A stretch of 64,000 nucleotides of DNA, from assembly GCA_023133595.1 (NCBI GenBank), contig JAGLWF010000005.1, positions 29,640 to 93,639 on the forward strand, written 5' to 3'. Positions 1 through 64,000 of this stretch are shown here, piece by piece. This DNA is from Nanobdellota archaeon (lineage in GTDB: Archaea > Nanobdellota > Nanobdellia > Woesearchaeales > WJKV01). The notes beneath the pieces are model-generated. The model did not search any database. It worked only from the letters and a program-made list of their open reading frames with translations, and was not told the origin of the DNA. Positions within the stretch are counted from its first letter, which is position 1. Every line of letters begins with the position of its first letter. Both the position numbers and the translations under genes were made by a program.

Positions 1-3000
1 CCGCTTGTTTCCATACGGCACAAGTGTATCGCTTGCACTTATCACCCCGTCACCATCAACATCGTGGTACAATGTCATGTTAAGTTCGTATCTTCCAGCA
101 GGATATTCCTCCTGCGCACTAGTAGCATCACGAGATATTTTTTGCTTGATTGGTTTTCCTAATGAACTTCCTTTTACATCACCAGCTATTAATATAGGTA
201 TTTCATCCGATGAAACAGCTTCGATTGTATAACTGATGGTTCCAACTTTGAATGAAGCGCTGTCTGCTGCTTCATTTTTACAATCTACAGTATACCCGCT
301 CGAAGTGCATTTTATTTTTTTGTTCACAACATCTGCATGCTGAAGTTCCATGAATGTGATCGCACGTTTCACACCAGTAAGATTCTGCGGTGCAATAAGT
401 TCAGCAGTGAAAGTTTTTGTCTCGCCTGCTTCTATATAGATCAGCTCCCTGAATCCTAGACGAGAGATTTGTATCTTATCCCCTTCCCAGACAAGAACTT
501 CTGCTGGCCCGCCAACAGCTTCTCCGAATTGCAGTAGTTTTGCAACATGGATTCCTCGCGGATCCATTGGATTGACTTTGAATTTTTCCAATATTTTTCT
601 GTCATTCTTATTTGTCTCAACAACATTGTTTGGTTTCTTAAGATTGTAAGCAAGATATAATTCTGGAACAGCGCCTGTTCCTTGAATCTCTTCAAGCATC
701 GGAGAGACAGCACTGATCAATGAACGTGCAAGCACATTGTTTCCAGGATAATACGAAGATACTGCTGGCGTCAATCGTGTCCCTTTGAACTCGATTGCCT
801 GCAGACCGCCTGCGATTGTCTCACAGATAATACCTGGAGGTACAAGCTGGAAGTGACACTGTGCAAGGAATGGTGATTTTCTTATGATCTGTTCTTCTTT
901 GACTTTTCTCTTCACTTCGTCACCGACTTGGTATGTAAGATCAAGCACAGCCAGGTTTGCCCAGTACTTTGCATGCTCATCGGTATAGAACAAATTCTTT
1001 TCCAGACTCTGATCAGAATCAACAAAAATGCCTTCTTCGTATATCAAGGTTGGAGCGCCTGAAGGGCAGTATTCGCCGCCAGCCTTGCTCTTGTCACATA
1101 CTATTCTCAGATTTCCAGAGACCCTCTGTCCGCCTGATAAGATTCCTAGTGTCAGATAATAATTGATTGCTGCTTCTCCTGTGAACGGGTCCCATGCTGC
1201 GAATCTTGATTCTGGAATCATTGGTCCGATGACAGGTGCAACTGCAACACGTGTTGCCTGCTGAAACACATTCCTTAAGTCAGACCAGTCCTGGGTGATC
1301 GCACCGATACAAGCTTTATGCACTAACTGCATTGGTGTCAGACCATACTGATTCTGGATGAGTGCGCTGTATCTTGCCTTTAATCTATTATTCACTTCCT
1401 GGAAATTTCCCCTGAAGACAGAACCTTCTCCACTGTCAAGAGAACCAGATATTCCTGTTCCAATAATCTTTTTAATCGCCCATGTCACAAGGTCACAGAC
1501 AAACTGCGCAAACAATCTTTCACAGTAACCTCCGCGCACTTCACCGATCATCGCCTGCTGCAAACATTTTTTCATTCCCTGGGTTATTCTTAAGAAGTTT
1601 GAAAGATGCCCTCGCACACCAGATACGCATCCGCATCTTAGTGATATGAAAATATCATCATAAGGATTTACCTGTCCATCATCATTCACACTGTCAGCAT
1701 TGTCAGGGAAACATTTTGTCTCGTGGAAACCAGGAGGTCCTTCTGAATAACAGCCGACACTTGCAGACTGTGCAGATGCTGCATTATATTCTGCCTGTGT
1801 CATCGTGGTGCACGCATAACGTACAGTGCCAGCTTCGTATAATTGCGTACCAGTGCCGGTTCCTCTCTTGAATAATAACGGACGTTTTGAAGTATTGACA
1901 GATCTTATCTCAATCGCATTCTGTCCAGGAGGGCATACTGGCTGTCCACCTATCACTGCTTTTTCTCTTGATACATATCTATATTGTGCTGACATATCTG
2001 CTTCACGCGATTCAAATGTCACAGAACCTTCGATTTTTGCAATTGGTTTTTCTTTCTTGATGTCAGCTGCATTGAAATAAGATTCTTTTTCTTCGTCATA
2101 GATAAATCTCTCTCCGCGCTTGTCTGTTACAATTTTGTTCATATTCGCACAGTCAGGAGGGATTGTCGGACACCATACCCTATCACAGATCATGAATGTT
2201 CGTTTCATATTAGCAGGAGATGCGCCTCCGCCAAGATAGGACAGTAAAGTAGAACCAACACAACCCGCTGTCAGAGCAAGTGTTGCTTCTTCTGCAAACT
2301 TTGTCGCATCTTCAAGGAATTCAATCCAGTCATCCAGAAGCTCAAGCGTATCATTGATCATCTCAGGTGTCAGGAACTTTGTATAATCAAAAGGAGTTTC
2401 CAATCCGACTGCGTGCTGGATAAAGATAGGTTCATTCATCGACGCTTGCCCCAACTGATAGGATACCATTGTTCTTAGTGAGAAATCAATCTGCATCCCT
2501 GTTCCAGTATTTCCGATCTCACCTTCTCCAAGATCATTCTTAACGTCTTTAAGGCCTTGTTTTATTGGCAGGACACGAAGTTTTGTCATGACAAACAATT
2601 TATTCTCATCTTCATTATAGAATGTCTTTGTCTCTTCTACTTTTATATATTTATTATCAAACTTATTCTGGTCAAGAGTTGCAGTAGCCTGAATATTTTT
2701 CAATGACTCTGTGGTCGGACCAGTATAATACAGATCATAGAGGACAGAAACAGGAACTCCTGTTGACTGCGGTGCCATCAGATTGCTGCTGTAGACAGTG
2801 TTTGGTATTGTCTGTATTCTTCCAGGCTTCCACATCATAGAGCCTGGTTCGAACTGTATTGTACGTTCTTCTGTATATTCATTTCCAGCTTCGTCAAACA
2901 CAACAAATAATATCCTGTTAGGAGACACTGAAAGCAGTTTCTGCTCCATCTGCGTAGCTCCAGGTGTTAACGGAGTGTACGTTTGTGCCAGAGCAATCTG

Positions 3001-4200
3001 CGTGCTGAACTCAGAATCTTCTCCACTATTGATCTCTTTTGCACGGCCAACAATCGCACCACCAACTCCAATTTCAAATTCAGTCATATACTCGTGTACA
3101 CCTTGCGCACGAATCTCCTGTATTTGTATAGTATTATTATTTCCAACATTAAAGATTTGTATCCTGCACTTAGGTTCTGTTGTGTTTCCAGCAAGAGTCA
3201 CAATCGAGAAATGCTGGTTCTCAGTAAAGATCATAGTATCAAGGTTTAGTCTACATGGAGTATTGTCGACTTTTATCTCAAATGTATGCGTTGCAATGTT
3301 TCCAGCAACATCTGTTGCTTCGATTGTAAGATTATGCTCGCCAGAACCAACATCAACTATTGCATCAAACTCTTTGTCTGTGACTTCAATATCAATTGCA
3401 GGATTATCATCAACAACGGCTCTTAATGTTGCTTCTTCACTAAGTGAACCAATGATCGGAATCACAGAACTGTTTCTTACTTCCTGGATCTCTGAAAGAA
3501 AAATTCTTGGCGCGGTCACGTCAATGACAATTGTGCGCTGTTCTTCCAGAATATTTCCAGAAGGATCAGTGAATCGTATTGTGACCTCATTATATCCTAG
3601 AACTCCTTTGAAGACTGTTTCATACAATTTAACAGTCGCAGAAAAGAGGCCATTTCCATCAGCAACAACAGAGAAACCGCCGGTTTCCAGTATCTGTGCC
3701 GGGAACCTGTCACTGTTGATAAAGATGCGGACAGTTGCACCTGGTTCTGTTATACCTGTTATTGTCAATGTATCTGTTTTGATCTTCGGAGGGACATCAC
3801 CCAAGGTTTCTCCTGTTTCTATTGATGTGTTTATCACAGTCGGTTCAACAACAATATCCTGTCTTGTGACAAAGGTCAATCCAGATCTTACATCATCCTC
3901 GTTATCATTTGCAGATTCTATCTGCAGATCATAGACAGCACTTTGGTTCAGCCCAGTTAATACTATCTCGTGCTCTGTGAGCAGAGCAGAATCCTCTTCA
4001 ATATTATTTAGATTATTAATACCATATTTCACTGTGCTGTTCGCAGCATCGTCTGTATCCCACTTCACTGTTGCGCTCGTTCCAGTGATATCAACAACTT
4101 GCGGATTTGATATCTGTAATGCATACGCACTTTGTATAGTTATTCCTAGCATTAGTACTATCAAAAACAATGTCAATGTCCATCTTTTGTTTTTATTCAT
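1..4200 (-). CDS. Giant secreted surface protein, partial. The N-terminus is in the window and the ORF runs off the left edge at >=1400 aa. Signal peptide MNKNKRWTLTLFLIVLMLGITIQSAYA, then an Fn3/Ig-like domain, a Cys-rich module and a C-terminal Ca-binding DVDGDGVISASD motif.
   Basis: Manual reverse-complement translation from ATG at 4200-4198, which overlaps the TGA of the upstream gene (ATGA). Reading frame checked open at 4200-4000, 1680-1561 and 120-1. No competing minus-strand ORFs in the ORF track. The plus-strand 378-aa ORF is low-complexity antisense. Confidence 0.7.
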   Translation of the reverse strand, partial: MNKNKRWTLTLFLIVLMLGITIQSAYALQISNPQVVDITGTSATVKWDTDDAANSTVKYGINNLNNIEEDSALLTEHEIVLTGLNQSAVYDLQIESANDNEDDVRSGLTFVTRQDIVVEPTVINTSIETGETLGDVPPKIKTDTLTITGITEPGATVRIFINSDRFPAQILETGGFSVVADGNGLFSATVKLYETVFKGVLGYNEVTIRFTDPSGNILEEQRTIVIDVTAPRIFLSEIQEVRNSSVIPIIGSLSEEATLRAVVDDNPAIDIEVTDKEFDAIVDVGSGEHNLTIEATDVAGNIATHTFEIKVDNTPCRLNLDTMIFTENQHFSIVTLAGNTTEPKCRIQIFNVGNNNTIQIQEIRAQGVHEYMTEFEIGVGGAIVGRAKEINSGEDSEFSTQIALAQTYTPLTPGATQMEQKLLSVSPNRILFVVFDEAGNEYTEERTIQFEPGSMMWKPGRIQTIPNTVYSSNLMAPQSTGVPVSVLYDLYYTGPTTESLKNIQATATLDQNKFDNKYIKVEETKTFYNEDENKLFVMTKLRVLPIKQGLKDVKNDLGEGEIGNTGTGMQIDFSLRTMVSYQLGQASMNEPIFIQHAVGLETPFDYTKFLTPEMINDTLELLDDWIEFLEDATKFAEEATLALTAGCVGSTLLSYLGGGASPANMKRTFMICDRVWCPTIPPDCANMNKIVTDKRGERFIYDEEKESYFNAADIKKEKPIAKIEGSVTFESREADMSAQYRYVSREKAVIGGQPVCPPGQNAIEIRSVNTSKRPLLFKRGTGTGTQLYEAGTVRYACTTMTQAEYNAASAQSASVGCYSEGPPGFHETKCFPDNADSVNDDGQVNPYDDIFISLRCGCVSGVRGHLSNFLRITQGMKKCLQQAMIGEVRGGYCERLFAQFVCDLVTWAIKKIIGTGISGSLDSGEGSVFRGNFQEVNNRLKARYSALIQNQYGLTPMQLVHKACIGAITQDWSDLRNVFQQATRVAVAPVIGPMIPESRFAAWDPFTGEAAINYYLTLGILSGGQRVSGNLRIVCDKSKAGGEYCPSGAPTLIYEEGIFVDSDQSLEKNLFYTDEHAKYWANLAVLDLTYQVGDEVKRKVKEEQIIRKSPFLAQCHFQLVPPGIICETIAGGLQAIEFKGTRLTPAVSSYYPGNNVLARSLISAVSPMLEEIQGTGAVPELYLAYNLKKPNNVVETNKNDRKILEKFKVNPMDPRGIHVAKLLQFGEAVGGPAEVLVWEGDKIQISRLGFRELIYIEAGETKTFTAELIAPQNLTGVKRAITFMELQHADVVNKKIKCTSSGYTVDCKNEAADSASFKVGTISYTIEAVSSDEIPILIAGDVKGSSLGKPIKQKISRDATSAQEEYPAGRYELNMTLYHDVDGDGVISASDTLVPYGNKR

Positions 4201-6176
4201 CTTATCACAGGAGCGTAGTTCTCACTCTTTGGTATGACCGTATTCTGCCAGAACCGTGCAAACCCTGACATATCTTCTGGCATTATTGGTGATGCAATTG
4301 CATAGAATCGTAATTCATTCGCAGTTGTCAGCTGATTTCTTGTGATCTGCCAGTCCGGGAAGTAAAGACCTGCAAAAGGCATGTCATCTTTCATAACTTT
4401 CACGTCAACTGTATATGTTGCATCATCATAAACCAGTTCAAATGGATTAGCTTTTGTGAAATCAGTCTCAGGGAGGAATGCTGCATCATCATAATCATCA
4501 CTTGCAACTGAAATATAAGCACGTTCATCTTCTTCTAATTCCCTGATCTGCATTGTTCCTTCTGTAAAGTCTAGTATGTAGAGTGAAACAGGAAGTTCTT
4601 TCAAAGGCACCAACTTAACAGGCGGGATCTGTGCAATCGGGGATTCGATCGTGACTTGGCTTACTGATTCCTGATAACCATCCTTGTTCACAACAAGGAA
4701 ACCATTCACACACTCAGGGAATGATGTCTCAAGCATTGGTTCAGAACCAACTATCATCACACCTTCAAAACTCGGGAATTCTGTATCTCCAAGGTCGCAC
4801 GAGAACTGCACGCATTCATATCTTACATTGGCATTGTCAAGGAACTCAGAAGTTACTTTATCCTGAACATAGATCACACGTTTGTAGAGCCTGTTTGCAC
4901 AATACTCTTCGCTTGAAACACTATATTCATATTCTGCAAGCTTGAAAGGACTTATGTATCTTTTTGCTGAATTCTTCTCTAGAATGACAGGAGTTGCAAA
5001 TTGGAATATCAAGCCAGATTCATCCTGCAGCTGAAACATTACAGGAAATTCAATATCATATCTATGATGATATACTTTCACACACGATCCTATTAATGGG
5101 ATTGCGAGATCAAAACCTTTTACAACATCTCCATCACTAGGCTCAACATCAAGATTCATTCCAAATGTTCTGTCGTATAAAACATTGATCGCAACATCTG
5201 GATAATTTCCAACGCCAGTATCTAGAGTATAGAATTCATCATAATAGTCAAGATAATTGCTTTTTACAGTACGATAACTTTTACAAACGCCAAATTCATC
5301 TTCTGCCTGGCAGATCTCTTGTACTATTTCTGGATTCTCTTCAAACCTTTGGTTCTTTATTGAATCATCAAATGAAAAATACCTGAAATTATATTTTACA
5401 AGCTGCTGCAGAGCAGGGATAATGTCTAACTGTATGCTCCATCTCTCTCCTTCTCCGCACCTGAAATCATAACCATCCAATGGGATGTGCGGGCTATCGT
5501 CTGCACCGTCAGCAACTGCAATAATATCCATTGTCGCTTCTTCTAAGAAAGCATTCTCATTCTCGTACTCCATGATAGATTTTGCAAACTGATATAGTTC
5601 TCCAAATCGTGTTGGCATTGCTTTTCTAAATGCACTTACATCAACAGTATTTTCGCCAATCGATATCCGCAGCGGATAATCAAGCTGGACAGAGATATCA
5701 TTTTTATGAATATCCACATCAACATTCAACACGCCTATCTCTTCTATTTTCATCTGTGGAAATTCTGCAAATTCATTGATACAATCAATAATATCTTTTT
5801 TGACATACTCTGCAAGTTCATTCTCAATATCTGACTGCCGCGGTACTAAAGATTTGCCATTATACCACCACATTGGAACTTTAAGTGCAGACGGTGGCGG
5901 TGGAAGATAACCAGGTCTTCTTGGATCTCCAAACAATAATTGATCAGGCAGTTCAATATACCCTCCCTGCATTGCTGCCAACGCAACTCCTTCTGCCAAT
6001 GTATCCTGTGTGCATTCTTCAATAAACATACGCACTGATTTAGTCTCTGGGAAACGTATCTCTGTGTATTTCTGCGAGATAGAGCCTCTATAATAGATTA
6101 AGATAAAACCAAGTATCACTATTATGATTCCTATTATTATGAATAAAGTGACTTGTCCTCTTTTTGTTTTTTTCAT
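4197..6176 (-). CDS. Large protein (659 aa) with a class III, prepilin/archaellin-like N-terminal signal: MKKTKRGQVTLFIIIGIIIVILGFIL. Paralog 1 of a three-member family.
   Basis: ORF track. N-terminus fits the [KR]G-Q-hydrophobic class III motif. A post-TM motif FIEEC...QGGYIELPD...LKVPMWWY is shared with the 15288 and 30083 proteins. Confidence 0.7.
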   Translation of the reverse strand: MKKTKRGQVTLFIIIGIIIVILGFILIYYRGSISQKYTEIRFPETKSVRMFIEECTQDTLAEGVALAAMQGGYIELPDQLLFGDPRRPGYLPPPPSALKVPMWWYNGKSLVPRQSDIENELAEYVKKDIIDCINEFAEFPQMKIEEIGVLNVDVDIHKNDISVQLDYPLRISIGENTVDVSAFRKAMPTRFGELYQFAKSIMEYENENAFLEEATMDIIAVADGADDSPHIPLDGYDFRCGEGERWSIQLDIIPALQQLVKYNFRYFSFDDSIKNQRFEENPEIVQEICQAEDEFGVCKSYRTVKSNYLDYYDEFYTLDTGVGNYPDVAINVLYDRTFGMNLDVEPSDGDVVKGFDLAIPLIGSCVKVYHHRYDIEFPVMFQLQDESGLIFQFATPVILEKNSAKRYISPFKLAEYEYSVSSEEYCANRLYKRVIYVQDKVTSEFLDNANVRYECVQFSCDLGDTEFPSFEGVMIVGSEPMLETSFPECVNGFLVVNKDGYQESVSQVTIESPIAQIPPVKLVPLKELPVSLYILDFTEGTMQIRELEEDERAYISVASDDYDDAAFLPETDFTKANPFELVYDDATYTVDVKVMKDDMPFAGLYFPDWQITRNQLTTANELRFYAIASPIMPEDMSGFARFWQNTVIPKSENYAPVIR

Positions 6177-6177
6177 C

Positions 6178-6858
6178 TTAGTTCTTTATTGTCAAATACA
6201 GGTAATACCTGCTCCACGCAGAGTATAATAAAAATACTAGCAACAATATTGATGCAAATACTGCTGAACCAAGAGTAAATGTCCAGCTAGATATTGCAAC
6301 AGCAACAAAAAATATGACTGCCATCAACAGGTATGCTAGCAATACCCTCCACTGAAAAAATGTGGAAAATACATTGAATATTGTCTCTTTAGGTTTCTTT
6401 ATCATGTTTGTCCTAGCAATCGAAGTGAACATGAGATAGAGGAGCCAGAAAATGAATAATAATGGACTTCGCCACACATCTTTGATTGCTTGGATTATGA
6501 AAACAAAGATTATGAACCAAGGAATAAGCCAGATCAATGAAAACTTGAACCATGTTTTCATGTCCTGTGTTCTCCCGACAGTGTACTTATATACAAGACG
6601 CTTGAAGATTGTAAGGTTCACTACTTGCAAAACAATTGCAACTGCTGATAGTAAGATAAAAGATATTATGTACCACGTCCCTGAATTGACTGTCAATGGG
6701 TATGCGTCTGTGATCCTGCCAAAATACATGTAGTAGAATGCTACGATCGCAAAAAATATTAACAGGCAGATCAGATCAAAGAGCATTGCATGGAATAATC
6801 TAACATTAAACGTTTTGAATGATTCTATAAACATAAACCCCTTTTTTTTTACTGCCAT
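6178..6858 (-). CDS. Polytopic membrane protein, about 6 TM helices, unknown function.
   Basis: ORF track. Hydrophobic helices throughout. Lies 1 nt from the flanking gene inside the operon. Confidence 0.55.
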   Translation of the reverse strand: MAVKKKGFMFIESFKTFNVRLFHAMLFDLICLLIFFAIVAFYYMYFGRITDAYPLTVNSGTWYIISFILLSAVAIVLQVVNLTIFKRLVYKYTVGRTQDMKTWFKFSLIWLIPWFIIFVFIIQAIKDVWRSPLLFIFWLLYLMFTSIARTNMIKKPKETIFNVFSTFFQWRVLLAYLLMAVIFFVAVAISSWTFTLGSAVFASILLLVFLLYSAWSRYYLYLTIKN

Positions 6859-6864
6859 TTTACC

Positions 6865-9800
6865 CTATCCTGTCTGATTGCCAAAAGTTCCTGCTCCTGT
6901 CGGCACTGTTGTAGCAGAACTTCCGCCTGCATGATAACCGCTGTGTTCAGCAGCATCTCCAGGAACATAATTTTCTTCAACAATCGGTTGTGCAAACGCT
7001 ATCAATGAACCAAATTCTCCAGATGGTTCTCCATCATCATCTAATATTTCTTCTTTATAACATAATGCAGCCCATTCAACATCAGGAGGACCATAGACAG
7101 GAACATAATCTGAAGATGTGGATCCTTTCTGCACAGCTACATCTGTTGTTCCCTCGATCACCAAACAACTAGAATCACAATAGATTGTATTTGCACAGAC
7201 AGTATACATAATGTTTGTATTCGACGCTCTTAGCATCCAATTGAACTGGTACAACGTACTGCCGTCAGGCATTGTCTCTCTTTCCACCTGCAACCGTTTG
7301 GAAACATCTACATTACCAGCAATATCAAATCCAATCTGCACATCATCAGGGAAATCCTCATCAAGAGTAGCTCTACAAATCAATCTCTCCCATTCTTCTG
7401 GATGAAACCATTCGTTCTCCATCCACCGGTCAACTTCTGCTTTCCACTTTGGACACGCTGCCTCCCATTCTTTATTTATTTTGTCACTATAATATTTTCC
7501 AACACCTGTCGGTCCTCTGATCAGAGTGCCGAGGAATCTCTGGAACCTCTGCCGTGTCTGGATTTTCTTTTCCAAATCTCTTCCTTTCTTATCTTCTGCA
7601 AATTCTGGCGCGACAAATGTGGTCAGATCTGTTTCTTCGCATCTCTGCTGCCCTCGTACTTCATAACACGCCCAGTAATTATACTGGACTTCACCTTCTG
7701 CATCTATTGACGCTGTAGTATAGACCCGTACATTGCTTCCAAGATCAATATTATAATTAGCAAGTGCAATATCACCAGTGTATGTTCCATCCGGCTGTTT
7801 TGTCCTAGTGTAGAGAAGTGAGCTTTCAATAGCTTCCTCTTCTTTATTATAGACAGCACCATCTTTATTCACGTACATTTCATCTCCAATAGAGAATTTA
7901 CCAAATCCTAATCCAGCTCCAAAAGGTTTTAGCTTTGCCTTTAGCTCATCACCATCATGTTTATTAGGTCTCATAAACACAGCAATATCAGAATCTTCTT
8001 TGCCAATCTCTGCAACATAACCAATCTCTTTATCATCCTCAATCTTTCCATTGTAAATCATATTTCCATCATGTATCAGTTTCAGATCAGAAACTTGATT
8101 TTGTCTACTTATTTCATCTGGTGTTGGTGTTAACGCTGTTCCTTCTCTGAGAGCATTATAATAAACATAAGGCGAAGCATACTCGCGCTGCTTTCCTTCT
8201 TCATCCTTGAACTTTCCTTTTGGCACACGATACATATCTTCATTCCGCTGTGTACTGCCCTCTGTAATAACATAATAATTACCAGTCTTTGGATCTTTGA
8301 CTAGTGCTGTTGTTTTTCCAGTCTCGGGATTCACCCACGAATCGACTTTAGTCCATCCTTCATAGCGTGTACCTTTCTTTCCAACATTATTGAAGATGTT
8401 TGTCGCTCCTTCCTTGACAAGAGTGTTTATCTGTCCTGCCACTTGTTTATATTTTCCTGTTCTGATTGCTTTAATGAAATTTATTTTTTCATCATCATAG
8501 ACACCTTGTGCTCCTGCTTTATCCAAATTTGCAAGATATTCAACAAGCTCTGGATTTTTCTGTGCAAGATCAGGATTGTCACTTAATAATTTTTTAGCTT
8601 CATCCTTTTTTCCGCCTGCAATCAACAATGCCAATGCTTGAGATGCTGCCTGATCACCCCCTGTCGCTGCCTGATAACCAAGAGCTGCCACTTCTGAATC
8701 TGTCAACGCCAGTGTAGCTTGCTTCGTGTTTGGATCAATACTATTAATCTTTGCCTGTAGAACACTTTTTGATCTGGTATCCATCATCTGGGTTACTTCT
8801 GCAAGGGTCTTTCCTTTTGTCTGATCAGGAGCAAGGCCCATTGTCTTTGCAGTGGAACGCACACTAATAACTTTGGCTTCCTGGTCAAACTCACCAATAG
8901 ACTGGAATACAGAGAAACCTTTTACACCAGCATCACTCCCTGTTAATTTGATATAATTCTCTCTATACTTTTTATATTTAGCCTCAAACTCTTCTTTTTC
9001 TTTTTTCCAAGCATTTATCTTGGCATAATCAGGCAATGGTTTTTTCAATTCTTCATCGATCTTCGCATCCAGACCATCATAGTAACCTAAATCAGCAGGT
9101 CTAAGTCTTGCTGCAGGTGGAGGAGCAACACCAGCATATGCTTTGCTTATAGCTTCTGCATCAGAAGTTTTAAGGTTTTTCAACATCGCAACACGCTGCC
9201 TGTCAAACTCTGCACGTGCTTCTGCGCCTGTCTTCTTTTCAAGCGCAGCGTCAAATTTTTCTTTAAGGTCTAATTTCTGTGCTTCAGGTAATTCAGCAGC
9301 ATCAATCGCATCCTGGAACTTCTTTATTTCTTGTCTGACTTTTTCTCTTTCTTCCAGATCTTTTGCAGCAGCCTCGAACTTCTTCGGATCTTTGGTTTCT
9401 TTTGCTTTCTCCATCAAAGCAGCTCTTGCTTCTGCCTCATTTGCACCATTCTTAACCATTGCTTTAACAGATTTGTCTATTGTCTTTCGCCGTTTATTGA
9501 CTTCGTTTTTTATTTGCAATGGAGTCTTGCCAACTCTATCAACACCATACCTGTTTGCAAGTTTTTTGTAAATTTCAGCTTCAAAAATCTTAGCATCCCA
9601 CGGAGTAGCTGATCCTCTGGCAGCTCTGACAACATCACCATATTCAGTATCAGTCAATCCTGCCTCGAGTGCATCTTTCTTTATTTTCTCGCGCTTTGCC
9701 AGCTCACTTTTTATCTGGCTATGCGTCTTGCCTTCCAAACTAATGCCATACCCCATGGATGCTTTCTGCTCAAGTTCATGTTCTGCAAGAACTTTCTTTA

Positions 9801-10953
9801 ATGCTGCGAGATTTTTATCCTTTCCACTTTTTTTGAGTGCCTGCCATTTCTCATTCATCCGCGGGTCTTTAGTAGCTGCCAGGATTTTATCTCTGGCATC
9901 ATCTATCTGTTTTTGGTATGCTTTATCAGCTGCCAATGCATTCCGTTTTGCTTGGATTTGTCTATCCAGTGATTTTTTTCTATCCGGATCATCTTCAGCT
10001 TCAGCTTCAATTAAAAGCCGCACAATATCTGCTTCTTGCTTCAATATCTTTTCAAGCTCTTGCTTTTCTTTTGTCAACCTTCGAACTTCTGCGTTGTTCT
10101 TTGCAGCTCGCGCTTCTGCAATCTCTTGTTCCAGCCTTGCAACATCTTTTGCAAGAGCATCTCGCTCTGCAATTTCTTTCGGCGCTCCAAGAGCTGCTTC
10201 ATCAGTTTTGCGCTTATTGTATGTATCTTTTAGTGCTGCAAGCTTTTCTCTTTGCTTTTTCAATTTCGCAGCTTCACTTGTAAGACCTGCTTTTTTAGCC
10301 TGCTCTTCTGCTTTTTCTAGTTCTGTTATTGCAGTATTTAAACCACTGATCGCAGTATCATACTGATATAATTTTGCGTTATCTTTTGCACTTGCCGACG
10401 CTGTTGCAGCTCCAGTTGTTGCAGTTTTAGCTCTTGCTGTTGCTTCTGTTGTTTTCTTTAATTGTTCATCTCGCTTTTTCTTCTCAGGACCAAAATATTT
10501 TGCATTCCCATCAGATTTAATATTATCAGTTACTGTGACTGGTGTAGAATATCCTGGAACTGAATCCTTGAACATACTATCTGCATATTTATTCTTGTTT
10601 TGATTGACAACTCTCACAAATGAAGCATAATCCATATTATCGCCACTATCATCATATTCAAAATACTGCCATCCTCCCCATGATCCAACCCAGACCTGCA
10701 TATATTCAGTACCATCATCTTCCTCAACTCTCCATTGGCTGTATTTTTTCTGTATCTTGCCTTTTGTATAGACAAGATCTCCATCAGTATTGACATACAT
10801 GGTCTCAGCTTCAGCCTCTGTGATAGATTTCTCATTTCCTAGACCAACCCAGTGATACGGTCGTAGATCAACAGCAGAAACAAACACACTGCTAACTAGA
10901 ATAAACACTAGAAAAATCATGATCAATATTGATAACTTGTTCTTCATCTTCAT
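6865..10953 (-). CDS. Giant secreted protein (1362 aa): signal peptide, about 500 aa of Ala/Lys/Glu-rich coiled coil, and a globular C-terminal region ending ...SSATTVPTGAGTFGNQTG.
   Basis: ORF track. N-terminal signal MKMKNKLSILIMIFLVFILVSSVFVSA. Heptad-like AKE-rich region. Start overlaps the upstream gene stop (ATGA). Confidence 0.7.
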   Translation of the reverse strand: MKMKNKLSILIMIFLVFILVSSVFVSAVDLRPYHWVGLGNEKSITEAEAETMYVNTDGDLVYTKGKIQKKYSQWRVEEDDGTEYMQVWVGSWGGWQYFEYDDSGDNMDYASFVRVVNQNKNKYADSMFKDSVPGYSTPVTVTDNIKSDGNAKYFGPEKKKRDEQLKKTTEATARAKTATTGAATASASAKDNAKLYQYDTAISGLNTAITELEKAEEQAKKAGLTSEAAKLKKQREKLAALKDTYNKRKTDEAALGAPKEIAERDALAKDVARLEQEIAEARAAKNNAEVRRLTKEKQELEKILKQEADIVRLLIEAEAEDDPDRKKSLDRQIQAKRNALAADKAYQKQIDDARDKILAATKDPRMNEKWQALKKSGKDKNLAALKKVLAEHELEQKASMGYGISLEGKTHSQIKSELAKREKIKKDALEAGLTDTEYGDVVRAARGSATPWDAKIFEAEIYKKLANRYGVDRVGKTPLQIKNEVNKRRKTIDKSVKAMVKNGANEAEARAALMEKAKETKDPKKFEAAAKDLEEREKVRQEIKKFQDAIDAAELPEAQKLDLKEKFDAALEKKTGAEARAEFDRQRVAMLKNLKTSDAEAISKAYAGVAPPPAARLRPADLGYYDGLDAKIDEELKKPLPDYAKINAWKKEKEEFEAKYKKYRENYIKLTGSDAGVKGFSVFQSIGEFDQEAKVISVRSTAKTMGLAPDQTKGKTLAEVTQMMDTRSKSVLQAKINSIDPNTKQATLALTDSEVAALGYQAATGGDQAASQALALLIAGGKKDEAKKLLSDNPDLAQKNPELVEYLANLDKAGAQGVYDDEKINFIKAIRTGKYKQVAGQINTLVKEGATNIFNNVGKKGTRYEGWTKVDSWVNPETGKTTALVKDPKTGNYYVITEGSTQRNEDMYRVPKGKFKDEEGKQREYASPYVYYNALREGTALTPTPDEISRQNQVSDLKLIHDGNMIYNGKIEDDKEIGYVAEIGKEDSDIAVFMRPNKHDGDELKAKLKPFGAGLGFGKFSIGDEMYVNKDGAVYNKEEEAIESSLLYTRTKQPDGTYTGDIALANYNIDLGSNVRVYTTASIDAEGEVQYNYWACYEVRGQQRCEETDLTTFVAPEFAEDKKGRDLEKKIQTRQRFQRFLGTLIRGPTGVGKYYSDKINKEWEAACPKWKAEVDRWMENEWFHPEEWERLICRATLDEDFPDDVQIGFDIAGNVDVSKRLQVERETMPDGSTLYQFNWMLRASNTNIMYTVCANTIYCDSSCLVIEGTTDVAVQKGSTSSDYVPVYGPPDVEWAALCYKEEILDDDGEPSGEFGSLIAFAQPIVEENYVPGDAAEHSGYHAGGSSATTVPTGAGTFGNQTG

Positions 10954-11702
10954 TCTATCTCAAACTCGAATGTTTTTTCATCTTTGACAAATGGAGTGAT
11001 ATCCGTCGCTCGGATCTTCAGGCAGTATGTTCCTCGCAAGTCAAACATTGACACTGGTTCTCTGAAGGTACGGGTGATTGTTTGATACTCACTGTCTTCG
11101 ACCTCGATGGTTGCAGCAGTGCTGTATTTGTTGTTAAACCAAGTAATCTTCTTCCCTAACGGATCTCGCAGGTCAATATTCTCTAAAAACCCGATAAAAT
11201 GCCGTCCATCTTCAAAATCAACAGTCATTGTATCCAACTCGTGGACTATCTCAATGTGATCTCCTACTTTTGTGAACTTGAAATTTCTGATATTGAATGC
11301 AGCACCCATATCCTTGAATCCTTGCTCAATCTCGTCTTCAAGCGCTCGCATTTCTTTTTCATCCTCTGGAATGATTTCCATTAGTTCAGGTTCTTCTCCT
11401 ATGATTGTCTCTAAAAATTTTGCTTCTCTTATCTTTGCCAATTCTTCCTCGGTAATATCCTTCTGTGTGAAGTTTAATGCTAATGCCAAGACAATAATAA
11501 GTATGACAATGACAATCACACATAACCAAAACCGTTTATGTGCAAACGTGCGGGTATGTGCTTCGTGCACAGGCGGCAGCCGTTTATACCGCGGTGGTTG
11601 CGGAGCTTTTCTCGACGGCATTCTTGGACCTGGAGTTAGCTTTAACAATTCTTTTCTTCTCCTTTCCAGTTCTCTTTTGTATCTATCAAACTCGTCTGCC
11701 AT
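10950..11702 (-). CDS. Single-pass type II membrane protein (250 aa): basic, Pro-rich cytoplasmic N-terminus, one TM helix, acidic extracellular domain.
   Basis: ORF track. TM segment FWLCVIVIVILIIVLALALNF. Translationally coupled on both sides. Confidence 0.55.
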   Translation of the reverse strand: MADEFDRYKRELERRRKELLKLTPGPRMPSRKAPQPPRYKRLPPVHEAHTRTFAHKRFWLCVIVIVILIIVLALALNFTQKDITEEELAKIREAKFLETIIGEEPELMEIIPEDEKEMRALEDEIEQGFKDMGAAFNIRNFKFTKVGDHIEIVHELDTMTVDFEDGRHFIGFLENIDLRDPLGKKITWFNNKYSTAATIEVEDSEYQTITRTFREPVSMFDLRGTYCLKIRATDITPFVKDEKTFEFEIE

Positions 11703-11703
11703 T

Positions 11704-14700
11704 TTAACTTGTTAAATTTCCAGCACCTGCAGGCACTGTTGTTGAAGTGTCCTCTGCAAGAGGAGCAGCTTCACCCGCTTCTCTTTCCCACTTCTCTAAT
11801 TCATCAAATGCGTCTTTGCATTGATCACTATCTTTATCTGTGAAACTTTTGAAATCAACATCAAACTTGATCGCATTCTCGACAAATTCGTCCCACGACC
11901 ATGCAAGCATTGCAGCATCAAACACACCGCACGCAAGTACCCATGCATTCTTCTCAACATTCAATAGTTTAGCATCAACCTGGTTGCTCTCTGTACATTG
12001 TTCAATGCTCTCAGCAGTATTGAACTGCGTTATCTTTTTTCCGCCAGCATAAGCTTCCTGCTGCATCTTGACCTGGTTATCAAAATTAGTGCACAACGCA
12101 TCTCGCGAAGCAGCAACTATTCTTCCTGGCAATTCTTTAATTATATCACGCGACATGCCTGCGATCTGTTTTGCCAGCATAAAGCCAGGGAATAACTGCA
12201 TCACAGGACCCCAGAAGAACAGACATTCATTCTCTGCATGCGCAATGTCACAAGCAGCAGTGCTGAAGCCTGCTTTTGCATTGTCAGTGATACATCGTGC
12301 ATGGATACACTGCAATTGCCTGTACTTGTTCAGGTTATAGACAACACCCGGAAGGCATAAGCAATCAACAGCAACAATATAATTATCCATTGGATTCAAC
12401 CTTGTCTCGAAATTAATCTCTTTCAGATAAGAAGTGTCGATCTGTCCTACATCTGCCATTGACACATCAGCAGCACCAGTAACATCAGTGACAGCAAGAC
12501 CAAACAGACTTCCAAGGCTGCCCAGGATACCTCCATCATCTTTCTTTCCAGTGCTAGGTTTCTTCTCTGGAGGCGGTTCTGCAACAGCTTCTGTCGGCTG
12601 TGTTGTTCTTGCTTCCATCCGGGTTTCATCCTCTGATTTCATCTGCGATGGAACTGGGGCTCCAGGTTCTCCGACTCCAACTTTTCCAAGGAAGCTTGCG
12701 ACAGGCTTATCAAAAGCTTTTGGTATGCTCTGTATCCCAGTGATCCCAAATCCTTGGCTGCACTGGTTGCATAATATGAATGCACAGACTCTTCTTACAA
12801 ATCCGCCAATATCATCTTCTTCTTTGCCCAAAGATTTGCCGCCGAATAACGCGTCTGTGAATTCAAACTTATCCGGTTTGATACCGCGCGCTTTTGCAGC
12901 TTTTTCATATGCTTCTTTTGTGTAGAAATAATCTTTATCATTCGGCCAGATTGTTTCTTTCAGGACACGCAGATAACAATCAAGTGTCAGGAAACCCTGC
13001 CATAATTCTTCACCAGCACCAGTAGAAGTCCATTCAACAATCATTGAAGCTGTATAGACAATAGGTTTCATATCCTGTACAACAGTATATATCCTCGAGA
13101 TCTCTTCTCCTATCTTACATATCTTTCTTAGTGTGTCTAGCCAACCTTCGATCTTTGTGACATACTCAAAGAAGTTTGTATTCACGCGCTTCTCAATATC
13201 GTGGAGTTTCCTGATTACATTGTCTCCTGGATCTCCGATTGGAAGATTGTACAATTCAATTGATGCTGTCACATTATCCATCTCAGGGTTAAGGAATACT
13301 GTGTTTCCTCTTGCAATAAGAGAATATATTGTGCAGTTGAATTCTATATTCTCAAGCTTTGACGTAGCTTCATCCAATAATATTTCGAACACGAGAAGGG
13401 AATCATCCATTTCTTTTCCAATGATGTAAGGATTTTGAGTATCCGTGCCTGCATACAATACAGTATCAAGACCAGTGCACTGAGGAGACTTATCAATAAC
13501 CTCAACCATATCAGAATAATCAAAGTGCAGTGGAACAAAGACTTTTGTTGGAATCTTTGTCGAGATCCTTCGATCCAATTTCTGCGGGATCACACTTCCA
13601 ACTGTTATTGCAACTTCATTCGGCACTGTTGTGATATCAGAACTGTAGACAACAACAGGATAAGAAAACACACCGTCATTTCCAGCAAGATCAAAGACAG
13701 TGAAGTCAACATTGCCCTGGGTATAACTTGTGACCAGGCCAGAGACTTCAAACTCGCAGATAAAATCATCACCAGACATTGCACATGTCCCATTGATAGG
13801 ATCTATTTGAGTTGATATCGCGCTCACATCTGCAATCGCATTCCTCACTCCATTTATTTCTGTTCCAGTAACATAAAATCTTAATGGCTCTCCAACGCCT
13901 GCGTTTGGTGCAAGTGCTGATTGTGTTACATTCGCAATCACAGGGTCGGTAAGGTCAACTTCGAACGACTGGCTTTTTGTTGCCAGCTGTCCGAACCTGT
14001 CGCGCACATTGACCACAACTGTCTTGCTTCCTTCTGGTCCAGCAGCATCAAGATTGTACCAGTAACATTTGCTCTCATTCATATCGCACAGGTCTGCGAC
14101 TTGTCCAGAACTATAGACTGGATTTATTGCCCGCAGGTCAGCAAGAGTCTGCGAAGTCTCAAATCCAACACCAGCATCTGCAATCTTAGCAATTAAAGTA
14201 TTATCAGTGCTTCCAAAGTAATTTCCATTCTCGGTCTCAATAGCACTGATAACAGGTTCTTCTGAATCAACACTGACAGATATTGTGAATGGACTATTCA
14301 ATACATTTCCAGCAGTATCAGTTGCAGTCACTGTTCCGCTAAAACCAGTTGTCTGCGCAGTCACAGTCGGCACTACACTCCATCTGCATCGATGCACACC
14401 GCCAGTTTCTGTGCAAGTGCCAGGTGCATTTGCTCCTCCACCAAATGCAGTGATATCTGCCCGTACATCATCAAGCGCAACATTCTCAGATATGTCAATC
14501 TCAAGCATGAATGACATTGAACCAACAGTGACACTTGCCACAGGAACATTGTTCAATGTCAGTCTGGCATCCACTAACTGCGGCTCATCCACATCAATTG
14601 TGAGTGCCGAGGATGTCTGTGCCAATTGCAGATGACCCAAACGATCGAATACCCGCGCATAGTATACATAGTCACCTGACGAAGTGGGTGCTTCGAGAAC

Positions 14701-15297
14701 AATTGTATCGTCCAATTCGCATTGGTCAATACCTTGTATTGTATAGGTTTCTGATGCAACTATGTTTAGGAAATTCGCATCGTCTGAGATTTCAACACCT
14801 GCAATTCCTGCACAATGACCAGAATCTCCGATTTCATCATCTGCAACAATATGTGCAACAAGATCACTGCCAGATGTTCTGTTTACTGCAAATGAAGTTA
14901 CTGTCGGTGCACTGCCATCAACAACATAAGCTTCTGATTGAGTGACACCACTGTAGGAAATGTGATAATATTCTGTTCCTTCCTCTAACGGAAGGACAAG
15001 AGATAAAGTACATAAACTGTTGCTTCCCTCTGGGACACATGATTCAAAAGAGATATTATGGAACTTGACAGCAGTAGGATCTACTCCTGCCTGCGCGATC
15101 TTGATATCAATATAGACATTTGTGTCTCTTGCATCAATCACTCTATGGATGTCATCGCTTCCATAGATGCTGACTTCTGTTATCAGGCCTGCAAAAGTAG
15201 AACTTCCCTGTGCAAATGCAAAGCTTGCATAGAACGGCAAAGTTATGATTAAGAAAATCATCAACATGCATCTACCATATCCTTTTTTCATTTCCAT
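11704..15297 (-). CDS. Giant secreted protein (1197 aa) with repeated Ig-like beta domains, a Cys-rich module and the C-terminal tail ...STTVPAGAGNLTS.
   Basis: ORF track. Signal peptide MEMKKGYGRCMLMIFLIITLPFYASFAFA. The Cys-rich CLCLPGVVYNL...C module aligns with CGCVSGVRGHL...C in the 1..4200 protein. Overlaps the 15288 gene by 10 nt. Confidence 0.7.
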   Translation of the reverse strand: MEMKKGYGRCMLMIFLIITLPFYASFAFAQGSSTFAGLITEVSIYGSDDIHRVIDARDTNVYIDIKIAQAGVDPTAVKFHNISFESCVPEGSNSLCTLSLVLPLEEGTEYYHISYSGVTQSEAYVVDGSAPTVTSFAVNRTSGSDLVAHIVADDEIGDSGHCAGIAGVEISDDANFLNIVASETYTIQGIDQCELDDTIVLEAPTSSGDYVYYARVFDRLGHLQLAQTSSALTIDVDEPQLVDARLTLNNVPVASVTVGSMSFMLEIDISENVALDDVRADITAFGGGANAPGTCTETGGVHRCRWSVVPTVTAQTTGFSGTVTATDTAGNVLNSPFTISVSVDSEEPVISAIETENGNYFGSTDNTLIAKIADAGVGFETSQTLADLRAINPVYSSGQVADLCDMNESKCYWYNLDAAGPEGSKTVVVNVRDRFGQLATKSQSFEVDLTDPVIANVTQSALAPNAGVGEPLRFYVTGTEINGVRNAIADVSAISTQIDPINGTCAMSGDDFICEFEVSGLVTSYTQGNVDFTVFDLAGNDGVFSYPVVVYSSDITTVPNEVAITVGSVIPQKLDRRISTKIPTKVFVPLHFDYSDMVEVIDKSPQCTGLDTVLYAGTDTQNPYIIGKEMDDSLLVFEILLDEATSKLENIEFNCTIYSLIARGNTVFLNPEMDNVTASIELYNLPIGDPGDNVIRKLHDIEKRVNTNFFEYVTKIEGWLDTLRKICKIGEEISRIYTVVQDMKPIVYTASMIVEWTSTGAGEELWQGFLTLDCYLRVLKETIWPNDKDYFYTKEAYEKAAKARGIKPDKFEFTDALFGGKSLGKEEDDIGGFVRRVCAFILCNQCSQGFGITGIQSIPKAFDKPVASFLGKVGVGEPGAPVPSQMKSEDETRMEARTTQPTEAVAEPPPEKKPSTGKKDDGGILGSLGSLFGLAVTDVTGAADVSMADVGQIDTSYLKEINFETRLNPMDNYIVAVDCLCLPGVVYNLNKYRQLQCIHARCITDNAKAGFSTAACDIAHAENECLFFWGPVMQLFPGFMLAKQIAGMSRDIIKELPGRIVAASRDALCTNFDNQVKMQQEAYAGGKKITQFNTAESIEQCTESNQVDAKLLNVEKNAWVLACGVFDAAMLAWSWDEFVENAIKFDVDFKSFTDKDSDQCKDAFDELEKWEREAGEAAPLAEDTSTTVPAGAGNLTS

Positions 15298-17447
15298 TGT
15301 GGCTGTATCAGGCTGCCTTTCTTCTTCGACATCTCGTCAATATTTCCAAGACGCGCAAGCTCTTCGTGATTTGTCGGTTTCTTTGATTTTAGCACAAAGA
15401 ACAATAATTCATTTTTCTGGTCAAGCTCTGCTTTCTCAACATGCCAGTTATTGTTCAGCCCAGCATTAAGCGCAGCTCCTCCCAACGGCGCGGGTTTTAC
15501 TTCAACTTCTTCTAGTGTTACATATTCGTCTCCAAACTTCTTTGTTGCTTCTGGAATAACAACTCCAGTATTATCAAAATATCGCGCGTCAATAGTATAA
15601 TCTCCAGGCACAAGTTCCAGATCATTCACTTTAGTGTCTTCATCAAAGATCATGGTTGTGCTGAATGGTTCCTCCCACGGATCTTCTGAAACTTTTGCAA
15701 CAGTGACATAGACAAATGCATCTTCTAAATCATCATGCTGCTGCAATAACTGAAGATATTGCTGATAGTTCACACTTCCATAATCAAACCTGTCAAATTG
15801 CTCGACCATTTCTGGGGATCTGACCTGGATGTTTGTTTTCTTTGTCACAATCTTTGGAAGTTCAGCATTAAAGGTATAGACTTGTCCGTATTTTGTATTC
15901 AATGGGAAATTATGATTAAAGTATCCTTCTTTTGACAGTTTCAACACACCACCATCGCAGATAGGGAATTTGCCGACATATTCTCCACCAGCATCAGTGC
16001 TTCCAATGTAGACACTATCCTCTCCACAGTAGAATCTTACCTGCACATCGCTCACTATCTTGTTGCTGTCATCTTTTGTATTGATCGTGATATCACCAGA
16101 CAATCTTTGGTTTGGATGACCAAATAAATTTGCTCCACCAACACCAAGCTCGACAACATAAGGAACACGCAGTTCTCCTGCAAGGAGTGGTTCATTGTTT
16201 CTCACATTAGCCTCCATCGCAAACATCAATGAGTAACCATCTCCATTGAATGCATACGGGTCCCGCACTTCAACAACAACAGGATACGATAAGTCGTAAT
16301 AGAAACGGTACGACTGCGTGAAAATATCAATTATCTCCTGGAATGATCCACTGTGCTCCTCTGGCCTGATCAATTCTCCTGAACTAGGAGTGATGTCAAA
16401 ATGCATTGGCCAGTTCAGGTAGAACATGTTCACATCTAGTTCTTCATAATCCTTTTCAGGCGGAAGAACATTGAAAACAAAACCATAATGCACTCCTTGC
16501 CTGATATCAAAACCAGGCCTGTCATCTTCTGGATACGGATAGAAATTATGAGTTCTCGGAACAGTTATCATGTTGACATACGTTGTCAGTATCTGTTTTA
16601 TCAATTGTTCAACATTAAACTTGACCCACATGACTTTCTGCATTCCCATGTCAGCCTCTGCTATCGGAGGAAGCCCTTCCTTCTCAACACGACCGTACAA
16701 TGAGATCAGGTTCATTGTGTTATATTCTAGGAAACCACCTTCTGCCTGTGCATTGACAATCTCAACACCCATGTTAAACATCTGTCGCAGATTTACTTGA
16801 TGGTTTATGTAGAAATCTTTGAAATCATAGGATAATTCTCCTCGTGTTACTCGCAGTGGATAAGAAAGCGTGACCCGGACGTCGTTTGCAGTTATTGCTG
16901 TCTTTGAACCGATTGATCCCAACTCTTCAATCTCATAACCTTCCTCTCTGAATGCTGTCATTGCCAGTAAACATTCCCTTACATTGGTCTCGACATAACG
17001 ATCAATCATATCCTGCATCTGGACAATTGTCGGTGCTTTGCCAGAGAATAAACAATCTGTGCATCTATTGCTGCTTTTCAGGTAATGCCAGTACGGAACT
17101 TTCAATCCTCCTGGCGTGAACTCAACACCATCAGACTCAGTCGGATCATACTGGAAATCAAAAACAGTTCCTCCAGTGAGCTCTGGATCATCTAATGAAA
17201 TCCATCCGCCCTGCCGGCCCATAAGTTCCAGTGCTTCTTTGCTGACACGCCTTCCGCACTCTTCAACAAACAAAGAAATTGGCTGCAGTCGGACAGGACC
17301 AACAATCACTCTTTCTTTAGCTTCTTCTGTTATCTTTGAAGGTGCAGTTGCAATGAAATATATGACAATAGCTGCGACAATTAAGAGAATTAAACCTATA
17401 ATTATGTAAATAGTCACTTGTCCCTTCTTGTCATTGCTGTTAAGCAT
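15288..17447 (-). CDS. Large protein (about 719 aa) with a class III prepilin-like signal: MLNSNDKKGQVTIYIIIGLILLIVAAIV. Paralog 2.
   Basis: ORF track gives 15288..17492. The internal Met at 17447 is preferred because TATA boxes at 17512-17554 would place the transcription start inside the longer extension. Shares FVEEC...QGGWISLDD...LKVPYWHY with paralog 1. Confidence 0.65.
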   Translation of the reverse strand: MLNSNDKKGQVTIYIIIGLILLIVAAIVIYFIATAPSKITEEAKERVIVGPVRLQPISLFVEECGRRVSKEALELMGRQGGWISLDDPELTGGTVFDFQYDPTESDGVEFTPGGLKVPYWHYLKSSNRCTDCLFSGKAPTIVQMQDMIDRYVETNVRECLLAMTAFREEGYEIEELGSIGSKTAITANDVRVTLSYPLRVTRGELSYDFKDFYINHQVNLRQMFNMGVEIVNAQAEGGFLEYNTMNLISLYGRVEKEGLPPIAEADMGMQKVMWVKFNVEQLIKQILTTYVNMITVPRTHNFYPYPEDDRPGFDIRQGVHYGFVFNVLPPEKDYEELDVNMFYLNWPMHFDITPSSGELIRPEEHSGSFQEIIDIFTQSYRFYYDLSYPVVVEVRDPYAFNGDGYSLMFAMEANVRNNEPLLAGELRVPYVVELGVGGANLFGHPNQRLSGDITINTKDDSNKIVSDVQVRFYCGEDSVYIGSTDAGGEYVGKFPICDGGVLKLSKEGYFNHNFPLNTKYGQVYTFNAELPKIVTKKTNIQVRSPEMVEQFDRFDYGSVNYQQYLQLLQQHDDLEDAFVYVTVAKVSEDPWEEPFSTTMIFDEDTKVNDLELVPGDYTIDARYFDNTGVVIPEATKKFGDEYVTLEEVEVKPAPLGGAALNAGLNNNWHVEKAELDQKNELLFFVLKSKKPTNHEELARLGNIDEMSKKKGSLIQPQWK

Positions 17448-17511
17448 AGTAGAAGGACTAAAGTGTTCTCTAGCACCCCTTCTCATGTTCACCTTTTTGG
17501 AGGATTCAGCC

Positions 17512-17554
17512 CTTTATAAATATATCTATTATTTTATATATGAGATTTATAAAT
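17512..17554 (-). promoter_or_regulatory. Cluster of archaeal TATA-box-like elements (TTTATAAATATAT, TTTTATATAT, TTTATAAAT), likely promoter of the 7-gene surface-protein operon.
   Basis: Seen in sequence immediately upstream (minus strand) of the first operon gene. It sits in the only sizable intergenic gap of the cluster. Confidence 0.45.
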
Positions 17555-17565
17555 GGAAGTTAGGA

Positions 17566-19722
17566 TTACTCTATACAGGCCCCATCACTAACTTTCTCTG
17601 CAGAAAGATCTTCTTTTTCTGTTGCAAGCGGTTTTCCGCAACATACCACTTTGCCATCCTTTGTTGCGATCTTTAACTTGGCAAAATCATTGATTGTCAT
17701 TTCATGTGCTGGCTCTTGTGATTCTCCTTTCAAGGAAACCTTATCACCAGGTGCTGAGTTTGGCGCGATTACCAGGCCTATTCTTTGCTCTTTTCCTTTG
17801 CCTTCAACACCTGCAAGCAGCATGCCATTAGATTCTTCATCCCGAAGCATTGCTGGCTTCAGGTTTGCAATCACAATTATTTGTTTCCCGACTAATTCTT
17901 CTGGGGTATAATGTCCTTTTATTCCAGCAACAATCTGCCTTTTTCCAAGAGTTCCAAGATCAATCTGCATGACAAACAGTTTGTCAGCTTTGGGATGATC
18001 CTTTACTTCTAAGACTTTTGCGACTCTGAAATCGAATTTTTTGAAGAGTGTTCCCTCTGCTTCTTTCTTTTCTTCTTTTTCTTCTAAAAGTTTTCCTCCT
18101 GTCTTCTTCCTGTTCTCTTCAATCTTCTTCTTCACTTTTTCCACGTCGATATTATCAAACAGATGCACTGGTTTCTCGACTTTCTCTGGAACAGCATCTA
18201 TGTTTTCCCACAAGAGATTATCAACATTCAGCAACTTCTGTAGTTTTTCAGTTGCTTCTGGAAGATATGGGTGCAAAAGTACAGATAAGACTTTCAGCAG
18301 CTGTGCGCAGACTCTCAGCGTCGGCTGATTAGTCTTGTTTTTCCACGGTTCTTTTGACTGCAGATATTCGTTCCCAGCCTTTGAAAGCAGCATTATTTCG
18401 TCGAGCGGTTCTCTGATCTTTCCTTGTTTGATAAGCTGCCCGACTTTCTCTTTGCACTTCTTGATTTTCAGTAATAATTTTTTATCATCTGCAAGAACAG
18501 CTTCATACTCTGGAACTTTTCCATCGTAATATTTGTTCAGCAAATTAATAACGCGATTGACAAAATTAGAAAAGTTCGCAACCAGTTCAGAATTTACTTT
18601 TTTTGCAAAATCTTTCCACGAAAAATCAGTATCCTTATTCTCAGGATATATTCTATACAAATAGTATCTCCAGATGTCGTAGGATGGAACAGTATCGATA
18701 ATCTCGTTCAACCAGACACCGGTTCCCCGGGTTTTTGAGAATTGTTTTCCGCCAAAACCAAGATATTCATTAGAGACAATAATATCTGGAACATTAATAT
18801 TTCCATGTGCTAAAATAAACGCGGGTAACAGGATAGTATGGAACGGAATATTATCCTTGCCTAAACAAAAGTAAGATTTCTCGATAGGTTCCTGCCAGAA
18901 TTCCTTGAACTTTCCCCGCATCACAACAGTCGACAGGTAACCAAGTACAGCTTCTGCCCAGACATAGATGCATTTGTCCTCCAATCCTGGAAACGGTGCA
19001 GGAATTCCCCACGACAGGTCACGCGTTATAGGCCGCTGGTTAAGGCCTTCTTCAAACCATCGCTCTGTGAAATGCACAACCCGAGGCTGCCATTCTGCTT
19101 TTTTAGTGTCAACATACTCCCAAAGTTTTGGAACAATCTTTGGAAGATCAAAATAACCAGTCTTTGTATCTTTGAATATTGGTGTTGCGCCGCATTCAGA
19201 ACACTTAGGCTCAACAAGATCTGTTGGATCCAGGATCCGTCCGCATTCATCGCATTGATTGCCTAATGCTTTATCATTACCACAATGCGGGCATTTACCT
19301 ACTACAAATCTGTCTGGCAAGAACCGTTTGCATCCGTCACAGTAAGGAAGAGTCTCGTCTTTGACTTCAATATAACCATTGTCCCAGACTTTCTTGTAAA
19401 ACTCCCGGACAAATTTGATATGTTCCGGATGTGTTGTAAAAGAGTAATTAGTAAAACTAAATTTCAATTTGTTCAGTATTACATCTGACACAATCTTATG
19501 GTTCATATCAACCAATTCTTTTGGGGTGATGCCTAGCTTTTTCGCTTCAAATTCCATCTGCGCGCCGTGCTGGTCGCTTCCTGAAACCATCTCTACTTCA
19601 TACCCCAGCTGTCGGTAAAACCGAGCAATGACATCAGCTGAAAGCATGCAGATTATATTCCCCAGGTGTGAAACCGCATGCACATACGGCCACGCTGCAC
19701 AAACTAATATTCTCTTTGCCAT
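17566..19722 (-). CDS. metG: Methionyl-tRNA synthetase with a C-terminal Trbp111/EMAP-like tRNA-binding domain.
   Basis: HIGH-region PYVHAVSHLGN, Cys4 knuckles CPHCG...CDECG / CSECG, C-terminal FDFRVAKVLEVKDHPKADKL. TATA box at 19745-19755 upstream. Confidence 0.9.
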   Translation of the reverse strand: MAKRILVCAAWPYVHAVSHLGNIICMLSADVIARFYRQLGYEVEMVSGSDQHGAQMEFEAKKLGITPKELVDMNHKIVSDVILNKLKFSFTNYSFTTHPEHIKFVREFYKKVWDNGYIEVKDETLPYCDGCKRFLPDRFVVGKCPHCGNDKALGNQCDECGRILDPTDLVEPKCSECGATPIFKDTKTGYFDLPKIVPKLWEYVDTKKAEWQPRVVHFTERWFEEGLNQRPITRDLSWGIPAPFPGLEDKCIYVWAEAVLGYLSTVVMRGKFKEFWQEPIEKSYFCLGKDNIPFHTILLPAFILAHGNINVPDIIVSNEYLGFGGKQFSKTRGTGVWLNEIIDTVPSYDIWRYYLYRIYPENKDTDFSWKDFAKKVNSELVANFSNFVNRVINLLNKYYDGKVPEYEAVLADDKKLLLKIKKCKEKVGQLIKQGKIREPLDEIMLLSKAGNEYLQSKEPWKNKTNQPTLRVCAQLLKVLSVLLHPYLPEATEKLQKLLNVDNLLWENIDAVPEKVEKPVHLFDNIDVEKVKKKIEENRKKTGGKLLEEKEEKKEAEGTLFKKFDFRVAKVLEVKDHPKADKLFVMQIDLGTLGKRQIVAGIKGHYTPEELVGKQIIVIANLKPAMLRDEESNGMLLAGVEGKGKEQRIGLVIAPNSAPGDKVSLKGESQEPAHEMTINDFAKLKIATKDGKVVCCGKPLATEKEDLSAEKVSDGACIE

Positions 19723-19765
19723 AGAGAAGAAAATAAAAGAATTCGTATATAAAGGTTGCTATCCT

Positions 19766-20491
19766 CTATACTTCAAACAGATACTCTTTCTTTATCTCTT
19801 TTCCATCCACTTCAATCACGCGGATGATCTTGCCTTTTCTTTTAGCTTTTAGCCTGGCTTCTAGTGGATCTTTTGCAGCAAGTTTTTCGTCCAGAAGTAT
19901 CTCCTCAAATTTATAGGTATGTCTGACAACAACTGATTTGAAATCAGAGATGCCGCAGTCAAACAGGAATTCGTCAATGACATCTTTCATATGATCTGCA
20001 GGAATAACTACTGACACAAATTTCTCGACAAGACTTCCTATCTTTGGTGTTTCTTTCTTCTTCATTTTTACAGAATAATTTCCACCTTTCATATCAAGCA
20101 TCAGATAGAAATCATACAATTGATCAATTAATTTTCTAACAGTGTCTGCTGGTAATGTGGTGTTCACTTCATATTTCCTTCCTTTCTTCCCATACCTTCT
20201 TTTCTCTTCAAAATCAACACCCAACTTCTTCAACTCTGGAGCAACATCCCTAGTTGTAGGGATAGTGCCGTTTACACTGACAACACCAGAGCAGAAAGAT
20301 GCCACAAACTTAAGCAGGGCATTGCACCATTCAAACCCGCCCCTAATCTTGATATTTTTTCCAATTTTTTTGACAATAAATTCTTCTTTTACAAATTCAC
20401 CAGGCCCATATCTTACAAAAGCATTATGAGTATAATTATCGGTCTTTTTAGTAGCAATCTGTTTTATGAAATTCATATTATCACCTTCCAC
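19766..20491 (-). CDS. Hypothetical protein (241 aa).
   Basis: ORF track. No recognisable motif. Confidence 0.5.
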   Translation of the reverse strand: MEGDNMNFIKQIATKKTDNYTHNAFVRYGPGEFVKEEFIVKKIGKNIKIRGGFEWCNALLKFVASFCSGVVSVNGTIPTTRDVAPELKKLGVDFEEKRRYGKKGRKYEVNTTLPADTVRKLIDQLYDFYLMLDMKGGNYSVKMKKKETPKIGSLVEKFVSVVIPADHMKDVIDEFLFDCGISDFKSVVVRHTYKFEEILLDEKLAAKDPLEARLKAKRKGKIIRVIEVDGKEIKKEYLFEV

Positions 20492-20584
20492 CTAAGATAA
20501 AGTCCTTGCTTTTAACCTTTTTGTTTTTATTTTGTCAAAAACCTATAGGTTTTTGAATACTCAAAAATCTATTTAAATAGAATT

Positions 20585-21391
20585 TTATTGTTTAAATAGA
20601 AGCTTCTTCAGTTCCTTCTCAAGCATCAAGACTGCTTTTTTATCAAACGCAGGAACCTCTTTGCACTCTTTCTTCAAGAAACTCCCGATGTATTTATCAA
20701 GCATAGGAATATTGTCTATTATCTGCTTCTCCCTTCCGCTCTTCTTCAGTTCAATTATCTTCAATATCCGGTCACGGATAGTCTTCGGCAAAAACTTCGC
20801 TTTCTTGACAGTATCTGCAAAATCAATAGGCGGAACTTTGCCTGTTTTCTGGACATAAGTTGCATTAACTAATCCGCGTAGAGCATAAAGATATTTTTTA
20901 TAGCTCACGTGCGCTTTTGATTTGATATATTTCTGATAATTCTGCCTAGACAGGCTTTGGTAATGATAGAACAATGAAATTTTCTTGAAATGATTGAATG
21001 CAAACTCCTGGAAAACCTTAGTCTGTTTTCCATGGTAGACAATATCAGACTTCAGCCATTCAATAGCTGTCGGATTTGAATTGATAAGCAATTTCAAATA
21101 TTTTATAACATCAAAACCAACAATATCTATGAAACATCCTTTTGCAGGATGCGGTTTCCCTTTTTCATCGTAGAATTTTTCAATCACATCTTTTGGCTGG
21201 GATAATGATATATATTTCTCTAGAGGATGATAATAGACAAAACGAACATCATAGTCACTATCTTCAGATTCCATCCTCCACGCCCGGCTGCCATTCTCTA
21301 CTGCAAAAAGTATCTTGACCTTCTTCTCTTTCTCGATCTGTTTGCATAATTTCTTGACCAATGGTGTTTTTGGAACATTTGCTTTTGTCAT
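20585..21391 (-). CDS. Predicted nucleotidyltransferase (PF10127-like).
   Basis: Motif LFAVENGSRAWRMESEDSDYDVRFVY is typical of this nucleotidyltransferase family. Confidence 0.55.
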   Translation of the reverse strand: MTKANVPKTPLVKKLCKQIEKEKKVKILFAVENGSRAWRMESEDSDYDVRFVYYHPLEKYISLSQPKDVIEKFYDEKGKPHPAKGCFIDIVGFDVIKYLKLLINSNPTAIEWLKSDIVYHGKQTKVFQEFAFNHFKKISLFYHYQSLSRQNYQKYIKSKAHVSYKKYLYALRGLVNATYVQKTGKVPPIDFADTVKKAKFLPKTIRDRILKIIELKKSGREKQIIDNIPMLDKYIGSFLKKECKEVPAFDKKAVLMLEKELKKLLFKQ

Positions 21392-22191
21392 GTCAGCCTC
21401 TTCACTTCAATTGAGATCGCATCTTTATTTACTTTGTTATATCTAGGACATTTCACATGTTCGTATCTGTTTGCTTCACAATATTCAATGATTTTATTCA
21501 TCTCATCTTCATTCTCAAACTCAACAACAACACATATCCCATTAGATTCAGGGTATAGTATCTTGAAATCTTTCAGATCTGCCTTGATCTTGTTGCAGTG
21601 CTGTCGAAACAAACTATACCTATCTGCCAATCGATCCAGTTTCCGATTTAAAAGCTTGATCATGGAAGCATCAAGTTCATGTTCAAACCTATCAAACATT
21701 GTTGATGCTAATTCCCAGATCTCCTTATTGTTTGTCGCGAAAAATCCTCCATGTCCAAGATCAACAGGTTTCCATTCACTGAAACTCCCAACAACAATAT
21801 CAGCACCAGACATCTCCACATCAGCATTGCCTATGCTTCCAGATGCATCAAGGATAAAGAAAGATACATTATTTCGTACCATTTTTAAATCGTGCTGCAC
21901 AAAATATCCCCCAGGCTGTGTCACAACATAAGCTGTAGCAGTATCGCTGTCAAAAGATTCTTGTGTGATCATTGCATCTTTAGTCGGATATTCATCGAAT
22001 GGCACACCTAATTTCTTAGGATAATCTTTGTACTTGAACCATCCACCCTGGTCAGGGATACGTAGATGATAACCCATTGTAGAAACGACATAGAATGCTG
22101 CATAGATTGCATTATTCCCTCTCTTCAATATCTTGACATATTTGCATCCTGTCAATTTTTTCAGTTTCTCAATCACTTTTTCCATTTTCAA
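21388..22191 (-). CDS. Hypothetical protein (267 aa). A segment weakly resembles the PLP-lysine region of class V aminotransferases / cysteine desulfurases.
   Basis: DASGSIGNADVEMSGADIVVGSFSEWKPVDLGHGGF versus the canonical DAAQSVG...GVDF..FSGHK..GP.G.G. The protein is too short for a full fold-type I enzyme. Confidence 0.45.
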   Translation of the reverse strand: MKMEKVIEKLKKLTGCKYVKILKRGNNAIYAAFYVVSTMGYHLRIPDQGGWFKYKDYPKKLGVPFDEYPTKDAMITQESFDSDTATAYVVTQPGGYFVQHDLKMVRNNVSFFILDASGSIGNADVEMSGADIVVGSFSEWKPVDLGHGGFFATNNKEIWELASTMFDRFEHELDASMIKLLNRKLDRLADRYSLFRQHCNKIKADLKDFKILYPESNGICVVVEFENEDEMNKIIEYCEANRYEHVKCPRYNKVNKDAISIEVKRLT

Positions 22192-22193
22192 TC

Positions 22194-23132
22194 TTATTTC
22201 GATTTCTTGAACTTTGCAACAAAAAATCCTTCTGTATCATTATCCTGCGGCCAGATACGAAGACATTTCCTGACATCTGGATGATACTTTTCTCCTTCAA
22301 ACTCAAGAACAGGAGGACTTCGTTTGATATCAAGCAAAATATTCTGCATTCTCATATCTTTAAATTTGTTCAGCACATGCGAAACAATGCCTTCGTTCTC
22401 TTCTGGCTCGCATGAACAGGTTGAATAAACCATTGTCCCGCTTGGTTTTAATAATAAATATGCAGTCTCGACTAATTGTTTCTGCATGCCTGCTAATCTC
22501 TTGACCATGATTGGATTCCAAATTCGCACAGTTTTGTAACTCTTTCTTATTGTTCCTGTTCCTGAACACGGGGCATCAACAAGAATCCGGTCAAACATCA
22601 ATCCTTTGTCCTTGAACTGCTGTCCTTTCATCCGTGTGATGATCGCGTTTGTTATTCCGCAACGTTCCATATTGATTCCTAAAGATTTCATCCGGTCACT
22701 GGAGATGTCATTCGCAACAATCAGGCCTTTGTTCTTCATCATTGCTGCGATCTCTGTTGTCTTGCTTCCTGGTGCAGCACACATATCCAGCACACGCTCT
22801 CCAGGTTTTGCACCTAGTGCTAAAGGAGGGATCATGCTTGCAGCTTCCTGGACATAGATATAACCTAAAGAATGTTCAATTGTATTTCCAATATCACGTC
22901 TTCCTTCTTTATGTTCTATCCAGAAGCCTTCCTTGCACCACATAACCTGCTTCAGGTTCCAGTTCTTCATTCTTTTCTTCAGTTCTGCAACAGAAATCTT
23001 CAAAGTGTTCACGCGAATCGACCTTCTGAGATACTCCATAGATATTTTTTCAAAAGTCTTCCAGTCAGTAAGGGCGGAGTATCTATCTACAAATTTAGGC
23101 TTGAATTCTAGTTTTGATGCTTCTTCTGCCAT
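22194..23132 (-). CDS. NOL1/NOP2/Sun-family RNA cytosine-C5 methyltransferase.
   Basis: SAM motifs DMCAAPGSKT, DAPCSGTG and the catalytic Cys region YSTCS. Confidence 0.85.
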   Translation of the reverse strand: MAEEASKLEFKPKFVDRYSALTDWKTFEKISMEYLRRSIRVNTLKISVAELKKRMKNWNLKQVMWCKEGFWIEHKEGRRDIGNTIEHSLGYIYVQEAASMIPPLALGAKPGERVLDMCAAPGSKTTEIAAMMKNKGLIVANDISSDRMKSLGINMERCGITNAIITRMKGQQFKDKGLMFDRILVDAPCSGTGTIRKSYKTVRIWNPIMVKRLAGMQKQLVETAYLLLKPSGTMVYSTCSCEPEENEGIVSHVLNKFKDMRMQNILLDIKRSPPVLEFEGEKYHPDVRKCLRIWPQDNDTEGFFVAKFKKSK

Positions 23133-23223
23133 AAAAAAGAACTAGAATCATGCTATTATAAAGGTTTTGCTTCATCCACAAGATTTATATAGATTAGAAC
23201 CTACAAAACAATCAGGTGATCAG

Positions 23224-23730
23224 ATGACAGTACTAAGCAGGAAATTTCTACAGAAGGAGATTAAGGCAAAGAGATTAGTCATAAGTCCGTATAATCCTAA
23301 GAATGTTGGTCCTGGTTCTATTGATCTGACTCTAAGCAACACAATCAGAAAGTTCAAGGAGATATGGCGGACGTTTGATGTGAATGAAGCTGCTGATTAC
23401 AAGAATATAACAGAGAAAGTAAAAATCAAAGAATATTATATAATGGAGCCAGAAGAGACAATACTTGCGATCACAAAAGAAAAAATAACATTGCCAGAAG
23501 ATTTATGCGGTTGGATCTTCACAAGAAGCAGGTTCGCAAGATTAGGCTTGATAACAGACACTTCATTTGTCCAGCCAGGAAGTTCGAACAAGCCTGTTCT
23601 GGAGATACATAATCTTGGTCCACGACCATTGGCAATATATCCAGGAACAAAAGTATGCCAGATAGTTATCGGACAGACAAAAGGTGCTGCAAAGTACAAA
23701 GGAAAGTTCAAACTACAGAAAGATGTTTAG
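23224..23730 (+). CDS. dcd: dCTP deaminase (dUTPase superfamily).
   Basis: GSIDLTLSN...RSRFARLGLITDTSFVQPGSSNKPVLEIHNLG. ORF track starts at 23167. The Met at 23224 is preferred, with a TATA at 23184-23191. Confidence 0.7.
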   Translation: MTVLSRKFLQKEIKAKRLVISPYNPKNVGPGSIDLTLSNTIRKFKEIWRTFDVNEAADYKNITEKVKIKEYYIMEPEETILAITKEKITLPEDLCGWIFTRSRFARLGLITDTSFVQPGSSNKPVLEIHNLGPRPLAIYPGTKVCQIVIGQTKGAAKYKGKFKLQKDV

Positions 23731-25391
23731 ATTTTCTTGACCATATATGGTCCTTCTTTTTTATAACCTTTCTTCTTGTAATAATTTTTCACACCAATAC
23801 CGGATATGACCACCATCTTTTTCTTTTTATTCTTCTTTGCAAGATCTTCTGCAGTCTGCAAAAGCAGCTTGCCCATCCCTTTATGCTGTATTTCTCCTCT
23901 TTTTCCGATCTGCGCAGCAGCGCCATAGACATGAAGCTCCCTTATGAGGGCAGAATCTTTTGTGATCTCTTTTCGTAGAGCTTTGGCTGGTAATCTCATT
24001 CGCAAGAAACCATAGATATGATTCCTGTCTTCGATTGAGATAAAGAATTCCTGCCCTCCAGAAGCTTCGTAATTATTGATTATCAGTTCCTGTTTGCCGT
24101 CTCGTTTGAAGTACGGCATTGGTTCCCGGCACCGGATACATTTGCATTTCCACTTTTTCTTTTTCATTTCTTTTTCAATGTACTGTCGAAGATTAGTTCT
24201 CTTGACACCAGCCTCAATCTCACGCGAAGAGATATCTCGCTGGATTCGCATTATTCTGCAGTACTCAGGGACATGTCTCTTGAAATTTGCAATCAATCTG
24301 GCAGCACTGTCTGTAGTCAATGGATTATATTCTTCATTCTTCCATCTGTCGTACAACTTTGTCCCACGAATAACCATGCACGGATAGATCTTAAGCATAT
24401 CCGGCCTGAAACTAGGATCCCAGAACAATTGCTTCATCCCTTCGAAATCTTTTTTCATGGAAAGGCCAGGAAGTCCAGGCATGTAGTGCGCATTTATCTT
24501 AAGACCAAGATCTTTCAATATCTTGAATGATTTGATAGTGTCCAGAACAGTATGCCCTCTCTCGATCTCCTGCAAAGCTTCGTCATAGACAGACTGGACT
24601 CCGACTTCAACACGAGTCGCACCTAATCTCAACATTTCATTCGCATGCTTCAGCATAGCATAATCCGGGCGTGTCTCAATTGTCAGACCAACGCATTTGA
24701 TCATAGAATCTTCATTTCTTTCCTGTTCTGTCTCAAGCTTCACATCTTTTGAAGCGCCTTTCATCTTCAGGAGCCGTTGATGGATCCGTTTCACTCTCTC
24801 AGGAGCTCCAACCTCGCCAGGCATCTCAAACAATCTTTTGAACAAATCAATGTCAAGTTCCCCATCGTCAAAGAAAACATCAGAGAAATCATTCATTGCC
24901 TTGAATGCGAATTTGATAAAGTTGTCACGATATGTTTTTGGATAAGAAATAAAAGTCCCTCCCATAATGATCAGTTCAATCTTTTCAGGAAGATGTCCCA
25001 TCACAATATATTGTTCCAGGCGATTGATAACTTGAAGATACGGATCATACTTGTTCCGGATACCACGCAATGTTGCTGGTTCGTGCCCAGTATAGGATTG
25101 AGGGACATCACCAAAAACAGAACCAACACCACCAGGACAGTAAGCGCATTTGCCGTGCGGACATTTGTAGGGCTTTGTCATGATTGCAACAACAGCAACA
25201 CCAGACCCAGTACGCACAGGTTTTGTCTTCAGTTCAACATCAGTATTCAGTTGGACCTGGATATCTGTAGGAACTTTCTTCATATTATGCTTTTTGCAGA
25301 GCTTGACTTTTAGCTTAGCTAGCTCTATCTTAGATAGTTGTTTCTGCTTCAGAGCTGTTTCTAGCTCTTTATAAAATCCAGCCTCACTCAT
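23727..25391 (-). CDS. elp3: Elp3-family radical-SAM / GNAT acetyltransferase (tRNA U34 modification).
   Basis: Radical-SAM Cys cluster KPYKCPHGKCAYCPGG, C-terminal GNAT fold (HVYGAAAQIG...GMGKLL). Size 554 aa is typical. Confidence 0.85.
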   Translation of the reverse strand: MSEAGFYKELETALKQKQLSKIELAKLKVKLCKKHNMKKVPTDIQVQLNTDVELKTKPVRTGSGVAVVAIMTKPYKCPHGKCAYCPGGVGSVFGDVPQSYTGHEPATLRGIRNKYDPYLQVINRLEQYIVMGHLPEKIELIIMGGTFISYPKTYRDNFIKFAFKAMNDFSDVFFDDGELDIDLFKRLFEMPGEVGAPERVKRIHQRLLKMKGASKDVKLETEQERNEDSMIKCVGLTIETRPDYAMLKHANEMLRLGATRVEVGVQSVYDEALQEIERGHTVLDTIKSFKILKDLGLKINAHYMPGLPGLSMKKDFEGMKQLFWDPSFRPDMLKIYPCMVIRGTKLYDRWKNEEYNPLTTDSAARLIANFKRHVPEYCRIMRIQRDISSREIEAGVKRTNLRQYIEKEMKKKKWKCKCIRCREPMPYFKRDGKQELIINNYEASGGQEFFISIEDRNHIYGFLRMRLPAKALRKEITKDSALIRELHVYGAAAQIGKRGEIQHKGMGKLLLQTAEDLAKKNKKKKMVVISGIGVKNYYKKKGYKKEGPYMVKKI

Positions 25392-25425
25392 ACTAAGAAT
25401 ATCCTATGATAACTCTTTAAAAAGG

Positions 25426-28029
25426 TTATGCGTGCCCCCGAACCATCTTCCAAATCTCCCTGATCACAAAGATAGACACTGCGATCAGGATCACAAAACC
25501 CCAATCGTAGAGATTAAGAGGCACTGTCCTGAAGAACTGGTTCAGTGGAGTATAGATTACTGCGATCTGCAGGAAAAGGGATATGATAACTGCATACCAT
25601 AATTTCTTATTTGCCCATACACCGACCTTAAACAATGAATGATGCAGTGATCTGCAATTAAACACATGCACCAGTTGGAACATCACTAGTGTTGTGAATG
25701 CCATTGTCCGTGCATAATCCATCTGCACTGCAGGCTTGTAGAGCCAATAAATTCCAAGAGTGCCAATACACATTATAATACCAATGATGATTACTCTCTG
25801 CAGGCCATGATTCCCAAGGATCTTTGTCTCTTTTTTTCTCGGTGGACGTTCCATCACACCTGGTTCTTTTGGGTCCACACCCAAAGCAAGAGCAGGAAGC
25901 CCATCAGTGATAAGATTCATCCATAGGATCTGGATTGCGATCAATGGATAACCAATCTTCATCAGTACACCTAAGAAAACTGCAAGAACTTCGCCTGCAT
26001 TGCACGATAATAAGAACTCAACAAACTTTTCTATGTTGTCATATATAGTACGTCCTTCTTCAACAGCATTGACAATAGATGAAAAATTATCATCAGTAAG
26101 TATCATATCAGAAGCTTCTTTTGAGACGTCTGTTCCAGTGATACCCATTGCAATGCCAATGTCAGCTGCTTTCAATGCAGGCGCGTCATTCACACCATCA
26201 CCGGTCATTGCAACAACATGACCGTTCTTCTGCAGAGCTTCTACAATCCTCATCTTATGTTCAGGGTCTACGCGTGCATAGATAGCAATCTTATCAACAA
26301 CATCAGCAAGATTTCCCATCTTGTCCAGTTCTTCCCCTGTAACAGCACGCCCTTCAATACCTAATTCTTTTGCAACAGCTTTTGCAGTCTCTATGTAATC
26401 ACCAGTTATCATGACAACCTTGATCTTTGCAGTCTTACATTTTGCAACAGATGTTATTGCTTCTTTCCGTGGCGGATCAATCATGCCCTGCAGTCCGACA
26501 AATATCAAACTTTCTTCTGTGACTTTTCCAAACTTCACTTCTTTATACGCAAAACCAAGAACACGCAATGCCTGCCTTGCAAATATCTTATTCTGTTCAA
26601 GAGCTTTTGCTTTCAGGTCACGCGAAAACACGCGCGCCTCTCCATCAATCAGCACTTTTGTGCATTTTAGGATAATCACATCAGGCGCACCTTTTACTAA
26701 TGCAAACTTTTTTCCTTTAATCTTGTGCACTGTTGTCATCAGTTTCCGTTTAGAATCAAATGGAAGCTCTTCAATACGCAGACTAGTCTTTTCCAGGTCA
26801 ACTTTCACAAGTCCTTTTTTTGCGGCACTCACCAAAAGCGCAACTTCTGTAGGATCTCCAACAACCTCTTCACCAAGAGAACCATTATTGCACAACACCC
26901 CAATCTTCAATAATTGTTTCAGGCTCGGACTGTCTGCACTGAACTTTCCTTCTGTGCTATAGCCGTCGCCAGTGACAGTTAGCTCTTTACCATCGACAAA
27001 CACTTTTGTCACAGTCATCTCATTGTGCGTCAATGTCCCAGTCTTATCAGAACATATCACAGTTGTACATCCTAGTGTCTCAACAGACGGCAAAGTACGT
27101 ATCAATACATTCTTCTTTGATAATTTCTGCATGCCTAAAGATAGTGTGATCGTGACAACAGCTGGAAGTCCTTCTGGAACAGCTGCAACAGCAAGACTGA
27201 TAGATGCTAGAAAGATTTCCATCAATGGATATCCAGAAGAATAACCAGTAAAAAAGACAATACCACAAATGAGAATCACAAACACTGCAAGCAATTTAGA
27301 GAATCGTTTTAATTTCAATTGCAATGGTGTTAGCGGAGATTTTGCAGATTCAATTGACTTTGCAATCTTTCCCAGCTCTGTTTTCATTCCTGTTTCTGTG
27401 ACAATAGCTTTTCCATGGCCGCGAGTGACAATAGTTCCTGCATACAACATGCTTGCGCGATCACCCAGTGCGCAAATCTTTTCCATTGCATGTTCTGTCT
27501 TATCATTAGGAACACTTTCCCCAGTAAGAGAAGCTTCTTGCGTCTGTAATGCTATAGCTTCGATAATACGAGCATCTGCTGGAATCTTCCCCCCCTCTTC
27601 AATGATAAGTATATCCCCAGGCACAATTTCTGTTGCATCGATCCGTTCCTGCGAACCACTGCGAAGGACAAGAGCTTTCAGCGAAGCTAACTTCTGCAGG
27701 GCTTCGATCGATTTCTCAGCTTTGAACTCTTGATAGAAACCAAGCACTGCATTAAGAATCAAAATAATAGCAATCACAGTCATATCAATATATTCTCCAG
27801 TGATCCCAGAGATGACTGTGGCAAATATCAGGATCCAGATCAGGAAATCCTTGAACTGTGAAAGAAATATTTGTAGTGCAGAAATATGCTTCTCTCTCTT
27901 GATCTCATTCTTGCCATACTTCTCCAACCTTTCTCTTGCATCTTCCTCAGAAATCCCGCTCACGCTGCCATTGAGTTCACTGATTACCTTGACAACAGGT
28001 GTCTTATAGTATTCCATTTCACCTCTCAT
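25426..28029 (-). CDS. P-type cation-transporting ATPase, P2A-like Ca2+-ATPase.
   Basis: Motifs TGES, DKTGTLT, PEGLP, GDGVNDAPAL and about 10 TM helices. The real start may be the Met at 28017. Confidence 0.85.
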   Translation of the reverse strand: MRGEMEYYKTPVVKVISELNGSVSGISEEDARERLEKYGKNEIKREKHISALQIFLSQFKDFLIWILIFATVISGITGEYIDMTVIAIILILNAVLGFYQEFKAEKSIEALQKLASLKALVLRSGSQERIDATEIVPGDILIIEEGGKIPADARIIEAIALQTQEASLTGESVPNDKTEHAMEKICALGDRASMLYAGTIVTRGHGKAIVTETGMKTELGKIAKSIESAKSPLTPLQLKLKRFSKLLAVFVILICGIVFFTGYSSGYPLMEIFLASISLAVAAVPEGLPAVVTITLSLGMQKLSKKNVLIRTLPSVETLGCTTVICSDKTGTLTHNEMTVTKVFVDGKELTVTGDGYSTEGKFSADSPSLKQLLKIGVLCNNGSLGEEVVGDPTEVALLVSAAKKGLVKVDLEKTSLRIEELPFDSKRKLMTTVHKIKGKKFALVKGAPDVIILKCTKVLIDGEARVFSRDLKAKALEQNKIFARQALRVLGFAYKEVKFGKVTEESLIFVGLQGMIDPPRKEAITSVAKCKTAKIKVVMITGDYIETAKAVAKELGIEGRAVTGEELDKMGNLADVVDKIAIYARVDPEHKMRIVEALQKNGHVVAMTGDGVNDAPALKAADIGIAMGITGTDVSKEASDMILTDDNFSSIVNAVEEGRTIYDNIEKFVEFLLSCNAGEVLAVFLGVLMKIGYPLIAIQILWMNLITDGLPALALGVDPKEPGVMERPPRKKETKILGNHGLQRVIIIGIIMCIGTLGIYWLYKPAVQMDYARTMAFTTLVMFQLVHVFNCRSLHHSLFKVGVWANKKLWYAVIISLFLQIAVIYTPLNQFFRTVPLNLYDWGFVILIAVSIFVIREIWKMVRGHA

Positions 28030-28134
28030 TTAAAAAGAAGGTCTATATCTATAAATATGTTTCTATAATATTAAGAAAAGAAAGATTTATTATAATGTAT
28101 TGTAATATAGATATGAATTCGAGGAAAGCAATAA

Positions 28135-29247
28135 ATGGATGCGAAAAAGTTAGTCCAAAAATATCTCACTCTTGCAGATATCCAGATAAATGGAAAGAGA
28201 CTGTGGGATATCCAGGTCCACAACCCCAAATTATATACCAGAGTCTTGGCAGGAGGTTCTCTTGCTCTAGGTGAATCTTATATGGACGGATGGTGGGACT
28301 GCAAAGCGCTTGATGAATTCTTCTACAGGATCCTGAAAAGCAGGCTGGACAAGAAAGTCAAGGATTGGAAACAGCTTATAGCCAGTGTAATCAAAGCAAA
28401 GATAGTGAACCTGCAAAGCAGGACAAAAGCTTATGAAATCGGAAAGAGGCATTATGACATTGGCAACGACTTATACAAGAACATGCTGGACAAGCGGATG
28501 GTCTACAGCTGTGGATATTGGAAGAATGCAAAGATTCTTGATAAAGCACAAGAGGTAAAATTAGATTTGATATGCAAAAAACTAGGACTAAAACCAGGAA
28601 TGAAAATCTTAGATATTGGCTGTGGCTGGGGCAGTCTGGCAAAATATGCTGCAGAAAAATATAAAGTGAAAGTAGTAGGTATCACTATTTCTAGAGAACA
28701 AGCGAAATTAGCTCGTGAAATGTGCAAAGGACTTTCTGTCGAGATTCGGTTGCAGGATTATCGAAAATTAAGAGAAAAGTTTGATCGCATTGTCTCTGTC
28801 GGCATGTTCGAGCATGTCGGATATAAAAATTACAAGACATACATGGAAGTTGTCAGCCGTTGCCTGAAACCAAATGGTTTGTTCTTGCTGCACACAATCG
28901 CAGGAAACACTTCTGCAAAAACAACAGATCCTTGGATCAGCAAATACATTTTTCCAAATTCAATGCTTCCTTCTGCAAAACAGATCACAACAGCATATGA
29001 AGGATTATTCATACTCGAAGACTGGCACAGTTTTGGAATAGATTATGATAAAACTTTAATGGCTTGGTACAAGAATTTCACAAAGACCTGGAGCAAGATA
29101 AAAAAAGATTATGACACTCGTTTCTATCGCATGTGGGAATATTATCTGCTTGCTTGCGCAGGAACATTCAGGTCTGGAGATAACCAACTCTGGCAGATTG
29201 TACTTTCAAAGGGTGGGGTAAAAAACGGTTATAAAAGTATACGTTAA
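28135..29247 (+). CDS. cfa: Cyclopropane-fatty-acyl-phospholipid synthase family SAM methyltransferase.
   Basis: N-terminal LAGGSLALGESYMDGWWDC, SAM motif ILDIGCGWGSLAKYAAEKY, and DRIVSVGMFEHVG. Confidence 0.8.
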   Translation: MDAKKLVQKYLTLADIQINGKRLWDIQVHNPKLYTRVLAGGSLALGESYMDGWWDCKALDEFFYRILKSRLDKKVKDWKQLIASVIKAKIVNLQSRTKAYEIGKRHYDIGNDLYKNMLDKRMVYSCGYWKNAKILDKAQEVKLDLICKKLGLKPGMKILDIGCGWGSLAKYAAEKYKVKVVGITISREQAKLAREMCKGLSVEIRLQDYRKLREKFDRIVSVGMFEHVGYKNYKTYMEVVSRCLKPNGLFLLHTIAGNTSAKTTDPWISKYIFPNSMLPSAKQITTAYEGLFILEDWHSFGIDYDKTLMAWYKNFTKTWSKIKKDYDTRFYRMWEYYLLACAGTFRSGDNQLWQIVLSKGGVKNGYKSIR

Positions 29248-30098
29248 TCCTCTAAACTCTTAAATTCTTTTAACTTTTTCCAAGGGATGTTGTTTTTCTC
29301 AAAGATTTCCTTCAACCGGATCTTGTCTTTGCCAGAAAGACCTTTCCATTCCATGACAGCAATGGTTGCTTTTGGTTCTGTTTTCTCGAAAGCCTGAAGA
29401 ATAGTCTCTTCTTTCACATCTGCAACAGCATACTTTGGCATGATATGCCCAACAGCTACATTATCCGCGTATTCATCGCGCGAGAACACAGGAGCGTAAT
29501 GCGGACCGCCGAATCCGACTGCGACTGAAACTTCTTTTCCCTTATTATTCTTATTGTCATCATTCGCAGTAAGAATGCATTTGCAGACAAAACGCACAGC
29601 ATCCATATCATTCCATTCAACTTCAGAAGCACCGACTTCGACAAACATGATAGGCGCATTCATTGAACTCGGACCGTGATGCGTCACTTCATAACTCTTC
29701 TGGTATTCTTTGCTTGGATATTTTTTTAACTCTTTCAGCATGTTTCTAAGATAAAGTGCAGGTGCAACAGCTAATTCTTCATCCTTGCCACCTAGTCCAG
29801 CTTCGAGCCAGTTTCCAGGGGAATGACAGGAAAGCAGCTTGACCCCTCCTTCTGATTTATGGGACGAAGCAACAATATATATCTCAGGAGGCTCTTCAAA
29901 ATATTCATTCACATGTTCAATCGGAATGACATTACTATTCAAGGTGACAAGAACAAAATCATCTTTTCTATACACAGGATTATCATCAACAACCTGTTCA
30001 GTCTTGACAAATCCTAGCTCTTCTACAAACACTTTGAACATGTTCATAGAAGCAATATTTTCTTTTGCAGTGATTATGACTTTCATTCCATTCCCCAT
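29244..30098 (-). CDS. dtdA: D-aminoacyl-tRNA deacylase, archaeal DtdA type.
   Basis: Motifs NPVY, SSHKSEGG, VTHHGPS, GFGGPHYAP and GHIMPKYA match the DtdA family. The likely start is the Met at 30086. Confidence 0.7.
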   Translation of the reverse strand: MGNGMKVIITAKENIASMNMFKVFVEELGFVKTEQVVDDNPVYRKDDFVLVTLNSNVIPIEHVNEYFEEPPEIYIVASSHKSEGGVKLLSCHSPGNWLEAGLGGKDEELAVAPALYLRNMLKELKKYPSKEYQKSYEVTHHGPSSMNAPIMFVEVGASEVEWNDMDAVRFVCKCILTANDDNKNNKGKEVSVAVGFGGPHYAPVFSRDEYADNVAVGHIMPKYAVADVKEETILQAFEKTEPKATIAVMEWKGLSGKDKIRLKEIFEKNNIPWKKLKEFKSLED

Positions 30099-31777
30099 TT
30101 GGAAGCACTATTTAAAACTGTAGCTTTTTCTCGAGTTATTAGATATAATTCTGGAGATGAGATCTCTTTTGGGTCAAAGTTTGGAACAGCCATCAATGGC
30201 ACGCCTACATGAGTTTTATTAGAGATATTTGTGATATCATCGAGTCCCATGAACTTTCCAAACTCGTAAGCAGAGTAACAAGTATTACAAAAGTGAACAT
30301 TTTCAGTCAGATAGCTTCCGATATAAGTAACTTCATCTTTTGTTCTATGATCAAGCCCGACTTCAGCATTATTTATCAGCACGATATAATGGTCGTACAT
30401 TCCGCAATAGCTTCCTTCTTTTTTCACTGCTTCTGTTGTGCACTTCAATGATCCCCATGATAAGCAGGAAAGATCATTCTCCCTGCTGATCCGATTGATG
30501 CTCACATCCTTACGAAGCTCGTTGAATCCAGGCATTGAGAAGATGCCATTCGCATGCTTCTCAACATGAAGTGCAAACTTGGCAAAGTCTGTGTAATCAA
30601 CAGGCACGAATAGGATATTAAACTTATTCTTCTCTTCTTCAACACAGATCCTGTTTGCAATTGCATATTTTCCCAACCGAGTTATATCTGCAATAAGATA
30701 GTCTCCTTCAATGCGGGAATCAATTATTCCCCATTCTGTTCCATCAAAGAACATCAATATTGGATCATAAGAATTTTTAGTGTTCAGGAACATTGTTCCT
30801 TCTCCGAATTCGTGTTCTGTTGAAAATTCAAACATATCAGTGAAATCAAATCCAGTCTCGTTCGCAGAAACTCTATCGATTTTTATCCGCTTTGGTATCC
30901 GTGTTGAGATAGAAACAGGAACTTTATTCTCTTCGACAAGAACAAATGTGTAAAACTCAGTCTTGTCATCTTTCTTATAGCAGCCTTCGATATAATTGTC
31001 ATCAGTAAGCTGGAATATTAATTTTTTATCTTCACCAGCATGCCTCATCACAACTTTTCCTGGCTTGGCAGGAACTAGATACTTTATCCCATTCCGGAAT
31101 TCAAAAATATCAATGATATCTTCCATCTTTGTGTTGAAAAAGAATTGCAGGATACTATTGCCAACCATATAATCATTATCATTCACAACATACTTGATAT
31201 TATCTCCGACACAGCCAATTATTTCAATATTCAAGGCCTTATCCAGGAGAAAGTCAACATCAAGAGCAACATCGTGGGAAACAATATCAGACACTTTAAG
31301 ATAAAGTTCATTCAGGCGAAGAGGAAATATGACACGAAACTTCTCTTCAGATATAGTAAGATCTTTTTGTTTTATTGTGAGAGGCCATTCGACCTCTGCA
31401 ATGAAGTTTTCTTTTTGCACTTTGACAGATGAATTAATCTCACCAGGAATCACTTCAAATTCCTGGAAAGCGTCAAAGTTCGCGCACAAAGCAACATTAT
31501 CATTGAGATAGTCTGAGATGATCGTCTCAATCTCTTCGATTGCTGGTAGCTTTTTTTCTTCTGCTTCTGCTGCAGCCTGGATCAATGCGACCATTGCCTG
31601 TTGTTCGATACAATTGTCAACATACGGCCTGACATTCATCACAGAAGCTGAGAAATGTTCAACCTTTTCTGCTTCTGCGCCTGCTTTTGGAGCATACACA
31701 AGATACAAAACTATTCCAGCTACAACAACAAGAATCAATCCGATCACAATAAAAACTGTTACTTGACCTCTTTTCAT
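30083..31777 (-). CDS. Large protein (564 aa) with a class III prepilin-like signal: MKRGQVTVFIVIGLILVVVAGIV. Paralog 3, lying outside the operon.
   Basis: N-terminus is near-identical to paralogs 1 and 2. The post-TM YVDNCIEQQA region resembles their F[IV]EEC region. Confidence 0.65.
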   Translation of the reverse strand: MKRGQVTVFIVIGLILVVVAGIVLYLVYAPKAGAEAEKVEHFSASVMNVRPYVDNCIEQQAMVALIQAAAEAEEKKLPAIEEIETIISDYLNDNVALCANFDAFQEFEVIPGEINSSVKVQKENFIAEVEWPLTIKQKDLTISEEKFRVIFPLRLNELYLKVSDIVSHDVALDVDFLLDKALNIEIIGCVGDNIKYVVNDNDYMVGNSILQFFFNTKMEDIIDIFEFRNGIKYLVPAKPGKVVMRHAGEDKKLIFQLTDDNYIEGCYKKDDKTEFYTFVLVEENKVPVSISTRIPKRIKIDRVSANETGFDFTDMFEFSTEHEFGEGTMFLNTKNSYDPILMFFDGTEWGIIDSRIEGDYLIADITRLGKYAIANRICVEEEKNKFNILFVPVDYTDFAKFALHVEKHANGIFSMPGFNELRKDVSINRISRENDLSCLSWGSLKCTTEAVKKEGSYCGMYDHYIVLINNAEVGLDHRTKDEVTYIGSYLTENVHFCNTCYSAYEFGKFMGLDDITNISNKTHVGVPLMAVPNFDPKEISSPELYLITREKATVLNSASKWGME

Positions 31778-31818
31778 TAAATTATGCTACAGAAAAACAG
31801 TTTAAAAACCTATGCTTT

Positions 31819-31926
31819 TTAATTCGGCCTGCAACGATCGCAGTATTGTCTGAGTTTATGTTGCACCCGAAAGCGTTTCCCGCACCCCTTGCATGCCTTG
31901 AATTGTTTATAGTTTTTCTTCCCCAT
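31819..31926 (-). CDS. Small C4 zinc-ribbon protein (35 aa): MGKKNYKQFKACKGCGKRFRVQHKLRQYCDRCRPN.
   Basis: Manual translation. Below the ORF-track size cutoff. CxxC...CxxC. TATA (CATATATAAATAA on the minus strand) 20-30 nt upstream. Confidence 0.45.
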   Translation of the reverse strand: MGKKNYKQFKACKGCGKRFRVQHKLRQYCDRCRPN

Positions 31927-32033
31927 CTTTTTTCTACTACAGCGTAGTTATTTATATATGTTTTGATTTTGTAGTGACTATTTCAGGCATATCAGTAAAG
32001 TTTTTAAATACCTAAACTCCCCATATCCGTATC

Positions 32034-32729
32034 ATGGGGTATCCAGAGCATATAGCTATAATTCTTGACGGCAATAGACGATTCGCTAAAAAGCTGATGA
32101 CCCAGCCTTGGAAAGGCCACGAATGGGGTGCAGGAAAAGTCAGGAAAGTATGCAACTGGGCAAGAGAAATCGGTATCAAAAAATTGACATTATGGGGATT
32201 TTCCACTGATAATTTCAACAGGCCTAAAAGAGAGTTTGACTACATCATCAAAGTCTTTGACAAGGAGATAGAATATCTGCTTAATGATCCAGAAGTTGTA
32301 AAGAATAAAATCAACATCAGGTTTATCGGAAAGATAGAGATGTTTCCAGAATCTCTTCAGGAAAAAATGAAGAAGCTCATGGAAAAAACAAAAGATCACA
32401 ATAAATTTCAGATTTACATTGCCTTGGCATACGGTGGAAAACCAGAATTGATTGATGCCTGCCAAAAGCTTGCAACTGATGTCCAGCTGGGAAAACTCAA
32501 GCCCGAAGAGATAAACGAGGATAAATTCGAAGAATATCTCTACATGCGTGATGCTCCAGACCTTATCATAAGGACAGGAGGGGATCACAGAACTTCAGGT
32601 TTCTTGCCATGGCAGGGAGCATATTCAGAATATCTTTTCATGGACAAATGCTGGCCAGAGTTTGAAAAAGAGGACCTTCTTAATGCTATCAACGAGTTTT
32701 CTGAAAGAGAAAGAAGATTCGGCAAATAA
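32034..32729 (+). CDS. uppS: Undecaprenyl (polyprenyl) diphosphate synthase, cis-prenyltransferase.
   Basis: HIAIILDGNRRFAKK...WGFSTDNFNRP...RTGGDHRTSGFLPWQ. Confidence 0.9.
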   Translation: MGYPEHIAIILDGNRRFAKKLMTQPWKGHEWGAGKVRKVCNWAREIGIKKLTLWGFSTDNFNRPKREFDYIIKVFDKEIEYLLNDPEVVKNKINIRFIGKIEMFPESLQEKMKKLMEKTKDHNKFQIYIALAYGGKPELIDACQKLATDVQLGKLKPEEINEDKFEEYLYMRDAPDLIIRTGGDHRTSGFLPWQGAYSEYLFMDKCWPEFEKEDLLNAINEFSERERRFGK

Positions 32730-32736
32730 ATAAGAG

Positions 32737-33882
32737 TTGAGATTCATGTACGATGTCATAATTGTAGGTGCAGGTCCAGCTGGATTAATGGCTGCGAGGC
32801 AATTGAAAGGTCTTAATTTTCTATGTATTGATAAAAAAAAGAAGATAGGGCATCCGTTGCAATGCGGAGAAGGAGTGAGAGAGAAAGATTTTCTGGATAT
32901 ATTCAATCACTCAAATTATAAATTCATCGAGAAAAGGATCAGGAATCATGCTTTTGCATTCAACAACTACAAGCGTAGGTTCAAACATGGTTATTTCCAG
33001 TTAAATCGGCCGAAGTTTGAAGAATGGCTTGCAGAACCGATAAAAAAGAACATAAAATTGAATATAGAAGTAAAAGACATAAGGATAAAAAAGGATTTTG
33101 TCGAGATAAAGACAAACATAAAGATGTACCAGGCAAAATTATGCATATTGTGCCACGGTCCAAATTTCAAGCTGCAGAAAAAACTAGGTCTGATCAAAAA
33201 CAATCCTCCAATAGGTATATGTTATGGCGGGATTTTCAGGACAAAGCAAAAATTGAACGATGAATTTTTCTATGCTTTTGATAACAAGATCGGTTTAGGA
33301 TACTTCTGGTTGTTTCCAAAGAAAGACAATCTAATAAACATAGGTTTTGGAGGTCTGAACAATCCTAAAAAAAATTTTGATTATTTCAAAAAGAAATTCG
33401 CAAAAGATGCAAGAGCAAAATACATCTACGGAGGGATCATTCCATTGTCAGGTCCGATAGAGAAGACATATGACAATAGAATCCTAGCGTGTGGTGATGC
33501 TGCGGGTTTTGTGTTTGCATTCTCAGGAGAAGGGATAAAATATGCCTTGCTATCAGGAATGTATGCGGGAAAAGTTGCAAAAGAAGCATGCAAAAGACAA
33601 AGATTTGATAGACAATTTCTTGCAAAGTACAAGACATTATGGCAAAGAAAGTTCGGAGAAGAACTGGAAGCTGGTATCCTGCTCCAAGAGATTGCAAAAA
33701 AAGTCATGAGTTATTCAAAAGATCCAAAAAATCTATTGAAGGTTCCGACTAACAGGGAACTGGCAATGGTACTTGACGGAAGAATTCCAAGACGTGTAAG
33801 GCTTGTATTCAAGATATTGAAGATCCAGAATAGAACAATAAAAAATTCATTAAAGTTTATCCTAAAAAAAATATCTTTCTAA
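32737..33882 (+). CDS. FAD-dependent geranylgeranyl reductase family oxidoreductase.
   Basis: Rossmann motif YDVIIVGAGPAGLMAARQL. GGR-like length. Next to the UbiA gene. Confidence 0.7.
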   Translation: MRFMYDVIIVGAGPAGLMAARQLKGLNFLCIDKKKKIGHPLQCGEGVREKDFLDIFNHSNYKFIEKRIRNHAFAFNNYKRRFKHGYFQLNRPKFEEWLAEPIKKNIKLNIEVKDIRIKKDFVEIKTNIKMYQAKLCILCHGPNFKLQKKLGLIKNNPPIGICYGGIFRTKQKLNDEFFYAFDNKIGLGYFWLFPKKDNLINIGFGGLNNPKKNFDYFKKKFAKDARAKYIYGGIIPLSGPIEKTYDNRILACGDAAGFVFAFSGEGIKYALLSGMYAGKVAKEACKRQRFDRQFLAKYKTLWQRKFGEELEAGILLQEIAKKVMSYSKDPKNLLKVPTNRELAMVLDGRIPRRVRLVFKILKIQNRTIKNSLKFILKKISF

Positions 33883-34688
33883 AGCAACCATACTGCAAAG
33901 CCTATCAATACTGTGGCGCACGTAAGATAGAACATTAGTTTTGCTTTCTGCGGCCTGACAAGAGCGATAATATAGAAGAGTACGCTCAAAAGGATGATAG
34001 TGCTTGTCTCTATTCCAAATTTTCCAACCAGAAATGCCAGTAGCGAACAGAATATTGCAAACACAGTTGTAAATATCTGCCCGAACTTTGTTGCGATTGT
34101 TCTGTGCTTCACAATCTTATCATATTTTCGGTCAGCAACTGCTCCCATTGCATGCAGTCCAAGGATGAACAAAAGGAAGACATAAATCTTGAAGGGAATC
34201 AATAGGATTGATTTGTTCAATACAAAAGCCATAGCCAATACGAAAAAGATGATCACAGCATTTGATAAAGAGTCAATGATTGGTAATTCCTTGAATCTTA
34301 TTGGCGATGCTGAATAAAAGTACGATAAGATCAAGACAAGGAAACATAAAAAAATATGGACAAAATTCATGCTGAAGAATGATGTTATCAGCAGAGGTAG
34401 TGCTGCAAAAAAGCTGAGTACGTAAACTGTTTTCAGCTCTTTTTTCTTTAATCGAGCTCCTCCAAGAAAAGATCCTTTCCTTGGATTTAACTTATCACTC
34501 TCATAATCAAAAACATCATTTATCCCAAACAAAAATAAGCAGTAAGGAAACGTGAAAAAGATCAGCTCCAATATTATCAATGGAGTAAGTATGATATCTC
34601 CTGCTAATTTCAGACCGATAAGAAAAACAATGATCGGCGCGATATAAAAAAAAGGACGGCTTATCTTGATAAGCCGCAGAAATTTCAT
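33879..34688 (-). CDS. UbiA-family prenyltransferase, possibly digeranylgeranylglyceryl phosphate synthase.
   Basis: 8-9 TM helices and the Asp-rich motif NDVFDYESDKLNPRK. Confidence 0.65.
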   Translation of the reverse strand: MKFLRLIKISRPFFYIAPIIVFLIGLKLAGDIILTPLIILELIFFTFPYCLFLFGINDVFDYESDKLNPRKGSFLGGARLKKKELKTVYVLSFFAALPLLITSFFSMNFVHIFLCFLVLILSYFYSASPIRFKELPIIDSLSNAVIIFFVLAMAFVLNKSILLIPFKIYVFLLFILGLHAMGAVADRKYDKIVKHRTIATKFGQIFTTVFAIFCSLLAFLVGKFGIETSTIILLSVLFYIIALVRPQKAKLMFYLTCATVLIGFAVWLL

Positions 34689-34690
34689 TT

Positions 34691-35443
34691 TTACTTCTTT
34701 GCTGGAGCCGGGGCTGCTGCTTCTTTCTTCTCGCCAACAACAACAATACCAGCCTCTGTCATTGTCTTCTCAATTATAGTCGGTGGAATCTTTGCTTCGA
34801 CAAGAGCTGCTTTTATCTTTTTAGGCTCTTTGTTCTTATTCAGCGTGATTATTTCTTTTGCTTTGGCTTCCAGCTGTTTTCTTCTCTCTTCAAGATCTGC
34901 CTGCAGTTTCTTCTTCTCTTCTTCTAGTGCTTTCAGTTCTTCTGCTGTAAGCTCTGTCTTTTCTGCTTTGATCTGTTCATCAAATTGACCTTCCTGTATC
35001 GCTTTCAATGCTTCTGGTGCAGTTTTTCCTTCTACAAGAACACCCATGCTCTGGCAAGTCCCCACAATTTCTCTTACTTTTTGTTTTAGATCTTTGCCAA
35101 GAAGCGCATCCTCTTTCATCTTTGCAATCTTAATGATCTGCTCAATCCGTAGATCTGCAACCTTGTCCAATAATGGATTTCCAGAACCTTTTGTAATACC
35201 AGCTTCTTTCTTGATTAGAGCTGCTGCTGGTGGAGTTCCGATCTCAATCTCAAATTCTTTAGTATCAGAATCAACAATGACTTTGATAGGCACCTGCATT
35301 CCTTTGAAGCTTTTTGTTTTTTCATTGATGGCTGCGACTACTTGTCCAATATTGACTTTCAGCGGACCTAGGGCAGGTCCTAGTGGGGGTGCTGCAGTTG
35401 CTTTTCCTCCTTCAATCAAAGCTTCAACAATCTCTTTTGCCAT
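34691..35443 (-). CDS. rpl11: Ribosomal protein L11 with an ~90-aa Lys/Glu-rich C-terminal extension.
   Basis: L11 hallmark PPLGPALGP in the N-terminal 150 aa. The C-terminal KE-rich coiled-coil tail is atypical. Confidence 0.85.
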   Translation of the reverse strand: MAKEIVEALIEGGKATAAPPLGPALGPLKVNIGQVVAAINEKTKSFKGMQVPIKVIVDSDTKEFEIEIGTPPAAALIKKEAGITKGSGNPLLDKVADLRIEQIIKIAKMKEDALLGKDLKQKVREIVGTCQSMGVLVEGKTAPEALKAIQEGQFDEQIKAEKTELTAEELKALEEEKKKLQADLEERRKQLEAKAKEIITLNKNKEPKKIKAALVEAKIPPTIIEKTMTEAGIVVVGEKKEAAAPAPAKK

Positions 35444-35488
35444 CTTCTACTGAAAAAAACTGGCTGGTATTTATAAAGGCTTCGTTCT

Positions 35489-37243
35489 TTGAGGTCTGCT
35501 GAAATCTCCAGCAAAAAGTATATAAAGCCAGGGTATATTGTTCTAAATCATCAAATGGGGGGCCAATTTAAGCTATCAGAGAACACTATTCTTTTCATCA
35601 TATTAGTTATTTTCTCGGCAATTGCATTTTTCTACATCTTGAATTTTTTTACTGAAGGTGAATTCAACACAGGACACCCTCCAGTCTCAACCACATATGA
35701 TAATATTTACCATCCTGCGTTTTCAATTGGAGCATATAAAAGTGGATATCCCCAGTTCTATCCTGAAAACTGGGTTGGAGTCACGGATGCTGTCTCAGTA
35801 TCTCCATTGATGTACTATACTTCGTTATCTTCTTTTATGCATTTGAATACAATAAGTCCGTATGATACTTCTTTGATATATGTCATCATATTGAAAATAT
35901 TCACACTTCTCGGATTTTTTATCATCTTAAGAAAAATATTCAATCTGAATATTGCTCTGATAACACTAGCTTTTTCAGCCATTATTCCTTTTGAATTATT
36001 TTTTCTTTTTATGTTCGGATTCACTTTAGATATCACAGCTGTATTTTTTCTGCCAGCAGCATTCTTTGCATTTTTATTATTAGTTGAAGCAAAAACAAAC
36101 ACGATAAGATATTTATCAGCTGGATTGATTGGTCTTCTGATTGCTGGGTCTTTTCAGAGTCACATTGTTGAATCTTTTTTCTTTACTATCTTTTTAGCAC
36201 TATGTTGCCTATATCTGTTCCAGACAAAAAAAATCAATTTGAGCTACATTAAATCTGGGATTGTTGCGATATGCATCTTCATCTTAGGGATATTCTGGTT
36301 CTATCCTGTCTTTCGTTTTGAAATGCTGAAAATCAAATTAGGATCAGGGTTAATCATCCATGCGTTTAAAGAAGATCCATTTAGATCATATTTTTTTCAT
36401 TTACCCTTTAGTGCTTTATTGATAATCTTGAGCATACTTGGAATATTAATATTTATATCTCAAAGAAAAGATATGCAGAACAAATCATTAAAAAATATTA
36501 TTTTCGTAATTCCATTATTTTGGCTCGCTGTAGTTTTTTCATATAAAATTGGATTTAGTTCTAACTATGTATATCGGACTGGATTCGGGTTCTGGCCGAT
36601 ATTTTATCTCTACATCGCAATTCTGATTGTCGCATTGATCAATATTCTCTTTAAGCAAAAGAGATTTGCAGTGACAGTTATCTGTTGCATAATAATCATT
36701 TCTGGAAGCTGGTGGATGTATAAAACTCCTGGACACCATCAAGGGATGTATAATCCTGAGATGTGGGAATCCATAACATGGATCAGGGATAACACTCCAC
36801 AAAATGCAGTTGTCTTCTCATTAAACCCTTATCACCACGGATTTGAGATGTTCAATGAAAAGATCGCTATGAATGGGGATCTTTTCACAGAGACAAACAG
36901 AAGAAACCTGGAGGCATTATGCCAGGGAAAATATCCTGAAAAATTTGAAAACCAGCATTCAATCACTCCTTCAGTTCACAGGCTAGGATGGAATAAATTC
37001 GAGCAAAAAGAGATCAGTTTCATAGTTGCAGACGGAACAAAAGTATATGTCAATGAATCATATTCCAATGCTTGGCCAGTAACACGTGCGGATTATATCG
37101 TCCTTCAACATCAAGGAATAGAATATAAACCATGCATTGATTTCTTCATAGAAGAGACAAAGAAAAGAGGATTTTCAATCGTATGGCAAAATCAACATTA
37201 TATTATTATGCAAAATGACAACTCAGTTAAAATCATTCATTAA
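35489..37243 (+). CDS. Polytopic membrane protein with a C-terminal soluble domain. GT-C-like (ArnT/PMT/STT3 superfamily) glycosyltransferase candidate.
   Basis: More than 10 TM helices then a ~150-aa soluble domain. No WWDYG motif, so the assignment is weak. Confidence 0.4.
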   Translation: MRSAEISSKKYIKPGYIVLNHQMGGQFKLSENTILFIILVIFSAIAFFYILNFFTEGEFNTGHPPVSTTYDNIYHPAFSIGAYKSGYPQFYPENWVGVTDAVSVSPLMYYTSLSSFMHLNTISPYDTSLIYVIILKIFTLLGFFIILRKIFNLNIALITLAFSAIIPFELFFLFMFGFTLDITAVFFLPAAFFAFLLLVEAKTNTIRYLSAGLIGLLIAGSFQSHIVESFFFTIFLALCCLYLFQTKKINLSYIKSGIVAICIFILGIFWFYPVFRFEMLKIKLGSGLIIHAFKEDPFRSYFFHLPFSALLIILSILGILIFISQRKDMQNKSLKNIIFVIPLFWLAVVFSYKIGFSSNYVYRTGFGFWPIFYLYIAILIVALINILFKQKRFAVTVICCIIIISGSWWMYKTPGHHQGMYNPEMWESITWIRDNTPQNAVVFSLNPYHHGFEMFNEKIAMNGDLFTETNRRNLEALCQGKYPEKFENQHSITPSVHRLGWNKFEQKEISFIVADGTKVYVNESYSNAWPVTRADYIVLQHQGIEYKPCIDFFIEETKKRGFSIVWQNQHYIIMQNDNSVKIIH

Positions 37244-37607
37244 GGAAGAATTCCAGCCATTAGGTATCTTTTTGTTAGGAATAATGTTAGTGATGATACT
37301 ATTATTCATAATCACAGGAGCAAAAAATAGTTTTGCAGATCTGCTTGTCTTAGGAATAGCCGTCTTCTTGTTCTTTGAATTTCCAGGTTATTTCTTTCTA
37401 CATCCATTGAAACTAAATGTCCTAGAAAGAACAGTACTGGCTGCGCCTGTCAGTGTTGCATTCAATACAATCCTGTTTTATTTCATCAGCTCTGCATTCT
37501 TAGTCAGAATCTCAGCCTCATTCATCCTTATATTCATAGTGATTGTTTCACTAGCCGCATTGATCTTAATGTATAAATACTATTACAAAAAAAGAATTAC
37601 GCAGTAG
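37215..37607 (+). CDS. Small membrane protein (130 aa, 4 TM helices).
   Basis: ORF track. Overlaps the previous gene by 29 nt in a different frame. Confidence 0.45.
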   Translation: MTTQLKSFIKEEFQPLGIFLLGIMLVMILLFIITGAKNSFADLLVLGIAVFLFFEFPGYFFLHPLKLNVLERTVLAAPVSVAFNTILFYFISSAFLVRISASFILIFIVIVSLAALILMYKYYYKKRITQ

Positions 37608-38346
37608 CTTTCCTCTTCTTTTTCAGAAGCTCTACTTCAATCTCTCCAAAATGTTTCTGCTGGTTAAGATTGACTCTTCTTTCATTAGAAAGATGCAGTA
37701 GTGGAATGAACGTGAAAACTTTGCTCTCTTTATCTTCAGATGGTAGAAGCTGTGAAAAAGTCAATGCTTTTTTACCATTTTTCTTGAAGTAATCCTTGAT
37801 CTGGTTATATACTCCGACAATGACTTCAGAAATATCCATTGCATCTGGTAATTGTAATTTTCTCTGCGCAGCTGGAAGTGCACGAACAACCCTTCTCTTT
37901 CTTACATCCATTGCTTTTTCCAGCGCCTCTACTAGATCAAAGACAGAAACTTTTCTTTTCCTAGGTTGTGGCGTCTTTGGGTATAACGGAGTATCACTAT
38001 CTTCCTGCGCAAACAATGGTTCAAGCAGATTAACATCATCGTAATCTTCTGCATAAGCAGCCTGTTCCTGGGTCTGTTGGAATAACCTGTCTAACTGCGC
38101 TAGTTCTTGACCGACCAATCGCTTGGATTTGACTTTCAAAAGTAAAGCAGAAGCAAGAATAACCTTGCCAGAGATCTTCAGGTCTGTAACCTTCATCTTT
38201 CTGACAGAATCTAGGTATGATTTGGCAAGCTTTGAAACATCAATGTCCCATGGATCCATTCCTTCTTGCCGGACCAGCTCCATGAGCAAAGATTGCCATG
38301 TAATCTCATTTTCATCAAATATCAGCTTATAGACTTGCTCTTCCAT
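37597..38346 (-). CDS. scpA: Segregation and condensation protein A (kleisin).
   Basis: N-terminal WQSLLMELVRQEGMDPWDIDVSKLAKSYL and C-terminal winged-helix region fit the ScpA pattern. Confidence 0.65.
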   Translation of the reverse strand: MEEQVYKLIFDENEITWQSLLMELVRQEGMDPWDIDVSKLAKSYLDSVRKMKVTDLKISGKVILASALLLKVKSKRLVGQELAQLDRLFQQTQEQAAYAEDYDDVNLLEPLFAQEDSDTPLYPKTPQPRKRKVSVFDLVEALEKAMDVRKRRVVRALPAAQRKLQLPDAMDISEVIVGVYNQIKDYFKKNGKKALTFSQLLPSEDKESKVFTFIPLLHLSNERRVNLNQQKHFGEIEVELLKKKRKATA

Positions 38347-38369
38347 GTAGAAAATGTATGTTTTGGGAT

Positions 38370-39473
38370 TTATAAAGCTTTCGGTTTGAGCCTTTTGAGG
38401 AATTCCTGCTTGAAAGTGCTGAATTCGTTGTTTTTAATGGCTGTACGGGCATCTTCTATCATCTTCTGCATAAAATGCAGATTATGGATGGTTGCCAGTC
38501 TCAGACCCAAGGTCTCTTTGACAAAGAGGAGATGTGCTACATACGATCTTGAGAAATTCTTGCAGGTATAGCATTCGCAGCCTTCTTCGATCGGACCATA
38601 ATCGCGTTTGAATGAAGAGATCTTTATCGGCCCGTTCCCTGTGAACAATGTTCCCCTTCTTGCGTTTTTTGTTGGATAGACAGAATCAAAAATATCACAG
38701 CCGATATCAATCGCTTCAAGAATTGTATCAGGTGAACCAAGACCCATAAAATATCTTGGCTTATCTTTATCAATATGCGGCAGCTGCCAGTTTAATGCCT
38801 GCACTGCCTGTTCTTTTGACTCTCCAATTGCCAAGCCACCAAACGCAACACCGTCAAGTTTCATCTCATTAATTTTTTTCGCACTTTTTTCTCTGAGATC
38901 CTTGAAAGTTCCTCCCTGCGTGATCCCAAACAATAGTTGTTTTTCATCAGTATATTTTTTTGCGACAATACAACGCTCTGCCCATGCATGCGTTCTCTTT
39001 ACCGCGCCTGCAATATAATCATAATCCCGTCCATAATGCGGAACATCGTCAAGGCACATTGCAACATCTGCACCCAAACCATGCTGTATCTGGATAGATT
39101 TTTCTGGAGTCAATGTCTGCTTCACACCTGAGAATGGATCCCTGAATCTTATTGCTCTATCATTCAGGTCGACAAGCATTGTCTTGCTCAGAACTTGAAA
39201 ACCACCGCTGTCAGTGAAGATGCATCTGTCAAAGTTCATGTACTTGTGGATGCCACCACCCTGTTTAATAATATCAATCCCTGGTCTTAATGATAAGATA
39301 AATGCATTGCAGATGATTGCATTGACATTCATCCTGTACAATTCTTCTGGCAGCATATTCTTGACTGCGGCCTTAGTGCCGACTGGCATATAGAAAGGAC
39401 TCTCTACTTTGCCGTGCTTTGTATGCAAGACACCGCAACGTGCCCCCCCTGATTCTGCCTTTAATTCAAACAT
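38370..39473 (-). CDS. tgt: tRNA-guanine transglycosylase (QueTGT family, archaeosine-type).
   Basis: FYMPVGTKAAVK, TDSGGFQV, Zn site CECYTCKNFSRSYVAHL. Start at Met 39473 is preferred over ORF-track 39611, with a TATA at 39497-39506. Confidence 0.8.
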   Translation of the reverse strand: MFELKAESGGARCGVLHTKHGKVESPFYMPVGTKAAVKNMLPEELYRMNVNAIICNAFILSLRPGIDIIKQGGGIHKYMNFDRCIFTDSGGFQVLSKTMLVDLNDRAIRFRDPFSGVKQTLTPEKSIQIQHGLGADVAMCLDDVPHYGRDYDYIAGAVKRTHAWAERCIVAKKYTDEKQLLFGITQGGTFKDLREKSAKKINEMKLDGVAFGGLAIGESKEQAVQALNWQLPHIDKDKPRYFMGLGSPDTILEAIDIGCDIFDSVYPTKNARRGTLFTGNGPIKISSFKRDYGPIEEGCECYTCKNFSRSYVAHLLFVKETLGLRLATIHNLHFMQKMIEDARTAIKNNEFSTFKQEFLKRLKPKAL

Positions 39474-39617
39474 GGATGGTTTTAGAAATAGGCAGTTTAT
39501 ATAATTTGTCACATTTCCCTCAAAAATCACAAAATTGTGATTTTTGGGGCCCAAAATACCCAAAGGGTATTTTGTTGTATCAAAAAACATATAAAGACAG
39601 AAAATGTTCAAGGTACC

Positions 39618-40520
39618 ATGAAAAGAGGATTGATAGTATTGATTTTGATTCTTATGCTTGTTCCAATCTCTATAGCATCAGACGAATACTATCTGCCTGG
39701 AGAGGAGCCAGAACAACCAACTGTTCAAGAACAAGCTCCAGTTGTATCAACAACAGCACAAGAAAAACAGATAGTGGTTGATAACTATTACCAAATAATA
39801 GATCTATCAAAGGCAGGATTAAATTTCTGCAGAAAAAAAGAGCACGCGTCTGCAATAGAAAAATTGAATGAAGCGCACGAGCTTGCAAATGATCTCGAAT
39901 ACGTTAACAGTGCATTTAAGAGATTGACTACTCTCTTGAAAGTCTGGATTTTATGTGCCAGTTACCAGGAAGAAAGTGATGATCAGGTTGATTATATCCT
40001 AGGAGCTGGAAGAACAACAGAAAGTGCAATGGAAAAAGCAGAGGCTTATATCCAAGCCCACAATATCCGCGCTGCCCAGATGTTTTTTATCACAGCTGGT
40101 TCCTGGGAAAAGATGAGGTACCGGGGAAGAAATCTGGAAACACCTTATGATCAAAAATATACTTGCGAGATGGAACTGTATTGTCTTGAAAAAGCAAAAG
40201 AGCTTGAGTTTCCGCAGGCAGACGCAGCACTCAACAAACTGGCATCGTCAGGAGAGTGCGAAGGTTTCTCAGCAGTTGCTCCAGAAGAACAAGCACCAAT
40301 AAGAACAGAAGAAGAGCAGGAAATATTTGAAGAGCTGCTTGAACCAAAAGCTGAAGAAGTAAAACCAGAACCACAAGAACCAACAGTAGAAGTTGAAGAA
40401 AAAGTACCAGCACCGACAGAATCAAAAAAGCTTTCACTTCTCTTTGCTATAATATCAATCTTTGCGATCATTTTTATTATCTGCGCAGTCATTCTGATTT
40501 TAAAGAAAAAGTATTCTTAA
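39618..40520 (+). CDS. Secreted, C-terminally TM-anchored surface protein with a Glu/Pro-rich linker.
   Basis: Signal peptide MKRGLIVLILILMLVPISIA from the internal Met at 39618. C-terminal LSLLFAIISIFAIIFIICAVILILKKKYS. Confidence 0.6.
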   Translation: MKRGLIVLILILMLVPISIASDEYYLPGEEPEQPTVQEQAPVVSTTAQEKQIVVDNYYQIIDLSKAGLNFCRKKEHASAIEKLNEAHELANDLEYVNSAFKRLTTLLKVWILCASYQEESDDQVDYILGAGRTTESAMEKAEAYIQAHNIRAAQMFFITAGSWEKMRYRGRNLETPYDQKYTCEMELYCLEKAKELEFPQADAALNKLASSGECEGFSAVAPEEQAPIRTEEEQEIFEELLEPKAEEVKPEPQEPTVEVEEKVPAPTESKKLSLLFAIISIFAIIFIICAVILILKKKYS

Positions 40521-40523
40521 GGA

Positions 40524-40594
40524 TGCGCCGACCGGGAATCGAACCCGGGCCAGACCCGTGGCAGGGGTCTATTGTACCACTCAACCACCGGCGC
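40524..40594 (-). tRNA. tRNA-Gly(GCC).
   Basis: Manual cloverleaf GCGCCGG-T-G-GTTG...GACCC-CTGCCAC-GGGTC...CCGGG-TTCGATT-CCCGG-TCGGCGC-A. Anticodon GCC, discriminator A73. Confidence 0.8.
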
Positions 40595-40643
40595 GTGATA
40601 TTCTGAAAAATATACAGACTATATATAAACCTAATGGAGAAAT

Positions 40644-41588
40644 CTATTCAGGCGCTTTTATCTGGCCTTCTACTGTGATGATTGCTGAAGGTTTTGCTTT
40701 TGTCTCGACTTTTATCCTTCCTGTTGAATCTGCAGTGGTTGTTATTTCTGCTTCAAGCTCTGTTCCGCTCGGATCATAGACTTTGATTATGACTTCTGAA
40801 TCAGGTACAAAGATCCCAAGCGATGAGACTTGTCCTCTTTCATTCACAAAGATGTCATCACCTTCAACATATTCAGAAGCATCAAAGCTTTGTGTGATAT
40901 CATCGTAAGTTGTTGGGTTGAAGCCTAATTCCAGTTCTGTATTGTCTGGAATACCGTCACCATCACTGTCTGCTTTCAGTGGATTTGTACCAAGGGCAAT
41001 TTCAAGTGCATCTATCAATCCGTCCCCGTCAAAATCATCAAGCGGAATGTTCAATGTTGTTGAGACATAATCATTGAATGCTGCAATCTCTTCTTTGTCA
41101 ATAATTCCGTCACCATTTGCATCAATCAGATCAGTCAAAGGTGTTTGTGATTCATCTTCAGGAGTCTCTGGATCGTCAGCAGGAACAGGATAATATTTTT
41201 TTGTCTTTGGATCAGGCACTTTCTTGTATTTTGGCGGTTCCTTTTTTGGCGGTTCTGGTATTGGTTCTAGTTTTGGTAGTTCTTCTTTTTTAATTTTTTC
41301 AGGAACTTTCAGGAATATTTTTCCTAGATGTTCATATTGAACAAACGGAACCTGTTTTATCACACCGCGCATCTCTATGACTTCTCTTCCAGGAACAATC
41401 ACAGATTCGTACTCTTGCGCAAAAGCAGCTTCAAAACCAAGCAAAATTCCGCCTCCGATCGGAAGAGCGCTCAATGCTTCCATGATTGAATCTGTTTTTC
41501 TCTGCTCTGCATCTGCCTGTGCAAACACAAGACTAGAACATAGTATAAACATCAGCATGAACGTAATTAGCTTCTTCATCATCACCAT
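40644..41588 (-). CDS. Secreted protein with dockerin-like / EF-hand-like Ca-binding repeats, a Pro/Lys-rich linker and a C-terminal beta-domain.
   Basis: Signal peptide MVMMKKLITFMLMFILCSSLVFA. Repeats DANGDGIIDKEEI, DFDGDGLIDALEI, DSDGDGIPDNTEL. Confidence 0.7.
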   Translation of the reverse strand: MVMMKKLITFMLMFILCSSLVFAQADAEQRKTDSIMEALSALPIGGGILLGFEAAFAQEYESVIVPGREVIEMRGVIKQVPFVQYEHLGKIFLKVPEKIKKEELPKLEPIPEPPKKEPPKYKKVPDPKTKKYYPVPADDPETPEDESQTPLTDLIDANGDGIIDKEEIAAFNDYVSTTLNIPLDDFDGDGLIDALEIALGTNPLKADSDGDGIPDNTELELGFNPTTYDDITQSFDASEYVEGDDIFVNERGQVSSLGIFVPDSEVIIKVYDPSGTELEAEITTTADSTGRIKVETKAKPSAIITVEGQIKAPE

Positions 41589-41633
41589 TTATCGACAAAG
41601 AATTCTCCTATATAAATTTAATGAAAAAAAGAG

Positions 41634-41706
41634 TGGGTCCACCCGGATTCGAACCGGGGACCTACGCCGTGTAAGGGCGTTGTCATAACCACTAGACTAT
41701 GGACCC
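41634..41706 (-). tRNA. tRNA-Val(UAC).
   Basis: Manual fold GGGTCCA...ACGCC-CTTACAC-GGCGT...CCCGG-TTCGAAT-CCGGG-TGGACCC-A. Anticodon TAC. Confidence 0.8.
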
Positions 41707-41708
41707 AA

Positions 41709-41863
41709 TGAGCCCGAGGGGACTTTCATAGAAACAAAAGGGTTTTGGATTAAAAGTTTTCTGCTTCTGTTTTGAACCCCTGACCACTGGCTGTCTTAGT
41801 CAACTCTGATACCAGAGCGTGGACATATAAGACCAGCGCTCCACCAGACTAAGCTACGGGCTC
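41709..41863 (-). tRNA. Candidate tRNA (anticodon UAU, Ile-like) with two introns: ~33 nt at 37/38 in the anticodon loop and ~48 nt in the T-loop.
   Basis: 5' exon GAGCCCG-TA-GCTT-AGTCTGGTG-GAGC-G-CTGGT-CTTATA, 3' part A-GCCAG-TGGTC-AGGGG-TTCAAAA...[48 nt]...CCCCT-CGGGCTC-A. All four stems pair only if both inserts are removed. Confidence 0.5.
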
Positions 41864-41924
41864 GTGATTATGTCTGATAGTCAAATGGTTGCTTATAAAA
41901 GTTGCGATATAAAAACCGCAATAA

Positions 41925-41932
41925 GCTTTATA
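41925..41932 (+). promoter_or_regulatory. TATA box (TTTATATA) for the L1-L10-L12 operon, leaving a ~50-nt 5' leader.
   Basis: Seen in sequence. GGAGGAG SD-like element just upstream of the L1 ATG. Confidence 0.5.
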
Positions 41933-42008
41933 TATGGGCTCTTTTTCCTTATACATATTGAGGGGATGCTTCCCGCATTGACTATCCTGTGGATAGGAGG
42001 AGAAAGCT

Positions 42009-42650
42009 ATGGAAATCAAGCAAATTCAAGCTGCTATCAATAAAGCACGTGACGCTTCTAGAAAACGTAAGTTTAATCAGACTTTTGATCTAATTGTAAA
42101 TCTAAAAAATATTGACCTGAAAAAAAATAAAGTGGAGATCTTTGTGGATCTGCACCATGAGAAAGGAAAGAAGATCAAGGTCTGCGCTCTAGTTGGTCCT
42201 GAATTGTTGGATCAGGCAAAAACAGCTTGCGACCATGCGATTGTCTCTGAAGATTTTGGAGATCTGGATAAAAAGAAAATAAAAGAGCTGGCAAAGACTT
42301 ACGATTTCTTTATCGCACAGGCAACCATAATGCCGAAGATTGCTCAGACTTTCGGACGTGTATTCGGTCCGCTGGGGAAGATGCCTAATCCAAAAGCAGG
42401 TTGTATTGTACCGCCTACAGCAAACCTTAAACCACTATATGAAAAATTGCAGAGATTGGTTAAAGTAAGTGCACAAAAACAACCAGTTATACAATGCGCA
42501 ATTGGAACAGAAAATCTTGATGATGCGATAATCGCTGATAATTATCTGACAATTTACAAAGCACTGATCACAAACCTGCCTAATAGAGAAAATAATATCA
42601 AAAAAGGTTTCATCAAACTGACAATGGGGCCTGCAGTAGGAGTTGAATAA
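42009..42650 (+). CDS. rpl1: Ribosomal protein L1.
   Basis: 213 aa. Typical L1 N-terminus and a FxGxxGxMP-type motif (FGRVFGPLGKMPNPKAG). Confidence 0.9.
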   Translation: MEIKQIQAAINKARDASRKRKFNQTFDLIVNLKNIDLKKNKVEIFVDLHHEKGKKIKVCALVGPELLDQAKTACDHAIVSEDFGDLDKKKIKELAKTYDFFIAQATIMPKIAQTFGRVFGPLGKMPNPKAGCIVPPTANLKPLYEKLQRLVKVSAQKQPVIQCAIGTENLDDAIIADNYLTIYKALITNLPNRENNIKKGFIKLTMGPAVGVE

Positions 42651-43500
42651 AATGCCAGCAGATTGGAAAAAACGATTGATAAAGGAATATGAAAAATTAA
42701 TAGAAGAATATCCAGTCATTGGCATCGTTGATTTTACTTCATTGCCAGTTCTTCAGCTGCAGCAGATGAGAGAAAAATTGAGAAAAGATGTTGTTGTAAG
42801 AGGCGGAAGAAAAAAATTATTCGGACGTGCAATCGATAATATGAACAAGAAGATTGCAGGACTTGAAAAATTAAAGGAATATGCTGAAAAAGGATTACCC
42901 GGACTCATATTCACAAAAGAAAATCCATTCTCGTTATACAAAAAATTGCAGAAATCCAAGAGTTCTGCGCCTGCAAAAGCAGGACAGATCGCACCTAAAG
43001 ACATCGTTGTTCCTGCAGGGCCAACAAGCTTCTCACCAGGTCCGATTATTGGTGAGCTGGGAAGTGCAGGAATTAAAGCCGGAATCGAGGGTGGAAAAGT
43101 TGTGATAAAAGCAGATTCAACTGTTGTAAAAGAAGGTGAAGTGATAAAAGCACAGGTTGCTGGTTTGCTTTCACGTTTAGGTATTAATCCGATGGAGATC
43201 GGCCTGAACATTGTTGCTATTTTTGAAGCAGGAACAGTATATCCTAAGTCTGTGCTTGCAATTGACGAAGACAAGTTTATGAGTGACTTGACAACAGCGG
43301 GACAGTGGGCGTTCAATCTTGCAATGAATGCAGGAATATTGACTAAAGAGACAACAGAATTAATGATAACCAAAGCATTTAACGATGCTAAAGCTTTGGC
43401 ATTGGCACAAGAAATTATGGCTGATGCTGTTACAGAAGAGTTGCTTGCCAAAGCAAACGCACAAATGCAGTCTGTGAAGCAGACAGCAAAAATTGAGTGA
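42643..43500 (+). CDS. rpl10: Ribosomal protein L10 (acidic ribosomal protein P0 homolog).
   Basis: Follows L1 with an 8-nt overlap. P0-like domain order. Confidence 0.85.
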   Translation: MNKMPADWKKRLIKEYEKLIEEYPVIGIVDFTSLPVLQLQQMREKLRKDVVVRGGRKKLFGRAIDNMNKKIAGLEKLKEYAEKGLPGLIFTKENPFSLYKKLQKSKSSAPAKAGQIAPKDIVVPAGPTSFSPGPIIGELGSAGIKAGIEGGKVVIKADSTVVKEGEVIKAQVAGLLSRLGINPMEIGLNIVAIFEAGTVYPKSVLAIDEDKFMSDLTTAGQWAFNLAMNAGILTKETTELMITKAFNDAKALALAQEIMADAVTEELLAKANAQMQSVKQTAKIE

Positions 43501-43542
43501 TATTTTCCAATCATGGTTGAGAAATATCAGGAGGTCAGAAAA

Positions 43543-43854
43543 ATGGAATACATCTATGCCGCGATGTTGATTCATAAAGCAGGGAAAAAGATAGATGAAG
43601 AAACACTTAAGAAAGTATTGAGTGCAGCTGGAGCAACTGCCGACGAGGCTCGAGTTAAAGCTACTGTTGCAGCTCTTGACGGTGTTAATATTGATGAAGC
43701 TATTACCAAAGCAGCTATTGCAGCACCTGTCGCTGCTGCCGCACCAAGCGCAGCACCAGCAGAAGGTGATAAAGCAAAGAAGAAAGAAAAGCCTAAAGAC
43801 GAAGGGAAATCAGAAGCAGAAGCAGCTGCAGGACTGGGTAGCCTATTCGGTTAA
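43543..43854 (+). CDS. rpl12: Ribosomal stalk protein L12/P1.
   Basis: [20 protein letters not shown]...GLGSLFG with an acidic Ala-rich hinge. Start at the internal Met 43543 is preferred. Confidence 0.85.
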
Positions 43855-43885
43855 TTTTTTTATTTTATTTTTTTATTGACGACGA
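43855..43885 (+). terminator. Oligo-T tract (TTTTTTTATTTTATTTTTTTATT), archaeal-type terminator after rpl12.
   Basis: Seen in sequence directly after the stop codon. Confidence 0.45.
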
Positions 43886-43903
43886 CATTTTAGTGATTTC
43901 AAG

Positions 43904-44812
43904 TTGGATATGCCACTGATAAAAATGGAAGAAAAGAACAAAAAAGATTTAAAAGCTTATGATCAGGAGATTGCCGGGCTCAAAGAGGTCTATAACAAAC
44001 TTTACATAGAGAAAGAGTCGTGGGCAAAGAAAAAATCCGAGATAGGTCAAAAGATTTCTGAGATTATCACTGAGATCAAGCGTATGAAACAGAGCAGAAG
44101 AAGCTATAATAAATTGATACAAGACCTGAAAAAAGAGCGTGATAAGAAGAATGCTCTGGTCAAGGAACATATAGATAAAATAAAAGAACTGGAGAAAAAG
44201 AAGAAGGATATGTCGAGAGGACTGAAAGTAAATCCTATGGCTCTGAAAAGAGAGATAGATAATCTAAATACAAAGATGGAGACAGAAGTTCTATCGATGA
44301 ACAAAGAGAAAGCATTGATGAAAAAGATAAAAGCGCTGAAAAAAGAATATGGAAAGGTCGCAGAAGTTGTCAAAGTCCTTGAAGAAGCCGAAAAAGTAGA
44401 GAAGATAATCAAAGAGAAAAGAAAAGATGCAAAAGAGATCCACGATAAAGTGCAGGAGATGGCAAAGAAAAGCGAGGAGCGCCATCAGAACGTCCTCGAG
44501 ATGGCAAAGAAAGTCGACGAACTAAGAGAACAGGAAGAAGCTGTTGCTAAACAGTTCCAGAAGAAAAAAGAGGAATGCGCAGTATTAGAGAAGAAATTAA
44601 AGATAAATCTTGAAAAAGCAACAGAGATCAAAGGAAGAGAGAGGAAAAAGAGACAAGCAAAAAAGAGAGTTGCTGAGAAGAAAGCGCAAGAGACAATAAA
44701 AGCAAAATCTCAAGAGGCTGAAGAGAAACTAAAAAAGAGACAAAAATTGACAACAGAGGACCTTCTAGCGCTTCAAGCTAAAGAAGATAGAGATACTAAA
44801 AAGAAGAAATAA
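43904..44812 (+). CDS. Lys/Glu-rich coiled-coil protein (302 aa), unknown function.
   Basis: ORF track. Continuous heptad-like KE-rich sequence. Confidence 0.5.
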   Translation: MDMPLIKMEEKNKKDLKAYDQEIAGLKEVYNKLYIEKESWAKKKSEIGQKISEIITEIKRMKQSRRSYNKLIQDLKKERDKKNALVKEHIDKIKELEKKKKDMSRGLKVNPMALKREIDNLNTKMETEVLSMNKEKALMKKIKALKKEYGKVAEVVKVLEEAEKVEKIIKEKRKDAKEIHDKVQEMAKKSEERHQNVLEMAKKVDELREQEEAVAKQFQKKKEECAVLEKKLKINLEKATEIKGRERKKRQAKKRVAEKKAQETIKAKSQEAEEKLKKRQKLTTEDLLALQAKEDRDTKKKK

Positions 44813-44815
44813 TTC

Positions 44816-45028
44816 TTATTTTGATTTGAATTCTGTAAAACCACACTGTCCGCAGGTCATTCGATCTTTATGCTCAGCCAGGAACACAGCCCTTCCGCAT
44901 TTAGGACATGTCCTGTTCTTTCGTTTTACAGAAGTTCCAGAAACTTCGTATCTAGTGTTAGCGTGCTTTCTTTTCTTTGGTGTTTTAGGTTTACTTTCCT
45001 TTGTTTTCCTTTTTTTCTTTTTTGCCAT
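44816..45028 (-). CDS. rps27ae: Ribosomal protein S27ae.
   Basis: C4 zinc ribbon CPKCG...CGQCG and a basic N-terminus. Confidence 0.8.
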   Translation of the reverse strand: MAKKKKRKTKESKPKTPKKRKHANTRYEVSGTSVKRKNRTCPKCGRAVFLAEHKDRMTCGQCGFTEFKSK

Positions 45029-45030
45029 CT

Positions 45031-45435
45031 TTATGCAGCCTCAGCCTTTTCTTCCTTCTTCACAGCAGGCGTTTCAACAGGCTTCTCTGCTGGAGCTTCT
45101 TCTTTCTTCTCAGCAGGTGCAGCTTCTGTAGGTTTTTCCTCTGCAGGCTTCTCCTCTTTCTTAGGAGTGTTTCTCTTGATTACTTTTTCTGTCTCTGCCT
45201 TTTTCAGGCTTTCAGCATCTTTGTAAACGCGAACTTCAACTTTTCCGGATTTTGATCCGAACTCTGAGAAAATATTCTTGACAACAACAAGATCCTCTTT
45301 CACACCGAGCTGCGCTGCGATCCTATTCTTCAATTCAAGGATTGAGGGAGTAGCACCGTCAAATTCGCACTTTGCGATTATAGTCTCTCGTTGAAATAAT
45401 GCTTCGTCTTTCTTCTCGATAATATCAATCTTCAT
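45031..45435 (-). CDS. rps24e: Ribosomal protein S24e with a KE-rich C-terminal extension.
   Basis: FDGATPSILELKNRIAAQLGVKEDLVVVKNIFSEFG is S24e-like. Confidence 0.8.
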   Translation of the reverse strand: MKIDIIEKKDEALFQRETIIAKCEFDGATPSILELKNRIAAQLGVKEDLVVVKNIFSEFGSKSGKVEVRVYKDAESLKKAETEKVIKRNTPKKEEKPAEEKPTEAAPAEKKEEAPAEKPVETPAVKKEEKAEAA

Positions 45436-45437
45436 TT

Positions 45438-45626
45438 TTATCTTACTTTAATTGCATATTCACCTGCAATTGTCGCTCCTATTTTTTTCGCTATCTCACT
45501 CTTTTCAGGATCTAATATGATAATACGGCCTTTCCAATTGGTTGAAAATTGATTTTTCTTGCAAATAGGACATACGTCTCCAGTGACAAACAGTTTACAG
45601 CCTTTGCATACCTTTTTCATTTTCAC
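45438..45626 (-). CDS. spt4: Transcription elongation factor Spt4 (RpoE'').
   Basis: Zn ribbon CKGC...CPIC, then TNWKGRIIILDPEKSEIAKKIG. Confidence 0.8.
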   Translation of the reverse strand: MKMKKVCKGCKLFVTGDVCPICKKNQFSTNWKGRIIILDPEKSEIAKKIGATIAGEYAIKVR

Positions 45627-45628
45627 AC

Positions 45629-46243
45629 CTATTTCTTCTTCTTTGTTTCTTTCTTAGCAGGTTTTTCTTCTGGTTCTGCTTTTCCTGACTTTTTCTCGGC
45701 ATCTTCCTTTATCCATTCAATTTTCCCAAGACCAGCCTGTCTCATTGTGATACCTATCTTCGGATTTGAGATGTCTTTGAATGATGCTGCGATTATCCGT
45801 GCTCTGCAGTCGTCTCCGATTTTCAAGACACGTTTACTATCTCTTCCTGTAAGTACTTTTTCTTTTGCAAATGAAACAAAATCATCCATTGTCTGTGAGA
45901 TATGTATCATCCCGTCCATTGGACCTAAATTGATGAACGCACCAAAATCAGCCATATCTTTTATTTTTCCAAGGACAACTTCCTGCATCTCTGGCTGGAA
46001 CGTGAATAATGTGAATGTTGTCGGATAGTAAGGCGCACCGTCACCAGGTACAATAACTCCTGTTCCAATACCCTCGATATCACCAACTTCAATCACAGAA
46101 CCAAGACTTTTGGATATGTATCCTTCGTATTTTTCTCTTAGTTGTTTGAATACAGCTTTTTTCACGTCTTCTCCAAGCAGTGTCGGAGGAATACGGATGT
46201 GGTCTTTTAATTTTACAGTGTAAAACATTTTTCCCTCAATCAA
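45629..46243 (-). CDS. rpoE: DNA-directed RNA polymerase subunit E' (Rpb7 homolog) with a KE-rich tail.
   Basis: MFYTVKLKDHIRIPP N-domain plus an S1 domain. The likely start is the Met at 46228. Confidence 0.8.
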   Translation of the reverse strand: MIEGKMFYTVKLKDHIRIPPTLLGEDVKKAVFKQLREKYEGYISKSLGSVIEVGDIEGIGTGVIVPGDGAPYYPTTFTLFTFQPEMQEVVLGKIKDMADFGAFINLGPMDGMIHISQTMDDFVSFAKEKVLTGRDSKRVLKIGDDCRARIIAASFKDISNPKIGITMRQAGLGKIEWIKEDAEKKSGKAEPEEKPAKKETKKKK

Positions 46244-46622
46244 TTATTACGTATTTTTTCTGCCTCAGAAGGATAATCTGAAGCTTTTTTGAATGTGCTT
46301 TTTTCTTTAATGGAATATCCTGAGTTGCTATCAGATATCCGCCTTTCTCTGCAATTTTCAGGATGAGCTCGTCCACATTTTTAAAAGTTTGCGTTTTTGA
46401 GCTCAAAATCTTTATCCTGAATTTCTTCACGAACTGTTTGCCCAGCTTCGCTGCCTTCTGAAATTTCGGCGCTTTCTTGGCAATGATGGTGTCCAGCTCG
46501 TCCATTGTCTTGTCGACGATGAAAAACCGCGCTCGGGGATCCAGATCTCTAATCATGGAAAATATATCAACCCCCAGTGTACCTGGAATTAGCAGGAAAT
46601 TTGTATCCAAGATGATTTTCAT
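46236..46622 (-). CDS. PIN-domain protein (Fcf1/NOB1-like) in the conserved position upstream of rpoE'.
   Basis: MKIILDTNFLL... with acidic residues in PIN positions. Confidence 0.55.
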   Translation of the reverse strand: MKIILDTNFLLIPGTLGVDIFSMIRDLDPRARFFIVDKTMDELDTIIAKKAPKFQKAAKLGKQFVKKFRIKILSSKTQTFKNVDELILKIAEKGGYLIATQDIPLKKKAHSKKLQIILLRQKKYVIID

Positions 46623-46718
46623 TGAATCATATATAGGGTCTCGAATCGGTTTATAAAGGTTGTGTTAAAAAGGGCTGAAACCGACAGATATTTATATCAC
46701 TATGCCACAAATAAGCAG

Positions 46719-47735
46719 ATGAAAAAAGCATCGATTGCTCTGATACTCATTACTGTTCTCTTACTTTTCACATTAAGCGGATGTACACCCATAGGTAAAG
46801 CTGGGTGGGCGACTAGGCAGAGTATAGGCAATATTACGCAAGATGTAATAATTCAGCAATGTGTCGATTCAGACGGAAAACAAATCGACCCTTACACTCA
46901 AAATTATGTAACCTATAACAATCAAAGATATTATGATAGATGCATAGCTGGCGGAAGTGGCATAATGGAAGAGGCAACATGCACTAGAAATACATTAGTC
47001 TACCAACAATATCCTTGCGGCAAAGAAGGAAATATATGCTATAATGGCGCTTGTGTAAAACCTGGAGAATGTGCAATACCTCTTGACTGTGGATTAGATG
47101 AACCTGTAGGAATGCCATATTGTCGGGGAAATGATATTGCATTGGATTTCCGTATCTTTGAATGTAATCCGCAAGGAAATATAGCTTTTATAGCTCCAGG
47201 AGCAATATGTACAGATAAAATAACAAGATTAAAACTCCATACCTGTTCAAACAGCACACAATGTGATGGAGGAACATGTCTAACTCCTTGCAAAAGTGAC
47301 AATGATTGCACATCTGGATCAACAGATAAATGCATAAGAGGATTCTGCACAGTAGATAATACATATTATACATATTGTTATGATTCCGACCATACCAAAC
47401 CCAATATAGATTTACTAAATGATTATTCTTTTATGATTCCTTCAACAACAATCAGGATTACACCACCTCAAGAAGGGGCGCCAACAGTTATGTATTTCAA
47501 TGATTTTTGTGATATACTAGTAAGAATTGGGGGAAAAGTGCAACCTGGAGTAGTTAATCCTAATCCTACAGTTGTTGAGGAACACTATTGTCAAAATAAT
47601 CAAGTTAGAATCCATCATACAGTAGAGTGTTCAAATCTTCAACCAATAGGAACATATCAAAGTTGCCAGTTCTATAGAAGCCATCAAACTAATCGATATG
47701 TGGGTTGGCCAGCAAATATAGGTGCTTGTAGTTGA
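46719..47735 (+). CDS. Cys-rich secreted protein / lipoprotein candidate.
   Basis: Signal plus lipobox-like MKKASIALILITVLLLFTLSGC from the internal Met. Many paired Cys. Confidence 0.55.
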   Translation: MKKASIALILITVLLLFTLSGCTPIGKAGWATRQSIGNITQDVIIQQCVDSDGKQIDPYTQNYVTYNNQRYYDRCIAGGSGIMEEATCTRNTLVYQQYPCGKEGNICYNGACVKPGECAIPLDCGLDEPVGMPYCRGNDIALDFRIFECNPQGNIAFIAPGAICTDKITRLKLHTCSNSTQCDGGTCLTPCKSDNDCTSGSTDKCIRGFCTVDNTYYTYCYDSDHTKPNIDLLNDYSFMIPSTTIRITPPQEGAPTVMYFNDFCDILVRIGGKVQPGVVNPNPTVVEEHYCQNNQVRIHHTVECSNLQPIGTYQSCQFYRSHQTNRYVGWPANIGACS

Positions 47736-47818
47736 TCCTTGAGTATTAAAATAACTCAATATCATTCCGAAATCCTTTTATATTGAGTTCCATCCTTCGC
47801 CTTATCGGAGAGGAAATG

Positions 47819-49618
47819 GGGAAGATACAAGAACTGCCAATAGATCTCATCAACAAGATCGCAGCTGGCGAAGTCATTGAACGGCCTGCTTCTGTTGTCA
47901 AAGAATTGATAGAGAACTCTATAGATGCAGGTGCGCAGAATATTATTATTGAAGTGAAAGAAGGCGGCAAGTCTTTTATCCGCATCCAGGATGATGGTTC
48001 TGGCATGTCATCAGAAGATGCAGAGCTCGCAATAAAAAAACATACAACTTCTAAGATAAAAACATCAGGAGATCTGTTTCGTATCTCATCTTTAGGCTTT
48101 CGCGGTGAAGCTTTGGCATCGATCGCAGCAGTTTCCCGCATGGAAATGCTCACAAAAACACAATTAGACACAGAAGGTCTCGAGCTCGAGATTGAAAACG
48201 GGGAGATAAAAAATAAAAAACCAGCTGGAGTGCCGATCGGGACAACAATCAAGATTTATGGTTTATTTTACAACACTCCTGCACGAAAAAAGTATATGAA
48301 AGATATCCCTGTTGAATTCTCGCACATTGCAGATGTTGTGACAAAGTACGCGCTTGCATATCAAGGGATCGGCTTCAGGTTAGTGCACAATGGAAAAGAT
48401 ATTCTTTTTGCACCAAAAACTCCTGATAGATTAGGAAATGTTGTGAACATCTACGGACGCGAGCTTGCAAAAGAGATGATCCCTATCAATAAAGAGACTG
48501 AAAATTTCAAAGTGCGGGGCTTTATCGGCAAACCAACAATAAATCGCGCAGACAAATCAATGATCATCACGTTTATCAATCATCGTTACATCCGGAATCA
48601 AAAAATTAATGCAGCAATTGTGGATGCATATGCAAATCTCCTGAACACAGGACGTTATCCTATTGTAATTCTAAATTTTGAGATTCCAAAAGAAAAGATT
48701 GACGTGAATGTCCATCCAACAAAGATTGAAGTGCGGATCGAGAAAGAAGATATTGTCTGTTTTGAGATAAAGGATGCGATCAAATCAGAATTGGAATCAA
48801 TAAGTCTTGTTCCAAAAGCAGATCCAGCAAAACTAGTGCAATCACAAATACCAAGCTCATTACCACAGACAGATATTAGAAATATTCTACGGAACAAAGA
48901 AGCATTATTAAATCAAATGGAACAGTTTAAGAACAGACCTATCGATGTCGAGCAAAGCACACAGAAACAATTGACACTGAGCGAGAAAGAAGGTATTGTG
49001 ATCACACCGATCACAGTTGAAAATGCGGCGTACAATGTTATTGGTAGAATTCATAAAACATACATCCTAGTTGAAACAATGAATGGCCTGCGCCTGATAG
49101 ACCAGCATGCTGCACACGAACGTATTGTTTACGAAGAAGTTCTTGAAAAATATTCAAAGAATGCTGTGAAAGTCCAGGAATTGCTCCAGCCAGTGCAGCT
49201 GAAACTGAATATTGCAGAGCATGTCCTTGTGAAAAACAACAAAGAGAAGCTGAAAGAGTTCGGATTCACACTGGATGAGATCAGTGGAAATACTCTGGTC
49301 CTGCGGACAGCACCTTCAATCCTGGGAAAGCAGCAGAGTCCAGAACTGTTCATGGACCTGGTTGCAGAACTGAAAAAGGAGAAGGATAAGAAGATTTCAA
49401 CTATCACAGAAGATATTCTTGCCCGGGTCGCGTGCAGAAGAGCTGTAAAAGCCGGAGACATCCTGGAAAAAGTAGAGATGTCAACTCTTGTAAAGCAGTT
49501 GATGCAGTGCAAACAACCTCATTCATGCCCGCATGGCAGACCGACAATGATAGATTTCACAATCCGTGACCTTGAGAAAAGTTTCAACAGGATTCGTGGA
49601 TTTGAAACTAATGCCTAA
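47819..49618 (+). CDS. mutL: DNA mismatch repair protein MutL, endonuclease-proficient type.
   Basis: GHKL ATPase N-terminus LPIDLINKIAAGEVIERPASVVKELIENSIDAG. C-terminal DQHAAHERIVYEE (DQHA(X)2E(X)4E) and CPHGRP motifs. Confidence 0.9.
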   Translation, partial: GKIQELPIDLINKIAAGEVIERPASVVKELIENSIDAGAQNIIIEVKEGGKSFIRIQDDGSGMSSEDAELAIKKHTTSKIKTSGDLFRISSLGFRGEALASIAAVSRMEMLTKTQLDTEGLELEIENGEIKNKKPAGVPIGTTIKIYGLFYNTPARKKYMKDIPVEFSHIADVVTKYALAYQGIGFRLVHNGKDILFAPKTPDRLGNVVNIYGRELAKEMIPINKETENFKVRGFIGKPTINRADKSMIITFINHRYIRNQKINAAIVDAYANLLNTGRYPIVILNFEIPKEKIDVNVHPTKIEVRIEKEDIVCFEIKDAIKSELESISLVPKADPAKLVQSQIPSSLPQTDIRNILRNKEALLNQMEQFKNRPIDVEQSTQKQLTLSEKEGIVITPITVENAAYNVIGRIHKTYILVETMNGLRLIDQHAAHERIVYEEVLEKYSKNAVKVQELLQPVQLKLNIAEHVLVKNNKEKLKEFGFTLDEISGNTLVLRTAPSILGKQQSPELFMDLVAELKKEKDKKISTITEDILARVACRRAVKAGDILEKVEMSTLVKQLMQCKQPHSCPHGRPTMIDFTIRDLEKSFNRIRGFETNA

Positions 49619-49621
49619 TTC

Positions 49622-49723
49622 TAGCCATTGCTGCCAAGTGTAGCCTTCTGATTTTTGTATACGAGATACATAGACTCGGTTTCTAAAACAAATGATCATA
49701 CTAGTGAAACGCAGCAATGGCTA
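49622..49723. repeat. 13-bp perfect inverted repeat (TAGCCATTGCTGC ... GCAGCAATGGCTA) with a 76-nt spacer, starting 3 nt after the mutL stop.
   Basis: Seen in sequence. It could form a long stem-loop. Confidence 0.6.
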
Positions 49724-49911
49724 AAAACAGTTAGAATTCTAAAAAAATAAAAGAAAAAAGGGGAAATCTAACGAGAATCAAAGATTCTCGGAGATGCCAA
49801 TAACGAAGTTATTGAGCATCAACTATCACCTCTTTTTCCCCACTGGAATATAAAGGGGATCTAAGTCCCCTCATCCCAAACCTTCAAAACCTTTTATGGC
49901 AAGCAGTTGAA

Positions 49912-49942
49912 TATAAAAAAATCCCTCTGATTATTCAGAGGG
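49912..49942 (-). terminator. Hairpin (CCCTCTGA-TTAT-TCAGAGGG) followed by U7 on the minus-strand transcript. Terminator candidate for ftsZ.
   Basis: Seen in sequence about 75 nt downstream of the ftsZ stop. Confidence 0.45.
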
Positions 49943-50018
49943 ACCAAAAGTGCCTTCTTAACCTAATATTGGGGGTATTGGGTAGAAAAAGGAAGGCATT
50001 TTAGCGTGCTTACCTAAT

Positions 50019-51089
50019 CTACAGCATTTCAATTCCCAGTTCTTCGCCAAATCTCTGATTTTCTTTGGCTTTTTGCTGGGAAGTTACTTTACCGAGTACC
50101 CAAGGCGAAGTTACTCCTGTAATGATAGTCATTACAGTCAACTTGCCCTTCATGTCATTCGTGACCCTGGCTCCCCAGATTACATTTGCATCTGGATCTA
50201 AACTTTCTGTGACCATCTCACCTACTTTTGTAATTTCTTCCAAAGTCATGTCCGGTCCACCATGTACGTGGATCAATGCTCCTGTTGCACCTTCGTAATT
50301 AATATCCAATAATGGATTTGAAAGTGCGCCCTGTACAGCTTCCACAACTTTGTTGTTGGTATCGGATGCACCAACTCCAATTACAGCTACACCACCATTT
50401 GTCATGATAGCCTTTACATCTGCATAGTCTAGATTAACTAGAGATGGTACCGCAATTGTTTCTACGATTCCTTTGATCATTGTTGAGATCAGTTCGTTTG
50501 CTACTGCAAATGCCTGTGCAATTGGCAGATTTCCTGCAATGGAAACTAGCCTGTTGTTGTCAATTACAATAACAGTATCAGAATTTTGTCTCAACATCTG
50601 CAATCCAAATTCAGCTTTGTCAATTCTCGCCCTTTCAATATCAAAAGGCATTGTGACTGTGCCGATTACAATAGAACCAACAGATTTTGCTACTTGCGCA
50701 ACTACTGGTGCAACACCTGTGCCTGTTCCACCACCTTCACCTGCACATACGAAAACCATGTCGGATGCTTTTAGTGCTTCCTTAAGCTCTTGGATGCTTT
50801 CTTTAGCAGCTTCAGCTCCTTTTATAGGATCTCCGCCTGCTCCAAGACCGCGTGTTACTTCCTCACCAAGTAATATCTTACGGTCAGCTTCAGTTACACT
50901 CAAGTGCTGCTGGTCTGTATTAACAGCAATGATCTCTGCGCCCTTTACTCCTTTCTTGAAGAGCCAGTCAACCATATTATTCCCTGCTCCACCACAGCCA
51001 ATAACTTTGATATTAGCTTGGCCAACATCAAAAGAAGATGTTTCTTTTTTCTCTAGATGTTCTAATGCGTTTTCAACAATAAAGTCCAT
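50019..51089 (-). CDS. ftsZ: Cell division GTPase FtsZ.
   Basis: VIGCGGAGNN, tubulin signature GGGTGTG, and the T7-loop region. Confidence 0.9.
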   Translation of the reverse strand: MDFIVENALEHLEKKETSSFDVGQANIKVIGCGGAGNNMVDWLFKKGVKGAEIIAVNTDQQHLSVTEADRKILLGEEVTRGLGAGGDPIKGAEAAKESIQELKEALKASDMVFVCAGEGGGTGTGVAPVVAQVAKSVGSIVIGTVTMPFDIERARIDKAEFGLQMLRQNSDTVIVIDNNRLVSIAGNLPIAQAFAVANELISTMIKGIVETIAVPSLVNLDYADVKAIMTNGGVAVIGVGASDTNNKVVEAVQGALSNPLLDINYEGATGALIHVHGGPDMTLEEITKVGEMVTESLDPDANVIWGARVTNDMKGKLTVMTIITGVTSPWVLGKVTSQQKAKENQRFGEELGIEML

Positions 51090-51311
51090 TTTTTCTCCCC
51101 CTTTTTGTTGTTTTTTCTGTAAAGTATAACCACTAGTTCGAAAGATTTAAATATGAGTTAAGCTATACCTTTCTTTAGAATTCAGTTGTTCGCCAAAACA
51201 ACGCGTTTGATTCGCCAAAGTCAAACGGAATTTTTACAGTTCAAAAAACATCTAATCTAAAGTATCACTAGCAGGTTCTCTTATTTAAGCATTTCTAGAA
51301 TTAAAAATATA

Positions 51312-51842
51312 TTATTTAGAATATAGTTCAGTTTTCTTGCCAGAATAGAGCCCCATTGAAGTCATCTTCCTATATTGCGTACTATCTAAGCAAACAAAGC
51401 TTATTTCAAACTGTTTTTCTCTTTTTATTGCTTCAATTATAGGTTCTATTTCTATCTGGGCCGATTTATCCCCAATTATCAATAAATTAGCCTTATCAGC
51501 CTTTATTTCGCCATGCTGGATGATTGTATCGATTTTTGTATTTCGCTTGATTTGGCTCACAAACAGGTCTATTACATTTTCTTTGCTTACAAAGATGGAT
51601 CCGAGAAAACGCGTATTTGAGTTGCTAGAGAGTCTGTAAAGCCGGAATTTACTCATCTTAATCTCATCCACCAGTTTTAGCTTGACTAATCTCTTTAGAA
51701 TTCGGAATGTAGAAGCAGGCGGAACACCAGATACCTTGGCTAATTCTCTTAGGTAGAATTCTTTATTGTTGTTGGTTAATGTAAGGTAGATCTTTACAAT
51801 CTTATCATCAATCAAGCTTGCTAAGATCTCTGATTTCTCCAT
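51312..51842 (-). CDS. Winged-helix (HTH) transcriptional regulator.
   Basis: N-terminal HTH LRELAKVSGVPPASTFRILKRLVKLKLV. Confidence 0.5.
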   Translation of the reverse strand: MEKSEILASLIDDKIVKIYLTLTNNNKEFYLRELAKVSGVPPASTFRILKRLVKLKLVDEIKMSKFRLYRLSSNSNTRFLGSIFVSKENVIDLFVSQIKRNTKIDTIIQHGEIKADKANLLIIGDKSAQIEIEPIIEAIKREKQFEISFVCLDSTQYRKMTSMGLYSGKKTELYSK

Positions 51843-51952
51843 TATTAGTTTTTGGTAAGACCAGCTTGTATTTAATCGTTTCGTTTTTGAAACACTGTTC
51901 CGTGAGAGAGACAGTGTTCCAATTTTGATATACTTGTCTTTAAAAGCTAGAT

Positions 51953-53866
51953 TTATTCAGAATCAGGTTTCTCTTCTGGCTTCTTCTTTACTATACGAAC
52001 CACTCTCAACTTTCTGATCGGCTGGCCAGTTACCTGCTGGATACCAAGATTTTTCATCTGTTCCTGGTCTGGACTATCAAAATATTGGCTGGAAAATTTC
52101 AGATAAGCGCCAGCATATTCCGGAAATTTTTCAGGAGCATCCTTTCTTGCATCCTGTGCTTTTTCATAAATCTGGGTTTGGATCTCTTCAAACTTTGCTG
52201 GTCCGCATTCTTCTGGAAATGTTTTGCACAGAGCTGCATACCACTCTGCATATGCCATCATCCTACTAAGATCTTCTTGTTGAAGTGCATTTTCAACTTG
52301 AGTGTATAGCTCATCGCGTTTTTCGATTATCTTTGGAACATCAATCTTGTGCCTTTTTGCTTCAGATTTAGCAATCTCTTCAATATCTGCTGGCTTAAAA
52401 TCCTCTGGGACATACAGAATGAATCTATCATATTCATTCTTATAAATATCAATTAATCCAGGAATGTTTCTGAAATCTAGATCCTGGAATCTTCTTTGCA
52501 TATCATCTCTAAATCCATCAAGATGTCCAACAATATTCTCTCTATACCTCTGATCAATATCTTTTGTTAGATCTAACTTAACATTTACATCTGGGAAGTA
52601 TTCACCCCATTTCTCATACAATATCTTGTTGTTCTCTAGCAACTCATCCACAGTTTTATCTTTACAAGCTTCTGCAGCTTCCATAATTTTAATTCTAGTA
52701 GCTTCCAATACCTCCTTTAGCAATCGTTCTGACTGCCTTAGGAATCGTTCGTAGTGTGTATATAGTCTGCTTGGGCTCAGTTGCGCTTTTTGAGCTGCAA
52801 GCTCTATTGTTTCAGAGATATTTGTCAAAAGGGTTGTCAATGTTTTTGGTCCAGGCAATTCTTTGATCTGGAATGGATCCATATCATTGATCATCTCATC
52901 TATAGCATTCTCATAGAACTGCCGGTCTGGATTGAACAGGACAAGCTCTTCAAATCTATCATTTGGATCCCCTCTTGCATTTTGAGCATAATCATCATTT
53001 ATCAGAACTGCACATTCTTCTAATAAGAAAAGCATTCTTCGCAATGCAGTTGGTCTTCCACCCAAAGAAGGTTTGTTCACTTCTACCTTTCTTGCCTCTC
53101 TTAGAACTTTTGCTTCATATCCACGAATCTCTTTCTCACGCAAATTCTTCAACTGATCTATATATTGCTCCTTATCTTTTGGATTTTCTGAATCTCTCAG
53201 ATCCCGGATTAAATAATTTATTCTATCAGCAAAAATATGGAATTGGCTCACTCCAAATGGAAATTCACGTATCAGGGTTGCTTTATTCATCTCATATGGT
53301 TCAATCTTACCTTTGCTTATTGCTTTGTCTAATTCTCTAAACAAGAATTCAGCCAATCTTTTGTTAGTAATCTTTCTTATAATGTGATCATCAGGATTTA
53401 CAGTCACTCCTTCCTTTTGCAATGCTTGAAAATCTGATTGGACTTCTTTTACAAAAAAATTAAGCATAAATCTGTATTTGCAGTTGAAAGTCTTAGGATA
53501 GAACCCTAATTTTCTTGCAAGCCTGCCATCAAGAGTGACAGGAGATTCATAATCCATATTAAAGATATTTCTTCTATGCATCAGGTATGTGATCCAGGCT
53601 TCTGTTTCAATTTTTTCTCTCCATTCAGGTGAGAATCGTTCTTCTAACGCAGGCTTCACATCTCTCCAGGCGCCTTCAAAAGTCTGATCAATGGTTTTCA
53701 ATGCGTCAAGCATCTCTTTTCTAGCAGCTCCATTTTTTCTATGTGCAGATCCTTCAAGAATATCAGATTGGGCTTCTATTGTTTTGCTAGCTCTATCTAG
53801 CCTATTATCATATCGTATTAATAATTTGTATAAGCCCATATTGCGCCTCTTATAGGAATCTACCAT
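51953..53866 (-). CDS. Hypothetical all-alpha cytoplasmic protein (637 aa).
   Basis: ORF track. No recognisable catalytic motifs. Confidence 0.5.
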   Translation of the reverse strand: MVDSYKRRNMGLYKLLIRYDNRLDRASKTIEAQSDILEGSAHRKNGAARKEMLDALKTIDQTFEGAWRDVKPALEERFSPEWREKIETEAWITYLMHRRNIFNMDYESPVTLDGRLARKLGFYPKTFNCKYRFMLNFFVKEVQSDFQALQKEGVTVNPDDHIIRKITNKRLAEFLFRELDKAISKGKIEPYEMNKATLIREFPFGVSQFHIFADRINYLIRDLRDSENPKDKEQYIDQLKNLREKEIRGYEAKVLREARKVEVNKPSLGGRPTALRRMLFLLEECAVLINDDYAQNARGDPNDRFEELVLFNPDRQFYENAIDEMINDMDPFQIKELPGPKTLTTLLTNISETIELAAQKAQLSPSRLYTHYERFLRQSERLLKEVLEATRIKIMEAAEACKDKTVDELLENNKILYEKWGEYFPDVNVKLDLTKDIDQRYRENIVGHLDGFRDDMQRRFQDLDFRNIPGLIDIYKNEYDRFILYVPEDFKPADIEEIAKSEAKRHKIDVPKIIEKRDELYTQVENALQQEDLSRMMAYAEWYAALCKTFPEECGPAKFEEIQTQIYEKAQDARKDAPEKFPEYAGAYLKFSSQYFDSPDQEQMKNLGIQQVTGQPIRKLRVVRIVKKKPEEKPDSE

Positions 53867-53898
53867 ATATGGCCCTTTATAAAGTTTACGTTCACTTA

Positions 53899-54777
53899 CT
53901 ACTTGTTAGAGACAATGATCTCTTCATATTTGGCCCTGCCATCCACTTTATAATAATAGAATATGCCTGCTGAGCCATCCTGGCTAGCTCCTGGATTAAA
54001 GAACAAGCTGGATGTGACCTGCCTTGGCATTACTTCTGCATCTTTCTGATCCACTGCTCCAGCAGATTCATGGATATGGCCAAAGACTGCAAATTTTATA
54101 TCTGAATCTTGCATCACTTCTAAAAGATGTTCAGAACCAACATGTTTTCCAGATTCCAAGACATCAATACCATGATCACCAGAACCCAATGGTGGGCAAT
54201 GTCCAATCAATAGAATGTCATCATCCAATCTTTGCGAAAGAACAAACAATTCATCTGCATCTGCAATAAAACCATCTTCTGGAGTCACTTTTTCATCAAC
54301 ACAACCAGGTAAAGATAAGATATCAATATCTTTTCTGTCCAATGTTCGAATTTTTGTCATGTCAAACAATTTGTCGTAATTTTTTATCTTATCTAGAAAA
54401 TCATCATCTTTTAATCTTGCCATTGCCTTGTTCCACGCTTCTTTTGTCTCATGATTCCCAGGAATCACATAAGTCGGATAACCGCGCATCAAAGTTCGTT
54501 TCAAGACCATGTAAATTTCTTCATCATCTTCAACTTTATCTGGTCTTCCATAACTATGCTGTTCATTCAATGATAGGTCTCCAGCAATGATAATTGCATC
54601 AACTTCTTTTTCCTCGAATCGATCTAATATTTTTCCCAGATTATCATAATCACCATCTGCATGGATATCTGCAATAATGCCAAAAGTTGTTGGTTTGCTC
54701 GGATCTGGAAAACCTTGAGGACTTCCACAGCCTATAATAAAAAAAGATATCAACAGTACAAGAATTAATTTTTTCAT
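53899..54777 (-). CDS. Secreted / lipoprotein calcineurin-like metallophosphoesterase.
   Basis: Lipobox-like IIGCGS. Motifs GIIADIHAD, GDLSLNE, PGNHET, GHIHE. Confidence 0.7.
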   Translation of the reverse strand: MKKLILVLLISFFIIGCGSPQGFPDPSKPTTFGIIADIHADGDYDNLGKILDRFEEKEVDAIIIAGDLSLNEQHSYGRPDKVEDDEEIYMVLKRTLMRGYPTYVIPGNHETKEAWNKAMARLKDDDFLDKIKNYDKLFDMTKIRTLDRKDIDILSLPGCVDEKVTPEDGFIADADELFVLSQRLDDDILLIGHCPPLGSGDHGIDVLESGKHVGSEHLLEVMQDSDIKFAVFGHIHESAGAVDQKDAEVMPRQVTSSLFFNPGASQDGSAGIFYYYKVDGRAKYEEIIVSNK

Positions 54778-55491
54778 TTAACCTCCTCCAAGATAGAGCT
54801 TTGCAACATCCTTGTTTCTCAGCATATCTTTTCCTTTACCGTGCATCTTATTTTTTCCTAATTCGAGAACATACGCACGATCAGAAATATTCAATGACAT
54901 CTTTGCGTTCTGCTCAACAATAACCATTGCAACCCCATCTTTATTGACTTCAATTAATTTTTCAAAAATCAAAGCTTTCATCTGCGGAGATAGACCTAAA
55001 GAAGGTTCGTCAAGCAAAAGAAGTTTAGGTTTTAACATTAAAGCTCGACCGATCGCAACCATCTGCTGCTCACCACCTGATAACAGGCCCGCTTTTTGAT
55101 CTTTTCTTTCTTTTAATCCAGGAAATTTTTTGTAAACAGATTCGATATCCTCAGAGAGATCATCTTTTCGTATGAAACCCCCCATCTCTAGGTTTTCTTG
55201 TACAGTTAGGTTAGGAAAAACAGATCTTCCTTGAGGTACATATGTGATTCCCAGCTTTGTGAGGTTCTCAGGCTTACTTTTTATTATATTTTTTCCGTCG
55301 AAAAATATTTTTCCTTTTCTTTTTTCTATCAATCCAAAGATATTCTTCAATATTGTGGATTTTCCAGCACCATTCGGACCGATTATAGAGACTATTTCAC
55401 CTTTATCAATATGCATCTTCACTTCATGAAGCACTTGCATCTGCCCATACCAGGAATCAAGGTCTTTTATTGTCAATAGATGTTTCGTCAT
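54778..55491 (-). CDS. livF: Branched-chain amino acid ABC transporter ATP-binding protein LivF.
   Basis: Walker A GPNGAGKST, signature LSGGEQQ, Walker B LLLLDEPS. Confidence 0.85.
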   Translation of the reverse strand: MTKHLLTIKDLDSWYGQMQVLHEVKMHIDKGEIVSIIGPNGAGKSTILKNIFGLIEKRKGKIFFDGKNIIKSKPENLTKLGITYVPQGRSVFPNLTVQENLEMGGFIRKDDLSEDIESVYKKFPGLKERKDQKAGLLSGGEQQMVAIGRALMLKPKLLLLDEPSLGLSPQMKALIFEKLIEVNKDGVAMVIVEQNAKMSLNISDRAYVLELGKNKMHGKGKDMLRNKDVAKLYLGGG

Positions 55492-55505
55492 TTTTATTTT
55501 TTTCC

Positions 55506-56282
55506 TTATTTTTTCTTCCTCCTCTTTATCTTTATCACTTTCCCAAGATATGCATCTAAAACACGCTTATTCTTCTGTATCTTTTTCGGAGGCCCTTCTG
55601 CAATCTCCTCTCCACCATCCATAACAACAACTTTGTCAGCAATCTTCATGACAAAATCCATATTATGCTCGACAAACAGAATAGTTTTTCCTTTTTTCTT
55701 CAATTCTTTCAGAAGATTAGTGATCTTTTTCAGCATAGTTGGATTCACACCAGAAGCAGGCTCGTCTAGCAGCAAAAGTTCTGGTTCGCTCGCAAGTGCT
55801 TTTGCCATCTCCAACAATTTTTGCTGGCCATAACTCAAATTTCCAGCCAATGCATTCTTTTTACCTTCAAGATCCACAAACTTCAACAATTCAAGAGCAT
55901 CATTCACCATCTTTGCTTCGTGCAATTTTTTCTGTTTTAATGGAAGCATCGACAGCCAAAAATTTTCATATACATTCTGCATTGAAAGCATCATATTCTC
56001 TAATACAGTCATCTTTGGAAACAGACGGATTATCTGAAAAGTTCTTGAAACTCCTTCTTTGCTTATTCGATATGGGGCCATTCCAGTTATATCTTTGTTG
56101 TACAACAAAACTTTTCCTTTATCAGGCTCGATGAAACCAGTGATGAGATTGAATACAGTGGTTTTTCCAGCACCATTAGGTCCGATCAATGCAACAATTG
56201 CTCCTTTCTCTACTTCAAAACTGCATCCATCAACAGCTTTCACACCACCAAAGTGTTTATAGAGCTTCTTTACTTTTAGCAT
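55506..56282 (-). CDS. livG: Branched-chain amino acid ABC transporter ATP-binding protein LivG.
   Basis: GPNGAGKTT, LSYGQQK, LLLLDEP. Start at the Met giving MLKVKKLYKHFGG. Confidence 0.85.
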   Translation of the reverse strand: MLKVKKLYKHFGGVKAVDGCSFEVEKGAIVALIGPNGAGKTTVFNLITGFIEPDKGKVLLYNKDITGMAPYRISKEGVSRTFQIIRLFPKMTVLENMMLSMQNVYENFWLSMLPLKQKKLHEAKMVNDALELLKFVDLEGKKNALAGNLSYGQQKLLEMAKALASEPELLLLDEPASGVNPTMLKKITNLLKELKKKGKTILFVEHNMDFVMKIADKVVVMDGGEEIAEGPPKKIQKNKRVLDAYLGKVIKIKRRKKK

Positions 56283-57165
56283 GTCTGAACCTCCATTCTC
56301 CAAATATTCCATTTGGTTTGTAAATCATCAATAAAATCAATAACGCAGCATAAATCATAACGCGCAATGCAGCTGCCATCGAAGTAGGCAGTCCTAAAAA
56401 TCTTAATGGTTCTGGAAGCAAAACTAAGATTGTCGCACCAATCACAGAACCTCTTATCGATGCTACTCCTCCAAGAACAACCATACATACTATGAGAATA
56501 GTCTCCATTAATGTGAATGTTGTTGGATCAATGAATGTTATGTGGTGCGCGAACAATGAACCAGCAATACCTGCACAGGCAGCACCAGTAATTACAACAA
56601 TCACTTTGTACTTCTTGATATTCTTTCCAATTGCTTGCGCAGCAATCTCGTCTTCTCTAATCGCGCGCAAAACCCGGCCAAAAGGAGATTTTACAATCTT
56701 TGAAACAAACAAGACAACAAGTATTGCAATAATCAATGCAAATATGAAGAATTGAAACTTTGTTGTCAAAGTCAATCCAAAGAAAGAAATCTTTGGAATT
56801 CCAGGCAGACCTAACGGCCCTCTAGTAAGCGAGACCCAATTCTTCATCACAGCTCTCGCTATCTCTCCAAATCCTAAAGTCGCGATTGCAAGATAATCTC
56901 CTCTTAATTTCAATGAAGGATATGCAATCATTGCACCGCCCAAGCCTGCGAAAAATACAGCTGCAATAAAACATATCCAGTAAGGATATCCAGCTAATGC
57001 TAATAATGCAGACGCATATGCACCTATTCCGAAAAATGCAGCATGACCTAGATTAAGCATGCCAGAGTAACCAATAATAAGGTTAAGACTGACTGAAAGG
57101 ATCACATATATGCAAATTAATATCAGCAAATTCAATGCATAATTGCTTGCAAAAAATTCCAGCAT
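56257..57165 (-). CDS. livM: Branched-chain amino acid ABC transporter permease LivM.
   Basis: Polytopic membrane protein. Position and similarity. Confidence 0.8.
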   Translation of the reverse strand: MLEFFASNYALNLLILICIYVILSVSLNLIIGYSGMLNLGHAAFFGIGAYASALLALAGYPYWICFIAAVFFAGLGGAMIAYPSLKLRGDYLAIATLGFGEIARAVMKNWVSLTRGPLGLPGIPKISFFGLTLTTKFQFFIFALIIAILVVLFVSKIVKSPFGRVLRAIREDEIAAQAIGKNIKKYKVIVVITGAACAGIAGSLFAHHITFIDPTTFTLMETILIVCMVVLGGVASIRGSVIGATILVLLPEPLRFLGLPTSMAAALRVMIYAALLILLMIYKPNGIFGEWRFRHAKSKEAL

Positions 57166-58052
57166 TATACACTAACCTCCTCTCCTTTTTTCACACCGAA
57201 AATTCCAGTCGGCTTGAACAATAAGAAGAATAACAATACTGCGAATGCAATCGCATCTTTGTATCCAGACGGAATAAACCAGATACCAATGTTTTCAATC
57301 AAACCAATCATGAATCCTCCTAATACTGCCCCGTAGATATTACCGATACCGCCGACAACAGCTGCTGTGAAGCTCTTGATGCCAATAGAGACACCCATTG
57401 TCGGTGTCAGGTTTTGTTCCATGCCAACCAATATGCCTCCTGCAGCTGCCAAAGCAGAGCCAATAATGAAAACATATGAGATAACTTTATTAGGATTAAT
57501 TCCGACAATGGACGCAACTTCATAATTATCAGCAACAGCACGCATTGCTTTTCCTGTTTTTGTATATTTGATATAAAAGTGTAATGCAACCATCAATGCG
57601 ACTGAGACAATAATGATCACAATTTGAATCTTTGTGATAATAGCATCAATAAAAGGGATTGTAATGCCCCGCACAACCTCTCCTGTCCTGAACGTCCTGA
57701 TCTGCGCGCCAAAAATTAATATTGCCAATGCCTGCAAAAAAAGCGAGATACCAATCGCAGTTATTAACGGAGGCAGCATGCCACGGCCACGCAAAGGTTT
57801 GTACGCTATTTTGTCAATTACAAAACCAGCAACAGCGCACCCCAGCATTGCCAATACTCCAGCAACAATAACATTCACACCTAAAAGAATATTAAAGACC
57901 CACCCAAGATACGCGCCAAGCATGAACACTTCTCCATGCGCAAAGTTTATGAACCTCAGAATTCCATACACCATTGTATAGCCAAGCGCGACTAATGCAT
58001 ATATTCCACCAGCTATAATACCATTAATAATGAGCTGTGCTGCTATTCCCAT
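57165..58052 (-). CDS. livH: Branched-chain amino acid ABC transporter permease LivH.
   Basis: Polytopic membrane protein. 1-nt overlap with livM. Confidence 0.8.
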   Translation of the reverse strand: MGIAAQLIINGIIAGGIYALVALGYTMVYGILRFINFAHGEVFMLGAYLGWVFNILLGVNVIVAGVLAMLGCAVAGFVIDKIAYKPLRGRGMLPPLITAIGISLFLQALAILIFGAQIRTFRTGEVVRGITIPFIDAIITKIQIVIIIVSVALMVALHFYIKYTKTGKAMRAVADNYEVASIVGINPNKVISYVFIIGSALAAAGGILVGMEQNLTPTMGVSIGIKSFTAAVVGGIGNIYGAVLGGFMIGLIENIGIWFIPSGYKDAIAFAVLLFFLLFKPTGIFGVKKGEEVSV

Positions 58053-58130
58053 CCGAAGCCTCTTTCATATGTACGAATAGAATATGATTTATAAATATAT
58101 AGGAAAAATAAAAAAGTAAAAAAGAAGATT

Positions 58131-59267
58131 TTATTCCAGATCTACAAATTCTCCATTCTCTACTCTCATCAATATCAATTCTTTGATAGCATCACCATTT
58201 TCATCGATTGTCAGCTTGCCACCTGCACCAGTATAATCTGTAACGGTGTAGAGGTAATCCTTGATTTCAGTTCCGGTTATATGTCCTTGTTTCATTGCAT
58301 CTGCAAACAAATAGACTACATCATAAGCATTTGCAGAATATGATGTCAATTCAGGTTTGTACCCAAATCGATCATTGAATTTCTGCAAAAACTCTGCGGT
58401 TTTTGGAGCGGCTTCATCAAATGTTGGTGTTGAAACCACCATTCCTTCTGCAGCTTCTCCAGAATCTACTAAAACTTTGTCAACACACATTGACTCTGGT
58501 GCAAACACTGGAAGATCTACATCTAATTCTTTCATTTGAACCAAGATGATTGTTCCGTCTGCAGGATAAGGAACTAGATAAAGAGCTTCTGGAGCAGCGT
58601 CTTTGATTTTTGTGATCTGAGTTCTCATATCTTTTGCATCCTGTTCATAATTTTGTTCAACGACAATTTCTCCGCCAAGTTCTGTGAATTTTTTAGAGAA
58701 AACATTTCGAAGACCAAGATTATAATCACTATTTGCGTACATTATAGCAACTTCTCTGTATCCTTCATCGTACATATAGATTGCCATTATTTCTCCCTGC
58801 AATGCGTCTGAAGGACATGCTCTAAAGATATAATCCCCAGATTCTGTAATATCAGCATTTGTGCTTCCAGGACTCATTAAAACAACTTTAGCTTCTTCTG
58901 CAATTGGTGCAACAGCCAAAGTTTCAGACGAACAGAAACCTCCGACAATTGCCTGGACTTTATCTATCTCAATTAATTTTTGAGCTGCATTTGTTGCATC
59001 TTTTGGTTTGCACAGGCCATCTTCTGGAACCAGCTCAAGCATTCTTCCATTGATTCCGCCAGCTGTATTTATTTCTTCAACAGCAAGTAATGCACCGTCC
59101 CGCCATCCTTCACCGTAAGGTGCAACATCTCCTGTCAACGGTCCGATGAAACCAATTTTTATCGGTTCTTTTGTTTCTTCCCCAGCAGGTTGCATCTCTG
59201 TCGGAGCACATCCAACCACAAGAATCGTTATTAATAAAATTGACATCAAAATCATATAGTTTTTCAT
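58131..59267 (-). CDS. Lipoprotein substrate-binding protein (type I periplasmic binding fold, Liv-like), copy 1.
   Basis: Signal plus lipobox ILVVGCAP, then the IKIGFIGPLTGDVAPYGE motif. Confidence 0.8.
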   Translation of the reverse strand: MKNYMILMSILLITILVVGCAPTEMQPAGEETKEPIKIGFIGPLTGDVAPYGEGWRDGALLAVEEINTAGGINGRMLELVPEDGLCKPKDATNAAQKLIEIDKVQAIVGGFCSSETLAVAPIAEEAKVVLMSPGSTNADITESGDYIFRACPSDALQGEIMAIYMYDEGYREVAIMYANSDYNLGLRNVFSKKFTELGGEIVVEQNYEQDAKDMRTQITKIKDAAPEALYLVPYPADGTIILVQMKELDVDLPVFAPESMCVDKVLVDSGEAAEGMVVSTPTFDEAAPKTAEFLQKFNDRFGYKPELTSYSANAYDVVYLFADAMKQGHITGTEIKDYLYTVTDYTGAGGKLTIDENGDAIKELILMRVENGEFVDLE

Positions 59268-59271
59268 ATTA

Positions 59272-60381
59272 TCACTCCCCCAATTTTATAAATTTTCCCT
59301 CTTTTACTGTTTTGATTATTGGTGGTTTTGCAACATCACCGTTCTCATCAAAAGTGGTAATGCCGCTAACGCCTGGAAAATTTTTAGTTGAGTATAATGC
59401 GTTTTTGATTGTTTCACTGTCAATACCGTTTTCCATGGCCTGTGCGATAATTTTAAGCGCATCGTATGCAGTCGCTGCGAATATCTCGCTTTGTTTGCCA
59501 TATTTTGCTTGGAACCTTTCCTGGTATCCCTTAGCTTCTCCTCTTGCCTCATCTATTGCAAAAGAAGAATAATACAAACCTTCTAACGCGTCGCCAGCAA
59601 TACCCAAAGCTTCTTCTGATTCTGCAGTACTTACTGATAATGTTTGTGCGTCTAATCCTATTTCTTTTATCTGCGTTACGATTCTAGCAATCTCATTGGT
59701 GTATCCTCCAATAAAGATAGAATCAGGATTCGCAGATTTTATTTTTGTTAGTTGTGTTCTGAAATCAGCGCTCTCCTGCTCGTATGATTCGATAGCAACT
59801 ATATTTCCATCAAAATTTTCATTGAAGATATCCCTCAAGCCAAGACCGTAATCATTATTCACATAAATTATTGCTGCTGTTTTGTATCCTTTTTTGTTCG
59901 CGAATTCTGCCATTGCGCCAGCTTCAAAAATGTCGGATGGCCAATTTCTAAAGACATAATCGCCAGCGTCTGTTATCTTCGGGCTTGATGATGCTGTGGA
60001 CATCAGAATAATTTGTGCCTCTTCTGCAACAGAAGCCATAGTGAGAGTTGCGCTTGAGCAAATCTCTCCGATTACAACAGAAACTTTGTCAACTGTTATC
60101 AATTTTTGAATCGCATTCAATGCTTCTTTTGGCATGCATTTTCCATCTTCGTAAATAAGCTCGATTTGTTTACCATTAACTCCACCTTTTGCATTGATCT
60201 CATCTTTTGCAAGCTCAAGCCCTTCTTGGGTCCATTCACCAAAATTAGAAGCATCGCCTGTAAGCGGAGTTACAACTCCTATCTTGATTTTTTCTTCTGC
60301 CGGAACCACTTCAACTGGACCACATCCAGCTATTAGAATTGCTATTAATAGAATTGATACTAAAATTAGATATTTATTCAT
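59272..60381 (-). CDS. Lipoprotein substrate-binding protein (Liv-like), copy 2.
   Basis: Start moved to the Met at 60381 (MNKYLILVSILLIAILIAGCGP). The ORF-track N-terminal extension overlaps the next gene. Confidence 0.8.
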   Translation of the reverse strand: MNKYLILVSILLIAILIAGCGPVEVVPAEEKIKIGVVTPLTGDASNFGEWTQEGLELAKDEINAKGGVNGKQIELIYEDGKCMPKEALNAIQKLITVDKVSVVIGEICSSATLTMASVAEEAQIILMSTASSSPKITDAGDYVFRNWPSDIFEAGAMAEFANKKGYKTAAIIYVNNDYGLGLRDIFNENFDGNIVAIESYEQESADFRTQLTKIKSANPDSIFIGGYTNEIARIVTQIKEIGLDAQTLSVSTAESEEALGIAGDALEGLYYSSFAIDEARGEAKGYQERFQAKYGKQSEIFAATAYDALKIIAQAMENGIDSETIKNALYSTKNFPGVSGITTFDENGDVAKPPIIKTVKEGKFIKLGE

Positions 60382-60437
60382 ATTTATAACCCCCATATGG
60401 TGTATATAGCTATTTAAGGACTTTATATACTTTTCGT

Positions 60438-60704
60438 TTACATTCCTATAGAAAGCAGCAGAAATAGTATGGTGAATATGATCTGTACAGCCAAACATAA
60501 TCCAACAACAATCACAGTTCCAGTCAATCGGATCTGCCTGAAGCATAAGATTCCGCCGATCATCGCAATAATTATTCCCACCAGGAATCGATACATAAGA
60601 AGAACATAATTATGTCCAAGAGCGGCAGTGCCAAGATACAGTCCGCCAACTGCGCCAAACACTATGCCCAGGACAATTGCCCACAGGTAATCAAAAAATC
60701 CCAT
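60438..60704 (-). CDS. Small membrane protein (88 aa, 2-3 TM helices).
   Basis: ORF track. Hydrophobic. Confidence 0.45.
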   Translation of the reverse strand: MGFFDYLWAIVLGIVFGAVGGLYLGTAALGHNYVLLMYRFLVGIIIAMIGGILCFRQIRLTGTVIVVGLCLAVQIIFTILFLLLSIGM

Positions 60705-61292
60705 CTACTTTGTCCTCCGCGATTTTACTTCAAGTTTTCCATCCATAAGTTTGATTGTTCTGTAATCTCCTTCTTCATCAAAATCCTTAAACTCAAGATC
60801 AAATGTTCCCTGCATCTTGTCAACATCATCAATTATAACCCATCCAGAAGATTCATCTGCCTGGAATACTTCTTCAATCTTATCTTCGCCTTCATAAGTT
60901 GTGATGACTTCTCTATAATTTGCAGAGGCTCTGCTGATATCGCAGACCAGATTTTGAATATCAACTTTTGTTCCTTCAACCAAAGATTTTGCATCTTTGA
61001 TCATGAACGTCAGTTCAACTGACATGAACTGGTTTTTCGAAACCTGTTTTTCATCTTTTAGTTTTATGAGTGTTGTTTTTCCATCCGCTGCAAGTGTCGG
61101 CTTATAATCCCACTCGCTCTGGATCTTGAACGGTCCAGTAGAACCAGCTTTTGTCATTGTCGCAGAAGCAATAACTTCATATTCTATATTCACTAAACCT
61201 AATCTAGGTTCTAATCGATAAGCAATACCAAACAATAGAACAACTATTATTATCACCAGAACAAATTTTAATTGTTTGCCAATAAAGCCCAT
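60705..61292 (-). CDS. N-terminally membrane-anchored protein (~195 aa) of unknown function.
   Basis: Start at the internal Met (MGFIGKQLKFVLVIIIVVLLFGIAY). Confidence 0.45.
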   Translation of the reverse strand: MGFIGKQLKFVLVIIIVVLLFGIAYRLEPRLGLVNIEYEVIASATMTKAGSTGPFKIQSEWDYKPTLAADGKTTLIKLKDEKQVSKNQFMSVELTFMIKDAKSLVEGTKVDIQNLVCDISRASANYREVITTYEGEDKIEEVFQADESSGWVIIDDVDKMQGTFDLEFKDFDEEGDYRTIKLMDGKLEVKSRRTK

Positions 61293-61353
61293 CTTACCTC
61301 TATATAGGCAGATGTTTTCCTTTATAAATCTATTGAAAAAGAAAAAGAAAAAA

Positions 61354-62445
61354 TTATTCCAAAGGAACAATTTCTTTGTCTGTAATCACTTTCAACATGA
61401 AGTCTTTATGCGTATCTCCATTTTGATCAATTGTTATCTTTCCAGCCAATGTTTCCTTATCATTGAAATCGTAAAGATATTCTTTGATAGCATCTGCATC
61501 ATAGCCAACTTCTTCAATTGCTTCAGCAATAATACCAACAGCTGCTGCAGACTCAAGCATATAAGCGATTGCTGGAGCTTCTATTCCATATCGCTCTTCG
61601 TATCTTTCATTGAATTCTTCCAATCTTTTTTGATCAAGCTTTGGAGTTGCAAATATCATTCCTTCAACAATTTCATTGTGTGAAAGTATTTCCGGTGTTT
61701 CAAAAGCTGAATTGCCATAAATCGGAATTTCAAAACCTAATTCCTTATACTGGATAACTAATGCCTCTGCAGGATCAATTCCTTGTGTAATAATAAACAA
61801 AACTTCGGGTTTTGCAGCTTTGATCTTTGTCAAAATTGTCCTGAAATCTCGTTCATCTGGAGAAAATTGTTCATGAGCAACAACTTCTCCATCAAAGTAT
61901 TCTTTGAATTGCACAGGAATTGCAATTGCATAATCAGTTTGTTCATTAATGATTGCAATCTTCTTGAAACCTTGTTTGTTCATGTGCTCTGCGATAATTT
62001 GGCCTTCCATGTTTAATGGAGAATTTCTGAAAACATAATCCCCAGCATCTGTAACAGCCGGACTTGTTGTGATCGAAGCAAAAAGGATTACTTTGTTCTC
62101 ATTTGCAATCGGTGCTGCTGCCAATGTTTCAGGAGTACAATGGCCTCCAAGAACAACTTCTACCTTATCATGATGGACAAGCTTTTGCATTGCTAAAGTC
62201 GCTGTTTTTGAATTGCATTCCCCATCTTCAACTATCAATTCTATGGGTTTTCCATTAATACCTCCTTCTGCATTAATTCTATTAACTTCTAACATAGCAG
62301 ATCTTAGTGCAGGTTCACCATATGGAGCTACAGGTCCAGTTAAAGCTGAAATCCAGCCTATTTCAATGCTATCGCTCTCAAGAGTCTGGCCACACCCAGT
62401 AACCAGGAACAAGATTACCATAATTATTGCGATTAATTTCTTCAT
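61354..62445 (-). CDS. Lipoprotein substrate-binding protein (Liv-like), copy 3.
   Basis: MKKLIAIIMVILFLVTGCGQ ... IGWISALTGPVAPYGE. Confidence 0.8.
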   Translation of the reverse strand: MKKLIAIIMVILFLVTGCGQTLESDSIEIGWISALTGPVAPYGEPALRSAMLEVNRINAEGGINGKPIELIVEDGECNSKTATLAMQKLVHHDKVEVVLGGHCTPETLAAAPIANENKVILFASITTSPAVTDAGDYVFRNSPLNMEGQIIAEHMNKQGFKKIAIINEQTDYAIAIPVQFKEYFDGEVVAHEQFSPDERDFRTILTKIKAAKPEVLFIITQGIDPAEALVIQYKELGFEIPIYGNSAFETPEILSHNEIVEGMIFATPKLDQKRLEEFNERYEERYGIEAPAIAYMLESAAAVGIIAEAIEEVGYDADAIKEYLYDFNDKETLAGKITIDQNGDTHKDFMLKVITDKEIVPLE

Positions 62446-62533
62446 TTTGATCACCCTCAATATCGTTACTACTTTTTGATGTGAGAGTATATTTAAATAT
62501 TAGCTACCCCTAAAGTAGTATGTAATGAGAGAA

Positions 62534-63256
62534 ATGGAAGAATTAGGTTTTTCTAAATGGGAGACGCAGGTATATCTAGCTCTCGTAGAGCTAGGTTCAA
62601 GCACAACAGGACCGATTGTTAAGAAATCAGGAGTCCCTCACAGCAAAATATATGAAGTTCTTGGAAAATTAATGGAAAGAGGCCTAGTTAGCTATGTAAT
62701 TAAGAAAGGCATGAAGCATTTTCAAGCTGCAGACCCAAAAATACTTCTTGACATCGAAGATGAAAGAAGAGAAAAGATAAAAAAGATAGTGCCCGAATTA
62801 AAACTCAAGCAAAAATTTGCAAAAGACCCCCAAAGAACAGAGATATTCGAAGGAAAGAAAGCTATATTTAATGCATTGACTAACCTCATAAAAGATGCAA
62901 GATCTGGAGAAGAATTTTTGTCATTTACGGTTGGGACCGAACATGAGGATCCTTCTGTCAGCAGATTCTATAAAAATTATACTGCAAAAAGATTAGAGAA
63001 AGGACTGAAACTAAAAATTCTATCAGATATCCGTTTGAAAAAGACATATGAAAAGATTTACACAAAAAAATGGATTAAAAACATCGGCAATAGATATACT
63101 CTTTTCAAATTTCCACAAGGGATTGTAATATTCAGAAATAAAGTTGTCTTTTTGGACTGGGGAGAAAGACAGACTGCCATAATCACAACTAGTAAACATA
63201 TGTCAAAACAATTCAGAAATTTCTTCTATGAATTATATAATAAGGCAAAGAAATAA
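62534..63256 (+). CDS. trmB: TrmB-family transcriptional regulator.
   Basis: N-terminal wHTH LGFSKWETQVYLALVELGSSTTGPIVKKSGVPHSKIYEVLGKLMERGLV. Confidence 0.7.
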   Translation: MEELGFSKWETQVYLALVELGSSTTGPIVKKSGVPHSKIYEVLGKLMERGLVSYVIKKGMKHFQAADPKILLDIEDERREKIKKIVPELKLKQKFAKDPQRTEIFEGKKAIFNALTNLIKDARSGEEFLSFTVGTEHEDPSVSRFYKNYTAKRLEKGLKLKILSDIRLKKTYEKIYTKKWIKNIGNRYTLFKFPQGIVIFRNKVVFLDWGERQTAIITTSKHMSKQFRNFFYELYNKAKK

Positions 63257-63724
63257 TTACTTTTTCCTAGATTTCTTCTCTAGAAACTCTTTGTCAACAG
63301 CCTGGAAATATTCTCCGACCCGTTCACGTATGGATTTCAGATAAAATTCTTCGATCTTCTCTTTGAAGATGTTATGCAGTTTATCATTCTCTGCAATTCT
63401 GTAATTATTATTGATTTTCTCGATCAGGAACAGCTCTTTCAGCCGCCGGACCTGCCTCCGCAGATTTGAAGGTGCGATCCCAGCCATTGGAAGCTTATGT
63501 TTCTTACGCAAAGAAATTACCTTGTTCTCAATATCTTTTGGACTCAGCTCTTTGTGTTTCAATAAAGAATAGAAAACATCTACAATAACATCTCTAGAAT
63601 CTCCTGGCTGTAACAAGCCGATAGATAGGCATAGTTTCGCAACCAAATTTCGGCTTTTGATTCGATATGGCCTCTCGTATTTTCGCAGGGTAATTTCCGC
63701 GAGTGCAGTATCCTTGCTTTTCAT
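63257..63724 (-). CDS. Hypothetical protein (155 aa).
   Basis: ORF track. Confidence 0.45.
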   Translation of the reverse strand: MKSKDTALAEITLRKYERPYRIKSRNLVAKLCLSIGLLQPGDSRDVIVDVFYSLLKHKELSPKDIENKVISLRKKHKLPMAGIAPSNLRRQVRRLKELFLIEKINNNYRIAENDKLHNIFKEKIEEFYLKSIRERVGEYFQAVDKEFLEKKSRKK

Positions 63725-63782
63725 CCCATATACAAAAAATGATCACAGATATTTAAATCTTTTTAATATTTGTAAGAAATGA

Positions 63783-64000
63783 TTACAATTTATTGAACAT
63801 CACAGTAACCGCTTTATCCTTTATTTTGAACTCAATCTTTTGTTCATACTGCTTTGACGGCCCTTTTGCTTCTATCTTTATGCCTTTTGCACCGCATTTC
63901 AATGCAATATCATCCACAAATTTTACCAGCATTGGCTCTAGCCCTGTCTGGACATACAAGTCGATTTGATCGCTTTTCGCAAGCCCGGCTTTCTTCCGTT
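63783..64000 (-). CDS. C-terminal fragment of a hypothetical protein (...VQTGLEPMLVKFVDDIALKCGAKGIKIEAKGPSKQYEQKIEFKIKDKAVTVMFNKL).
   Basis: Manual translation to TAA at 63785-63783. The ORF continues past the window edge. Confidence 0.4.
   Translation of the reverse strand, partial: RKKAGLAKSDQIDLYVQTGLEPMLVKFVDDIALKCGAKGIKIEAKGPSKQYEQKIEFKIKDKAVTVMFNKL

What the first reader, a model, noticed from the sequence alone, without database searches (positions are those of the whole stretch)
1..17560. Seven-gene overlapping operon: giant secreted proteins, prepilin-like proteins and membrane proteins
All seven genes are on the minus strand with ATGA or 10-nt overlaps, or gaps of <=6 nt, and sit behind one TATA-rich promoter region. 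Products are three giant signal-peptide proteins: >=1400 aa with an Fn3-like domain, 1362 aa with a 500-aa A/K/E coiled coil, and 1197 aa with Ig-like repeats. They are interleaved with two 660-720 aa proteins carrying archaellin/type-IV-pilin-like class III signal peptides, a 6-TM protein and a type II single-pass protein. No known pilus ATPase or platform genes are present and no characterised system matches this composition. It looks like a dedicated cell-surface, S-layer-stalk or host-attachment apparatus of a small-genome archaeon.
Basis: partly seen in the sequence, partly recalled or inferred. Interest (0 to 1): 0.9.

Follow-up and report, generated by a model that had tools for sequence, protein, structure and literature searches.

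The report
Pilin-like anchor plus giant surface protein
A tiny DPANN archaeon carries a tightly packed seven-gene operon built from two copies of a two-gene unit found in this lineage (Woese-/Pacearchaeota-type MAGs): a pilin-like membrane protein followed by a giant secreted cysteine-rich protein, which most likely forms the cell-surface gear it uses to hold on to, and in related species digest, other cells.

Summary
Seven intact minus-strand genes (A-G, window 1..17492) are packed with overlaps or gaps of 6 nt or less, behind a 73-nt AT-rich gap with TATA-like boxes. The window comes from a Nanoarchaeota (Woesearchaeota-type) MAG.

The seven genes are not the conserved unit. The conserved unit is a pair:
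- a 600-740 aa protein with an invariant K/R-G-Q-V-T class-III-like N-terminus (A, F);
- immediately after it, usually with an ATGA overlap, a 1000-2600 aa Sec-secreted protein with a shared Cys-rich core (B, G).

This order held for 74 of 77 genes in 80 genomes. The core family has 1178 clusters in public data. C and D occur only in close relatives, and E in about 15 loci.

None of the seven proteins reaches a curated cut-off in Pfam, NCBIfam or PHROGs beyond Ig-like domains, and none has a PDB relative. In other species the giant protein carries interchangeable peptidoglycan hydrolase domains (SLT, phage lysozyme, M23, M15, amidase, glucosaminidase). In some it is followed by secreted SLT, nuclease or lipase genes.

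Best reading: a surface host-contact and attack complex. The G family was already noted in the literature as "large murein transglycosylase proteins"; I found no report of the pilin-like partner or the duplicated operon. No function has been tested.

The parts
15288..17492 (-). Gene A: pilin-like protein, paralogue of F. 734 aa from GTG; likely start is ATG 17486 or 17447, giving the leader MLNSNDKKG|QVTIYIIIG.
   Evidence: ORF. 23% identity to F over the full length, E 1e-23. F-family HMM E 2e-140. Single N-terminal hydrophobic segment at 30-48. No Pfam or NCBIfam hit.
11704..15297 (-). Gene B: 1197-aa Sec-secreted protein with 28 Cys, Ig-like N-terminal half and a Cys-rich C-terminal core. 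Paralogous partner of G.
   Evidence: ORF. Signal-like segment at 10-28 only. Big_13 E 1.4e-4. Core matches the G core by hhalign at 90% probability, E 1.5e-6. Orthologues follow A-type genes in L005, L007, L008, L013, L023 and L040.
11788..12468 (-). Cys-rich core region of B (residues 944-1170).
   Evidence: Alignment A3; hhalign against the G core; alignment shown.
10950..11702 (-). Gene C: 250-aa single-pass membrane protein, with a basic N-terminus inside, a transmembrane segment at 58-76, and about 170 aa outside.
   Evidence: ORF; hydropathy. The only homologue found is in L005. No family hit.
6865..10953 (-). Gene D: 1362-aa Sec-secreted protein with an A/K/E-rich helical low-complexity middle (about 160-700) and a Cys-containing C-terminal domain.
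   Evidence: ORF; composition and periodicity. Only L005 has a homologue, of the C-terminal domain. No Pfam, PDB or PHROG hit.
6178..6858 (-). Gene E: 226-aa polytopic membrane protein with 4-6 transmembrane segments.
   Evidence: ORF; hydropathy. Homologues lie immediately upstream of F-type genes in about 15 loci. No conserved Asp pair or GxGD motif, so it is not an A24 prepilin peptidase.
4197..6176 (-). Gene F: 659-aa pilin-like protein with leader MKKTKRG|QVTLFIIIG, alpha/beta N-terminal domains and three C-terminal beta-sandwich domains.
1..4200 (-). Gene G: first 1400 of 1553 codons. Giant Sec-secreted protein with 24 Cys: fn3/Ig-like N-terminus, conserved central core, beta-rich C-terminus. 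The gene runs 459 nt beyond the window start.
   Evidence: Translation. Full length on the parent contig. Big_13, Glucodextran_B and fn3. Family members. AF2 model of residues 500-1400 has pLDDT 60.
1021..1740 (-). Cys-rich conserved core of G (residues 821-1060), the signature of the giant-protein family.
   Evidence: Alignments A2 and A5. 1178 clusters in 1.84 billion representatives, 906 at E<=1e-30.
17493..17565 (-). AT-rich intergenic region with TATA-box-like elements (TTTATAAA twice). Presumed promoter of the operon.
   Evidence: Sequence read directly. Consensus resemblance only; no transcript data.
30083..31777 (-). Unlinked third paralogue of A/F (564 aa, MKRG|QVTVFIVIG). It shares the N-terminal domain only and is not followed by a giant gene.
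   Evidence: F-HMM E 3e-26; BLASTP E 4e-7 over residues 77-169; motif scan; no Pfam hit.

Best explanation
The operon encodes a cell-surface complex made of two paralogous 'anchor plus giant' pairs, A-B and F-G.

Shown:
- A and F carry a strictly conserved class-III-type N-terminus: a short basic leader ending in Gly, then Gln at +1, then a hydrophobic helix.
- B, D and G have ordinary Sec signals and no membrane anchor.
- The pilin-like gene and the giant gene are nearly always adjacent, usually with an ATGA overlap.
- The giants share a Cys-rich core. Around it, Ig/fn3 arrays and enzyme domains are swapped between species.

Inferred:
- A and F are cut at G|Q by a prepilin-type peptidase encoded elsewhere in the genome.
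- They then either stay in the membrane by their N-terminal helix, or are built into a short type-IV-filament-like fibre as a tip or minor subunit.
- Each holds its giant partner, probably 1:1, through the giant's conserved disulfide-rich core.
- The variable outer Ig/fn3 modules of the giant bind another cell.
- In many relatives, peptidoglycan hydrolase domains on the giant, or secreted SLT, nuclease and lipase genes next to it, open or digest that cell's envelope.
- In this organism no hydrolase domain is present, so the complex would act mainly in attachment. D would be an elongated helical spacer. C and E would be membrane-embedded base or assembly factors.
For: - Pairing: 74 of 77 A/F-family genes with at least 3.5 kb of downstream sequence are followed by a G- or B-type giant; the modal overlap is 4 nt.
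- Paralogy: A~F. The B core matches the G core at hhalign probability 90%, E 1.5e-6.
- Class-III-like N-terminus: conserved in at least 90% of 69 sequences that are only about 25% identical overall. EppA-processed Methanococcus pilins have 5-13 aa leaders ending in Gly with Gln at +1 (PMC3875500).
- Extracellular location: conserved Cys in F; 24-28 Cys and 8-11 N-x-S/T sequons in G and B; no second membrane segment.
- F model: pLDDT 90, with a long N-terminal helix, a four-stranded sheet and three C-terminal CnaB/transthyretin-like sandwiches like those of adhesin and pilin stalks and SlaB.
- Link to attack on bacterial walls: among 77 G-type giants, SLT 9 times, Phage_lysozyme2 2, Glucosaminidase 2, Peptidase_M15_4 2, M23 1, Amidase_3 1, DPBB_1 1, DUF2272 2 (function unknown), plus transglutaminase-like, trypsin and ankyrin domains. 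SLT positions relative to the core vary.
- Neighbouring genes: separate SLT, Exo_endo_phos+GDSL-lipase and DUF2272 proteins lie just downstream of G in other loci.
- Genomic setting: core-genome context (MetRS, proteasome, CPSF, ribosomal proteins, SRP54, TFIIB) and no PHROG hit argue against a mobile element.
- Literature: large murein-transglycosylase proteins of Pace- and Woesearchaeota have been proposed to bind bacterial walls (PMC8204110; PMC9723730; PMC12352652).
Against: - No experiment, transcript or proteome was examined.
- The A-B and F-G interaction is inferred from gene order only.
- The window's own giants carry no hydrolase domain, so the 'attack' component is borrowed from relatives.
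- No archaeal pilin HMM matches A or F, and no type IV pilin appears among the structural neighbours.
- No prepilin peptidase, assembly ATPase or platform gene lies in the window ORFs scanned, and none turned up among the families with at least 4 loci and median length of at least 250 aa within +/-10 kb of the 80 loci, only some of which were annotated.
- The G core model is poor (pLDDT 60, pTM 0.32), so its fold and binding role are unknown.
- A near-universal, housekeeping-embedded gene pair would also fit a structural envelope role.
Confidence: 0.5

Rival explanations
1. A two-component S-layer or envelope scaffold. The giant protein (G, and B) would form the outer lattice. The pilin-like protein (F, A) would be its membrane anchor, functionally like SlaA/SlaB of Sulfolobales. 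D would be a tetrabrachion-like stalk.
For: - The gene pair is widespread (at least 423 matching stretches in the species-representative scan) and sits among housekeeping genes, as expected of a core envelope component.
- The adjacent large-plus-anchor gene arrangement resembles slaA-slaB.
- G and B carry N-glycosylation sequons.
- I did not look for any other S-layer candidate in these genomes.
Against: - The SlaB similarity is limited to generic tandem beta-sandwiches, which adhesins and Gram-positive pilins match equally well.
- The topology is reversed: N-terminal anchor and no coiled coil in F.
- There is no sequence relation to any solved S-layer protein.
- Giant lengths range from 1000 to 3800 aa, with enzyme domains inserted at varying positions. 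That is hard to reconcile with a regular lattice.
- 24-28 Cys per protein is unusual for S-layer proteins (general knowledge).
- D's coiled coil is not supported.
Confidence: 0.2
2. An extracellular enzyme and binding scaffold for scavenging, rather than for attachment to a living host. The giant would be a cell-tethered multi-domain platform, cellulosome-like, that captures and degrades cell-wall debris, nucleic acids and lipids from dead cells. The pilin-like protein would serve only as the tether.
For: - Hydrolase domains of many kinds occur on or next to the giants: peptidoglycan hydrolases, trypsin, EEP nuclease, GDSL lipase.
- Cohesin/scaffoldin structures appear among F's beta-sandwich neighbours.
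- These archaea are described as having very limited metabolic capacities (PMC8204110).
Against: - Most giants surveyed, including both in this window, have no recognisable enzyme domain.
- The conserved part is the Cys-rich core and the pairing, not a catalytic module.
- Phage-tail lysozyme and SLT domains are typical of devices that locally breach walls of living cells (general knowledge).
- This reading overlaps with the best explanation and differs mainly in the target.
Confidence: 0.15
3. The cluster is an accident of annotation: unrelated or decaying genes, or cargo of a virus or mobile element, that happen to lie together.
For: All products are annotated 'hypothetical', and C and D have almost no homologues.
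Against: - The ORFs, up to 1553 codons long, are uninterrupted in three assemblies (window).
- The order A-B-C-D-E-F-G is retained in a relative only 36-40% identical for A, F and G and 31% or less for B-E (L005).
- F-G adjacency holds in 74 of 77 cases.
- The flanks are conserved housekeeping genes.
- There are no PHROG hits.
Confidence: 0.02

Closest known systems
[quoted passage not shown] 2021, PMC8204110; also Vigneron et al. 2022, PMC9723730)
   Same: Giant proteins (up to 3000 aa in the paper, up to 3779 aa here), secreted, seen here only in Woese-, Pace- and Nanoarchaeota-labelled MAGs. SLT occurs in 9 of 77 G-type giants surveyed. They were proposed to bind or degrade bacterial walls.
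   Different: - Identity with fam00969 is inferred, not checked against the paper's sequences.
- The family signature found here is a Cys-rich core, not the SLT domain. SLT is one of eight or more interchangeable accessory domains.
- The window's G and B have none of them.
- The papers I could search do not mention the obligatory pilin-like partner gene or the duplicated operon.
Bacterial type IVa pilus tip complex: minor pilins (FimU-PilVWX) plus the large Sec-secreted non-pilin adhesin PilY1/PilC, encoded in one operon. Also modular pilins such as S. sanguinis PilB (PMC8179133).
   Same: A pilin-type N-terminus on one protein, and a large Sec-dependent non-pilin surface protein encoded next to it. 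The pilin-like protein carries extra C-terminal modules, as modular pilins do.
   Different: - G has no PilY1/PilC beta-propeller domain hit.
- A and F have no pilin HMM or pilin fold hit.
- No linked assembly ATPase or platform was found (neighbour survey).
- Whether any filament is made is unknown.
Sulfolobales S-layer pair SlaA/SlaB
   Same: A large outer protein and a smaller membrane-anchored partner with tandem beta-sandwiches, encoded side by side. SlaB is a structural neighbour of F.
   Different: No sequence homology; opposite anchor topology; Cys-rich; highly variable length; enzyme insertions. A lattice has not been shown.
Archaeal class III signal peptide proteins processed by EppA/PibD (Methanococcus Epd pilins with the DUF361 domain; PMC3875500)
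   Same: A short basic leader ending in Gly, Gln at +1, and a hydrophobic helix of about 20 residues.
   Different: - A and F are 10 times larger than structural pilins.
- They lack the +5 Glu of the Methanococcus pilins.
- No DUF361, Class_IIIsignal or Pilin_N HMM hit.
- Cleavage is untested.
Wall-breaching hydrolase modules of phage tail or tape-measure proteins (PMC1796659) and of monoderm conjugation systems
   Same: Very long proteins carrying SLT, M23 or phage-tail-lysozyme modules, used to open peptidoglycan locally. L070's G has Phage_lysozyme2 at E 9e-36.
   Different: No PHROG hit, chromosomal housekeeping context, and no tail or T4SS genes. The resemblance is functional only.

Membership tests
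Archaeal type IV pilin-like proteins (class III signal peptide) | A short positively charged leader ending in Gly/Ala, followed by a hydrophobic stretch of about 20 residues. Gln at +1 in EppA substrates. | tested here: met
   F has MKKTKRG|QVTLFIIIGIIIVILGFILI, A has ...KKG|QVTIYIIIGLILLIVAAIVIYFI, and the third paralogue has MKRG|QVTVFIVIG. G, Q, V, T and F are at least 90% conserved in 69 sequences. Criterion taken from PMC3875500.
Archaeal type IV pilin-like proteins (class III signal peptide) | A match to curated pilin or archaellin N-terminal models (Pfam Class_IIIsignal, Pilin_N, DUF361; NCBIfam arch_flag_Nterm). | tested here: not met
   No such hit at E<=0.1 for A or F.
Archaeal type IV pilin-like proteins (class III signal peptide) | The pilin fold: a long N-terminal helix packed on a four-stranded antiparallel sheet. 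| tested here: inconclusive
Archaeal type IV pilin-like proteins (class III signal peptide) | Processing by a prepilin peptidase, and assembly by a TFF ATPase and platform encoded in the genome. | not testable with these tools
   None of these appears among the 20 window ORFs scanned, and none was seen among the larger conserved neighbour families in 80 loci. The rest of the genome was not available. E is not an A24 peptidase.
Pace-/Woesearchaeal giant murein-transglycosylase proteins (fam00969) | A giant secreted protein restricted to Pacearchaeota and Woesearchaeota. | tested here: met
   G is 1553 aa with a Sec signal. Family members are 1000-3779 aa. All 80 genome loci come from Woese-, Pace- or Nanoarchaeota-type MAGs.
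Pace-/Woesearchaeal giant murein-transglycosylase proteins (fam00969) | Contains a murein lytic transglycosylase (SLT) domain. | tested here: not met
   Neither the window's G nor B has an SLT or any other hydrolase hit. SLT is present in 9 of 77 homologues. The window protein therefore belongs to the same core family but lacks the feature that named it.
SlaA/SlaB-type two-component S-layer | Sequence or whole-fold homology to SlaA or SlaB. | tested here: not met
SlaA/SlaB-type two-component S-layer | Forms a regular surface lattice. | not testable with these tools
   This needs microscopy.
T4P tip adhesin PilY1/PilC with minor pilins | The PilY1/PilC C-terminal beta-propeller domain in the large protein. 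| tested here: not met
   No such Pfam hit in G or B, nor among the families listed for 73 homologues.
T4P tip adhesin PilY1/PilC with minor pilins | The large non-pilin protein is encoded next to pilin-like genes. | tested here: met
Prepilin peptidase A24 (considered for gene E) | A polytopic protein of about 230 aa with two conserved catalytic Asp, one of them in a GxGD motif. | tested here: not met
   In an alignment of 16 E-family proteins, only one partly conserved acidic residue is seen and there is no GxGD motif. No Peptidase_A24 hit.

The most novel reading that the evidence does not exclude
The pilin-like/giant pair would be the long-sought host-contact organelle of Woesearchaeales and Pacearchaeales. 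It would be a fibre- or membrane-mounted 'harpoon', with a conserved Cys-rich core that docks on the pilin-like subunit and exchangeable outer modules that recognise the envelope of bacterial hosts and, through the peptidoglycan hydrolases, breach it. If so, much of this very abundant archaeal group lives as cross-domain episymbionts or predators of bacteria, and host range could be read from the giant's accessory domains.
Probability: 0.3. Interest if true: 0.85.

Novelty: new variant of a known kind. Interest (0 to 1): 0.62.

Why it matters
Woesearchaeales and Pacearchaeales are among the most widespread uncultivated archaea. Their hosts and their means of attachment are unknown.

This work turns a vague literature note ('large transglycosylase proteins') into a defined genetic module that can be searched for. 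The module has a sequence signature (K/R-G-Q-V-T pilin-like gene, ATGA overlap, giant gene with a Cys-rich core) and over a thousand family members. Its accessory domains repeatedly point at bacterial peptidoglycan.

That gives concrete targets for antibodies, cryo-ET, metaproteomics and complex prediction. It also offers a possible way to infer host type (wall chemistry) from sequence. The window's own operon, with two paralogous pairs and no hydrolase, is a useful contrast case for separating attachment from lysis.

Tried and rejected
- Pfam, NCBIfam and PHROGs on all seven proteins gave only weak Ig-like hits in G and B.
- PDB sequence searches with the F profile, D, B and the F N-terminus gave nothing meaningful.
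- The AF2 model of G residues 500-1400 came out at low confidence (pLDDT 60). Its Foldseek hits (transglutaminase beta-barrels, TM about 0.1) are uninformative.
- The word-indexed homology search with the G core profile returned only short fragments. The first exhaustive search failed on profile length and the second was lost. The third succeeded.
- Gene E as a prepilin peptidase: rejected.
- D as a continuous coiled coil: not supported.
- D/B similarity beyond the C-terminal tail: none.
- The shared TTVP(A/T)GAG tail as a conserved sorting signal: rejected, because it is absent from the L005 orthologues.
- A DUF87/HerA-like ATPase near F in L003 as part of the system: not conserved.
- Rfam found nothing in or next to the cluster.
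- Literature searches for the pairing found no report.

Full report
**What is in the sequence**

Window 1..17492 holds seven uninterrupted minus-strand ORFs:

| Gene | Coordinates | Length |
|---|---|---|
| A | 15288..17492 | 734 aa from GTG |
| B | 11704..15297 | 1197 aa |
| C | 10950..11702 | 250 aa |
| D | 6865..10953 | 1362 aa |
| E | 6178..6858 | 226 aa |
| F | 4197..6176 | 659 aa |
| G | 1..4200 | 1400 codons in the window |

The junctions are a 10-nt overlap (A/B), a 1-nt gap (B/C), ATGA (C/D), a 6-nt gap (D/E), a 1-nt gap (E/F) and ATGA (F/G). If B starts at its third codon, as one public gene call has it, A/B is also an ATGA overlap. G continues past the window start. On the parent contig it is 1553 aa and is followed by a ParA-like ATPase, a proteasome subunit and CPSF, so the cluster ends at G.

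Upstream, after a 73-nt AT-rich gap with two TTTATAAA-type boxes, lies methionyl-tRNA synthetase (my reading of the translation). ORFs of this length do not arise by chance in 40% GC DNA, and the same structure is present in two further assemblies from other archives. One transcript is a reasonable inference from the spacing, but it was not tested.

**Who it belongs to**

F and G are identical to NCBI proteins KAT43_02875 and KAT43_02870 of a 'Nanoarchaeota archaeon' MAG. The rest of the window is housekeeping: P-type ATPase, L11, tRNA-guanine transglycosylase, MutL, FtsZ, two periplasmic substrate-binding proteins, two tRNAs. No pilus ATPase, platform or prepilin peptidase was found among the ORFs scanned.

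**The products**

- *Hydropathy.* B, D and G have a single N-terminal Sec-like segment and no anchor. A and F have a short basic leader, then G-Q-V-T and a hydrophobic helix of about 20 residues. C has one internal membrane segment. E has four segments above threshold, six by eye.
- *Composition.* B and G have 28 and 24 Cys and 8 and 11 N-x-S/T sequons. A and F have no sequons.
- *Family searches.* Pfam, NCBIfam and PHROGs give only weak Ig-like or fn3 hits in G and B, and nothing for A, C, D, E or F.
- *Protein D.* Its middle is A/K/E-rich with 12 Pro and 18 Gly per 470 aa and only a weak heptad signal. I treat it as a helical low-complexity spacer, not a proven coiled coil.

**Internal paralogy**

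A and F align over their whole length (23% identity, E 1e-23). B and G share a Cys-rich, predicted helical motif of about 80-200 aa (BLASTP E 0.001; profile-profile probability 90%, E 1.5e-6; alignment). The operon is therefore two copies of one 'pilin-like gene then giant gene' module, with C, D and E lying between the two pairs.

A third, unlinked paralogue of the A/F N-terminal domain sits at 30083..31777.

**The conserved unit is the pair**

F has 73 clusters of homologues, all unannotated, and the named ones are from Woese-, Pace- or Nanoarchaeota. A scan of species-representative genomes found at least 423 relatives, and 80 loci were fetched.

- In those loci, 74 of 77 A/F-family genes with enough downstream sequence are followed directly by a 1002-2597 aa gene carrying the G or B core. 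The overlap is most often 4 nt.
- The full A-B-C-D-E-F-G order recurs in a relative that is 36-40% identical for A, F and G and 31% or less for B-E (L005).
- A more distant genome has MetRS, an M48 peptidase, A, B, two membrane proteins, F and G (L007).
- Pacearchaeota-type genomes show F-G alone among ribosomal, SRP54, GINS and TFIIB genes.
- E-type membrane proteins precede F in about 15 loci. C and D were found only in L005.
- An exhaustive profile search with the G core found 1178 clusters at 50% identity, 906 of them at E<=1e-30. Most of the best 150 are 1800-3800 aa, with the core near residues 1000-1600. The ten I looked up are 'hypothetical'.

**Structure**

The G model (residues 500-1400) is poor (pLDDT 60, pTM 0.32). 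It shows sandwiches, a long helical hairpin and a helical Cys-rich region, and its fold hits are uninformative.

**The class-III-like N-terminus**

G7, Q8, V9, T10 and F12 are at least 90% conserved across sequences that are only about 25% identical overall. That level of conservation points to a processing or assembly constraint. The pattern matches EppA-processed Methanococcus pilins, which have 5-13 aa leaders ending in Gly with Gln at +1 (PMC3875500). It lacks their +5 Glu, as Sulfolobus and Haloferax pilins also do.

Curated pilin HMMs do not match. Membership in the pilin class is therefore met at the motif level, not met at the HMM level, and inconclusive at the fold level. E is not the peptidase.

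**Functional clue from relatives**

I surveyed 77 G-type giants with Pfam. Domain occurrences were:

| Domain | Count |
|---|---|
| SLT | 9 |
| Phage_lysozyme2 (E down to 9e-36) | 2 |
| Glucosaminidase | 2 |
| Peptidase_M15_4 | 2 |
| Peptidase_M23 | 1 |
| Amidase_3 | 1 |
| DPBB_1 | 1 |
| DUF2272 | 2 |
| DUF1615 | 1 |

Transglutaminase-like, trypsin and ankyrin domains also occurred. The tool reports counts per family, so the number of distinct proteins with at least one hydrolase lies between about 10 and 21.

SLT lies on either side of the core. In other loci, separate genes just downstream of G encode SLT proteins, an Exo_endo_phos plus GDSL-lipase protein, and a DUF2272/FGE-sulfatase protein, often after a small single-pass protein.

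Archaea have no murein. Repeated, independent recruitment of different peptidoglycan hydrolases to this module therefore indicates that it meets bacterial cell walls. The window's own G and B carry none.

**Literature**

Castelle et al. 2021 describe a Pace-/Woesearchaeota-specific family (fam00969) of proteins up to 3000 aa with a murein lytic transglycosylase domain, and propose that it attaches to bacterial walls (PMC8204110). Vigneron et al. 2022 and a 2025 PLoS Biology paper make related points. This is very probably the G family, though I could not compare sequences. None of these papers mentions a pilin-like partner, and no searchable paper combines the relevant terms.

**Interpretation**

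Most likely (0.5), A and F are processed pilin-like subunits. They stay in the membrane or cap a short type-IV-like fibre, and each holds its giant partner through the conserved Cys-rich core. The giants project variable Ig/fn3 and, in relatives, lytic modules toward another cell. D, C and E are lineage-specific spacer and membrane parts.

Rivals:
- A SlaA/SlaB-like S-layer (0.2). It is favoured by the wide distribution (at least 423 matching stretches in species-representative genomes) and housekeeping context. It is disfavoured by the variable size, the enzyme insertions and the high Cys content.
- A tethered scavenging-enzyme scaffold (0.15).
- An annotation accident or mobile element (0.02). 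This is contradicted by the synteny and by the lack of viral hits.

**Verdict**

It is a duplicated, elaborated, hydrolase-free version of a widespread, uncharacterised two-gene surface module whose giant component has already been noticed. Within what I could search, the new elements are the obligatory pilin-like partner, the Cys-rich core as the true family signature, the modular exchange of wall-lytic domains, and the paralogous double-pair operon.

Noticed in passing
window 30083..31777 (-): A third protein with the same MKRG|QVT... N-terminus and N-terminal domain as A and F (564 aa). It is unlinked to any giant gene and overlaps the start of a D-aminoacyl-tRNA deacylase gene. Extra partial paralogues also occur in L044, L045, L055 and L069.
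   Followed up: partly
window 11704..11760 and 6865..6925 (-): B and D end in the same tail, TTVP(A/T)GAG followed by an N-x-T sequon. The DNA at the B/C and D/E junctions shares about 30 nt, and both downstream genes start ATGGCAG. The tail is absent from the L005 orthologues, so it is organism-specific. Its meaning is unknown; it could be a tag, a glycosylation site or a coupling element.
   Followed up: partly
L009, L014, L019, L021, L032, L033, L035, L043, L044, L046, L047, L048, L056: Thirteen of the 80 genome loci are titled 'uncultured Methanosarcinales archaeon'. For nine of the thirteen, proteins are 60-90% identical to those of contigs labelled Woesearchaeota or Nanoarchaeota, and all thirteen carry the same module, so at least those taxon labels are probably wrong.
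   Followed up: partly
L042:18262-21339, L050:9499-11943, L034:17962-21159, L048:18300-20705, L018:9030-9602: In other lineages the pair is followed by a small single-pass protein of about 190 aa and then by secreted multi-domain hydrolases: SLT; Exo_endo_phos nuclease plus two GDSL lipase domains; DUF2272 plus an FGE-sulfatase-like domain.
   Followed up: partly
window 4197..6176 and 15288..17492 versus 1..4200 and 11704..15297: The two pilin-like proteins have no N-x-S/T sequon at all in 659 and 734 residues. Their giant partners have 11 and 8.
   Followed up: no
L001:16639-16860 (just beyond the window start, downstream of G): A 220-nt stretch that looks non-coding and GC-richer by eye lies between G and the ParA-like gene. 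It has no Rfam match.
   Followed up: partly
L003:7161-8930: A DUF87 (HerA/VirB4-like) ATPase lies 1 kb upstream of F in one Nanoarchaeia genome. It is not conserved in the other loci.
   Followed up: partly
window 28135..29247 (+), 32034..32729 (+), 40644..41588 (-): Bacterial-type genes in this archaeal window: a cyclopropane-fatty-acyl-phospholipid synthase (CMAS, E 4e-95) and an undecaprenyl-diphosphate-synthase-family prenyltransferase. There is also a TSP3/EF-hand calcium-binding repeat protein.
   Followed up: no
window 17566..19722 and L007:1-133: Methionyl-tRNA synthetase sits just upstream of the cluster both here and in a relative only 26% identical in F. This suggests the chromosomal position of the cluster is old.
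   Followed up: no

Follow-up and report, generated by a model that had tools for sequence, protein, structure and literature searches.

The operon described here encodes three giant secreted proteins, A, B and C, together with pilin-like and membrane proteins. The best explanation of the locus as a whole, to which we assign a probability of roughly 60%, is that A and C are ancient paralogues, that the operon builds a surface complex, and that a short C-terminal tail on B and C is a separate tag. The window (the whole 64,000-nucleotide stretch of DNA analysed) originates from a metagenome-assembled genome (MAG) of a tiny Woesearchaeota/Nanoarchaeota archaeon.

The genes of the operon are tightly packed on the minus strand in the order P1, C, a 250-aa gene, B, a 226-aa gene, P2 and A. 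Giant protein A occupies 1..4200 (-), starting at 4200, and comprises 1553 aa in full, the final 153 codons lying beyond the window; its layout consists of a Sec-type signal peptide, fn3/Big_13 Ig-like domains, a Cys-rich core, a beta-sandwich and a variable C-terminus. Its start overlaps by 4 nt the stop of P2 (659 aa; 4197..6176 (-)), which carries a class III (prepilin-like) signal, MKKTKRGQVTLFIIIG. Upstream of P2 lie an operon-conserved multi-pass membrane protein of 226 aa with at least five hydrophobic segments (6178..6858 (-)) and giant protein B (1362 aa; 6865..10953 (-)), in which a Sec signal is followed by a K/E/A-rich region of ~700 residues, probably alpha-helical, a Cys-containing C-terminal domain and the tail. 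An orthologue of B is located at L004:87-4217, and a further homologue occurs in L038. Next come a single-pass membrane protein of 250 aa with one transmembrane segment (10950..11702 (-)) and giant protein C (1197 aa; 11704..15297 (-)), which combines a Sec signal, Ig-like repeats, a helical region, a Cys-rich module and the tail. Directly upstream of C is P1 (734 aa; 15288..17492 (-)), with a class III-type signal, ...KKGQVTIYIIIG. In a hydrophobicity scan, the sole hydrophobic segment of A, B and C is N-terminal, and none of the three has a C-terminal anchor.

The Cys-rich module links A and C. In A, its extent according to the module hidden Markov model (HMM) is 1456..1683 (-), or residues 840-915 (VNPYDD...RCGCVSGV...C...G...C...C), and in C it spans 12175..12411 (-), or residues 963-1041 (LNPMDN...DCLCLPGV...C...C...C). 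Residues 855-902 of A (RCGCVSGVRGHLSNFLRITQGMKKCLQQAMIGEVRGGYCERLFAQFVC) and 979-1025 of C (CLCLPGVVYNLNKYRQLQCIHARCITDNAKAGFSTAACDIAHAENEC) have the same C-x-C-x20-C-x13-C-x8-C spacing without gaps. Pairwise BLASTP alone is borderline (E 0.001; 21% identical residues across 70 aa), and the match gains its significance from profiles. An HMM built only from A-family sequences retrieved C at E 6.9e-6, with the runner-up at 0.45 among all six-frame window ORFs; conversely, an HMM of C-like proteins that excluded the window's lineage retrieved A at E 2e-6, with the runner-up at 0.58. Comparison of the A and C families by hhalign gave E 8e-6 (3.6e-5 with 16 C-like sequences), jackhmmer seeded with C converged on the A family via C residues 950-1095, and the module profile scores 105.6 bits in A and 90.9 bits in C. 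The module is embedded in the conserved core of the A family (733..1767 (-), residues 812-1156, according to phmmer and jackhmmer coverage), together with a helical region and the beta-sandwich. Further upstream, A contains a second Cys motif, CDRVWCPTIPPDC (2149..2187 (-), residues 672-684 of A), which is invariant in the A subfamily (alignment columns C88, D89, R90, C93 and P94), and the C-like family has a co-linear CDLVLC with weak profile support (E 0.004).

Chance or composition could in principle produce such a similarity between two unrelated Cys-rich segments, and the 21% identity and the BLASTP E of 0.001 in a single comparison would be compatible with that. This is nevertheless exceedingly improbable, being contradicted by the reciprocal profile matches with the target family excluded (next-best ORFs at E ~0.5), by the hhalign result, by the ungapped and identical Cys spacing, and by the paralogous partner genes upstream and the conserved operon. 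Profile evidence thus indicates that A and C are distant, ancient paralogues of one large family, beyond mere carriers of a common motif. The sequence-only reading, which aligned a Cys module of A with one of C, was right and understated the relationship; in B, the module profile found no such module. Its peptides exist, and its coordinates were slightly off: the peptide quoted for A lies at 1638-1495 (-), and 1680-1561 encodes DGQVNPYDD...KKCL.

The family defined by the module is extensive. At E<=1e-3, the module profile matches 2116 cluster representatives, of which 553 remain at E<=1e-10; the matches have a median length of 1772 aa, most of them falling between 1500 and 2200 aa. All named members are annotated as 'hypothetical protein' of Woesearchaeota or Nanoarchaeota, and the module has no match in Pfam, NCBIfam or PDB sequences. 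By these profile searches, the module is the signature of a large unnamed family so far seen only in Woesearchaeota/Nanoarchaeota, which belong to the DPANN archaea. Its consensus of ~80 residues reads NP-x9-(C)-x-C-x20-C-x6-G-x6-C-x8-C, in which the P, four Cys and the G are invariant and the first Cys of CxC varies across the family; it is positioned between an N-terminal Ig/fn3-like array and a C-terminal beta-sandwich. The top family matches share the architecture of A and C, namely a Sec-type signal, N-terminal Ig/fn3-like domains and an anchorless C-terminus. The Pfam Big_13 score of A (28.8 bits) exceeds the gathering threshold of 27 bits, and that of C (22.7 bits) falls under it.

Two structural models predict the module as a helical hairpin with low confidence (pLDDT 40-76). 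The neighbouring beta-sandwich is modelled with pLDDT >90. Structure searches returned no analogue of the module, yielding just generic Ig-like matches to the adjacent sandwich. We infer that the module cysteines pair as two disulfides that would staple an extracellular hairpin. It is rather unlikely that the four invariant Cys instead coordinate a metal ion or cluster, which would make the module metal-stabilised or redox-active. Exactly four Cys are invariant across ~2,000 clusters, and organisms of this group are thought to be anaerobic, an environment that disfavours extracellular disulfides. However, the proteins are exported via a Sec signal, the surrounding core has ~16 conserved Cys in 556 residues, as is typical of disulfide-rich extracellular domains, CxxCH and CxxC metal-site motifs are absent, and the Cys lie 8-20 residues apart on two predicted helices, unlike known Zn knuckles.

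The partner genes are duplicated along with the giants. P1 adjoins C upstream and P2 adjoins A upstream, and P1 and P2 are full-length paralogues (BLASTP E 3e-25). The duplication is old, since each of P1, C, P2 and A is matched by an orthologue of its own in the KAT77 genome. The order C-like gene, B-position gene, 226-like gene, P2 and A-like gene recurs in 35 Woesearchaeota loci, with P2 as the immediate upstream neighbour of the A-like gene in all loci with upstream sequence (35/35). The N-termini of P1 (KKGQVTIYIIIGLILLIVAAIVIYF) and P2 (KRGQVTLFIIIGIIIVILGFILIYY) are assigned to class III signals, this call being a by-eye match to a FlaFind-type pattern, and 34 homologues of the P family keep an N-terminal [KR][GAS][QM][VI][TS] followed by a hydrophobic stretch. 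Neither P1 nor P2 matches a substrate-binding family in Pfam or NCBIfam.

Several known systems offer comparisons. Archaeal type IV filament (TFF) loci encode Ig-fold-rich adhesin-like giants, including arCOG05616 in subsystems 4G/4I and the system 2 adhesins (bioRxiv 10.64898/2026.04.22.720090). Like these, A and C are giant, secreted, rich in Ig-like domains and presumed to act in adhesion or cell recognition, arCOG05616 being compared by description. Unlike TFF loci, the operon lacks a TFF ATPase, a platform protein and a prepilin peptidase, its partners are globular proteins of 630-760 aa rather than small pilins, and the Cys-rich helical module and the duplicated P1-C and P2-A pairs are not described in TFF systems. 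Among the 28 window proteins scanned against Pfam, there was likewise no type IV pilus ATPase, platform protein, prepilin peptidase or AglB. P1 and P2 are comparable to the sugar-binding proteins of the Sulfolobales 'bindosome', which carry class III signals without being pilus fibres and whose N-terminal hydrophobic helix serves as a membrane or filament anchor (bioRxiv 10.64898/2026.04.22.720090): both are large and globular with a prepilin-type N-terminus ([KR]-G-Q/A plus a hydrophobic helix). They differ from bindosome proteins in lacking a match to a substrate-binding family and in always having a giant protein as partner. Another group of giant surface proteins in DPANN archaea is formed by the SPEARE proteins of Nanohaloarchaeota, which carry protease, adhesion and endonuclease domains and have a proposed host-contact role. 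A, B and C resemble them as giant surface proteins, yet are far smaller and are set apart by the SPEARE domains, and there is no sign of homology between the two groups.

The tail is a feature separate from the module, located at the flexible extreme C-terminus of the unrelated subunits B and C. B ends in ...SSATTVPTGAGTFGNQTG and C in ...TSTTVPAGAGNLTS, giving the motif [ST]TT[VI]PxGAG followed 0-4 residues on by N-x-T and preceded by a flexible Gly/Ser/Thr/Ala-rich linker. In B, the tail lies at 6871..6912 (-), with TTVPTGAG at 6889-6912, TFG, the sequon NQT at 6871-6879, a G and the stop. In C, it lies at 11707..11742 (-), with TTVPAGAG at 11719-11742 and the sequon NLT at once, then an S and the stop. 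Six-frame translation of the window reveals no further C-terminus of this type. The common tail that the sequence-only reading had reported for the 1362-aa and 1197-aa proteins is borne out: the B-C tail alignment scores 39, whereas mismatched tails from 14 genomes average 15 and reach 27 at most, and the orthologues of B and C in the MAG FT6_98 retain the motif. The tail is not, however, a general tag of the three giants, since A, once completed from the source contig, ends in ...RVPVIASPGASVE and has no TTVPxGAG. The motif was found only in B, C and their FT6_98 orthologues, that is, in four sequences from two closely related genomes; it is absent from A and all other family members, including homologues outside the KAT43/FT6_98 lineage, and TTVPxGA is lacking in the L038 homologue of B, the next after FT6_98. 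Tails of other lineages differ, and outside the KAT43/FT6_98 lineage, covariation between the C tail and the tail at the B position is weak (p 0.03).

Such a lineage-restricted identity might be functionless, stemming from a recent gene conversion or small duplication of the 3' ends or from a DNA-level element. The B and C genes are 4 kb apart on the same strand, their tails share 11 consecutive identical nucleotides (ACAACAGTGCC), and the motif is confined to one lineage. An origin of this kind is nonetheless quite unlikely. The motif codons vary synonymously among the four copies (CCG/CCT, GGA/GGT/GGC, GCA/GCT), and B and C use different synonymous codons at three of the seven conserved positions, with such differences recurring between orthologues. 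Furthermore, the flanking DNA is unalignable, the motif has persisted while two genomes diverged to 64-79% protein identity, and the sequon is retained at varying spacings.

It is also very unlikely that the tail is a sorting signal, cleaved by an enzyme and joined to a lipid or to the wall in the manner of archaeosortase PGF-CTERM, sortase LPXTG, rhombosortase or GPI-like systems; sorting and anchoring were among the roles that the sequence-only reading had proposed. The extreme C-terminal position on secreted proteins would suit this role, as would the Pro-x-Gly core after a Thr-rich stretch, an arrangement also present in some PGF-CTERM proteins. Substrates of archaeosortase A with PGF-CTERM, such as the haloarchaeal S-layer glycoprotein, resemble B and C in bearing a short conserved C-terminal motif after a Thr-rich stretch on a secreted surface protein. 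However, only 4-9 residues follow the motif in the four tails, the last 40 residues contain no hydrophobic run of six or more, and the last 10 contain no Lys or Arg. Of the tripartite archaeosortase signal (motif, transmembrane helix and basic cluster), the helix and the basic cluster are thus missing in B and C; with respect to the LPXTG signal of sortases, the motif is [VI]P[TAS]GAG, with nothing hydrophobic or basic after it. With neither a membrane helix nor a basic cluster behind it, the motif does not qualify as a signal of the archaeosortase or sortase type. In addition, A and all remaining family members have no motif, and the search for archaeosortase-like enzymes that had been suggested alongside the proposal turned up neither an archaeosortase nor a sortase domain in the 28 window proteins that were scanned against Pfam.

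The glycosylation role put forward for the tail in the same proposal is still plausible. On these exported proteins, N-x-T follows GAG in 4/4 tails, as NQT in B, NTT in the FT6_98 orthologue of B, and NLT in C and its FT6_98 orthologue, each forming an N-glycosylation sequon. B has a single sequon, that of the tail, where 6.0 would be expected (p 0.014), and its FT6_98 orthologue has 2 where 8.2 would be expected (p 0.006). The archaeal oligosaccharyltransferase AglB uses such sequons, and the tails resemble its sites in the N-x-T behind the motif, which in B is the sole sequon; to our knowledge, AglB does not require an extended TTVPxGAG context. Most likely, if unproven, the tail would be a C-terminal tag for N-glycosylation and/or docking, a common handle for B and C. 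It is possible, but less probable, that the tail is a docking peptide and not a glycosylation tag, binding one common partner that would tether the anchorless B and C; candidates are the lineage-specific 250-aa membrane protein, the 226-aa membrane protein, or P1/P2. Consistent with docking, neither B nor C has its own anchor, a membrane-protein gene lies directly after each of them, and homologues of the 250-aa protein occur in L001, L002 and L003 only, which is the tail-bearing lineage. The motif also comes after a flexible linker and conserves eight residues besides the bare sequon. On the other hand, the sequon depletion of B, with the tail sequon kept, points to glycosylation. Docking and glycosylation are mutually compatible.

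From the gene content, the operon would build a cell-surface complex in which the pilin-like proteins and the membrane proteins would supply the anchorage, A, B and C, as giants with no anchor of their own, would form exposed adhesin-like or envelope subunits, and the conserved Cys-stapled core would act as the assembly or anchoring interface. More tentatively, and with odds clearly against it, the conserved operon could represent a surface apparatus that has gone unrecognised and is near universal in Woesearchaeota/Nanoarchaeota, serving as their main envelope or S-layer-like scaffold or as a host-attachment device. Such an apparatus may consist of two duplicated pairs, each comprising a pilin-like anchor and a giant subunit, joined via the Cys-stapled helical module, and in the KAT43/FT6_98 lineage accessory subunits may be recruited or glyco-modified via the TTVPxGAG-NxT tag.

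Among uncultured archaea, Woesearchaeota and related groups rank with the most abundant; their presumed lifestyle is one of attachment to other cells, and we know of no surface-forming or host-contact molecules of these organisms. The giant secreted proteins of the module family form more than 2,000 clusters without database annotation, and since this family always lies in the same operon as pilin-like partners, it is a strong candidate for the missing surface machinery. With the module profile and the operon definition, metaproteomics, cryo-ET and structure prediction have a concrete starting point, and the tail offers a compact, testable case of a lineage-specific C-terminal tag common to unrelated subunits. 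Should a glycosylation or docking function be confirmed, the tail would reveal how anchorless archaeal surface proteins are retained.

The three giant secreted proteins (A, B, and C) are encoded by one operon of seven minus-strand genes at positions 1-17492, in which neighbouring genes abut or overlap by a few bases. In transcription order, the products are the pilin-like protein P1 (15288-17492, 734 aa), C (11704-15297, 1197 aa), a single-pass membrane protein of 250 aa (10950-11702), B (6865-10953, 1362 aa), a multi-pass membrane protein of 226 aa (6178-6858), the second pilin-like protein P2 (4197-6176, 659 aa), and A, which starts at 4200 and runs beyond the window. An exact protein look-up retrieved the source contig, with which A could be completed to its full length of 1553 aa; the source sample is SRR13892600 / ERZ23498665. 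A hydrophobicity scan detected nothing hydrophobic in the three giants apart from the N-terminal signal, but five or more hydrophobic segments in the 226-aa protein and a single one in the 250-aa protein. The window is archaeal: A matches 'hypothetical protein KAT43_02870 [Nanoarchaeota archaeon]' exactly, and its nearest relatives come from Candidatus Woesearchaeota MAGs. Neighbouring genes include those for MetRS, a proteasome subunit, aCPSF1, and TrmB. The MetRS gene (17566-19722; likewise in loci L003 and L006) lies directly upstream of P1 in the source MAG KAT43, its sister MAG FT6_98 (GCA_019323355.1), and the Nanoarchaeota MAG KAT77; with this position in three fairly divergent genomes, the surface operon holds a stable place next to a housekeeping gene.

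A Cys-rich module had been proposed from the sequence-only reading as shared among the giants, on an alignment of A with C. The quoted peptides exist in A and C, the A peptide lying at 1638-1495 rather than 1680-1561, and both proteins carry the same ungapped C-x-C-x20-C-x13-C-x8-C pattern with NP-x-D ahead of it. As pairwise BLASTP between A and C was marginal (E 0.001), homologues of each were gathered and their profiles compared. Alignment of 12 A-family with 3 C-family sequences by hhalign gave an E-value of 8e-6 and a probability of 84%, and the use of 16 C-like sequences from genome loci gave 3.6e-5. To avoid circularity, two HMMs were then run on all ORFs from a six-frame translation of the window: an HMM built from A-family sequences only retrieved C at E 6.9e-6 (next match 0.45), and a C-like HMM excluding the window's lineage retrieved residues 803-920 of A at E 2e-6 (next match 0.58). 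Judged from these reciprocal profiles and hhalign comparisons, the A-C match is real, well beyond chance, and reflects paralogy of the two proteins. The module profile finds no module in B. An extension of the A-C homology to an upstream C-D-x-V-L-C motif, plausible by eye, has weak profile support (E 0.004, probability 8%).

When compared with 1.84 billion representative proteins, the 82-column module profile matched 2116 clusters at E<=1e-3, of which 553 reach E<=1e-10. The matched proteins are mostly 1500-2200 aa long, contain a single module in the middle of the protein, and resemble A at the N-terminus, where an fn3-like domain (...SALEISNV...) comes after a signal peptide; all named family members are 'hypothetical protein' entries from Woesearchaeota or Nanoarchaeota. 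Homology within the A family spans approximately residues 1-1130 of A, the C-terminal third being variable. Within the module, one Pro, four Cys, and one Gly are invariant, the first Cys of 'CxC' not being among them, and in the wider core of A (585-1140) cysteine is conserved at about 16 positions, among them those of an invariant C-D-R-V-x-C-P motif; C-D-L-V-L-C occupies the co-linear position in the C-like family. Searches with Pfam and NCBIfam returned Ig-like domains only and nothing on the module, and a sequence-profile search of the PDB with the A core produced no meaningful match. In two AlphaFold2 models (20 sequences, pLDDT 65; 30 sequences, pLDDT 72), the module takes the form of a pair of long antiparallel helices, a low-confidence prediction (pLDDT 40-76), and is followed by a beta-sandwich predicted with confidence (pLDDT above 90). 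Foldseek against the PDB returned only generic fn3/Ig-like sandwiches, and a weak match to an archaeal fusexin was dismissed as not meaningful (E 7e-3, TM-score 0.13). In the variable C-terminal part of A, residues 1380-1391 (window 28-63; DVDGDGVISASD) form a D-x-D-x-D-G Ca-binding loop of the dockerin/EF-hand type, on which Pfam reports no family match.

P1 and P2 are paralogous over their full length (E 3e-25). In both, a hydrophobic helix comes after an initial [KR]-G-Q-V-T, an arrangement shared by 34 homologues; by sequence, this is the pattern of archaeal class III (prepilin-type) signal peptides. A sequence-profile search of the PDB with the P family yielded a designed protein as its sole match (E 0.011, not meaningful). 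In KAT77, the MetRS gene is followed by genes for proteins of 760 aa, 1051 aa (C-like), 477 aa, 267 aa, 631 aa, and 1673 aa (A-like), in the same order as in the window, and every P and every giant pairs with its own orthologue, implying that the pair of P and giant was duplicated anciently. The position of the 477-aa protein suggests homology to B, which was not significant (z 2.2, 13/300 shuffles). A scan of species-representative genomes with core alignment A5, built from closer sequences, identified 35 loci. Most have titles naming Woesearchaeota, Nanoarchaeia, or Nanobdellota, and 15 of the 35 bear the record title 'uncultured Methanosarcinales', taken as a mislabel. In all loci with upstream sequence (35/35; ORF calling and iterative annotation), the gene immediately upstream of the A-like gene is P2, and the 15 loci with a detected C-like gene repeat the order C-like, variable B-position protein (the product encoded where B sits in this operon), 226-like, P2, A-like; no separate 226-like ORF was seen in L022. 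In one Woesearchaeota genome (L021:2372-5224), the 226-like multi-pass protein and P2 form one ORF of 950 aa, in which the 226-family HMM matches residues 3-263 (E 3e-75), followed by ...MNKKSQLTVFIILG... If genuine, such a fusion would speak for an interaction of the 226-like protein with P2; otherwise the ORF would be an artefact of assembly or a stop codon.

Residues ~150-850 of B (window ~8400-10500), roughly 700 in number, consist of 41% K+E+A and 66% K/E/A/D/Q/R/L with no Cys, and probably form a very long alpha-helical or coiled-coil stalk, which as a helix could reach a length of about 100 nm; B-position proteins in other genomes are much shorter (359-964 aa) and lack this region. Further along the window, a gene at 28135-29247 matches the cyclopropane-fatty-acyl/mycolic acid cyclopropane synthase family very strongly (CMAS, E 4e-95), a surprising result given the isoprenoid lipids of an archaeon, and perhaps a sign of a bacterial-type acquisition. 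A full-length MutL homologue with HATPase_c_3, DNA_mis_repair, and MutL_C domains is encoded at 47783-49618; MutL is patchy among archaea. The 314-aa protein at 40644-41588, with a bacterial thrombospondin type 3 repeat and EF-hand-like Ca-binding motifs, is likely another Ca-binding surface protein. Three Peripla_BP_6-type (branched-chain amino acid) substrate-binding proteins (424, 378, and 368 aa) are encoded close together on the minus strand at 58131-62460, and all three lack the TTVPxGAG tail.

That C-terminal tail, in which TTVPxGAG is followed by N-x-T, closes both B (...ATTVPTGAGTFGNQTG) and C (...STTVPAGAGNLTS) and no further ORF in the window. The orthologues in FT6_98 end likewise (B ...STTIPSGAGTFGYNTTG; C ...TTTTTVPTGAGNLTTVTGQTP), the former (L004:87-4217) having been located via its neighbouring genes, so the evidence comprises four sequences from two related genomes. 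The C-terminus of A, unseen in the truncated gene and now completed from the source contig, is ...RVPVIASPGASVE, without TTVPxGAG. Apart from the tail, B and C are unrelated, and their tails align with a score of 39, whereas mismatched tails from 14 genomes average 15 and never exceed 27. The four copies vary at synonymous codon sites and their flanking DNA is unalignable, which indicates that the peptide is the conserved unit and speaks against a signal in the DNA or a recent conversion; an origin as a Shine-Dalgarno sequence or another DNA element was rejected on this variation and because the motif sits 20-45 nt ahead of the next start codon. The motif is specific to the KAT43/FT6_98 lineage. 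The nearest other B homologue (L038) aligns up to ...QPIV.E...P.D.A, then lacks TTVPxGA and retains G-I-G-N-L...NQTNST, and the motif is absent from the other members among the best 150 of the module family. A query with full-length B returned B alone, the K/E/A-rich region having probably saturated the word filter, and a metagenome collection scanned with the C-terminal alignment of B and with the C-terminus of C contained no relatives. Outside this lineage (e.g., L031, L039, L015, and L020), C-like proteins finish with an acidic run and then G-T-T-P-T-Y-G or G-x-x-P-E-Y, and B-position proteins with C...G-x-G-F-x-T-P-x-x-G-x-D-Y-D-C, both with a T-P-x core; covariation of the two within genomes is weakly above background (p 0.03), and no claim is made of it.

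The tail had been read as a possible sorting, glycosylation, or anchoring tag. It is real in B and C; as a sortase-type sorting signal it does not stand, since the features that define archaeosortase, sortase, and rhombosortase signals are missing: no hydrophobic run and no basic residue follows the motif in either tail. All four copies have an N-x-T sequon after GAG, its Asn being Asn1359 in B and Asn1194 in C. B (6865-10953) is strongly depleted in N-x-S/T sequons, with one (that of the tail) against 6.0 expected (p 0.014), as is its FT6_98 orthologue, with 2 against 8.2 (p 0.006), and in each protein one remaining sequon lies within 4 residues of the C-terminus; sequon numbers in A and C are as expected. 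We tentatively read the tail, with a rough probability of 0.3-0.4, as a tag for N-glycosylation and/or docking, carried on a flexible linker at the C-terminus and common to two subunits of one complex. A tail serving for docking only, with no glycosylation, is about equally probable. Homologues of the 250-aa membrane protein (10950-11702) occur only in the two tail-bearing genomes, and in other Woesearchaeota operons the B-position gene directly follows the C-like gene with no 250-aa gene between them; this protein is a candidate docking partner of the tail.

From the operon anatomy, we infer that the products may form a cell-surface complex, in which the giants, otherwise anchorless, would be tethered by the pilin-like and membrane proteins and the conserved Cys-rich core, with putative disulfides, would probably serve as the interface for assembly. 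Annotation is lacking for the module, the P family, the B-position proteins, and the operon alike, none could be placed in a named family, and no description of the family or operon was found in the literature. The system resembles the large Ig-rich adhesin-like giants paired with pilin-type proteins of archaeal type IV filament (TFF) loci (bioRxiv 10.64898/2026.04.22.720090), but differs in that filament assembly genes are absent from this operon and from the 28 window proteins scanned; the P proteins also resemble the non-pilin class III-signal surface proteins of the bindosome. We rate the A/C system as one of archaeal giant surface proteins paired with pilin-like proteins and defined by an undescribed, very widespread domain.

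Follow-up and report, generated by a model that had tools for sequence, protein, structure and literature searches.

A putatively exported DPANN protein that joins an EF-hand-like loop to two bacterial-type TSP3 repeats, outside the dockerin family

The locus and its relatives

The window described here, which is the whole stretch of 64,000 nucleotides that was analysed, is archaeal and has a GC content of 39%. A gene for a small, putatively secreted protein lies on its minus strand behind a candidate promoter element, and the window opens inside the gene of a giant protein that a sequence-only reading had joined to the small one through a shared calcium-loop motif.

40644-41588, minus strand: coding sequence of a putative secreted calcium-binding protein of 314 residues, stop codon at 40644-40646; from the list of open reading frames and from homologues
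41609-41619, minus strand: archaeal TATA-box-like element, AAATTTATATA, some 26 nt ahead of the ATG; from inspection of the sequence

The open reading frame, as listed and translated, encodes 314 residues, and P0001, an NCBI hypothetical protein from a "Nanoarchaeota archaeon" MAG, is 100% identical to the product. Among 5.8 billion clustered proteins the sole other full-length relative is P0002 from "Candidatus Woesearchaeota archaeon", at 67% identity, and scans of a genome collection and of metagenomes for more members gave only a TSP3 segment from Parcubacteria. Judged by its sequence, the protein is an orphan within a family of two members that is restricted to the DPANN lineage. The annotation of P0001 starts at the second Met pair and is 2 residues shorter, giving 312 residues.

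The gene sits among tRNA genes and the genes for ribosomal proteins L1, L10 and L11, Tgt, ScpA, MutL and FtsZ, and with neighbours of this kind a functional linkage through gene neighbourhood was rejected. The surroundings are syntenic in the Woesearchaeota contig, where the P0002 gene adjoins matching L1/L10/P1 genes. A convergent gene for a membrane protein of 327 residues lies beside both homologues, the Woesearchaeota product being 65% identical. Upstream of the gene, a T-run after tRNA-Val precedes AAATTTATATA, an arrangement that suggests transcription from a separate archaeal promoter into an mRNA with a short leader or none. Paralogy with any other open reading frame of the window was rejected, with E > 0.2 throughout and the likeness restricted to the loop.

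Organization of the 314-residue protein

The protein can be divided into the following parts.

41520-41588, minus strand: putative Sec-type signal peptide, residues 1-23, comprising MKK, a hydrophobic core and a predicted cleavage site between VFA and Q; from hydropathy and from the pattern kept in P0002
41298-41519, minus strand: conserved N-terminal region, residues 24-97, with the semi-hydrophobic stretch ALSALPIGGGILLGFEAAF; from conservation in P0002
41139-41297, minus strand: Pro/Lys/Glu-rich linker, residues 98-150; from composition and a pLDDT below 50
41088-41123, minus strand: loop 1, DANGDGIIDKEE, residues 156-167, a canonical EF-hand loop with a 13-residue helix after it; from EF-hand HMMs on the excised segment, a PDB match and AF2
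40971-41036, minus strand: TSP3_bac repeat 1, residues 185-206, formed by loop 2 (DFDGDGLIDALE, residues 185-196, nt 41036-41001) and the tail IALGTNPLKA; the best Pfam stretch, covering profile positions 1-22 of 22
40905-40970, minus strand: TSP3_bac repeat 2, residues 207-228, formed by loop 3 (DSDGDGIPDNTE, residues 207-218, nt 40970-40935) and the tail LELGFNPTTY; from the second and third TSP3_bac stretches and the alignment
40647-40907, minus strand: C-terminal beta-rich domain, residues 228-314; from AF2 strands at pLDDT 50-76 and matches to short repeat units

The description of the protein as secreted, made when only the letters were at hand, agrees with an N-terminus that reads as a signal peptide: hydropathy runs at 1.7-2.15 across residues 1-25. 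Export through a Sec signal peptide is therefore predicted, with the cleavage site and the localisation both read from this N-terminal pattern. Two other kinds of signal were considered and rejected, a lipoprotein signal on account of the Leu at -1 of the conserved Cys and the lack of a lipobox, and a class III (pilin) signal on account of the missing G/A/S cleavage residue ahead of the hydrophobic core. The only Cys of the protein falls in the signal peptide, leaving the mature form Cys-free, and a C-terminal membrane anchor is absent.

Residues 24-97 are strongly conserved between the protein and P0002, and neither Pfam nor NCBIfam contains a family for them. The linker that follows has 14 Pro, 12 K+R and 12 D+E among its 53 residues and differs in length between the two homologues. 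At the other end of the protein, residues 228-314 are again very conserved in P0002; they gave no hit in Pfam and only noise in a sequence search of the PDB. With the C-terminal 89 residues as query, exhaustive HMMER searching returned the protein itself and 14 very large, apparently surface-type proteins, in which the matches cover 30-50 query residues, lie on tandem repeat units and are compositionally biased. One of these large proteins, P0089, has hits to MG2, Big_13 and NPCBM_assoc; PPC hits occur in another. Foldseek comparison of the AF2 model with the PDB reached a best E of 0.12, and the folds listed include Ig-like, CBM and CnaB-type ones. The modelled domain is possibly an Ig-like beta-sandwich, at which these comparisons hint weakly.

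The three loops and the families to which they belong

Three tandem D-x-[DN]-G-D-G loops had been pointed out in the 314-residue protein, and they are present and non-random. In the longer form D-x-[DN]-G-D-G-x-x-D-x-x-E there are three loops in this protein and one similar loop in the giant, and the strict 12-residue pattern has no further site in the six-frame translation of the 64 kb, so that four sites make up the total. Residue shuffles lead one to expect a mean of 5e-5 sites in the 314-residue protein and 1e-4 in the giant, which excludes a chance origin. Loops 1 and 2 are spaced 29 residues apart and loops 2 and 3 are spaced 22 apart. At positions 1, 3, 5, 9 and 12 all three have a complete set of EF-hand-style oxygen ligands, and position 6 is Gly; the ligand positions are invariant in P0002, the comparison being one between the two members of the family. 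Calcium binding by the three loops is predicted from these complete sets in both proteins. The cassette that contains them, residues 151-227, has a net charge of -17 over 77 residues.

Besides dockerins, TSP3 repeats had been proposed as a source of the loops, and it is this proposal that the profile searches uphold. Pfam TSP3_bac (PF18884, cut-off 25) scores 41.2 bits on the full protein, in two stretches, and reaches 47.7 bits, in three, on residues 137-233 taken alone. The same family is carried by all but one of 85 database matches with E < 1e-3, P0001 and P0002 included; the matches other than these two full-length relatives align just to residues ~150-230, and many of them are OmpA-family proteins. 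In an alignment with 30 TSP3_bac proteins, loops 2 and 3 each belong to a complete TSP3_bac unit, in which D-x-D-x-D-G-x-x-D-x-x-E leads into G-T-[ND]-P and which recurs after 22 residues, and D49, D51, D53, G54, E60, D71 and D79 (numbered within the segment of residues 137-314) are invariant. When an alignment profile was compared with the PDB, the top matches were S. aureus Bap (7C7R_B, E 1.5e-6) and the OmpA-family structure 5WTL_A (E 5.2e-6), with lanmodulin, polcalcin and calmodulins ranking after them. NCBIfam gave sub-threshold local matches only, to Myxococcus CglD (35 bits against 400) and MtsD (29 bits against 800). Stalks of TSP3_bac repeats are present in other archaeal surface proteins, such as P0020 from Thermoplasmatota.

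Loop 1 fits the canonical EF pattern, with D1, D/N3, D5, G6, a hydrophobic residue at 8 and E12, and a single-sequence PDB search is led by Entamoeba EF-hand proteins, of which CaBP2 is the best (2JNX, E 4e-7, on loop 1). On the excised residues 137-233, two models of the EF-hand group (PF13202, PF13405, PF00036) exceed their cut-offs, EF-hand_5 with 28.0 bits against 25.9 and EF-hand_6 with 25.6 bits against 25; on the full protein both fall below, at 22.7 and 20.9 bits. EF-hand_1 stays under its cut-off on the full protein and the segment alike, and the pair model EF-hand_7, whose cut-off is 30 bits, reaches only 10-12.6. A usable AF2 model of the cassette came from an alignment of 32 sequences, the full protein with a 3-sequence alignment having given an unusable pLDDT of 36. 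In the 32-sequence model, residues 156-226 have pLDDT 83-95 (91-95 in TSP3_bac repeat 1) and a short helix follows each loop. Helices at residues 151-155 and 165-177 flank loop 1 with pLDDT 74-91, and the helices after loops 2 and 3 are 6-7 residues long. As its sequence reads, the cassette is thus one EF-hand-like loop-helix followed by two tandem 22-residue TSP3_bac repeats.

Dai et al. (2017, Cell Calcium) report an intra-repeat disulfide as necessary for calcium binding by OmpA TSP3 repeats. Because the repeats of the 314-residue protein are Cys-free, their affinity or behaviour may differ from those of OmpA. Most of the aligned TSP3_bac relatives are Cys-free as well, and the disulfide is not a defining feature of the Pfam family.

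The giant protein and the dockerin question

Two further features concern the giant protein.

1-4200, minus strand: N-terminal 1400 codons of a 1553-residue giant secreted protein, the remainder lying beyond the start of the window; from translation
28-63, minus strand: single Dx[DN]xDG loop, DVDGDGVISASD, residues 1380-1391 of 1553; from translation and a pattern scan

In full, the giant occupies 11977-16638 of the source contig (L002, 96.8 kb), next to a gene for 659 residues, and its family hits consist of Ig-like and fn3 fragments only. The matching loop that the sequence-only reading reported in it is there, at nt 63-28, 3 nt away from the 60-25 first given. It does lie in the C-terminal part, and the complete protein carries on for ~160 residues before its true C-terminus. 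The loop is followed by TLVPYGNKRIQSHQLSFNF, a non-helical stretch containing Pro and Gly. The full 1553 residues contain no second loop or duplicated segment, and no other Dx[DN]xDG site occurs in the 5828 residues of seven co-directional cluster proteins. Genome-collection and metagenome scans found no relatives of the giant's C-terminus. The caution that the motifs might turn out to be isolated applies to the giant, with its one loop, and not to the 314-residue protein, with TSP3_bac above the cut-off; by that standard the cohesin-dockerin idea is refuted where the giant is concerned. As far as the sequence indicates, the loop of the giant is probably an independent, isolated calcium site that stabilises a local loop.

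The loops had been interpreted as dockerin type I modules that would bind cohesin-like domains in a calcium-dependent way and so assemble the giants into a surface complex. There is some substance to this idea, as dockerins are built from an identical 12-residue loop plus a helix and all the proteins concerned appear to be exported. In the model, the 13-residue exit helix of loop 1 and the 29 residues between loops 1 and 2 would make a two-helix pair geometrically conceivable, and the loop of the giant, whose positions 9 and 12 are S and D, resembles a dockerin half-site. The Dx[DN]xDG loop, however, binds calcium in a near-identical manner in at least 16 structural contexts, of convergent origin and mostly extracellular, and therefore cannot by itself identify a dockerin (PMC3123361). 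Dockerin_1, whose cut-off is 22.9 bits, stays far below it in both proteins: it gives no match at E<=1 with the full-length 314-residue protein, reaches 11.9 bits (E 0.26) on residues 137-233, and gives 12.0-13.9 bits on the giant as a half-site match at profile positions 35-49 of 57. In the PDB, dockerins rank behind EF-hand and TSP3 structures: they are absent from the best 60 matches of the alignment-profile search, and in the single-sequence search they appear with non-significant E values of 0.14-0.9.

A search of the giant proteins for cohesin-like domains had been recommended, and no Pfam Cohesin match was obtained in the seven cluster proteins (five larger ones at E<=10, two small ones at E<=0.01), in the 327-residue neighbour (E<=1) or in ten further neighbours (E<=0.001). 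Against the geometry suggested above, loops 2 and 3 have G-T-N-P tails of the TSP3_bac kind, a 22-residue period and Glu at 12, and the giant offers one loop and then its non-helical stretch. The two proteins share no other sequence similarity, and ~23 kb with housekeeping genes separates the 314-residue gene from the giant cluster. By its sequence the 314-residue protein is not a dockerin, and the wider proposal of cohesin-dockerin assembly, left with a single isolated loop in the giant, no Cohesin hit in the cluster proteins and neighbours searched, and no linkage, has become very improbable.

Function of the cassette

We prefer to see the 314-residue protein as an exported protein of DPANN archaea (Nanoarchaeota/Woesearchaeota) that serves in the cell envelope, by means of its EF-hand/TSP3_bac cassette, as a calcium-stabilised component of a structural or adhesive kind, and we would put the probability of this reading at about 0.72. 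The words "structural" and "adhesive" are suggested here by the architecture of the protein. From the N-terminus onwards, a Sec signal peptide would be followed by the conserved N-terminal region, the Pro/Lys-rich linker, the 77-residue acidic calcium cassette and the beta-rich C-terminal domain. Outside the cell, where calcium would be abundant, three calcium ions could neutralise and order a segment whose charge of -17 would otherwise make it self-repelling. The ordered cassette would then form a defined, rigid spacer keeping the C-terminal beta domain at a distance from the other parts, by analogy with the TSP3 repeats of OmpA-family proteins, Bap and thrombospondins.

A P-type Ca-ATPase at 25426-28029 had been mentioned in connection with the loops, and NCBIfam bears out its identity, with the SERCA-type model TIGR01116 scoring 717 bits (cut-off 703). 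On sequence it is a common housekeeping calcium pump of the SERCA/PMCA type, and there is no evidence of a linkage between it and the loops.

Rather than a passive stiffener, the cassette might be a calcium switch or sensor, for example between a soluble and a self-associating state, of the kind described for Bap from S. aureus, or a calcium buffer at the cell surface. The best PDB profile match is indeed the region of Bap with such motifs (7C7R_B), loop 1 conforms to the canonical EF-hand and has the Glu at 12 that is typical of regulatory sites, and the presence of the pump in the genome implies that the cell manages calcium. The pump, however, is a gene of general housekeeping 13 kb away, and the protein has a single EF-hand-like helix-loop-helix, that of loop 1. 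Pfam and NCBIfam recognise no amyloid-prone or effector domain in the protein, and extracellular calcium is, as a general argument, normally saturating for sites of this type (PMC3123361). We regard a switch, sensor or buffer as unlikely. A more sceptical position would take the motifs for Asp-rich low-complexity sequence that plays no part in metal binding, given how acidic the region is and that a low-complexity linker flanks it. This is effectively refuted by the number of complete ligand patterns against the shuffle expectation, by the invariance of the ligands in P0002, by the TSP3_bac score above its cut-off and by the confident AF2 model of the cassette. More speculatively, the EF-hand and double-TSP3 cassette could be a calcium-dependent protein-docking module, functionally analogous to dockerins yet outside that family. 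By the cassette itself or by the C-terminal beta domain, the 314-residue protein would then be tethered to a receptor domain that has escaped recognition, either on the giants or on the host cell, and would belong to an episymbiont attachment apparatus; this we consider a long shot.

With the calcium-stabilised envelope component as the preferred reading, what is new here is confined to the two-member DPANN family and its combination of domains, the repeats themselves being already known. A tempting mis-annotation is corrected, as Dx[DN]xDG loops are not diagnostic of dockerins, and there is no indication of an assembly system of the cellulosome type in this archaeon. The predicted presence of a calcium-binding spacer of the bacterial TSP3 type in an exported DPANN family would add one more calcium-dependent element to the poorly understood surfaces of episymbionts. 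If the protein takes part in host attachment, then its sensitivity to EDTA or calcium would offer a simple experimental handle. By itself the finding carries little weight, and its value is modest and descriptive.

Comparison with known systems

A dockerin module consists of two duplicated segments of ~22 residues, each comprising a calcium loop and a packing F-helix. The 314-residue protein resembles the type I dockerins of cellulosomes (PF00404) in its 12-residue Dx[DN]xDG loop plus helix (F-hand), in its predicted extracellular setting and in the tandem duplication of the loop. It departs from them in having Glu instead of Asp at position 12, and in that repeats 2 and 3 end in TSP3 tails and not in long packing helices. 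Where type I dockerins have one pair of loops, there are three in the 314-residue protein and one in the giant, and no cohesin was detected in the proteins searched.

EF-hand proteins such as CaBP1 and CaBP2 of Entamoeba histolytica (1JFJ/2JNX) and lanmodulin (6MI5) share with loop 1 the ligands, Gly6, Ile8, Glu12 and the modelled flanking helices. The entering helix of loop 1 is, by contrast, ~5 residues long, there is no demonstrable four-helix pair, and the 314-residue protein is predicted to be extracellular. The N-terminal region of S. aureus Bap (7C7R), a secreted surface protein and the best profile match, likewise has two consecutive TSP3-like loops. The likeness to Bap is nevertheless limited to ~47 residues of a wall-anchored Gram-positive protein of 2000+ residues, whose other domains are absent here.

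The nearest counterparts are the bacterial TSP3 repeats (PF18884), as found in the OmpA-family structure 5WTL and in CglD/MtsD of Myxococcus. The 314-residue protein stands apart from the OmpA type in having two repeats only, an EF-hand-like loop ahead of them and Cys-free repeats with no intra-repeat disulfide, and from bacterial TSP3 proteins generally in its DPANN host and in its flanks, an orphan N-terminal region and a small beta domain, which match neither OmpA nor VWA nor any known partner. What it has in common with them is the 22-residue period and the loop followed by G-T-[ND]-P, and, as far as can be inferred from its sequence, the role of an extracellular, acidic, calcium-binding spacer between domains.

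Surroundings of the gene for the 314-aa Ca-binding protein

The gene for the predicted secreted 314-aa protein (40644-41588, minus strand) lies between two tRNA genes, with tRNA-Val(TAC) on its 5′ side and tRNA-Gly(GCC) on its 3′ side, all three on the same strand. Its neighbourhood contains the following features:

38370-39611, minus: tRNA-guanine transglycosylase, Tgt (TIGR00430)
39537-40520, plus: 327-aa protein gene, convergent neighbour (ORF and Woesearchaeota synteny)
40524-40594, minus: tRNA-Gly(GCC), downstream of the 314-aa gene
41633-41706, minus: tRNA-Val(TAC), upstream of the 314-aa gene
41709-41863, minus: apparent tRNA-Ile(UAU) gene with two putative introns (manual insert removal and ARAGORN)

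The downstream tRNA-Gly(GCC) is kept at L001, the Woesearchaeota locus that holds the homologue of the 314-aa protein, together with a tRNA-Gly(CCC). Synteny extends to the 327-aa neighbour, whose counterpart on the Woesearchaeota contig shares 65% identity. The 327-aa protein gave no family match; it has a signal or transmembrane segment at the N-terminus, an acidic stretch rich in Glu and Pro, and a transmembrane anchor at the C-terminus. Homologue searches with two fragments, residues 24-144 of the 314-aa protein and the C-terminal 320 aa of the 1553-aa giant secreted protein, returned zero matches and missed even the parent proteins present in the collection, so these empty results do not mean that homologues are absent.

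The apparent tRNA-Ile(UAU) gene lies directly upstream of tRNA-Val. Neither ARAGORN with introns allowed nor the Rfam tRNA model called a tRNA in the unedited segment; once both inserts had been excised by hand, ARAGORN returned tRNA-Ile with anticodon TAT. The first putative intron, of 33 nt, follows anticodon-loop position 37, and the second, of about 48-50 nt, falls within the T-loop, giving what appears to be a two-intron gene.

Ca2+ pump and giant-protein cluster

Two further features lie elsewhere in the window:

1-17492, minus: seven-gene cluster, tightly packed, genes overlapping in part
25426-28029, minus: P2-type ATPase, Ca2+ pump (TIGR01116, TIGR01517)

The Ca-ATPase proposed in the sequence-only reading was borne out, scoring 717 against the SERCA-type TIGR01116 (cut-off 703) and 520 against the PMCA-type TIGR01517 (cut-off 507); no linkage to the 314-aa Ca-binding protein is evident.

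The cluster encodes proteins of 734, 1197, 250, 1362, 226, 659 and 1553 aa, essentially without Pfam assignment. Sec-type signal peptides are found in the three largest, and the 226-aa protein has five predicted transmembrane segments. The 734-aa and 659-aa proteins begin with K-K-G-Q-V-T and K-R-G-Q-V-T, respectively, followed by a hydrophobic helix, and from sequence these N-termini resemble the class III (type IV prepilin) signals of archaea. We regard these seven genes as a candidate cluster for a surface appendage or for adhesion in a DPANN archaeon.

Affinities of the tRNA-guanine transglycosylase

Tgt scores 440 bits against the bacterial queuosine-type model TIGR00430 (cut-off 307) and falls below the cut-off for the archaeal archaeosine TgtA (143 bits vs 350). 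A bacterial queuosine-type enzyme is unusual in an archaeal genome, and the gene may possibly have been acquired horizontally.

Follow-up and report, generated by a model that had tools for sequence, protein, structure and literature searches.

The minus strand of the window (the whole 64,000-nt stretch of DNA analysed here, part of a Woesearchaeota (DPANN) contig) carries at 41863..41709 a 155-nt pre-tRNA-Ile(UAU) gene that is interrupted by two introns, and this locus very probably functions as the gene from which a Woesearchaeota archaeon makes its AUA-decoding tRNA-Ile(UAU). Read 5' to 3', the gene begins GAGCCCG UA GCUU AGUCUGGUG GAGC G CUGGU CUUAUA (33 nt) A GCCAG UGGUC and continues AGGGG UUCAAA (48 nt) U CCCCU CGGGCUC A, followed by UU and then by tRNA-Val(UAC). 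An acceptor stem (GAGCCCG/CGGGCUC), U33, the anticodon UAU, A37 and A73 are all present on reading of the sequence. A previous sequence-only reading of this DNA had described a 155-nt minus-strand stretch adjoining tRNA-Val, and the stretch is as it was described, with the spacer UU between the two genes. The coordinates of the features are collected in Table 1.

The tRNA nature of the locus was assessed with ARAGORN and with the Rfam tRNA covariance model. Removal of both inserts (window 41793-41825 and 41723-41770) yielded a 74-nt perfect cloverleaf that ARAGORN called as tRNA-Ile(tat), with all stems perfect and the conserved tRNA nucleotides in place. In default mode ARAGORN made no tRNA call at the locus when one insert or none was removed, so the earlier statement that the cloverleaf appears only in the doubly spliced sequence was borne out. 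An insert of about 33 nt at 37/38 had also been proposed; in both the ARAGORN splice and the Rfam alignment, the insert started directly after A37. The proposed anticodon UAU was likewise obtained with ARAGORN and Rfam, and U33, A37 and A73 by sequence reading. The covariance model was run with Infernal on a 381-nt stretch with permissive filters, and RF00005 matched exactly 41709-41863 (-) over model positions 1-71 with a score of 42.5 bits (gathering score 29; E = 6.9e-08). The alignment contained inserts of 34 nt after A37 and 49 nt after UUCAAA. This Infernal check, which the earlier reading had recommended, showed that the tRNA model covers the whole of the unspliced gene, its inserts falling at the two expected places. 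When the whole window was searched, ARAGORN in default mode and with the intron option reported tRNA-Gly and tRNA-Val only. An Rfam scan of the 64-kb window at the gathering threshold also reported only tRNA-Gly and tRNA-Val, and missed the tRNA-Ile(UAU) gene because of its speed filters, not because of the score.

Table 1 Features of the interrupted tRNA-Ile(UAU) gene and its flanks, in window coordinates.
Feature	Position	Strand	Description and evidence
Complete pre-tRNA-Ile(UAU)	41709..41863	-	155 nt, CCA not encoded; RF00005 42.5 bits, ARAGORN on spliced 74-mer
Exon 1, tRNA positions 1-37	41826..41863	-	Acceptor 5' strand, D arm, anticodon stem 5' strand, loop to A37; identical in L002
Anticodon U34 A35 U36, reads AUA	41827..41829	-	ARAGORN, Rfam
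Intron 1, 33 nt, position 37/38 (canonical)	41793..41825	-	Strict hBHBh'
Exon 2, tRNA positions 38-59	41771..41792	-	A38, anticodon stem 3' strand, variable loop UGGUC, T stem AGGGG, UUCAAA
Intron 2, 48 nt, position 59/60 (non-canonical)	41723..41770	-	4-bp central helix, strict 3' bulge, relaxed 5' bulge
Exon 3, tRNA positions 60-73	41709..41722	-	U60, T stem CCCCU, acceptor CGGGCUC, discriminator A73
Spacer UU, 2 nt, tRNA-Ile to tRNA-Val	41707..41708	-	Conserved in L002
tRNA-Val(UAC), intronless, downstream partner	41634..41706	-	ARAGORN; Rfam 71.9 bits
TTTTATAA, putative archaeal TATA box, ~30 nt upstream of G1	41893..41900	-	Inferred
Run of 7 T, 3 nt past tRNA-Val, putative oligo-T terminator	41624..41630	-	Inferred; T run also in L002

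The window encodes the archaeal ribosomal proteins L1, L10/P0, P1, S24e, S27 and L11, as well as Spt4, an Rpb7-like subunit, a TGT-family tRNA-guanine transglycosylase, FtsZ and MutL, and its G+C content is about 39%. In a search with the L1 protein, the closest species-representative genomes were all labelled Candidatus Woesearchaeota, and the nearest of them (L002, JAHWHI01) encodes an L1 protein that is 85% identical. The host is archaeal, and the mechanism to consider is therefore protein-dependent splicing of the archaeal kind. The archaeal endonuclease recognizes two 3-nt bulges that lie on opposite strands, 4 bp apart, and cuts after the second bulge nucleotide (PMC5829648).

Intron 1 is a canonical-position archaeal bulge-helix-bulge (BHB) intron, with a strict hBHBh' motif at 37/38. 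Its central helix consists of 4 bp formed between C32-A35 (CUUA) and UAAG of the intron, and both flanking bulges are 3 nt long, with U36 A37/U on the 5' side and A C/A38 on the 3' side (the slash marks the junction). The anticodon stem serves as the outer helix, and the inner helix (GUC/GAC) leads into a 5-bp hairpin (CUCUG/CAGAG). Cuts at the positions defined by the motif leave the mature anticodon loop CUUAUAA.

The position of intron 2 was examined by comparing all T-loop junctions from 53/54 to 61/62 that preserve a 7-nt loop. Only 59/60 joined 4/4 central pairs to a 5-bp outer helix, and the remaining junctions were rejected. The BHB geometry therefore places the second junction at 59/60 and gives the mature T loop UUCAAAU. 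The sequence-only reading was right about an insert of about 48 nt in the T loop, but the junction that it gave, 60/61, did not hold, and its mature loop UUCAAAA differs by 1 nt from the loop defined by the geometry. With 48 nt taken out at 59/60, the standard arm AGGGG-UUCAAAU-CCCCU is restored. The 5-bp T stem forms the outer helix, UUCA(54-57) pairs with UGAA as the central helix, and the 3' bulge, A G/U60, is strict. The 5' bulge reads A58 A59/A, followed by a C-A mismatch and then by a 10-bp inner helix; it can alternatively be drawn as 4 nt facing 1 nt, and either way it is not a clean 3-nt bulge. We classed it as relaxed because the C-A mismatch follows AA/A, and since it is imperfect, cleavage requires an endonuclease that tolerates relaxed motifs. 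Intron 2 is accordingly a relaxed-BHB, non-canonical intron, located outside 37/38 and possessing one strict bulge and a 4-bp helix. BHB motifs at both junctions, on which the earlier reading had staked its proposal, were found, strict in intron 1 and relaxed at the 5' bulge in intron 2. The cloverleaf with both motifs folded at -50.3 kcal/mol compared with -54.8 for the unconstrained minimum free energy structure, which indicates that both BHB motifs can coexist in the precursor.

Two other identities were considered for the inserts. Bacterial-type group I tRNA introns are some 200 nt or more in length and have a conserved P1-P9 ribozyme core. A group I intron was rejected here, as the inserts are just 33 and 48 nt long, the host is archaeal and no group I match was obtained in Rfam. 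A box C/D guide RNA within the introns was also rejected, the C box (UGAUGA) being absent from both introns on reading.

The nearest genome, L002, carries the same tRNA-Ile(UAU) gene at the corresponding location. Its three exons show 100% identity to those of the window, while intron 1 differs by one inserted A, and intron 2 has conserved stem ends and a rewritten loop (AAACUUUUAAUCCAAAACC against GGUUUUUAUUUGGAUGC). Identical exons combined with diverged intron loops form the pattern that would be expected of a functional interrupted gene. A degraded pseudogene had been named beforehand as the outcome that would tell against the proposal, and the comparison spoke the other way, with exons identical in L002 despite 85% L1 identity and with intron loops that differ. 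The L1-protein search covered four Woesearchaeota loci, and the tRNA beside L1 was kept in the closest of them (L002) only; in L003-L005, no tRNA was found next to L1. A block approximately 30 nt upstream of G1, CGCAACTTTTATAAG, was also kept between the window and L002, whereas the surrounding spacer has diverged. This block would suit an archaeal TATA box followed by a short leader, an assignment drawn wholly from general knowledge of archaeal promoters. The 2-nt spacer between tRNA-Ile and tRNA-Val and the T run after tRNA-Val suggest that the two genes may form a single dicistronic transcript.

The neighbouring tRNA-Val also differs between these close relatives. L002 tRNA-Val(UAC), at 1738-1859 (-), has a 49-nt insert at 37/38 and scored 55.9 bits with Rfam, whereas the window copy (41634-41706) is otherwise near-identical and lacks the insert. 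The BHB of the L002 insert is relaxed, CUUA/UCAG forming 3/4 pairs with a U34-C mismatch. Presence of the tRNA-Val intron is thus a difference between the window and L002.

Homologues of the window gene were collected from metagenomes with a 20-nt query taken from the tRNA 5' half (GGTNGAGCGCTGGTCTTATA), the sequence after the anticodon being unconstrained. The scan returned 84 loci, from which we left out a chance match (L036), a bacterial locus (L058), two genes cut off by contig ends and one that could not be parsed. The parsed set, with the window and L002 included, comprised 81 genes, 68 of them unique (66 from the scan plus the window and L002). Because the 20-nt query was fixed, these homologues represent one related clade and not all archaeal tRNA-Ile(UAU) genes. 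The query was able to find intronless copies, and the sole intronless tRNA match was the bacterial gene. That gene, at L058 1350-1427 (-), is a bacterial-type intronless tRNA-Ile(UAU) with an encoded CCA and an GGTTCGAATCC T arm, on a G+C-rich contig.

An intron at 37/38 was present in 68/68 unique archaeal genes, with lengths of 18-73 nt. Its central helix had 4/4 pairs in 47 genes, 3/4 in 20 and 2/4 in 1, and the intron nucleotides opposite CUUA in the 47 fully paired genes were UAAG, UAGG, UGAG or UGGG. A73 was found in 81/81 parsed homologues. An insert in the T loop, 15-89 nt long, occurred in 12/68 unique genes, the window and L002 counted. The best junction was 59/60 in 12/12 of these, with UUCA opposite UGAA or UGAG and with 4/4 central pairs in 10 genes and 3/4 in 2. 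Splicing gave the T loop UUCAAAU in all 12, and the same loop was present in 52 homologues without a T-loop insert. The bodies of the 59/60 introns were not alignable between lineages; either this site was colonized repeatedly, or an old intron has diverged fast and has often been lost. As judged by sequence comparison, recurrence in L002 and in 66 further unique metagenome genes places the architecture far beyond chance.

Covariation was assessed in 48 distinct spliced 74-mers. Changes on both sides were seen in 10/21 pairs, and 99.7% of cells were paired in the cloverleaf compared with 32-50% in controls in which the 3' partner was slid by 1-3 columns, although the percentage paired leans towards structure because complementarity was used in part to place the 3' strands of the T and acceptor stems. 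The search pattern fixed the D and anticodon stems, and the informative covariation consists of the both-sided changes in the acceptor and T stems.

Copies of the tRNA 3' end were observed downstream of several homologues. The last 11 nt of the tRNA recurred 35-211 nt downstream in L009, L014, L019, L022, L023, L031, L043 and L069; no such downstream repeat was found in the window. On L009 (1991-2396), the repeated block is 17 nt long (AAAUCCCCUCGGACUCA, positions 57-73) and bounds each of two perfect 111-nt units and two 93-nt units (97% matches). The extra copy in L023 and L043 resembles a T arm interrupted at 59/60, without a BHB. These downstream copies may represent older 3' ends that were displaced, or scars left by small integrating elements.

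Isoleucine identity was examined on three related contigs (L009, L048 and L071). A few kb from the UAU gene, each of them carries a tRNA-Ile(GAU) that has no intron and does not vary between the three. The GAU tRNA and the spliced UAU tRNA of these contigs match at 68/74 positions, and the differences all fall in or beside the anticodon arm. The window product matched this tRNA-Ile(GAU) at 64/74 positions, compared with 45 and 47 matched positions for the tRNA-Val and tRNA-Gly of the window, respectively. The existence of this UAU/GAU isoacceptor pair means that Ile identity is well supported. Codon usage was counted in 44 window ORFs. AUA accounted for 436 of 18,218 codons (23.9 per 1000), a count equal to that of AUG, and for 29% of Ile codons, so that a tRNA dedicated to reading AUA is required. 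No TiaS-like domain was found among the window genes checked by look-ups and Pfam scans (64 kb of genome), and ARAGORN found no tRNA with a CAU anticodon in the window or in 555 kb of related loci. By analogy with other archaea, these results would be consistent with tRNA-Ile(UAU) replacing tRNA-Ile2(CAU)/TiaS in this genome. ARMAN-2, -4 and -5 have tRNA-Ile(UAU), and both TiaS and tRNA-Ile(CAU) are absent from them (PMC3239211); the same situation has been described for Nanoarchaeum and Korarchaeum (PMC8450103, PMC6000648). Literature searches on TiaS in DPANN and on UAU in Woesearchaeota returned nothing specific.

Several other explanations of the locus were weighed against a functional interrupted gene. 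If it were a decaying tRNA pseudogene, broken by two random insertions and yielding no functional tRNA, the failure of ARAGORN, with or without the intron option, and of the whole-window Rfam gathering scan to report anything there would be accounted for. A decaying gene is nevertheless barely credible, as every stem is intact, the conserved tRNA nucleotides are retained, both inserts contain BHB motifs, and the exons have stayed the same in L002 while spacers, intron loops and proteins diverged; the same arrangement is moreover present in 10 other unique genes whose intron sequences are unrelated. A quite improbable alternative is that only the 37/38 intron is real and the T-loop insert is a mobile-element scar, with the gene disabled or the tRNA bearing an extra arm. 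The relaxed 5' bulge of the 59/60 motif would be in keeping with such a scar, as would the repetition of the tRNA 3' end downstream in related loci, which indicates that the site attracts insertions or rearrangements. The pairing of UUCA(54-57) is difficult to reconcile with a scar, however, since UGAA/UGAG lies exactly 2 nt before the 3' junction in 10/12 genes and the other two still form 3/4 pairs. Although the intron bodies show no relationship to one another and vary in length between 15 and 89 nt, their excision always gives UUCAAAU, and the downstream scar copies seen elsewhere have no BHB motif. In addition, a relaxed 59/60 motif is cleaved in vitro by the EndA of ARMAN-2 (PMC3239211).

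The remaining alternative accepts the gene and its splicing and questions the product, which could be charged with Met or another amino acid, or could read AUG besides AUA. The identity was assigned from sequence, and an unmodified U34 could in principle wobble with G. Against this, the body of the tRNA differs very little from that of tRNA-Ile(GAU) on related contigs, A73 is invariant, and the bacterial and archaeal tRNA-Ile(UAU) species described elsewhere are documented Ile acceptors or AUA decoders (PMC3575796, PMC3239211, PMC8450103). We regard a product other than an AUA-reading tRNA-Ile as very improbable.

With tRNA-Ile(UAU) taken as functional, its expression and maturation can be outlined. 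The gene and the adjacent tRNA-Val would probably be co-transcribed from the TATA-box promoter approximately 30 nt upstream. In the precursor, the anticodon loop would pair with the 3' part of intron 1 to form the first BHB, and T-loop positions 54-57 would pair with the 3' part of intron 2 to form the second. An archaeal EndA would then cut each bulge and an RNA ligase would join the three exons. RNase P, RNase Z and the CCA-adding enzyme would finish the tRNA, which is predicted to be 74 nt long before CCA addition, and its anticodon would presumably be modified. The spliced tRNA would be charged by IleRS and would read AUA. EndA (tRNA_int_endo) and RtcB gave no match among the genes of the 64-kb window checked by look-ups and Pfam scans. 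The EndAs of DPANN archaea are reported to be of the alpha4, (alpha-beta)2 or epsilon2 type with other insert loops, and insert-bearing EndAs have been reported across DPANN lineages (PMC5829648).

The closest known system is that of ARMAN-2 (Ca. Micrarchaeum, DPANN), in which Fujishima et al. (2011) described a pre-tRNA-Ile(UAU) containing a 25-nt intron at 37/38 (PMC3239211). That gene and the window gene share a DPANN host, a genomically encoded UAU anticodon and a strict hBHBh' at 37/38 (PMC3239211). It was proposed to replace tRNA-Ile(CAU)/TiaS, neither of which is present in those genomes, and was cleaved by EndA in vitro (PMC3239211). The ARMAN-2 tRNA-Ile(UAU) has a single intron, whereas the Woesearchaeota gene has a second intron at 59/60 and an intron 1 of 33 nt. 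A counterpart to intron 2 is found in ARMAN-2 pre-tRNA-Cys(GCA), which contains a 13-nt intron at 59/60 that is likewise relaxed and has one imperfect bulge (PMC3239211, PMC12397907). The tRNA-Cys intron is shorter and forms a bulge-helix-loop, in contrast to the 48-nt window intron with its 10-bp inner helix and two recognizable bulges. ARMAN-2 EndA cuts both the 37/38 intron of tRNA-Ile(UAU) and the 59/60 intron of tRNA-Cys in vitro (PMC3239211, PMC12397907).

More distant parallels exist in other archaea and in eukaryotes. Nanoarchaeum equitans and Korarchaeum cryptofilum encode an 'Ile3' tRNA with a genomic UAU, and tRNA-Ile2(CAU) is not needed (PMC6000648, PMC8450103). In Korarchaeum the UAU gene has an intron and its GAU relative does not, the same contrast that was observed on L009, L048 and L071. 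These organisms belong to phyla other than that of the window, and a T-loop intron is not reported for them in PMC6000648 or PMC8450103. Thermoproteales and other archaea possess multi-intron tRNA genes with 2-3 BHB introns, at non-canonical positions too (PMC8450103, PMC5829648); genes of the Thermoproteales type need a broad-specificity endonuclease and occur in TACK lineages with an (alpha-beta)2 EndA. The earlier claim that genes such as this one are known only from a few lineages such as Nanoarchaeum, Korarchaeum and Thermoproteales was too narrow, as the ARMAN case dates from 2011 (PMC3239211) and 68 unique genes were found here. A eukaryotic tRNA-Ile(UAU) gene is also interrupted in the anticodon loop and the T arm, but by three introns, and Pus1-type pseudouridylation of its U34 and U36 is linked to the presence of an intron. 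In yeast, according to work cited in PMC9602550, tRNA-Ile(UAU) acquires its pseudouridines at positions 34 and 36 on the intron-containing precursor only. Each element of the window gene has a precedent, and the novelty is modest: both introns together in a Woesearchaeota tRNA-Ile(UAU), and the breadth of the family in metagenomes.

The persistence of the 37/38 intron raises the question of its function. It was never lost in the set, and the 59/60 site is occupied repeatedly, so that these genes provide material for studying tRNA intron function. Most neighbouring tRNA genes (Glu, Gly, Val) are intronless, as are the tRNA-Ile(GAU) genes on L009, L048 and L071. The 37/38 intron is always paired to C32-A35, with U36 and A37 left unpaired in a bulge. 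By analogy with the eukaryotic tRNA, the 37/38 intron might be obligatory in archaeal tRNA-Ile(UAU), where a modification of the anticodon that depends on the intron would stop UAU from reading AUG. This reading is offered because 68/68 genes keep the intron, nearby GAU genes are intronless and the query could find intronless copies; we think it unlikely, but if true, the obligatory intron would solve the AUA problem in a eukaryote-like way. A further effect of the 59/60 intron may be to interrupt an integration site at the tRNA 3' end, an idea prompted by the recurrence of 3'-end copies downstream of relatives that are free of this intron.

These results are of practical value for the annotation of DPANN genomes. 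Without the tRNA-Ile(UAU) gene, annotation of this genome would seem to show no decoder for AUA, and DPANN tRNA sets look incomplete because disrupted genes escape detection (PMC5829648). Intron-containing tRNA-Ile(UAU) is common in environmental archaea and is not confined to two or three genomes.

Other genes in the window may be relevant to tRNA metabolism. A gene for a protein with Radical_SAM and Radical_SAM_C domains is located at 23727-25391 (-); it looks Elp3-like and would be a candidate U34-modifying enzyme. The TGT-family tRNA-guanine transglycosylase is encoded at 38370-39611 (-), and position 15 of tRNA-Ile(UAU), where archaeosine usually occurs, is a G. The gene at 17566-19722 (-) encodes a class I aminoacyl-tRNA synthetase that has MetRS-type domains.

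The rest of the window contains several further features. Very large minus-strand ORFs of 637-1362 aa lie at 6865-10953, 11704-15297, 15288-17492, 4197-6176 and 51953-53866, and no Pfam match for them was on record or obtained in scans. For ORF 55506-56312, a look-up of encoding contigs gave nothing on record. A bacterial-type MutL is encoded at 47783-49618 (+). A branched-chain amino-acid type ABC transporter cluster occupies 54778-62460 (-) and comprises two ATPases, two permeases and three paralogous periplasmic binding proteins, which is notable for a small DPANN genome.
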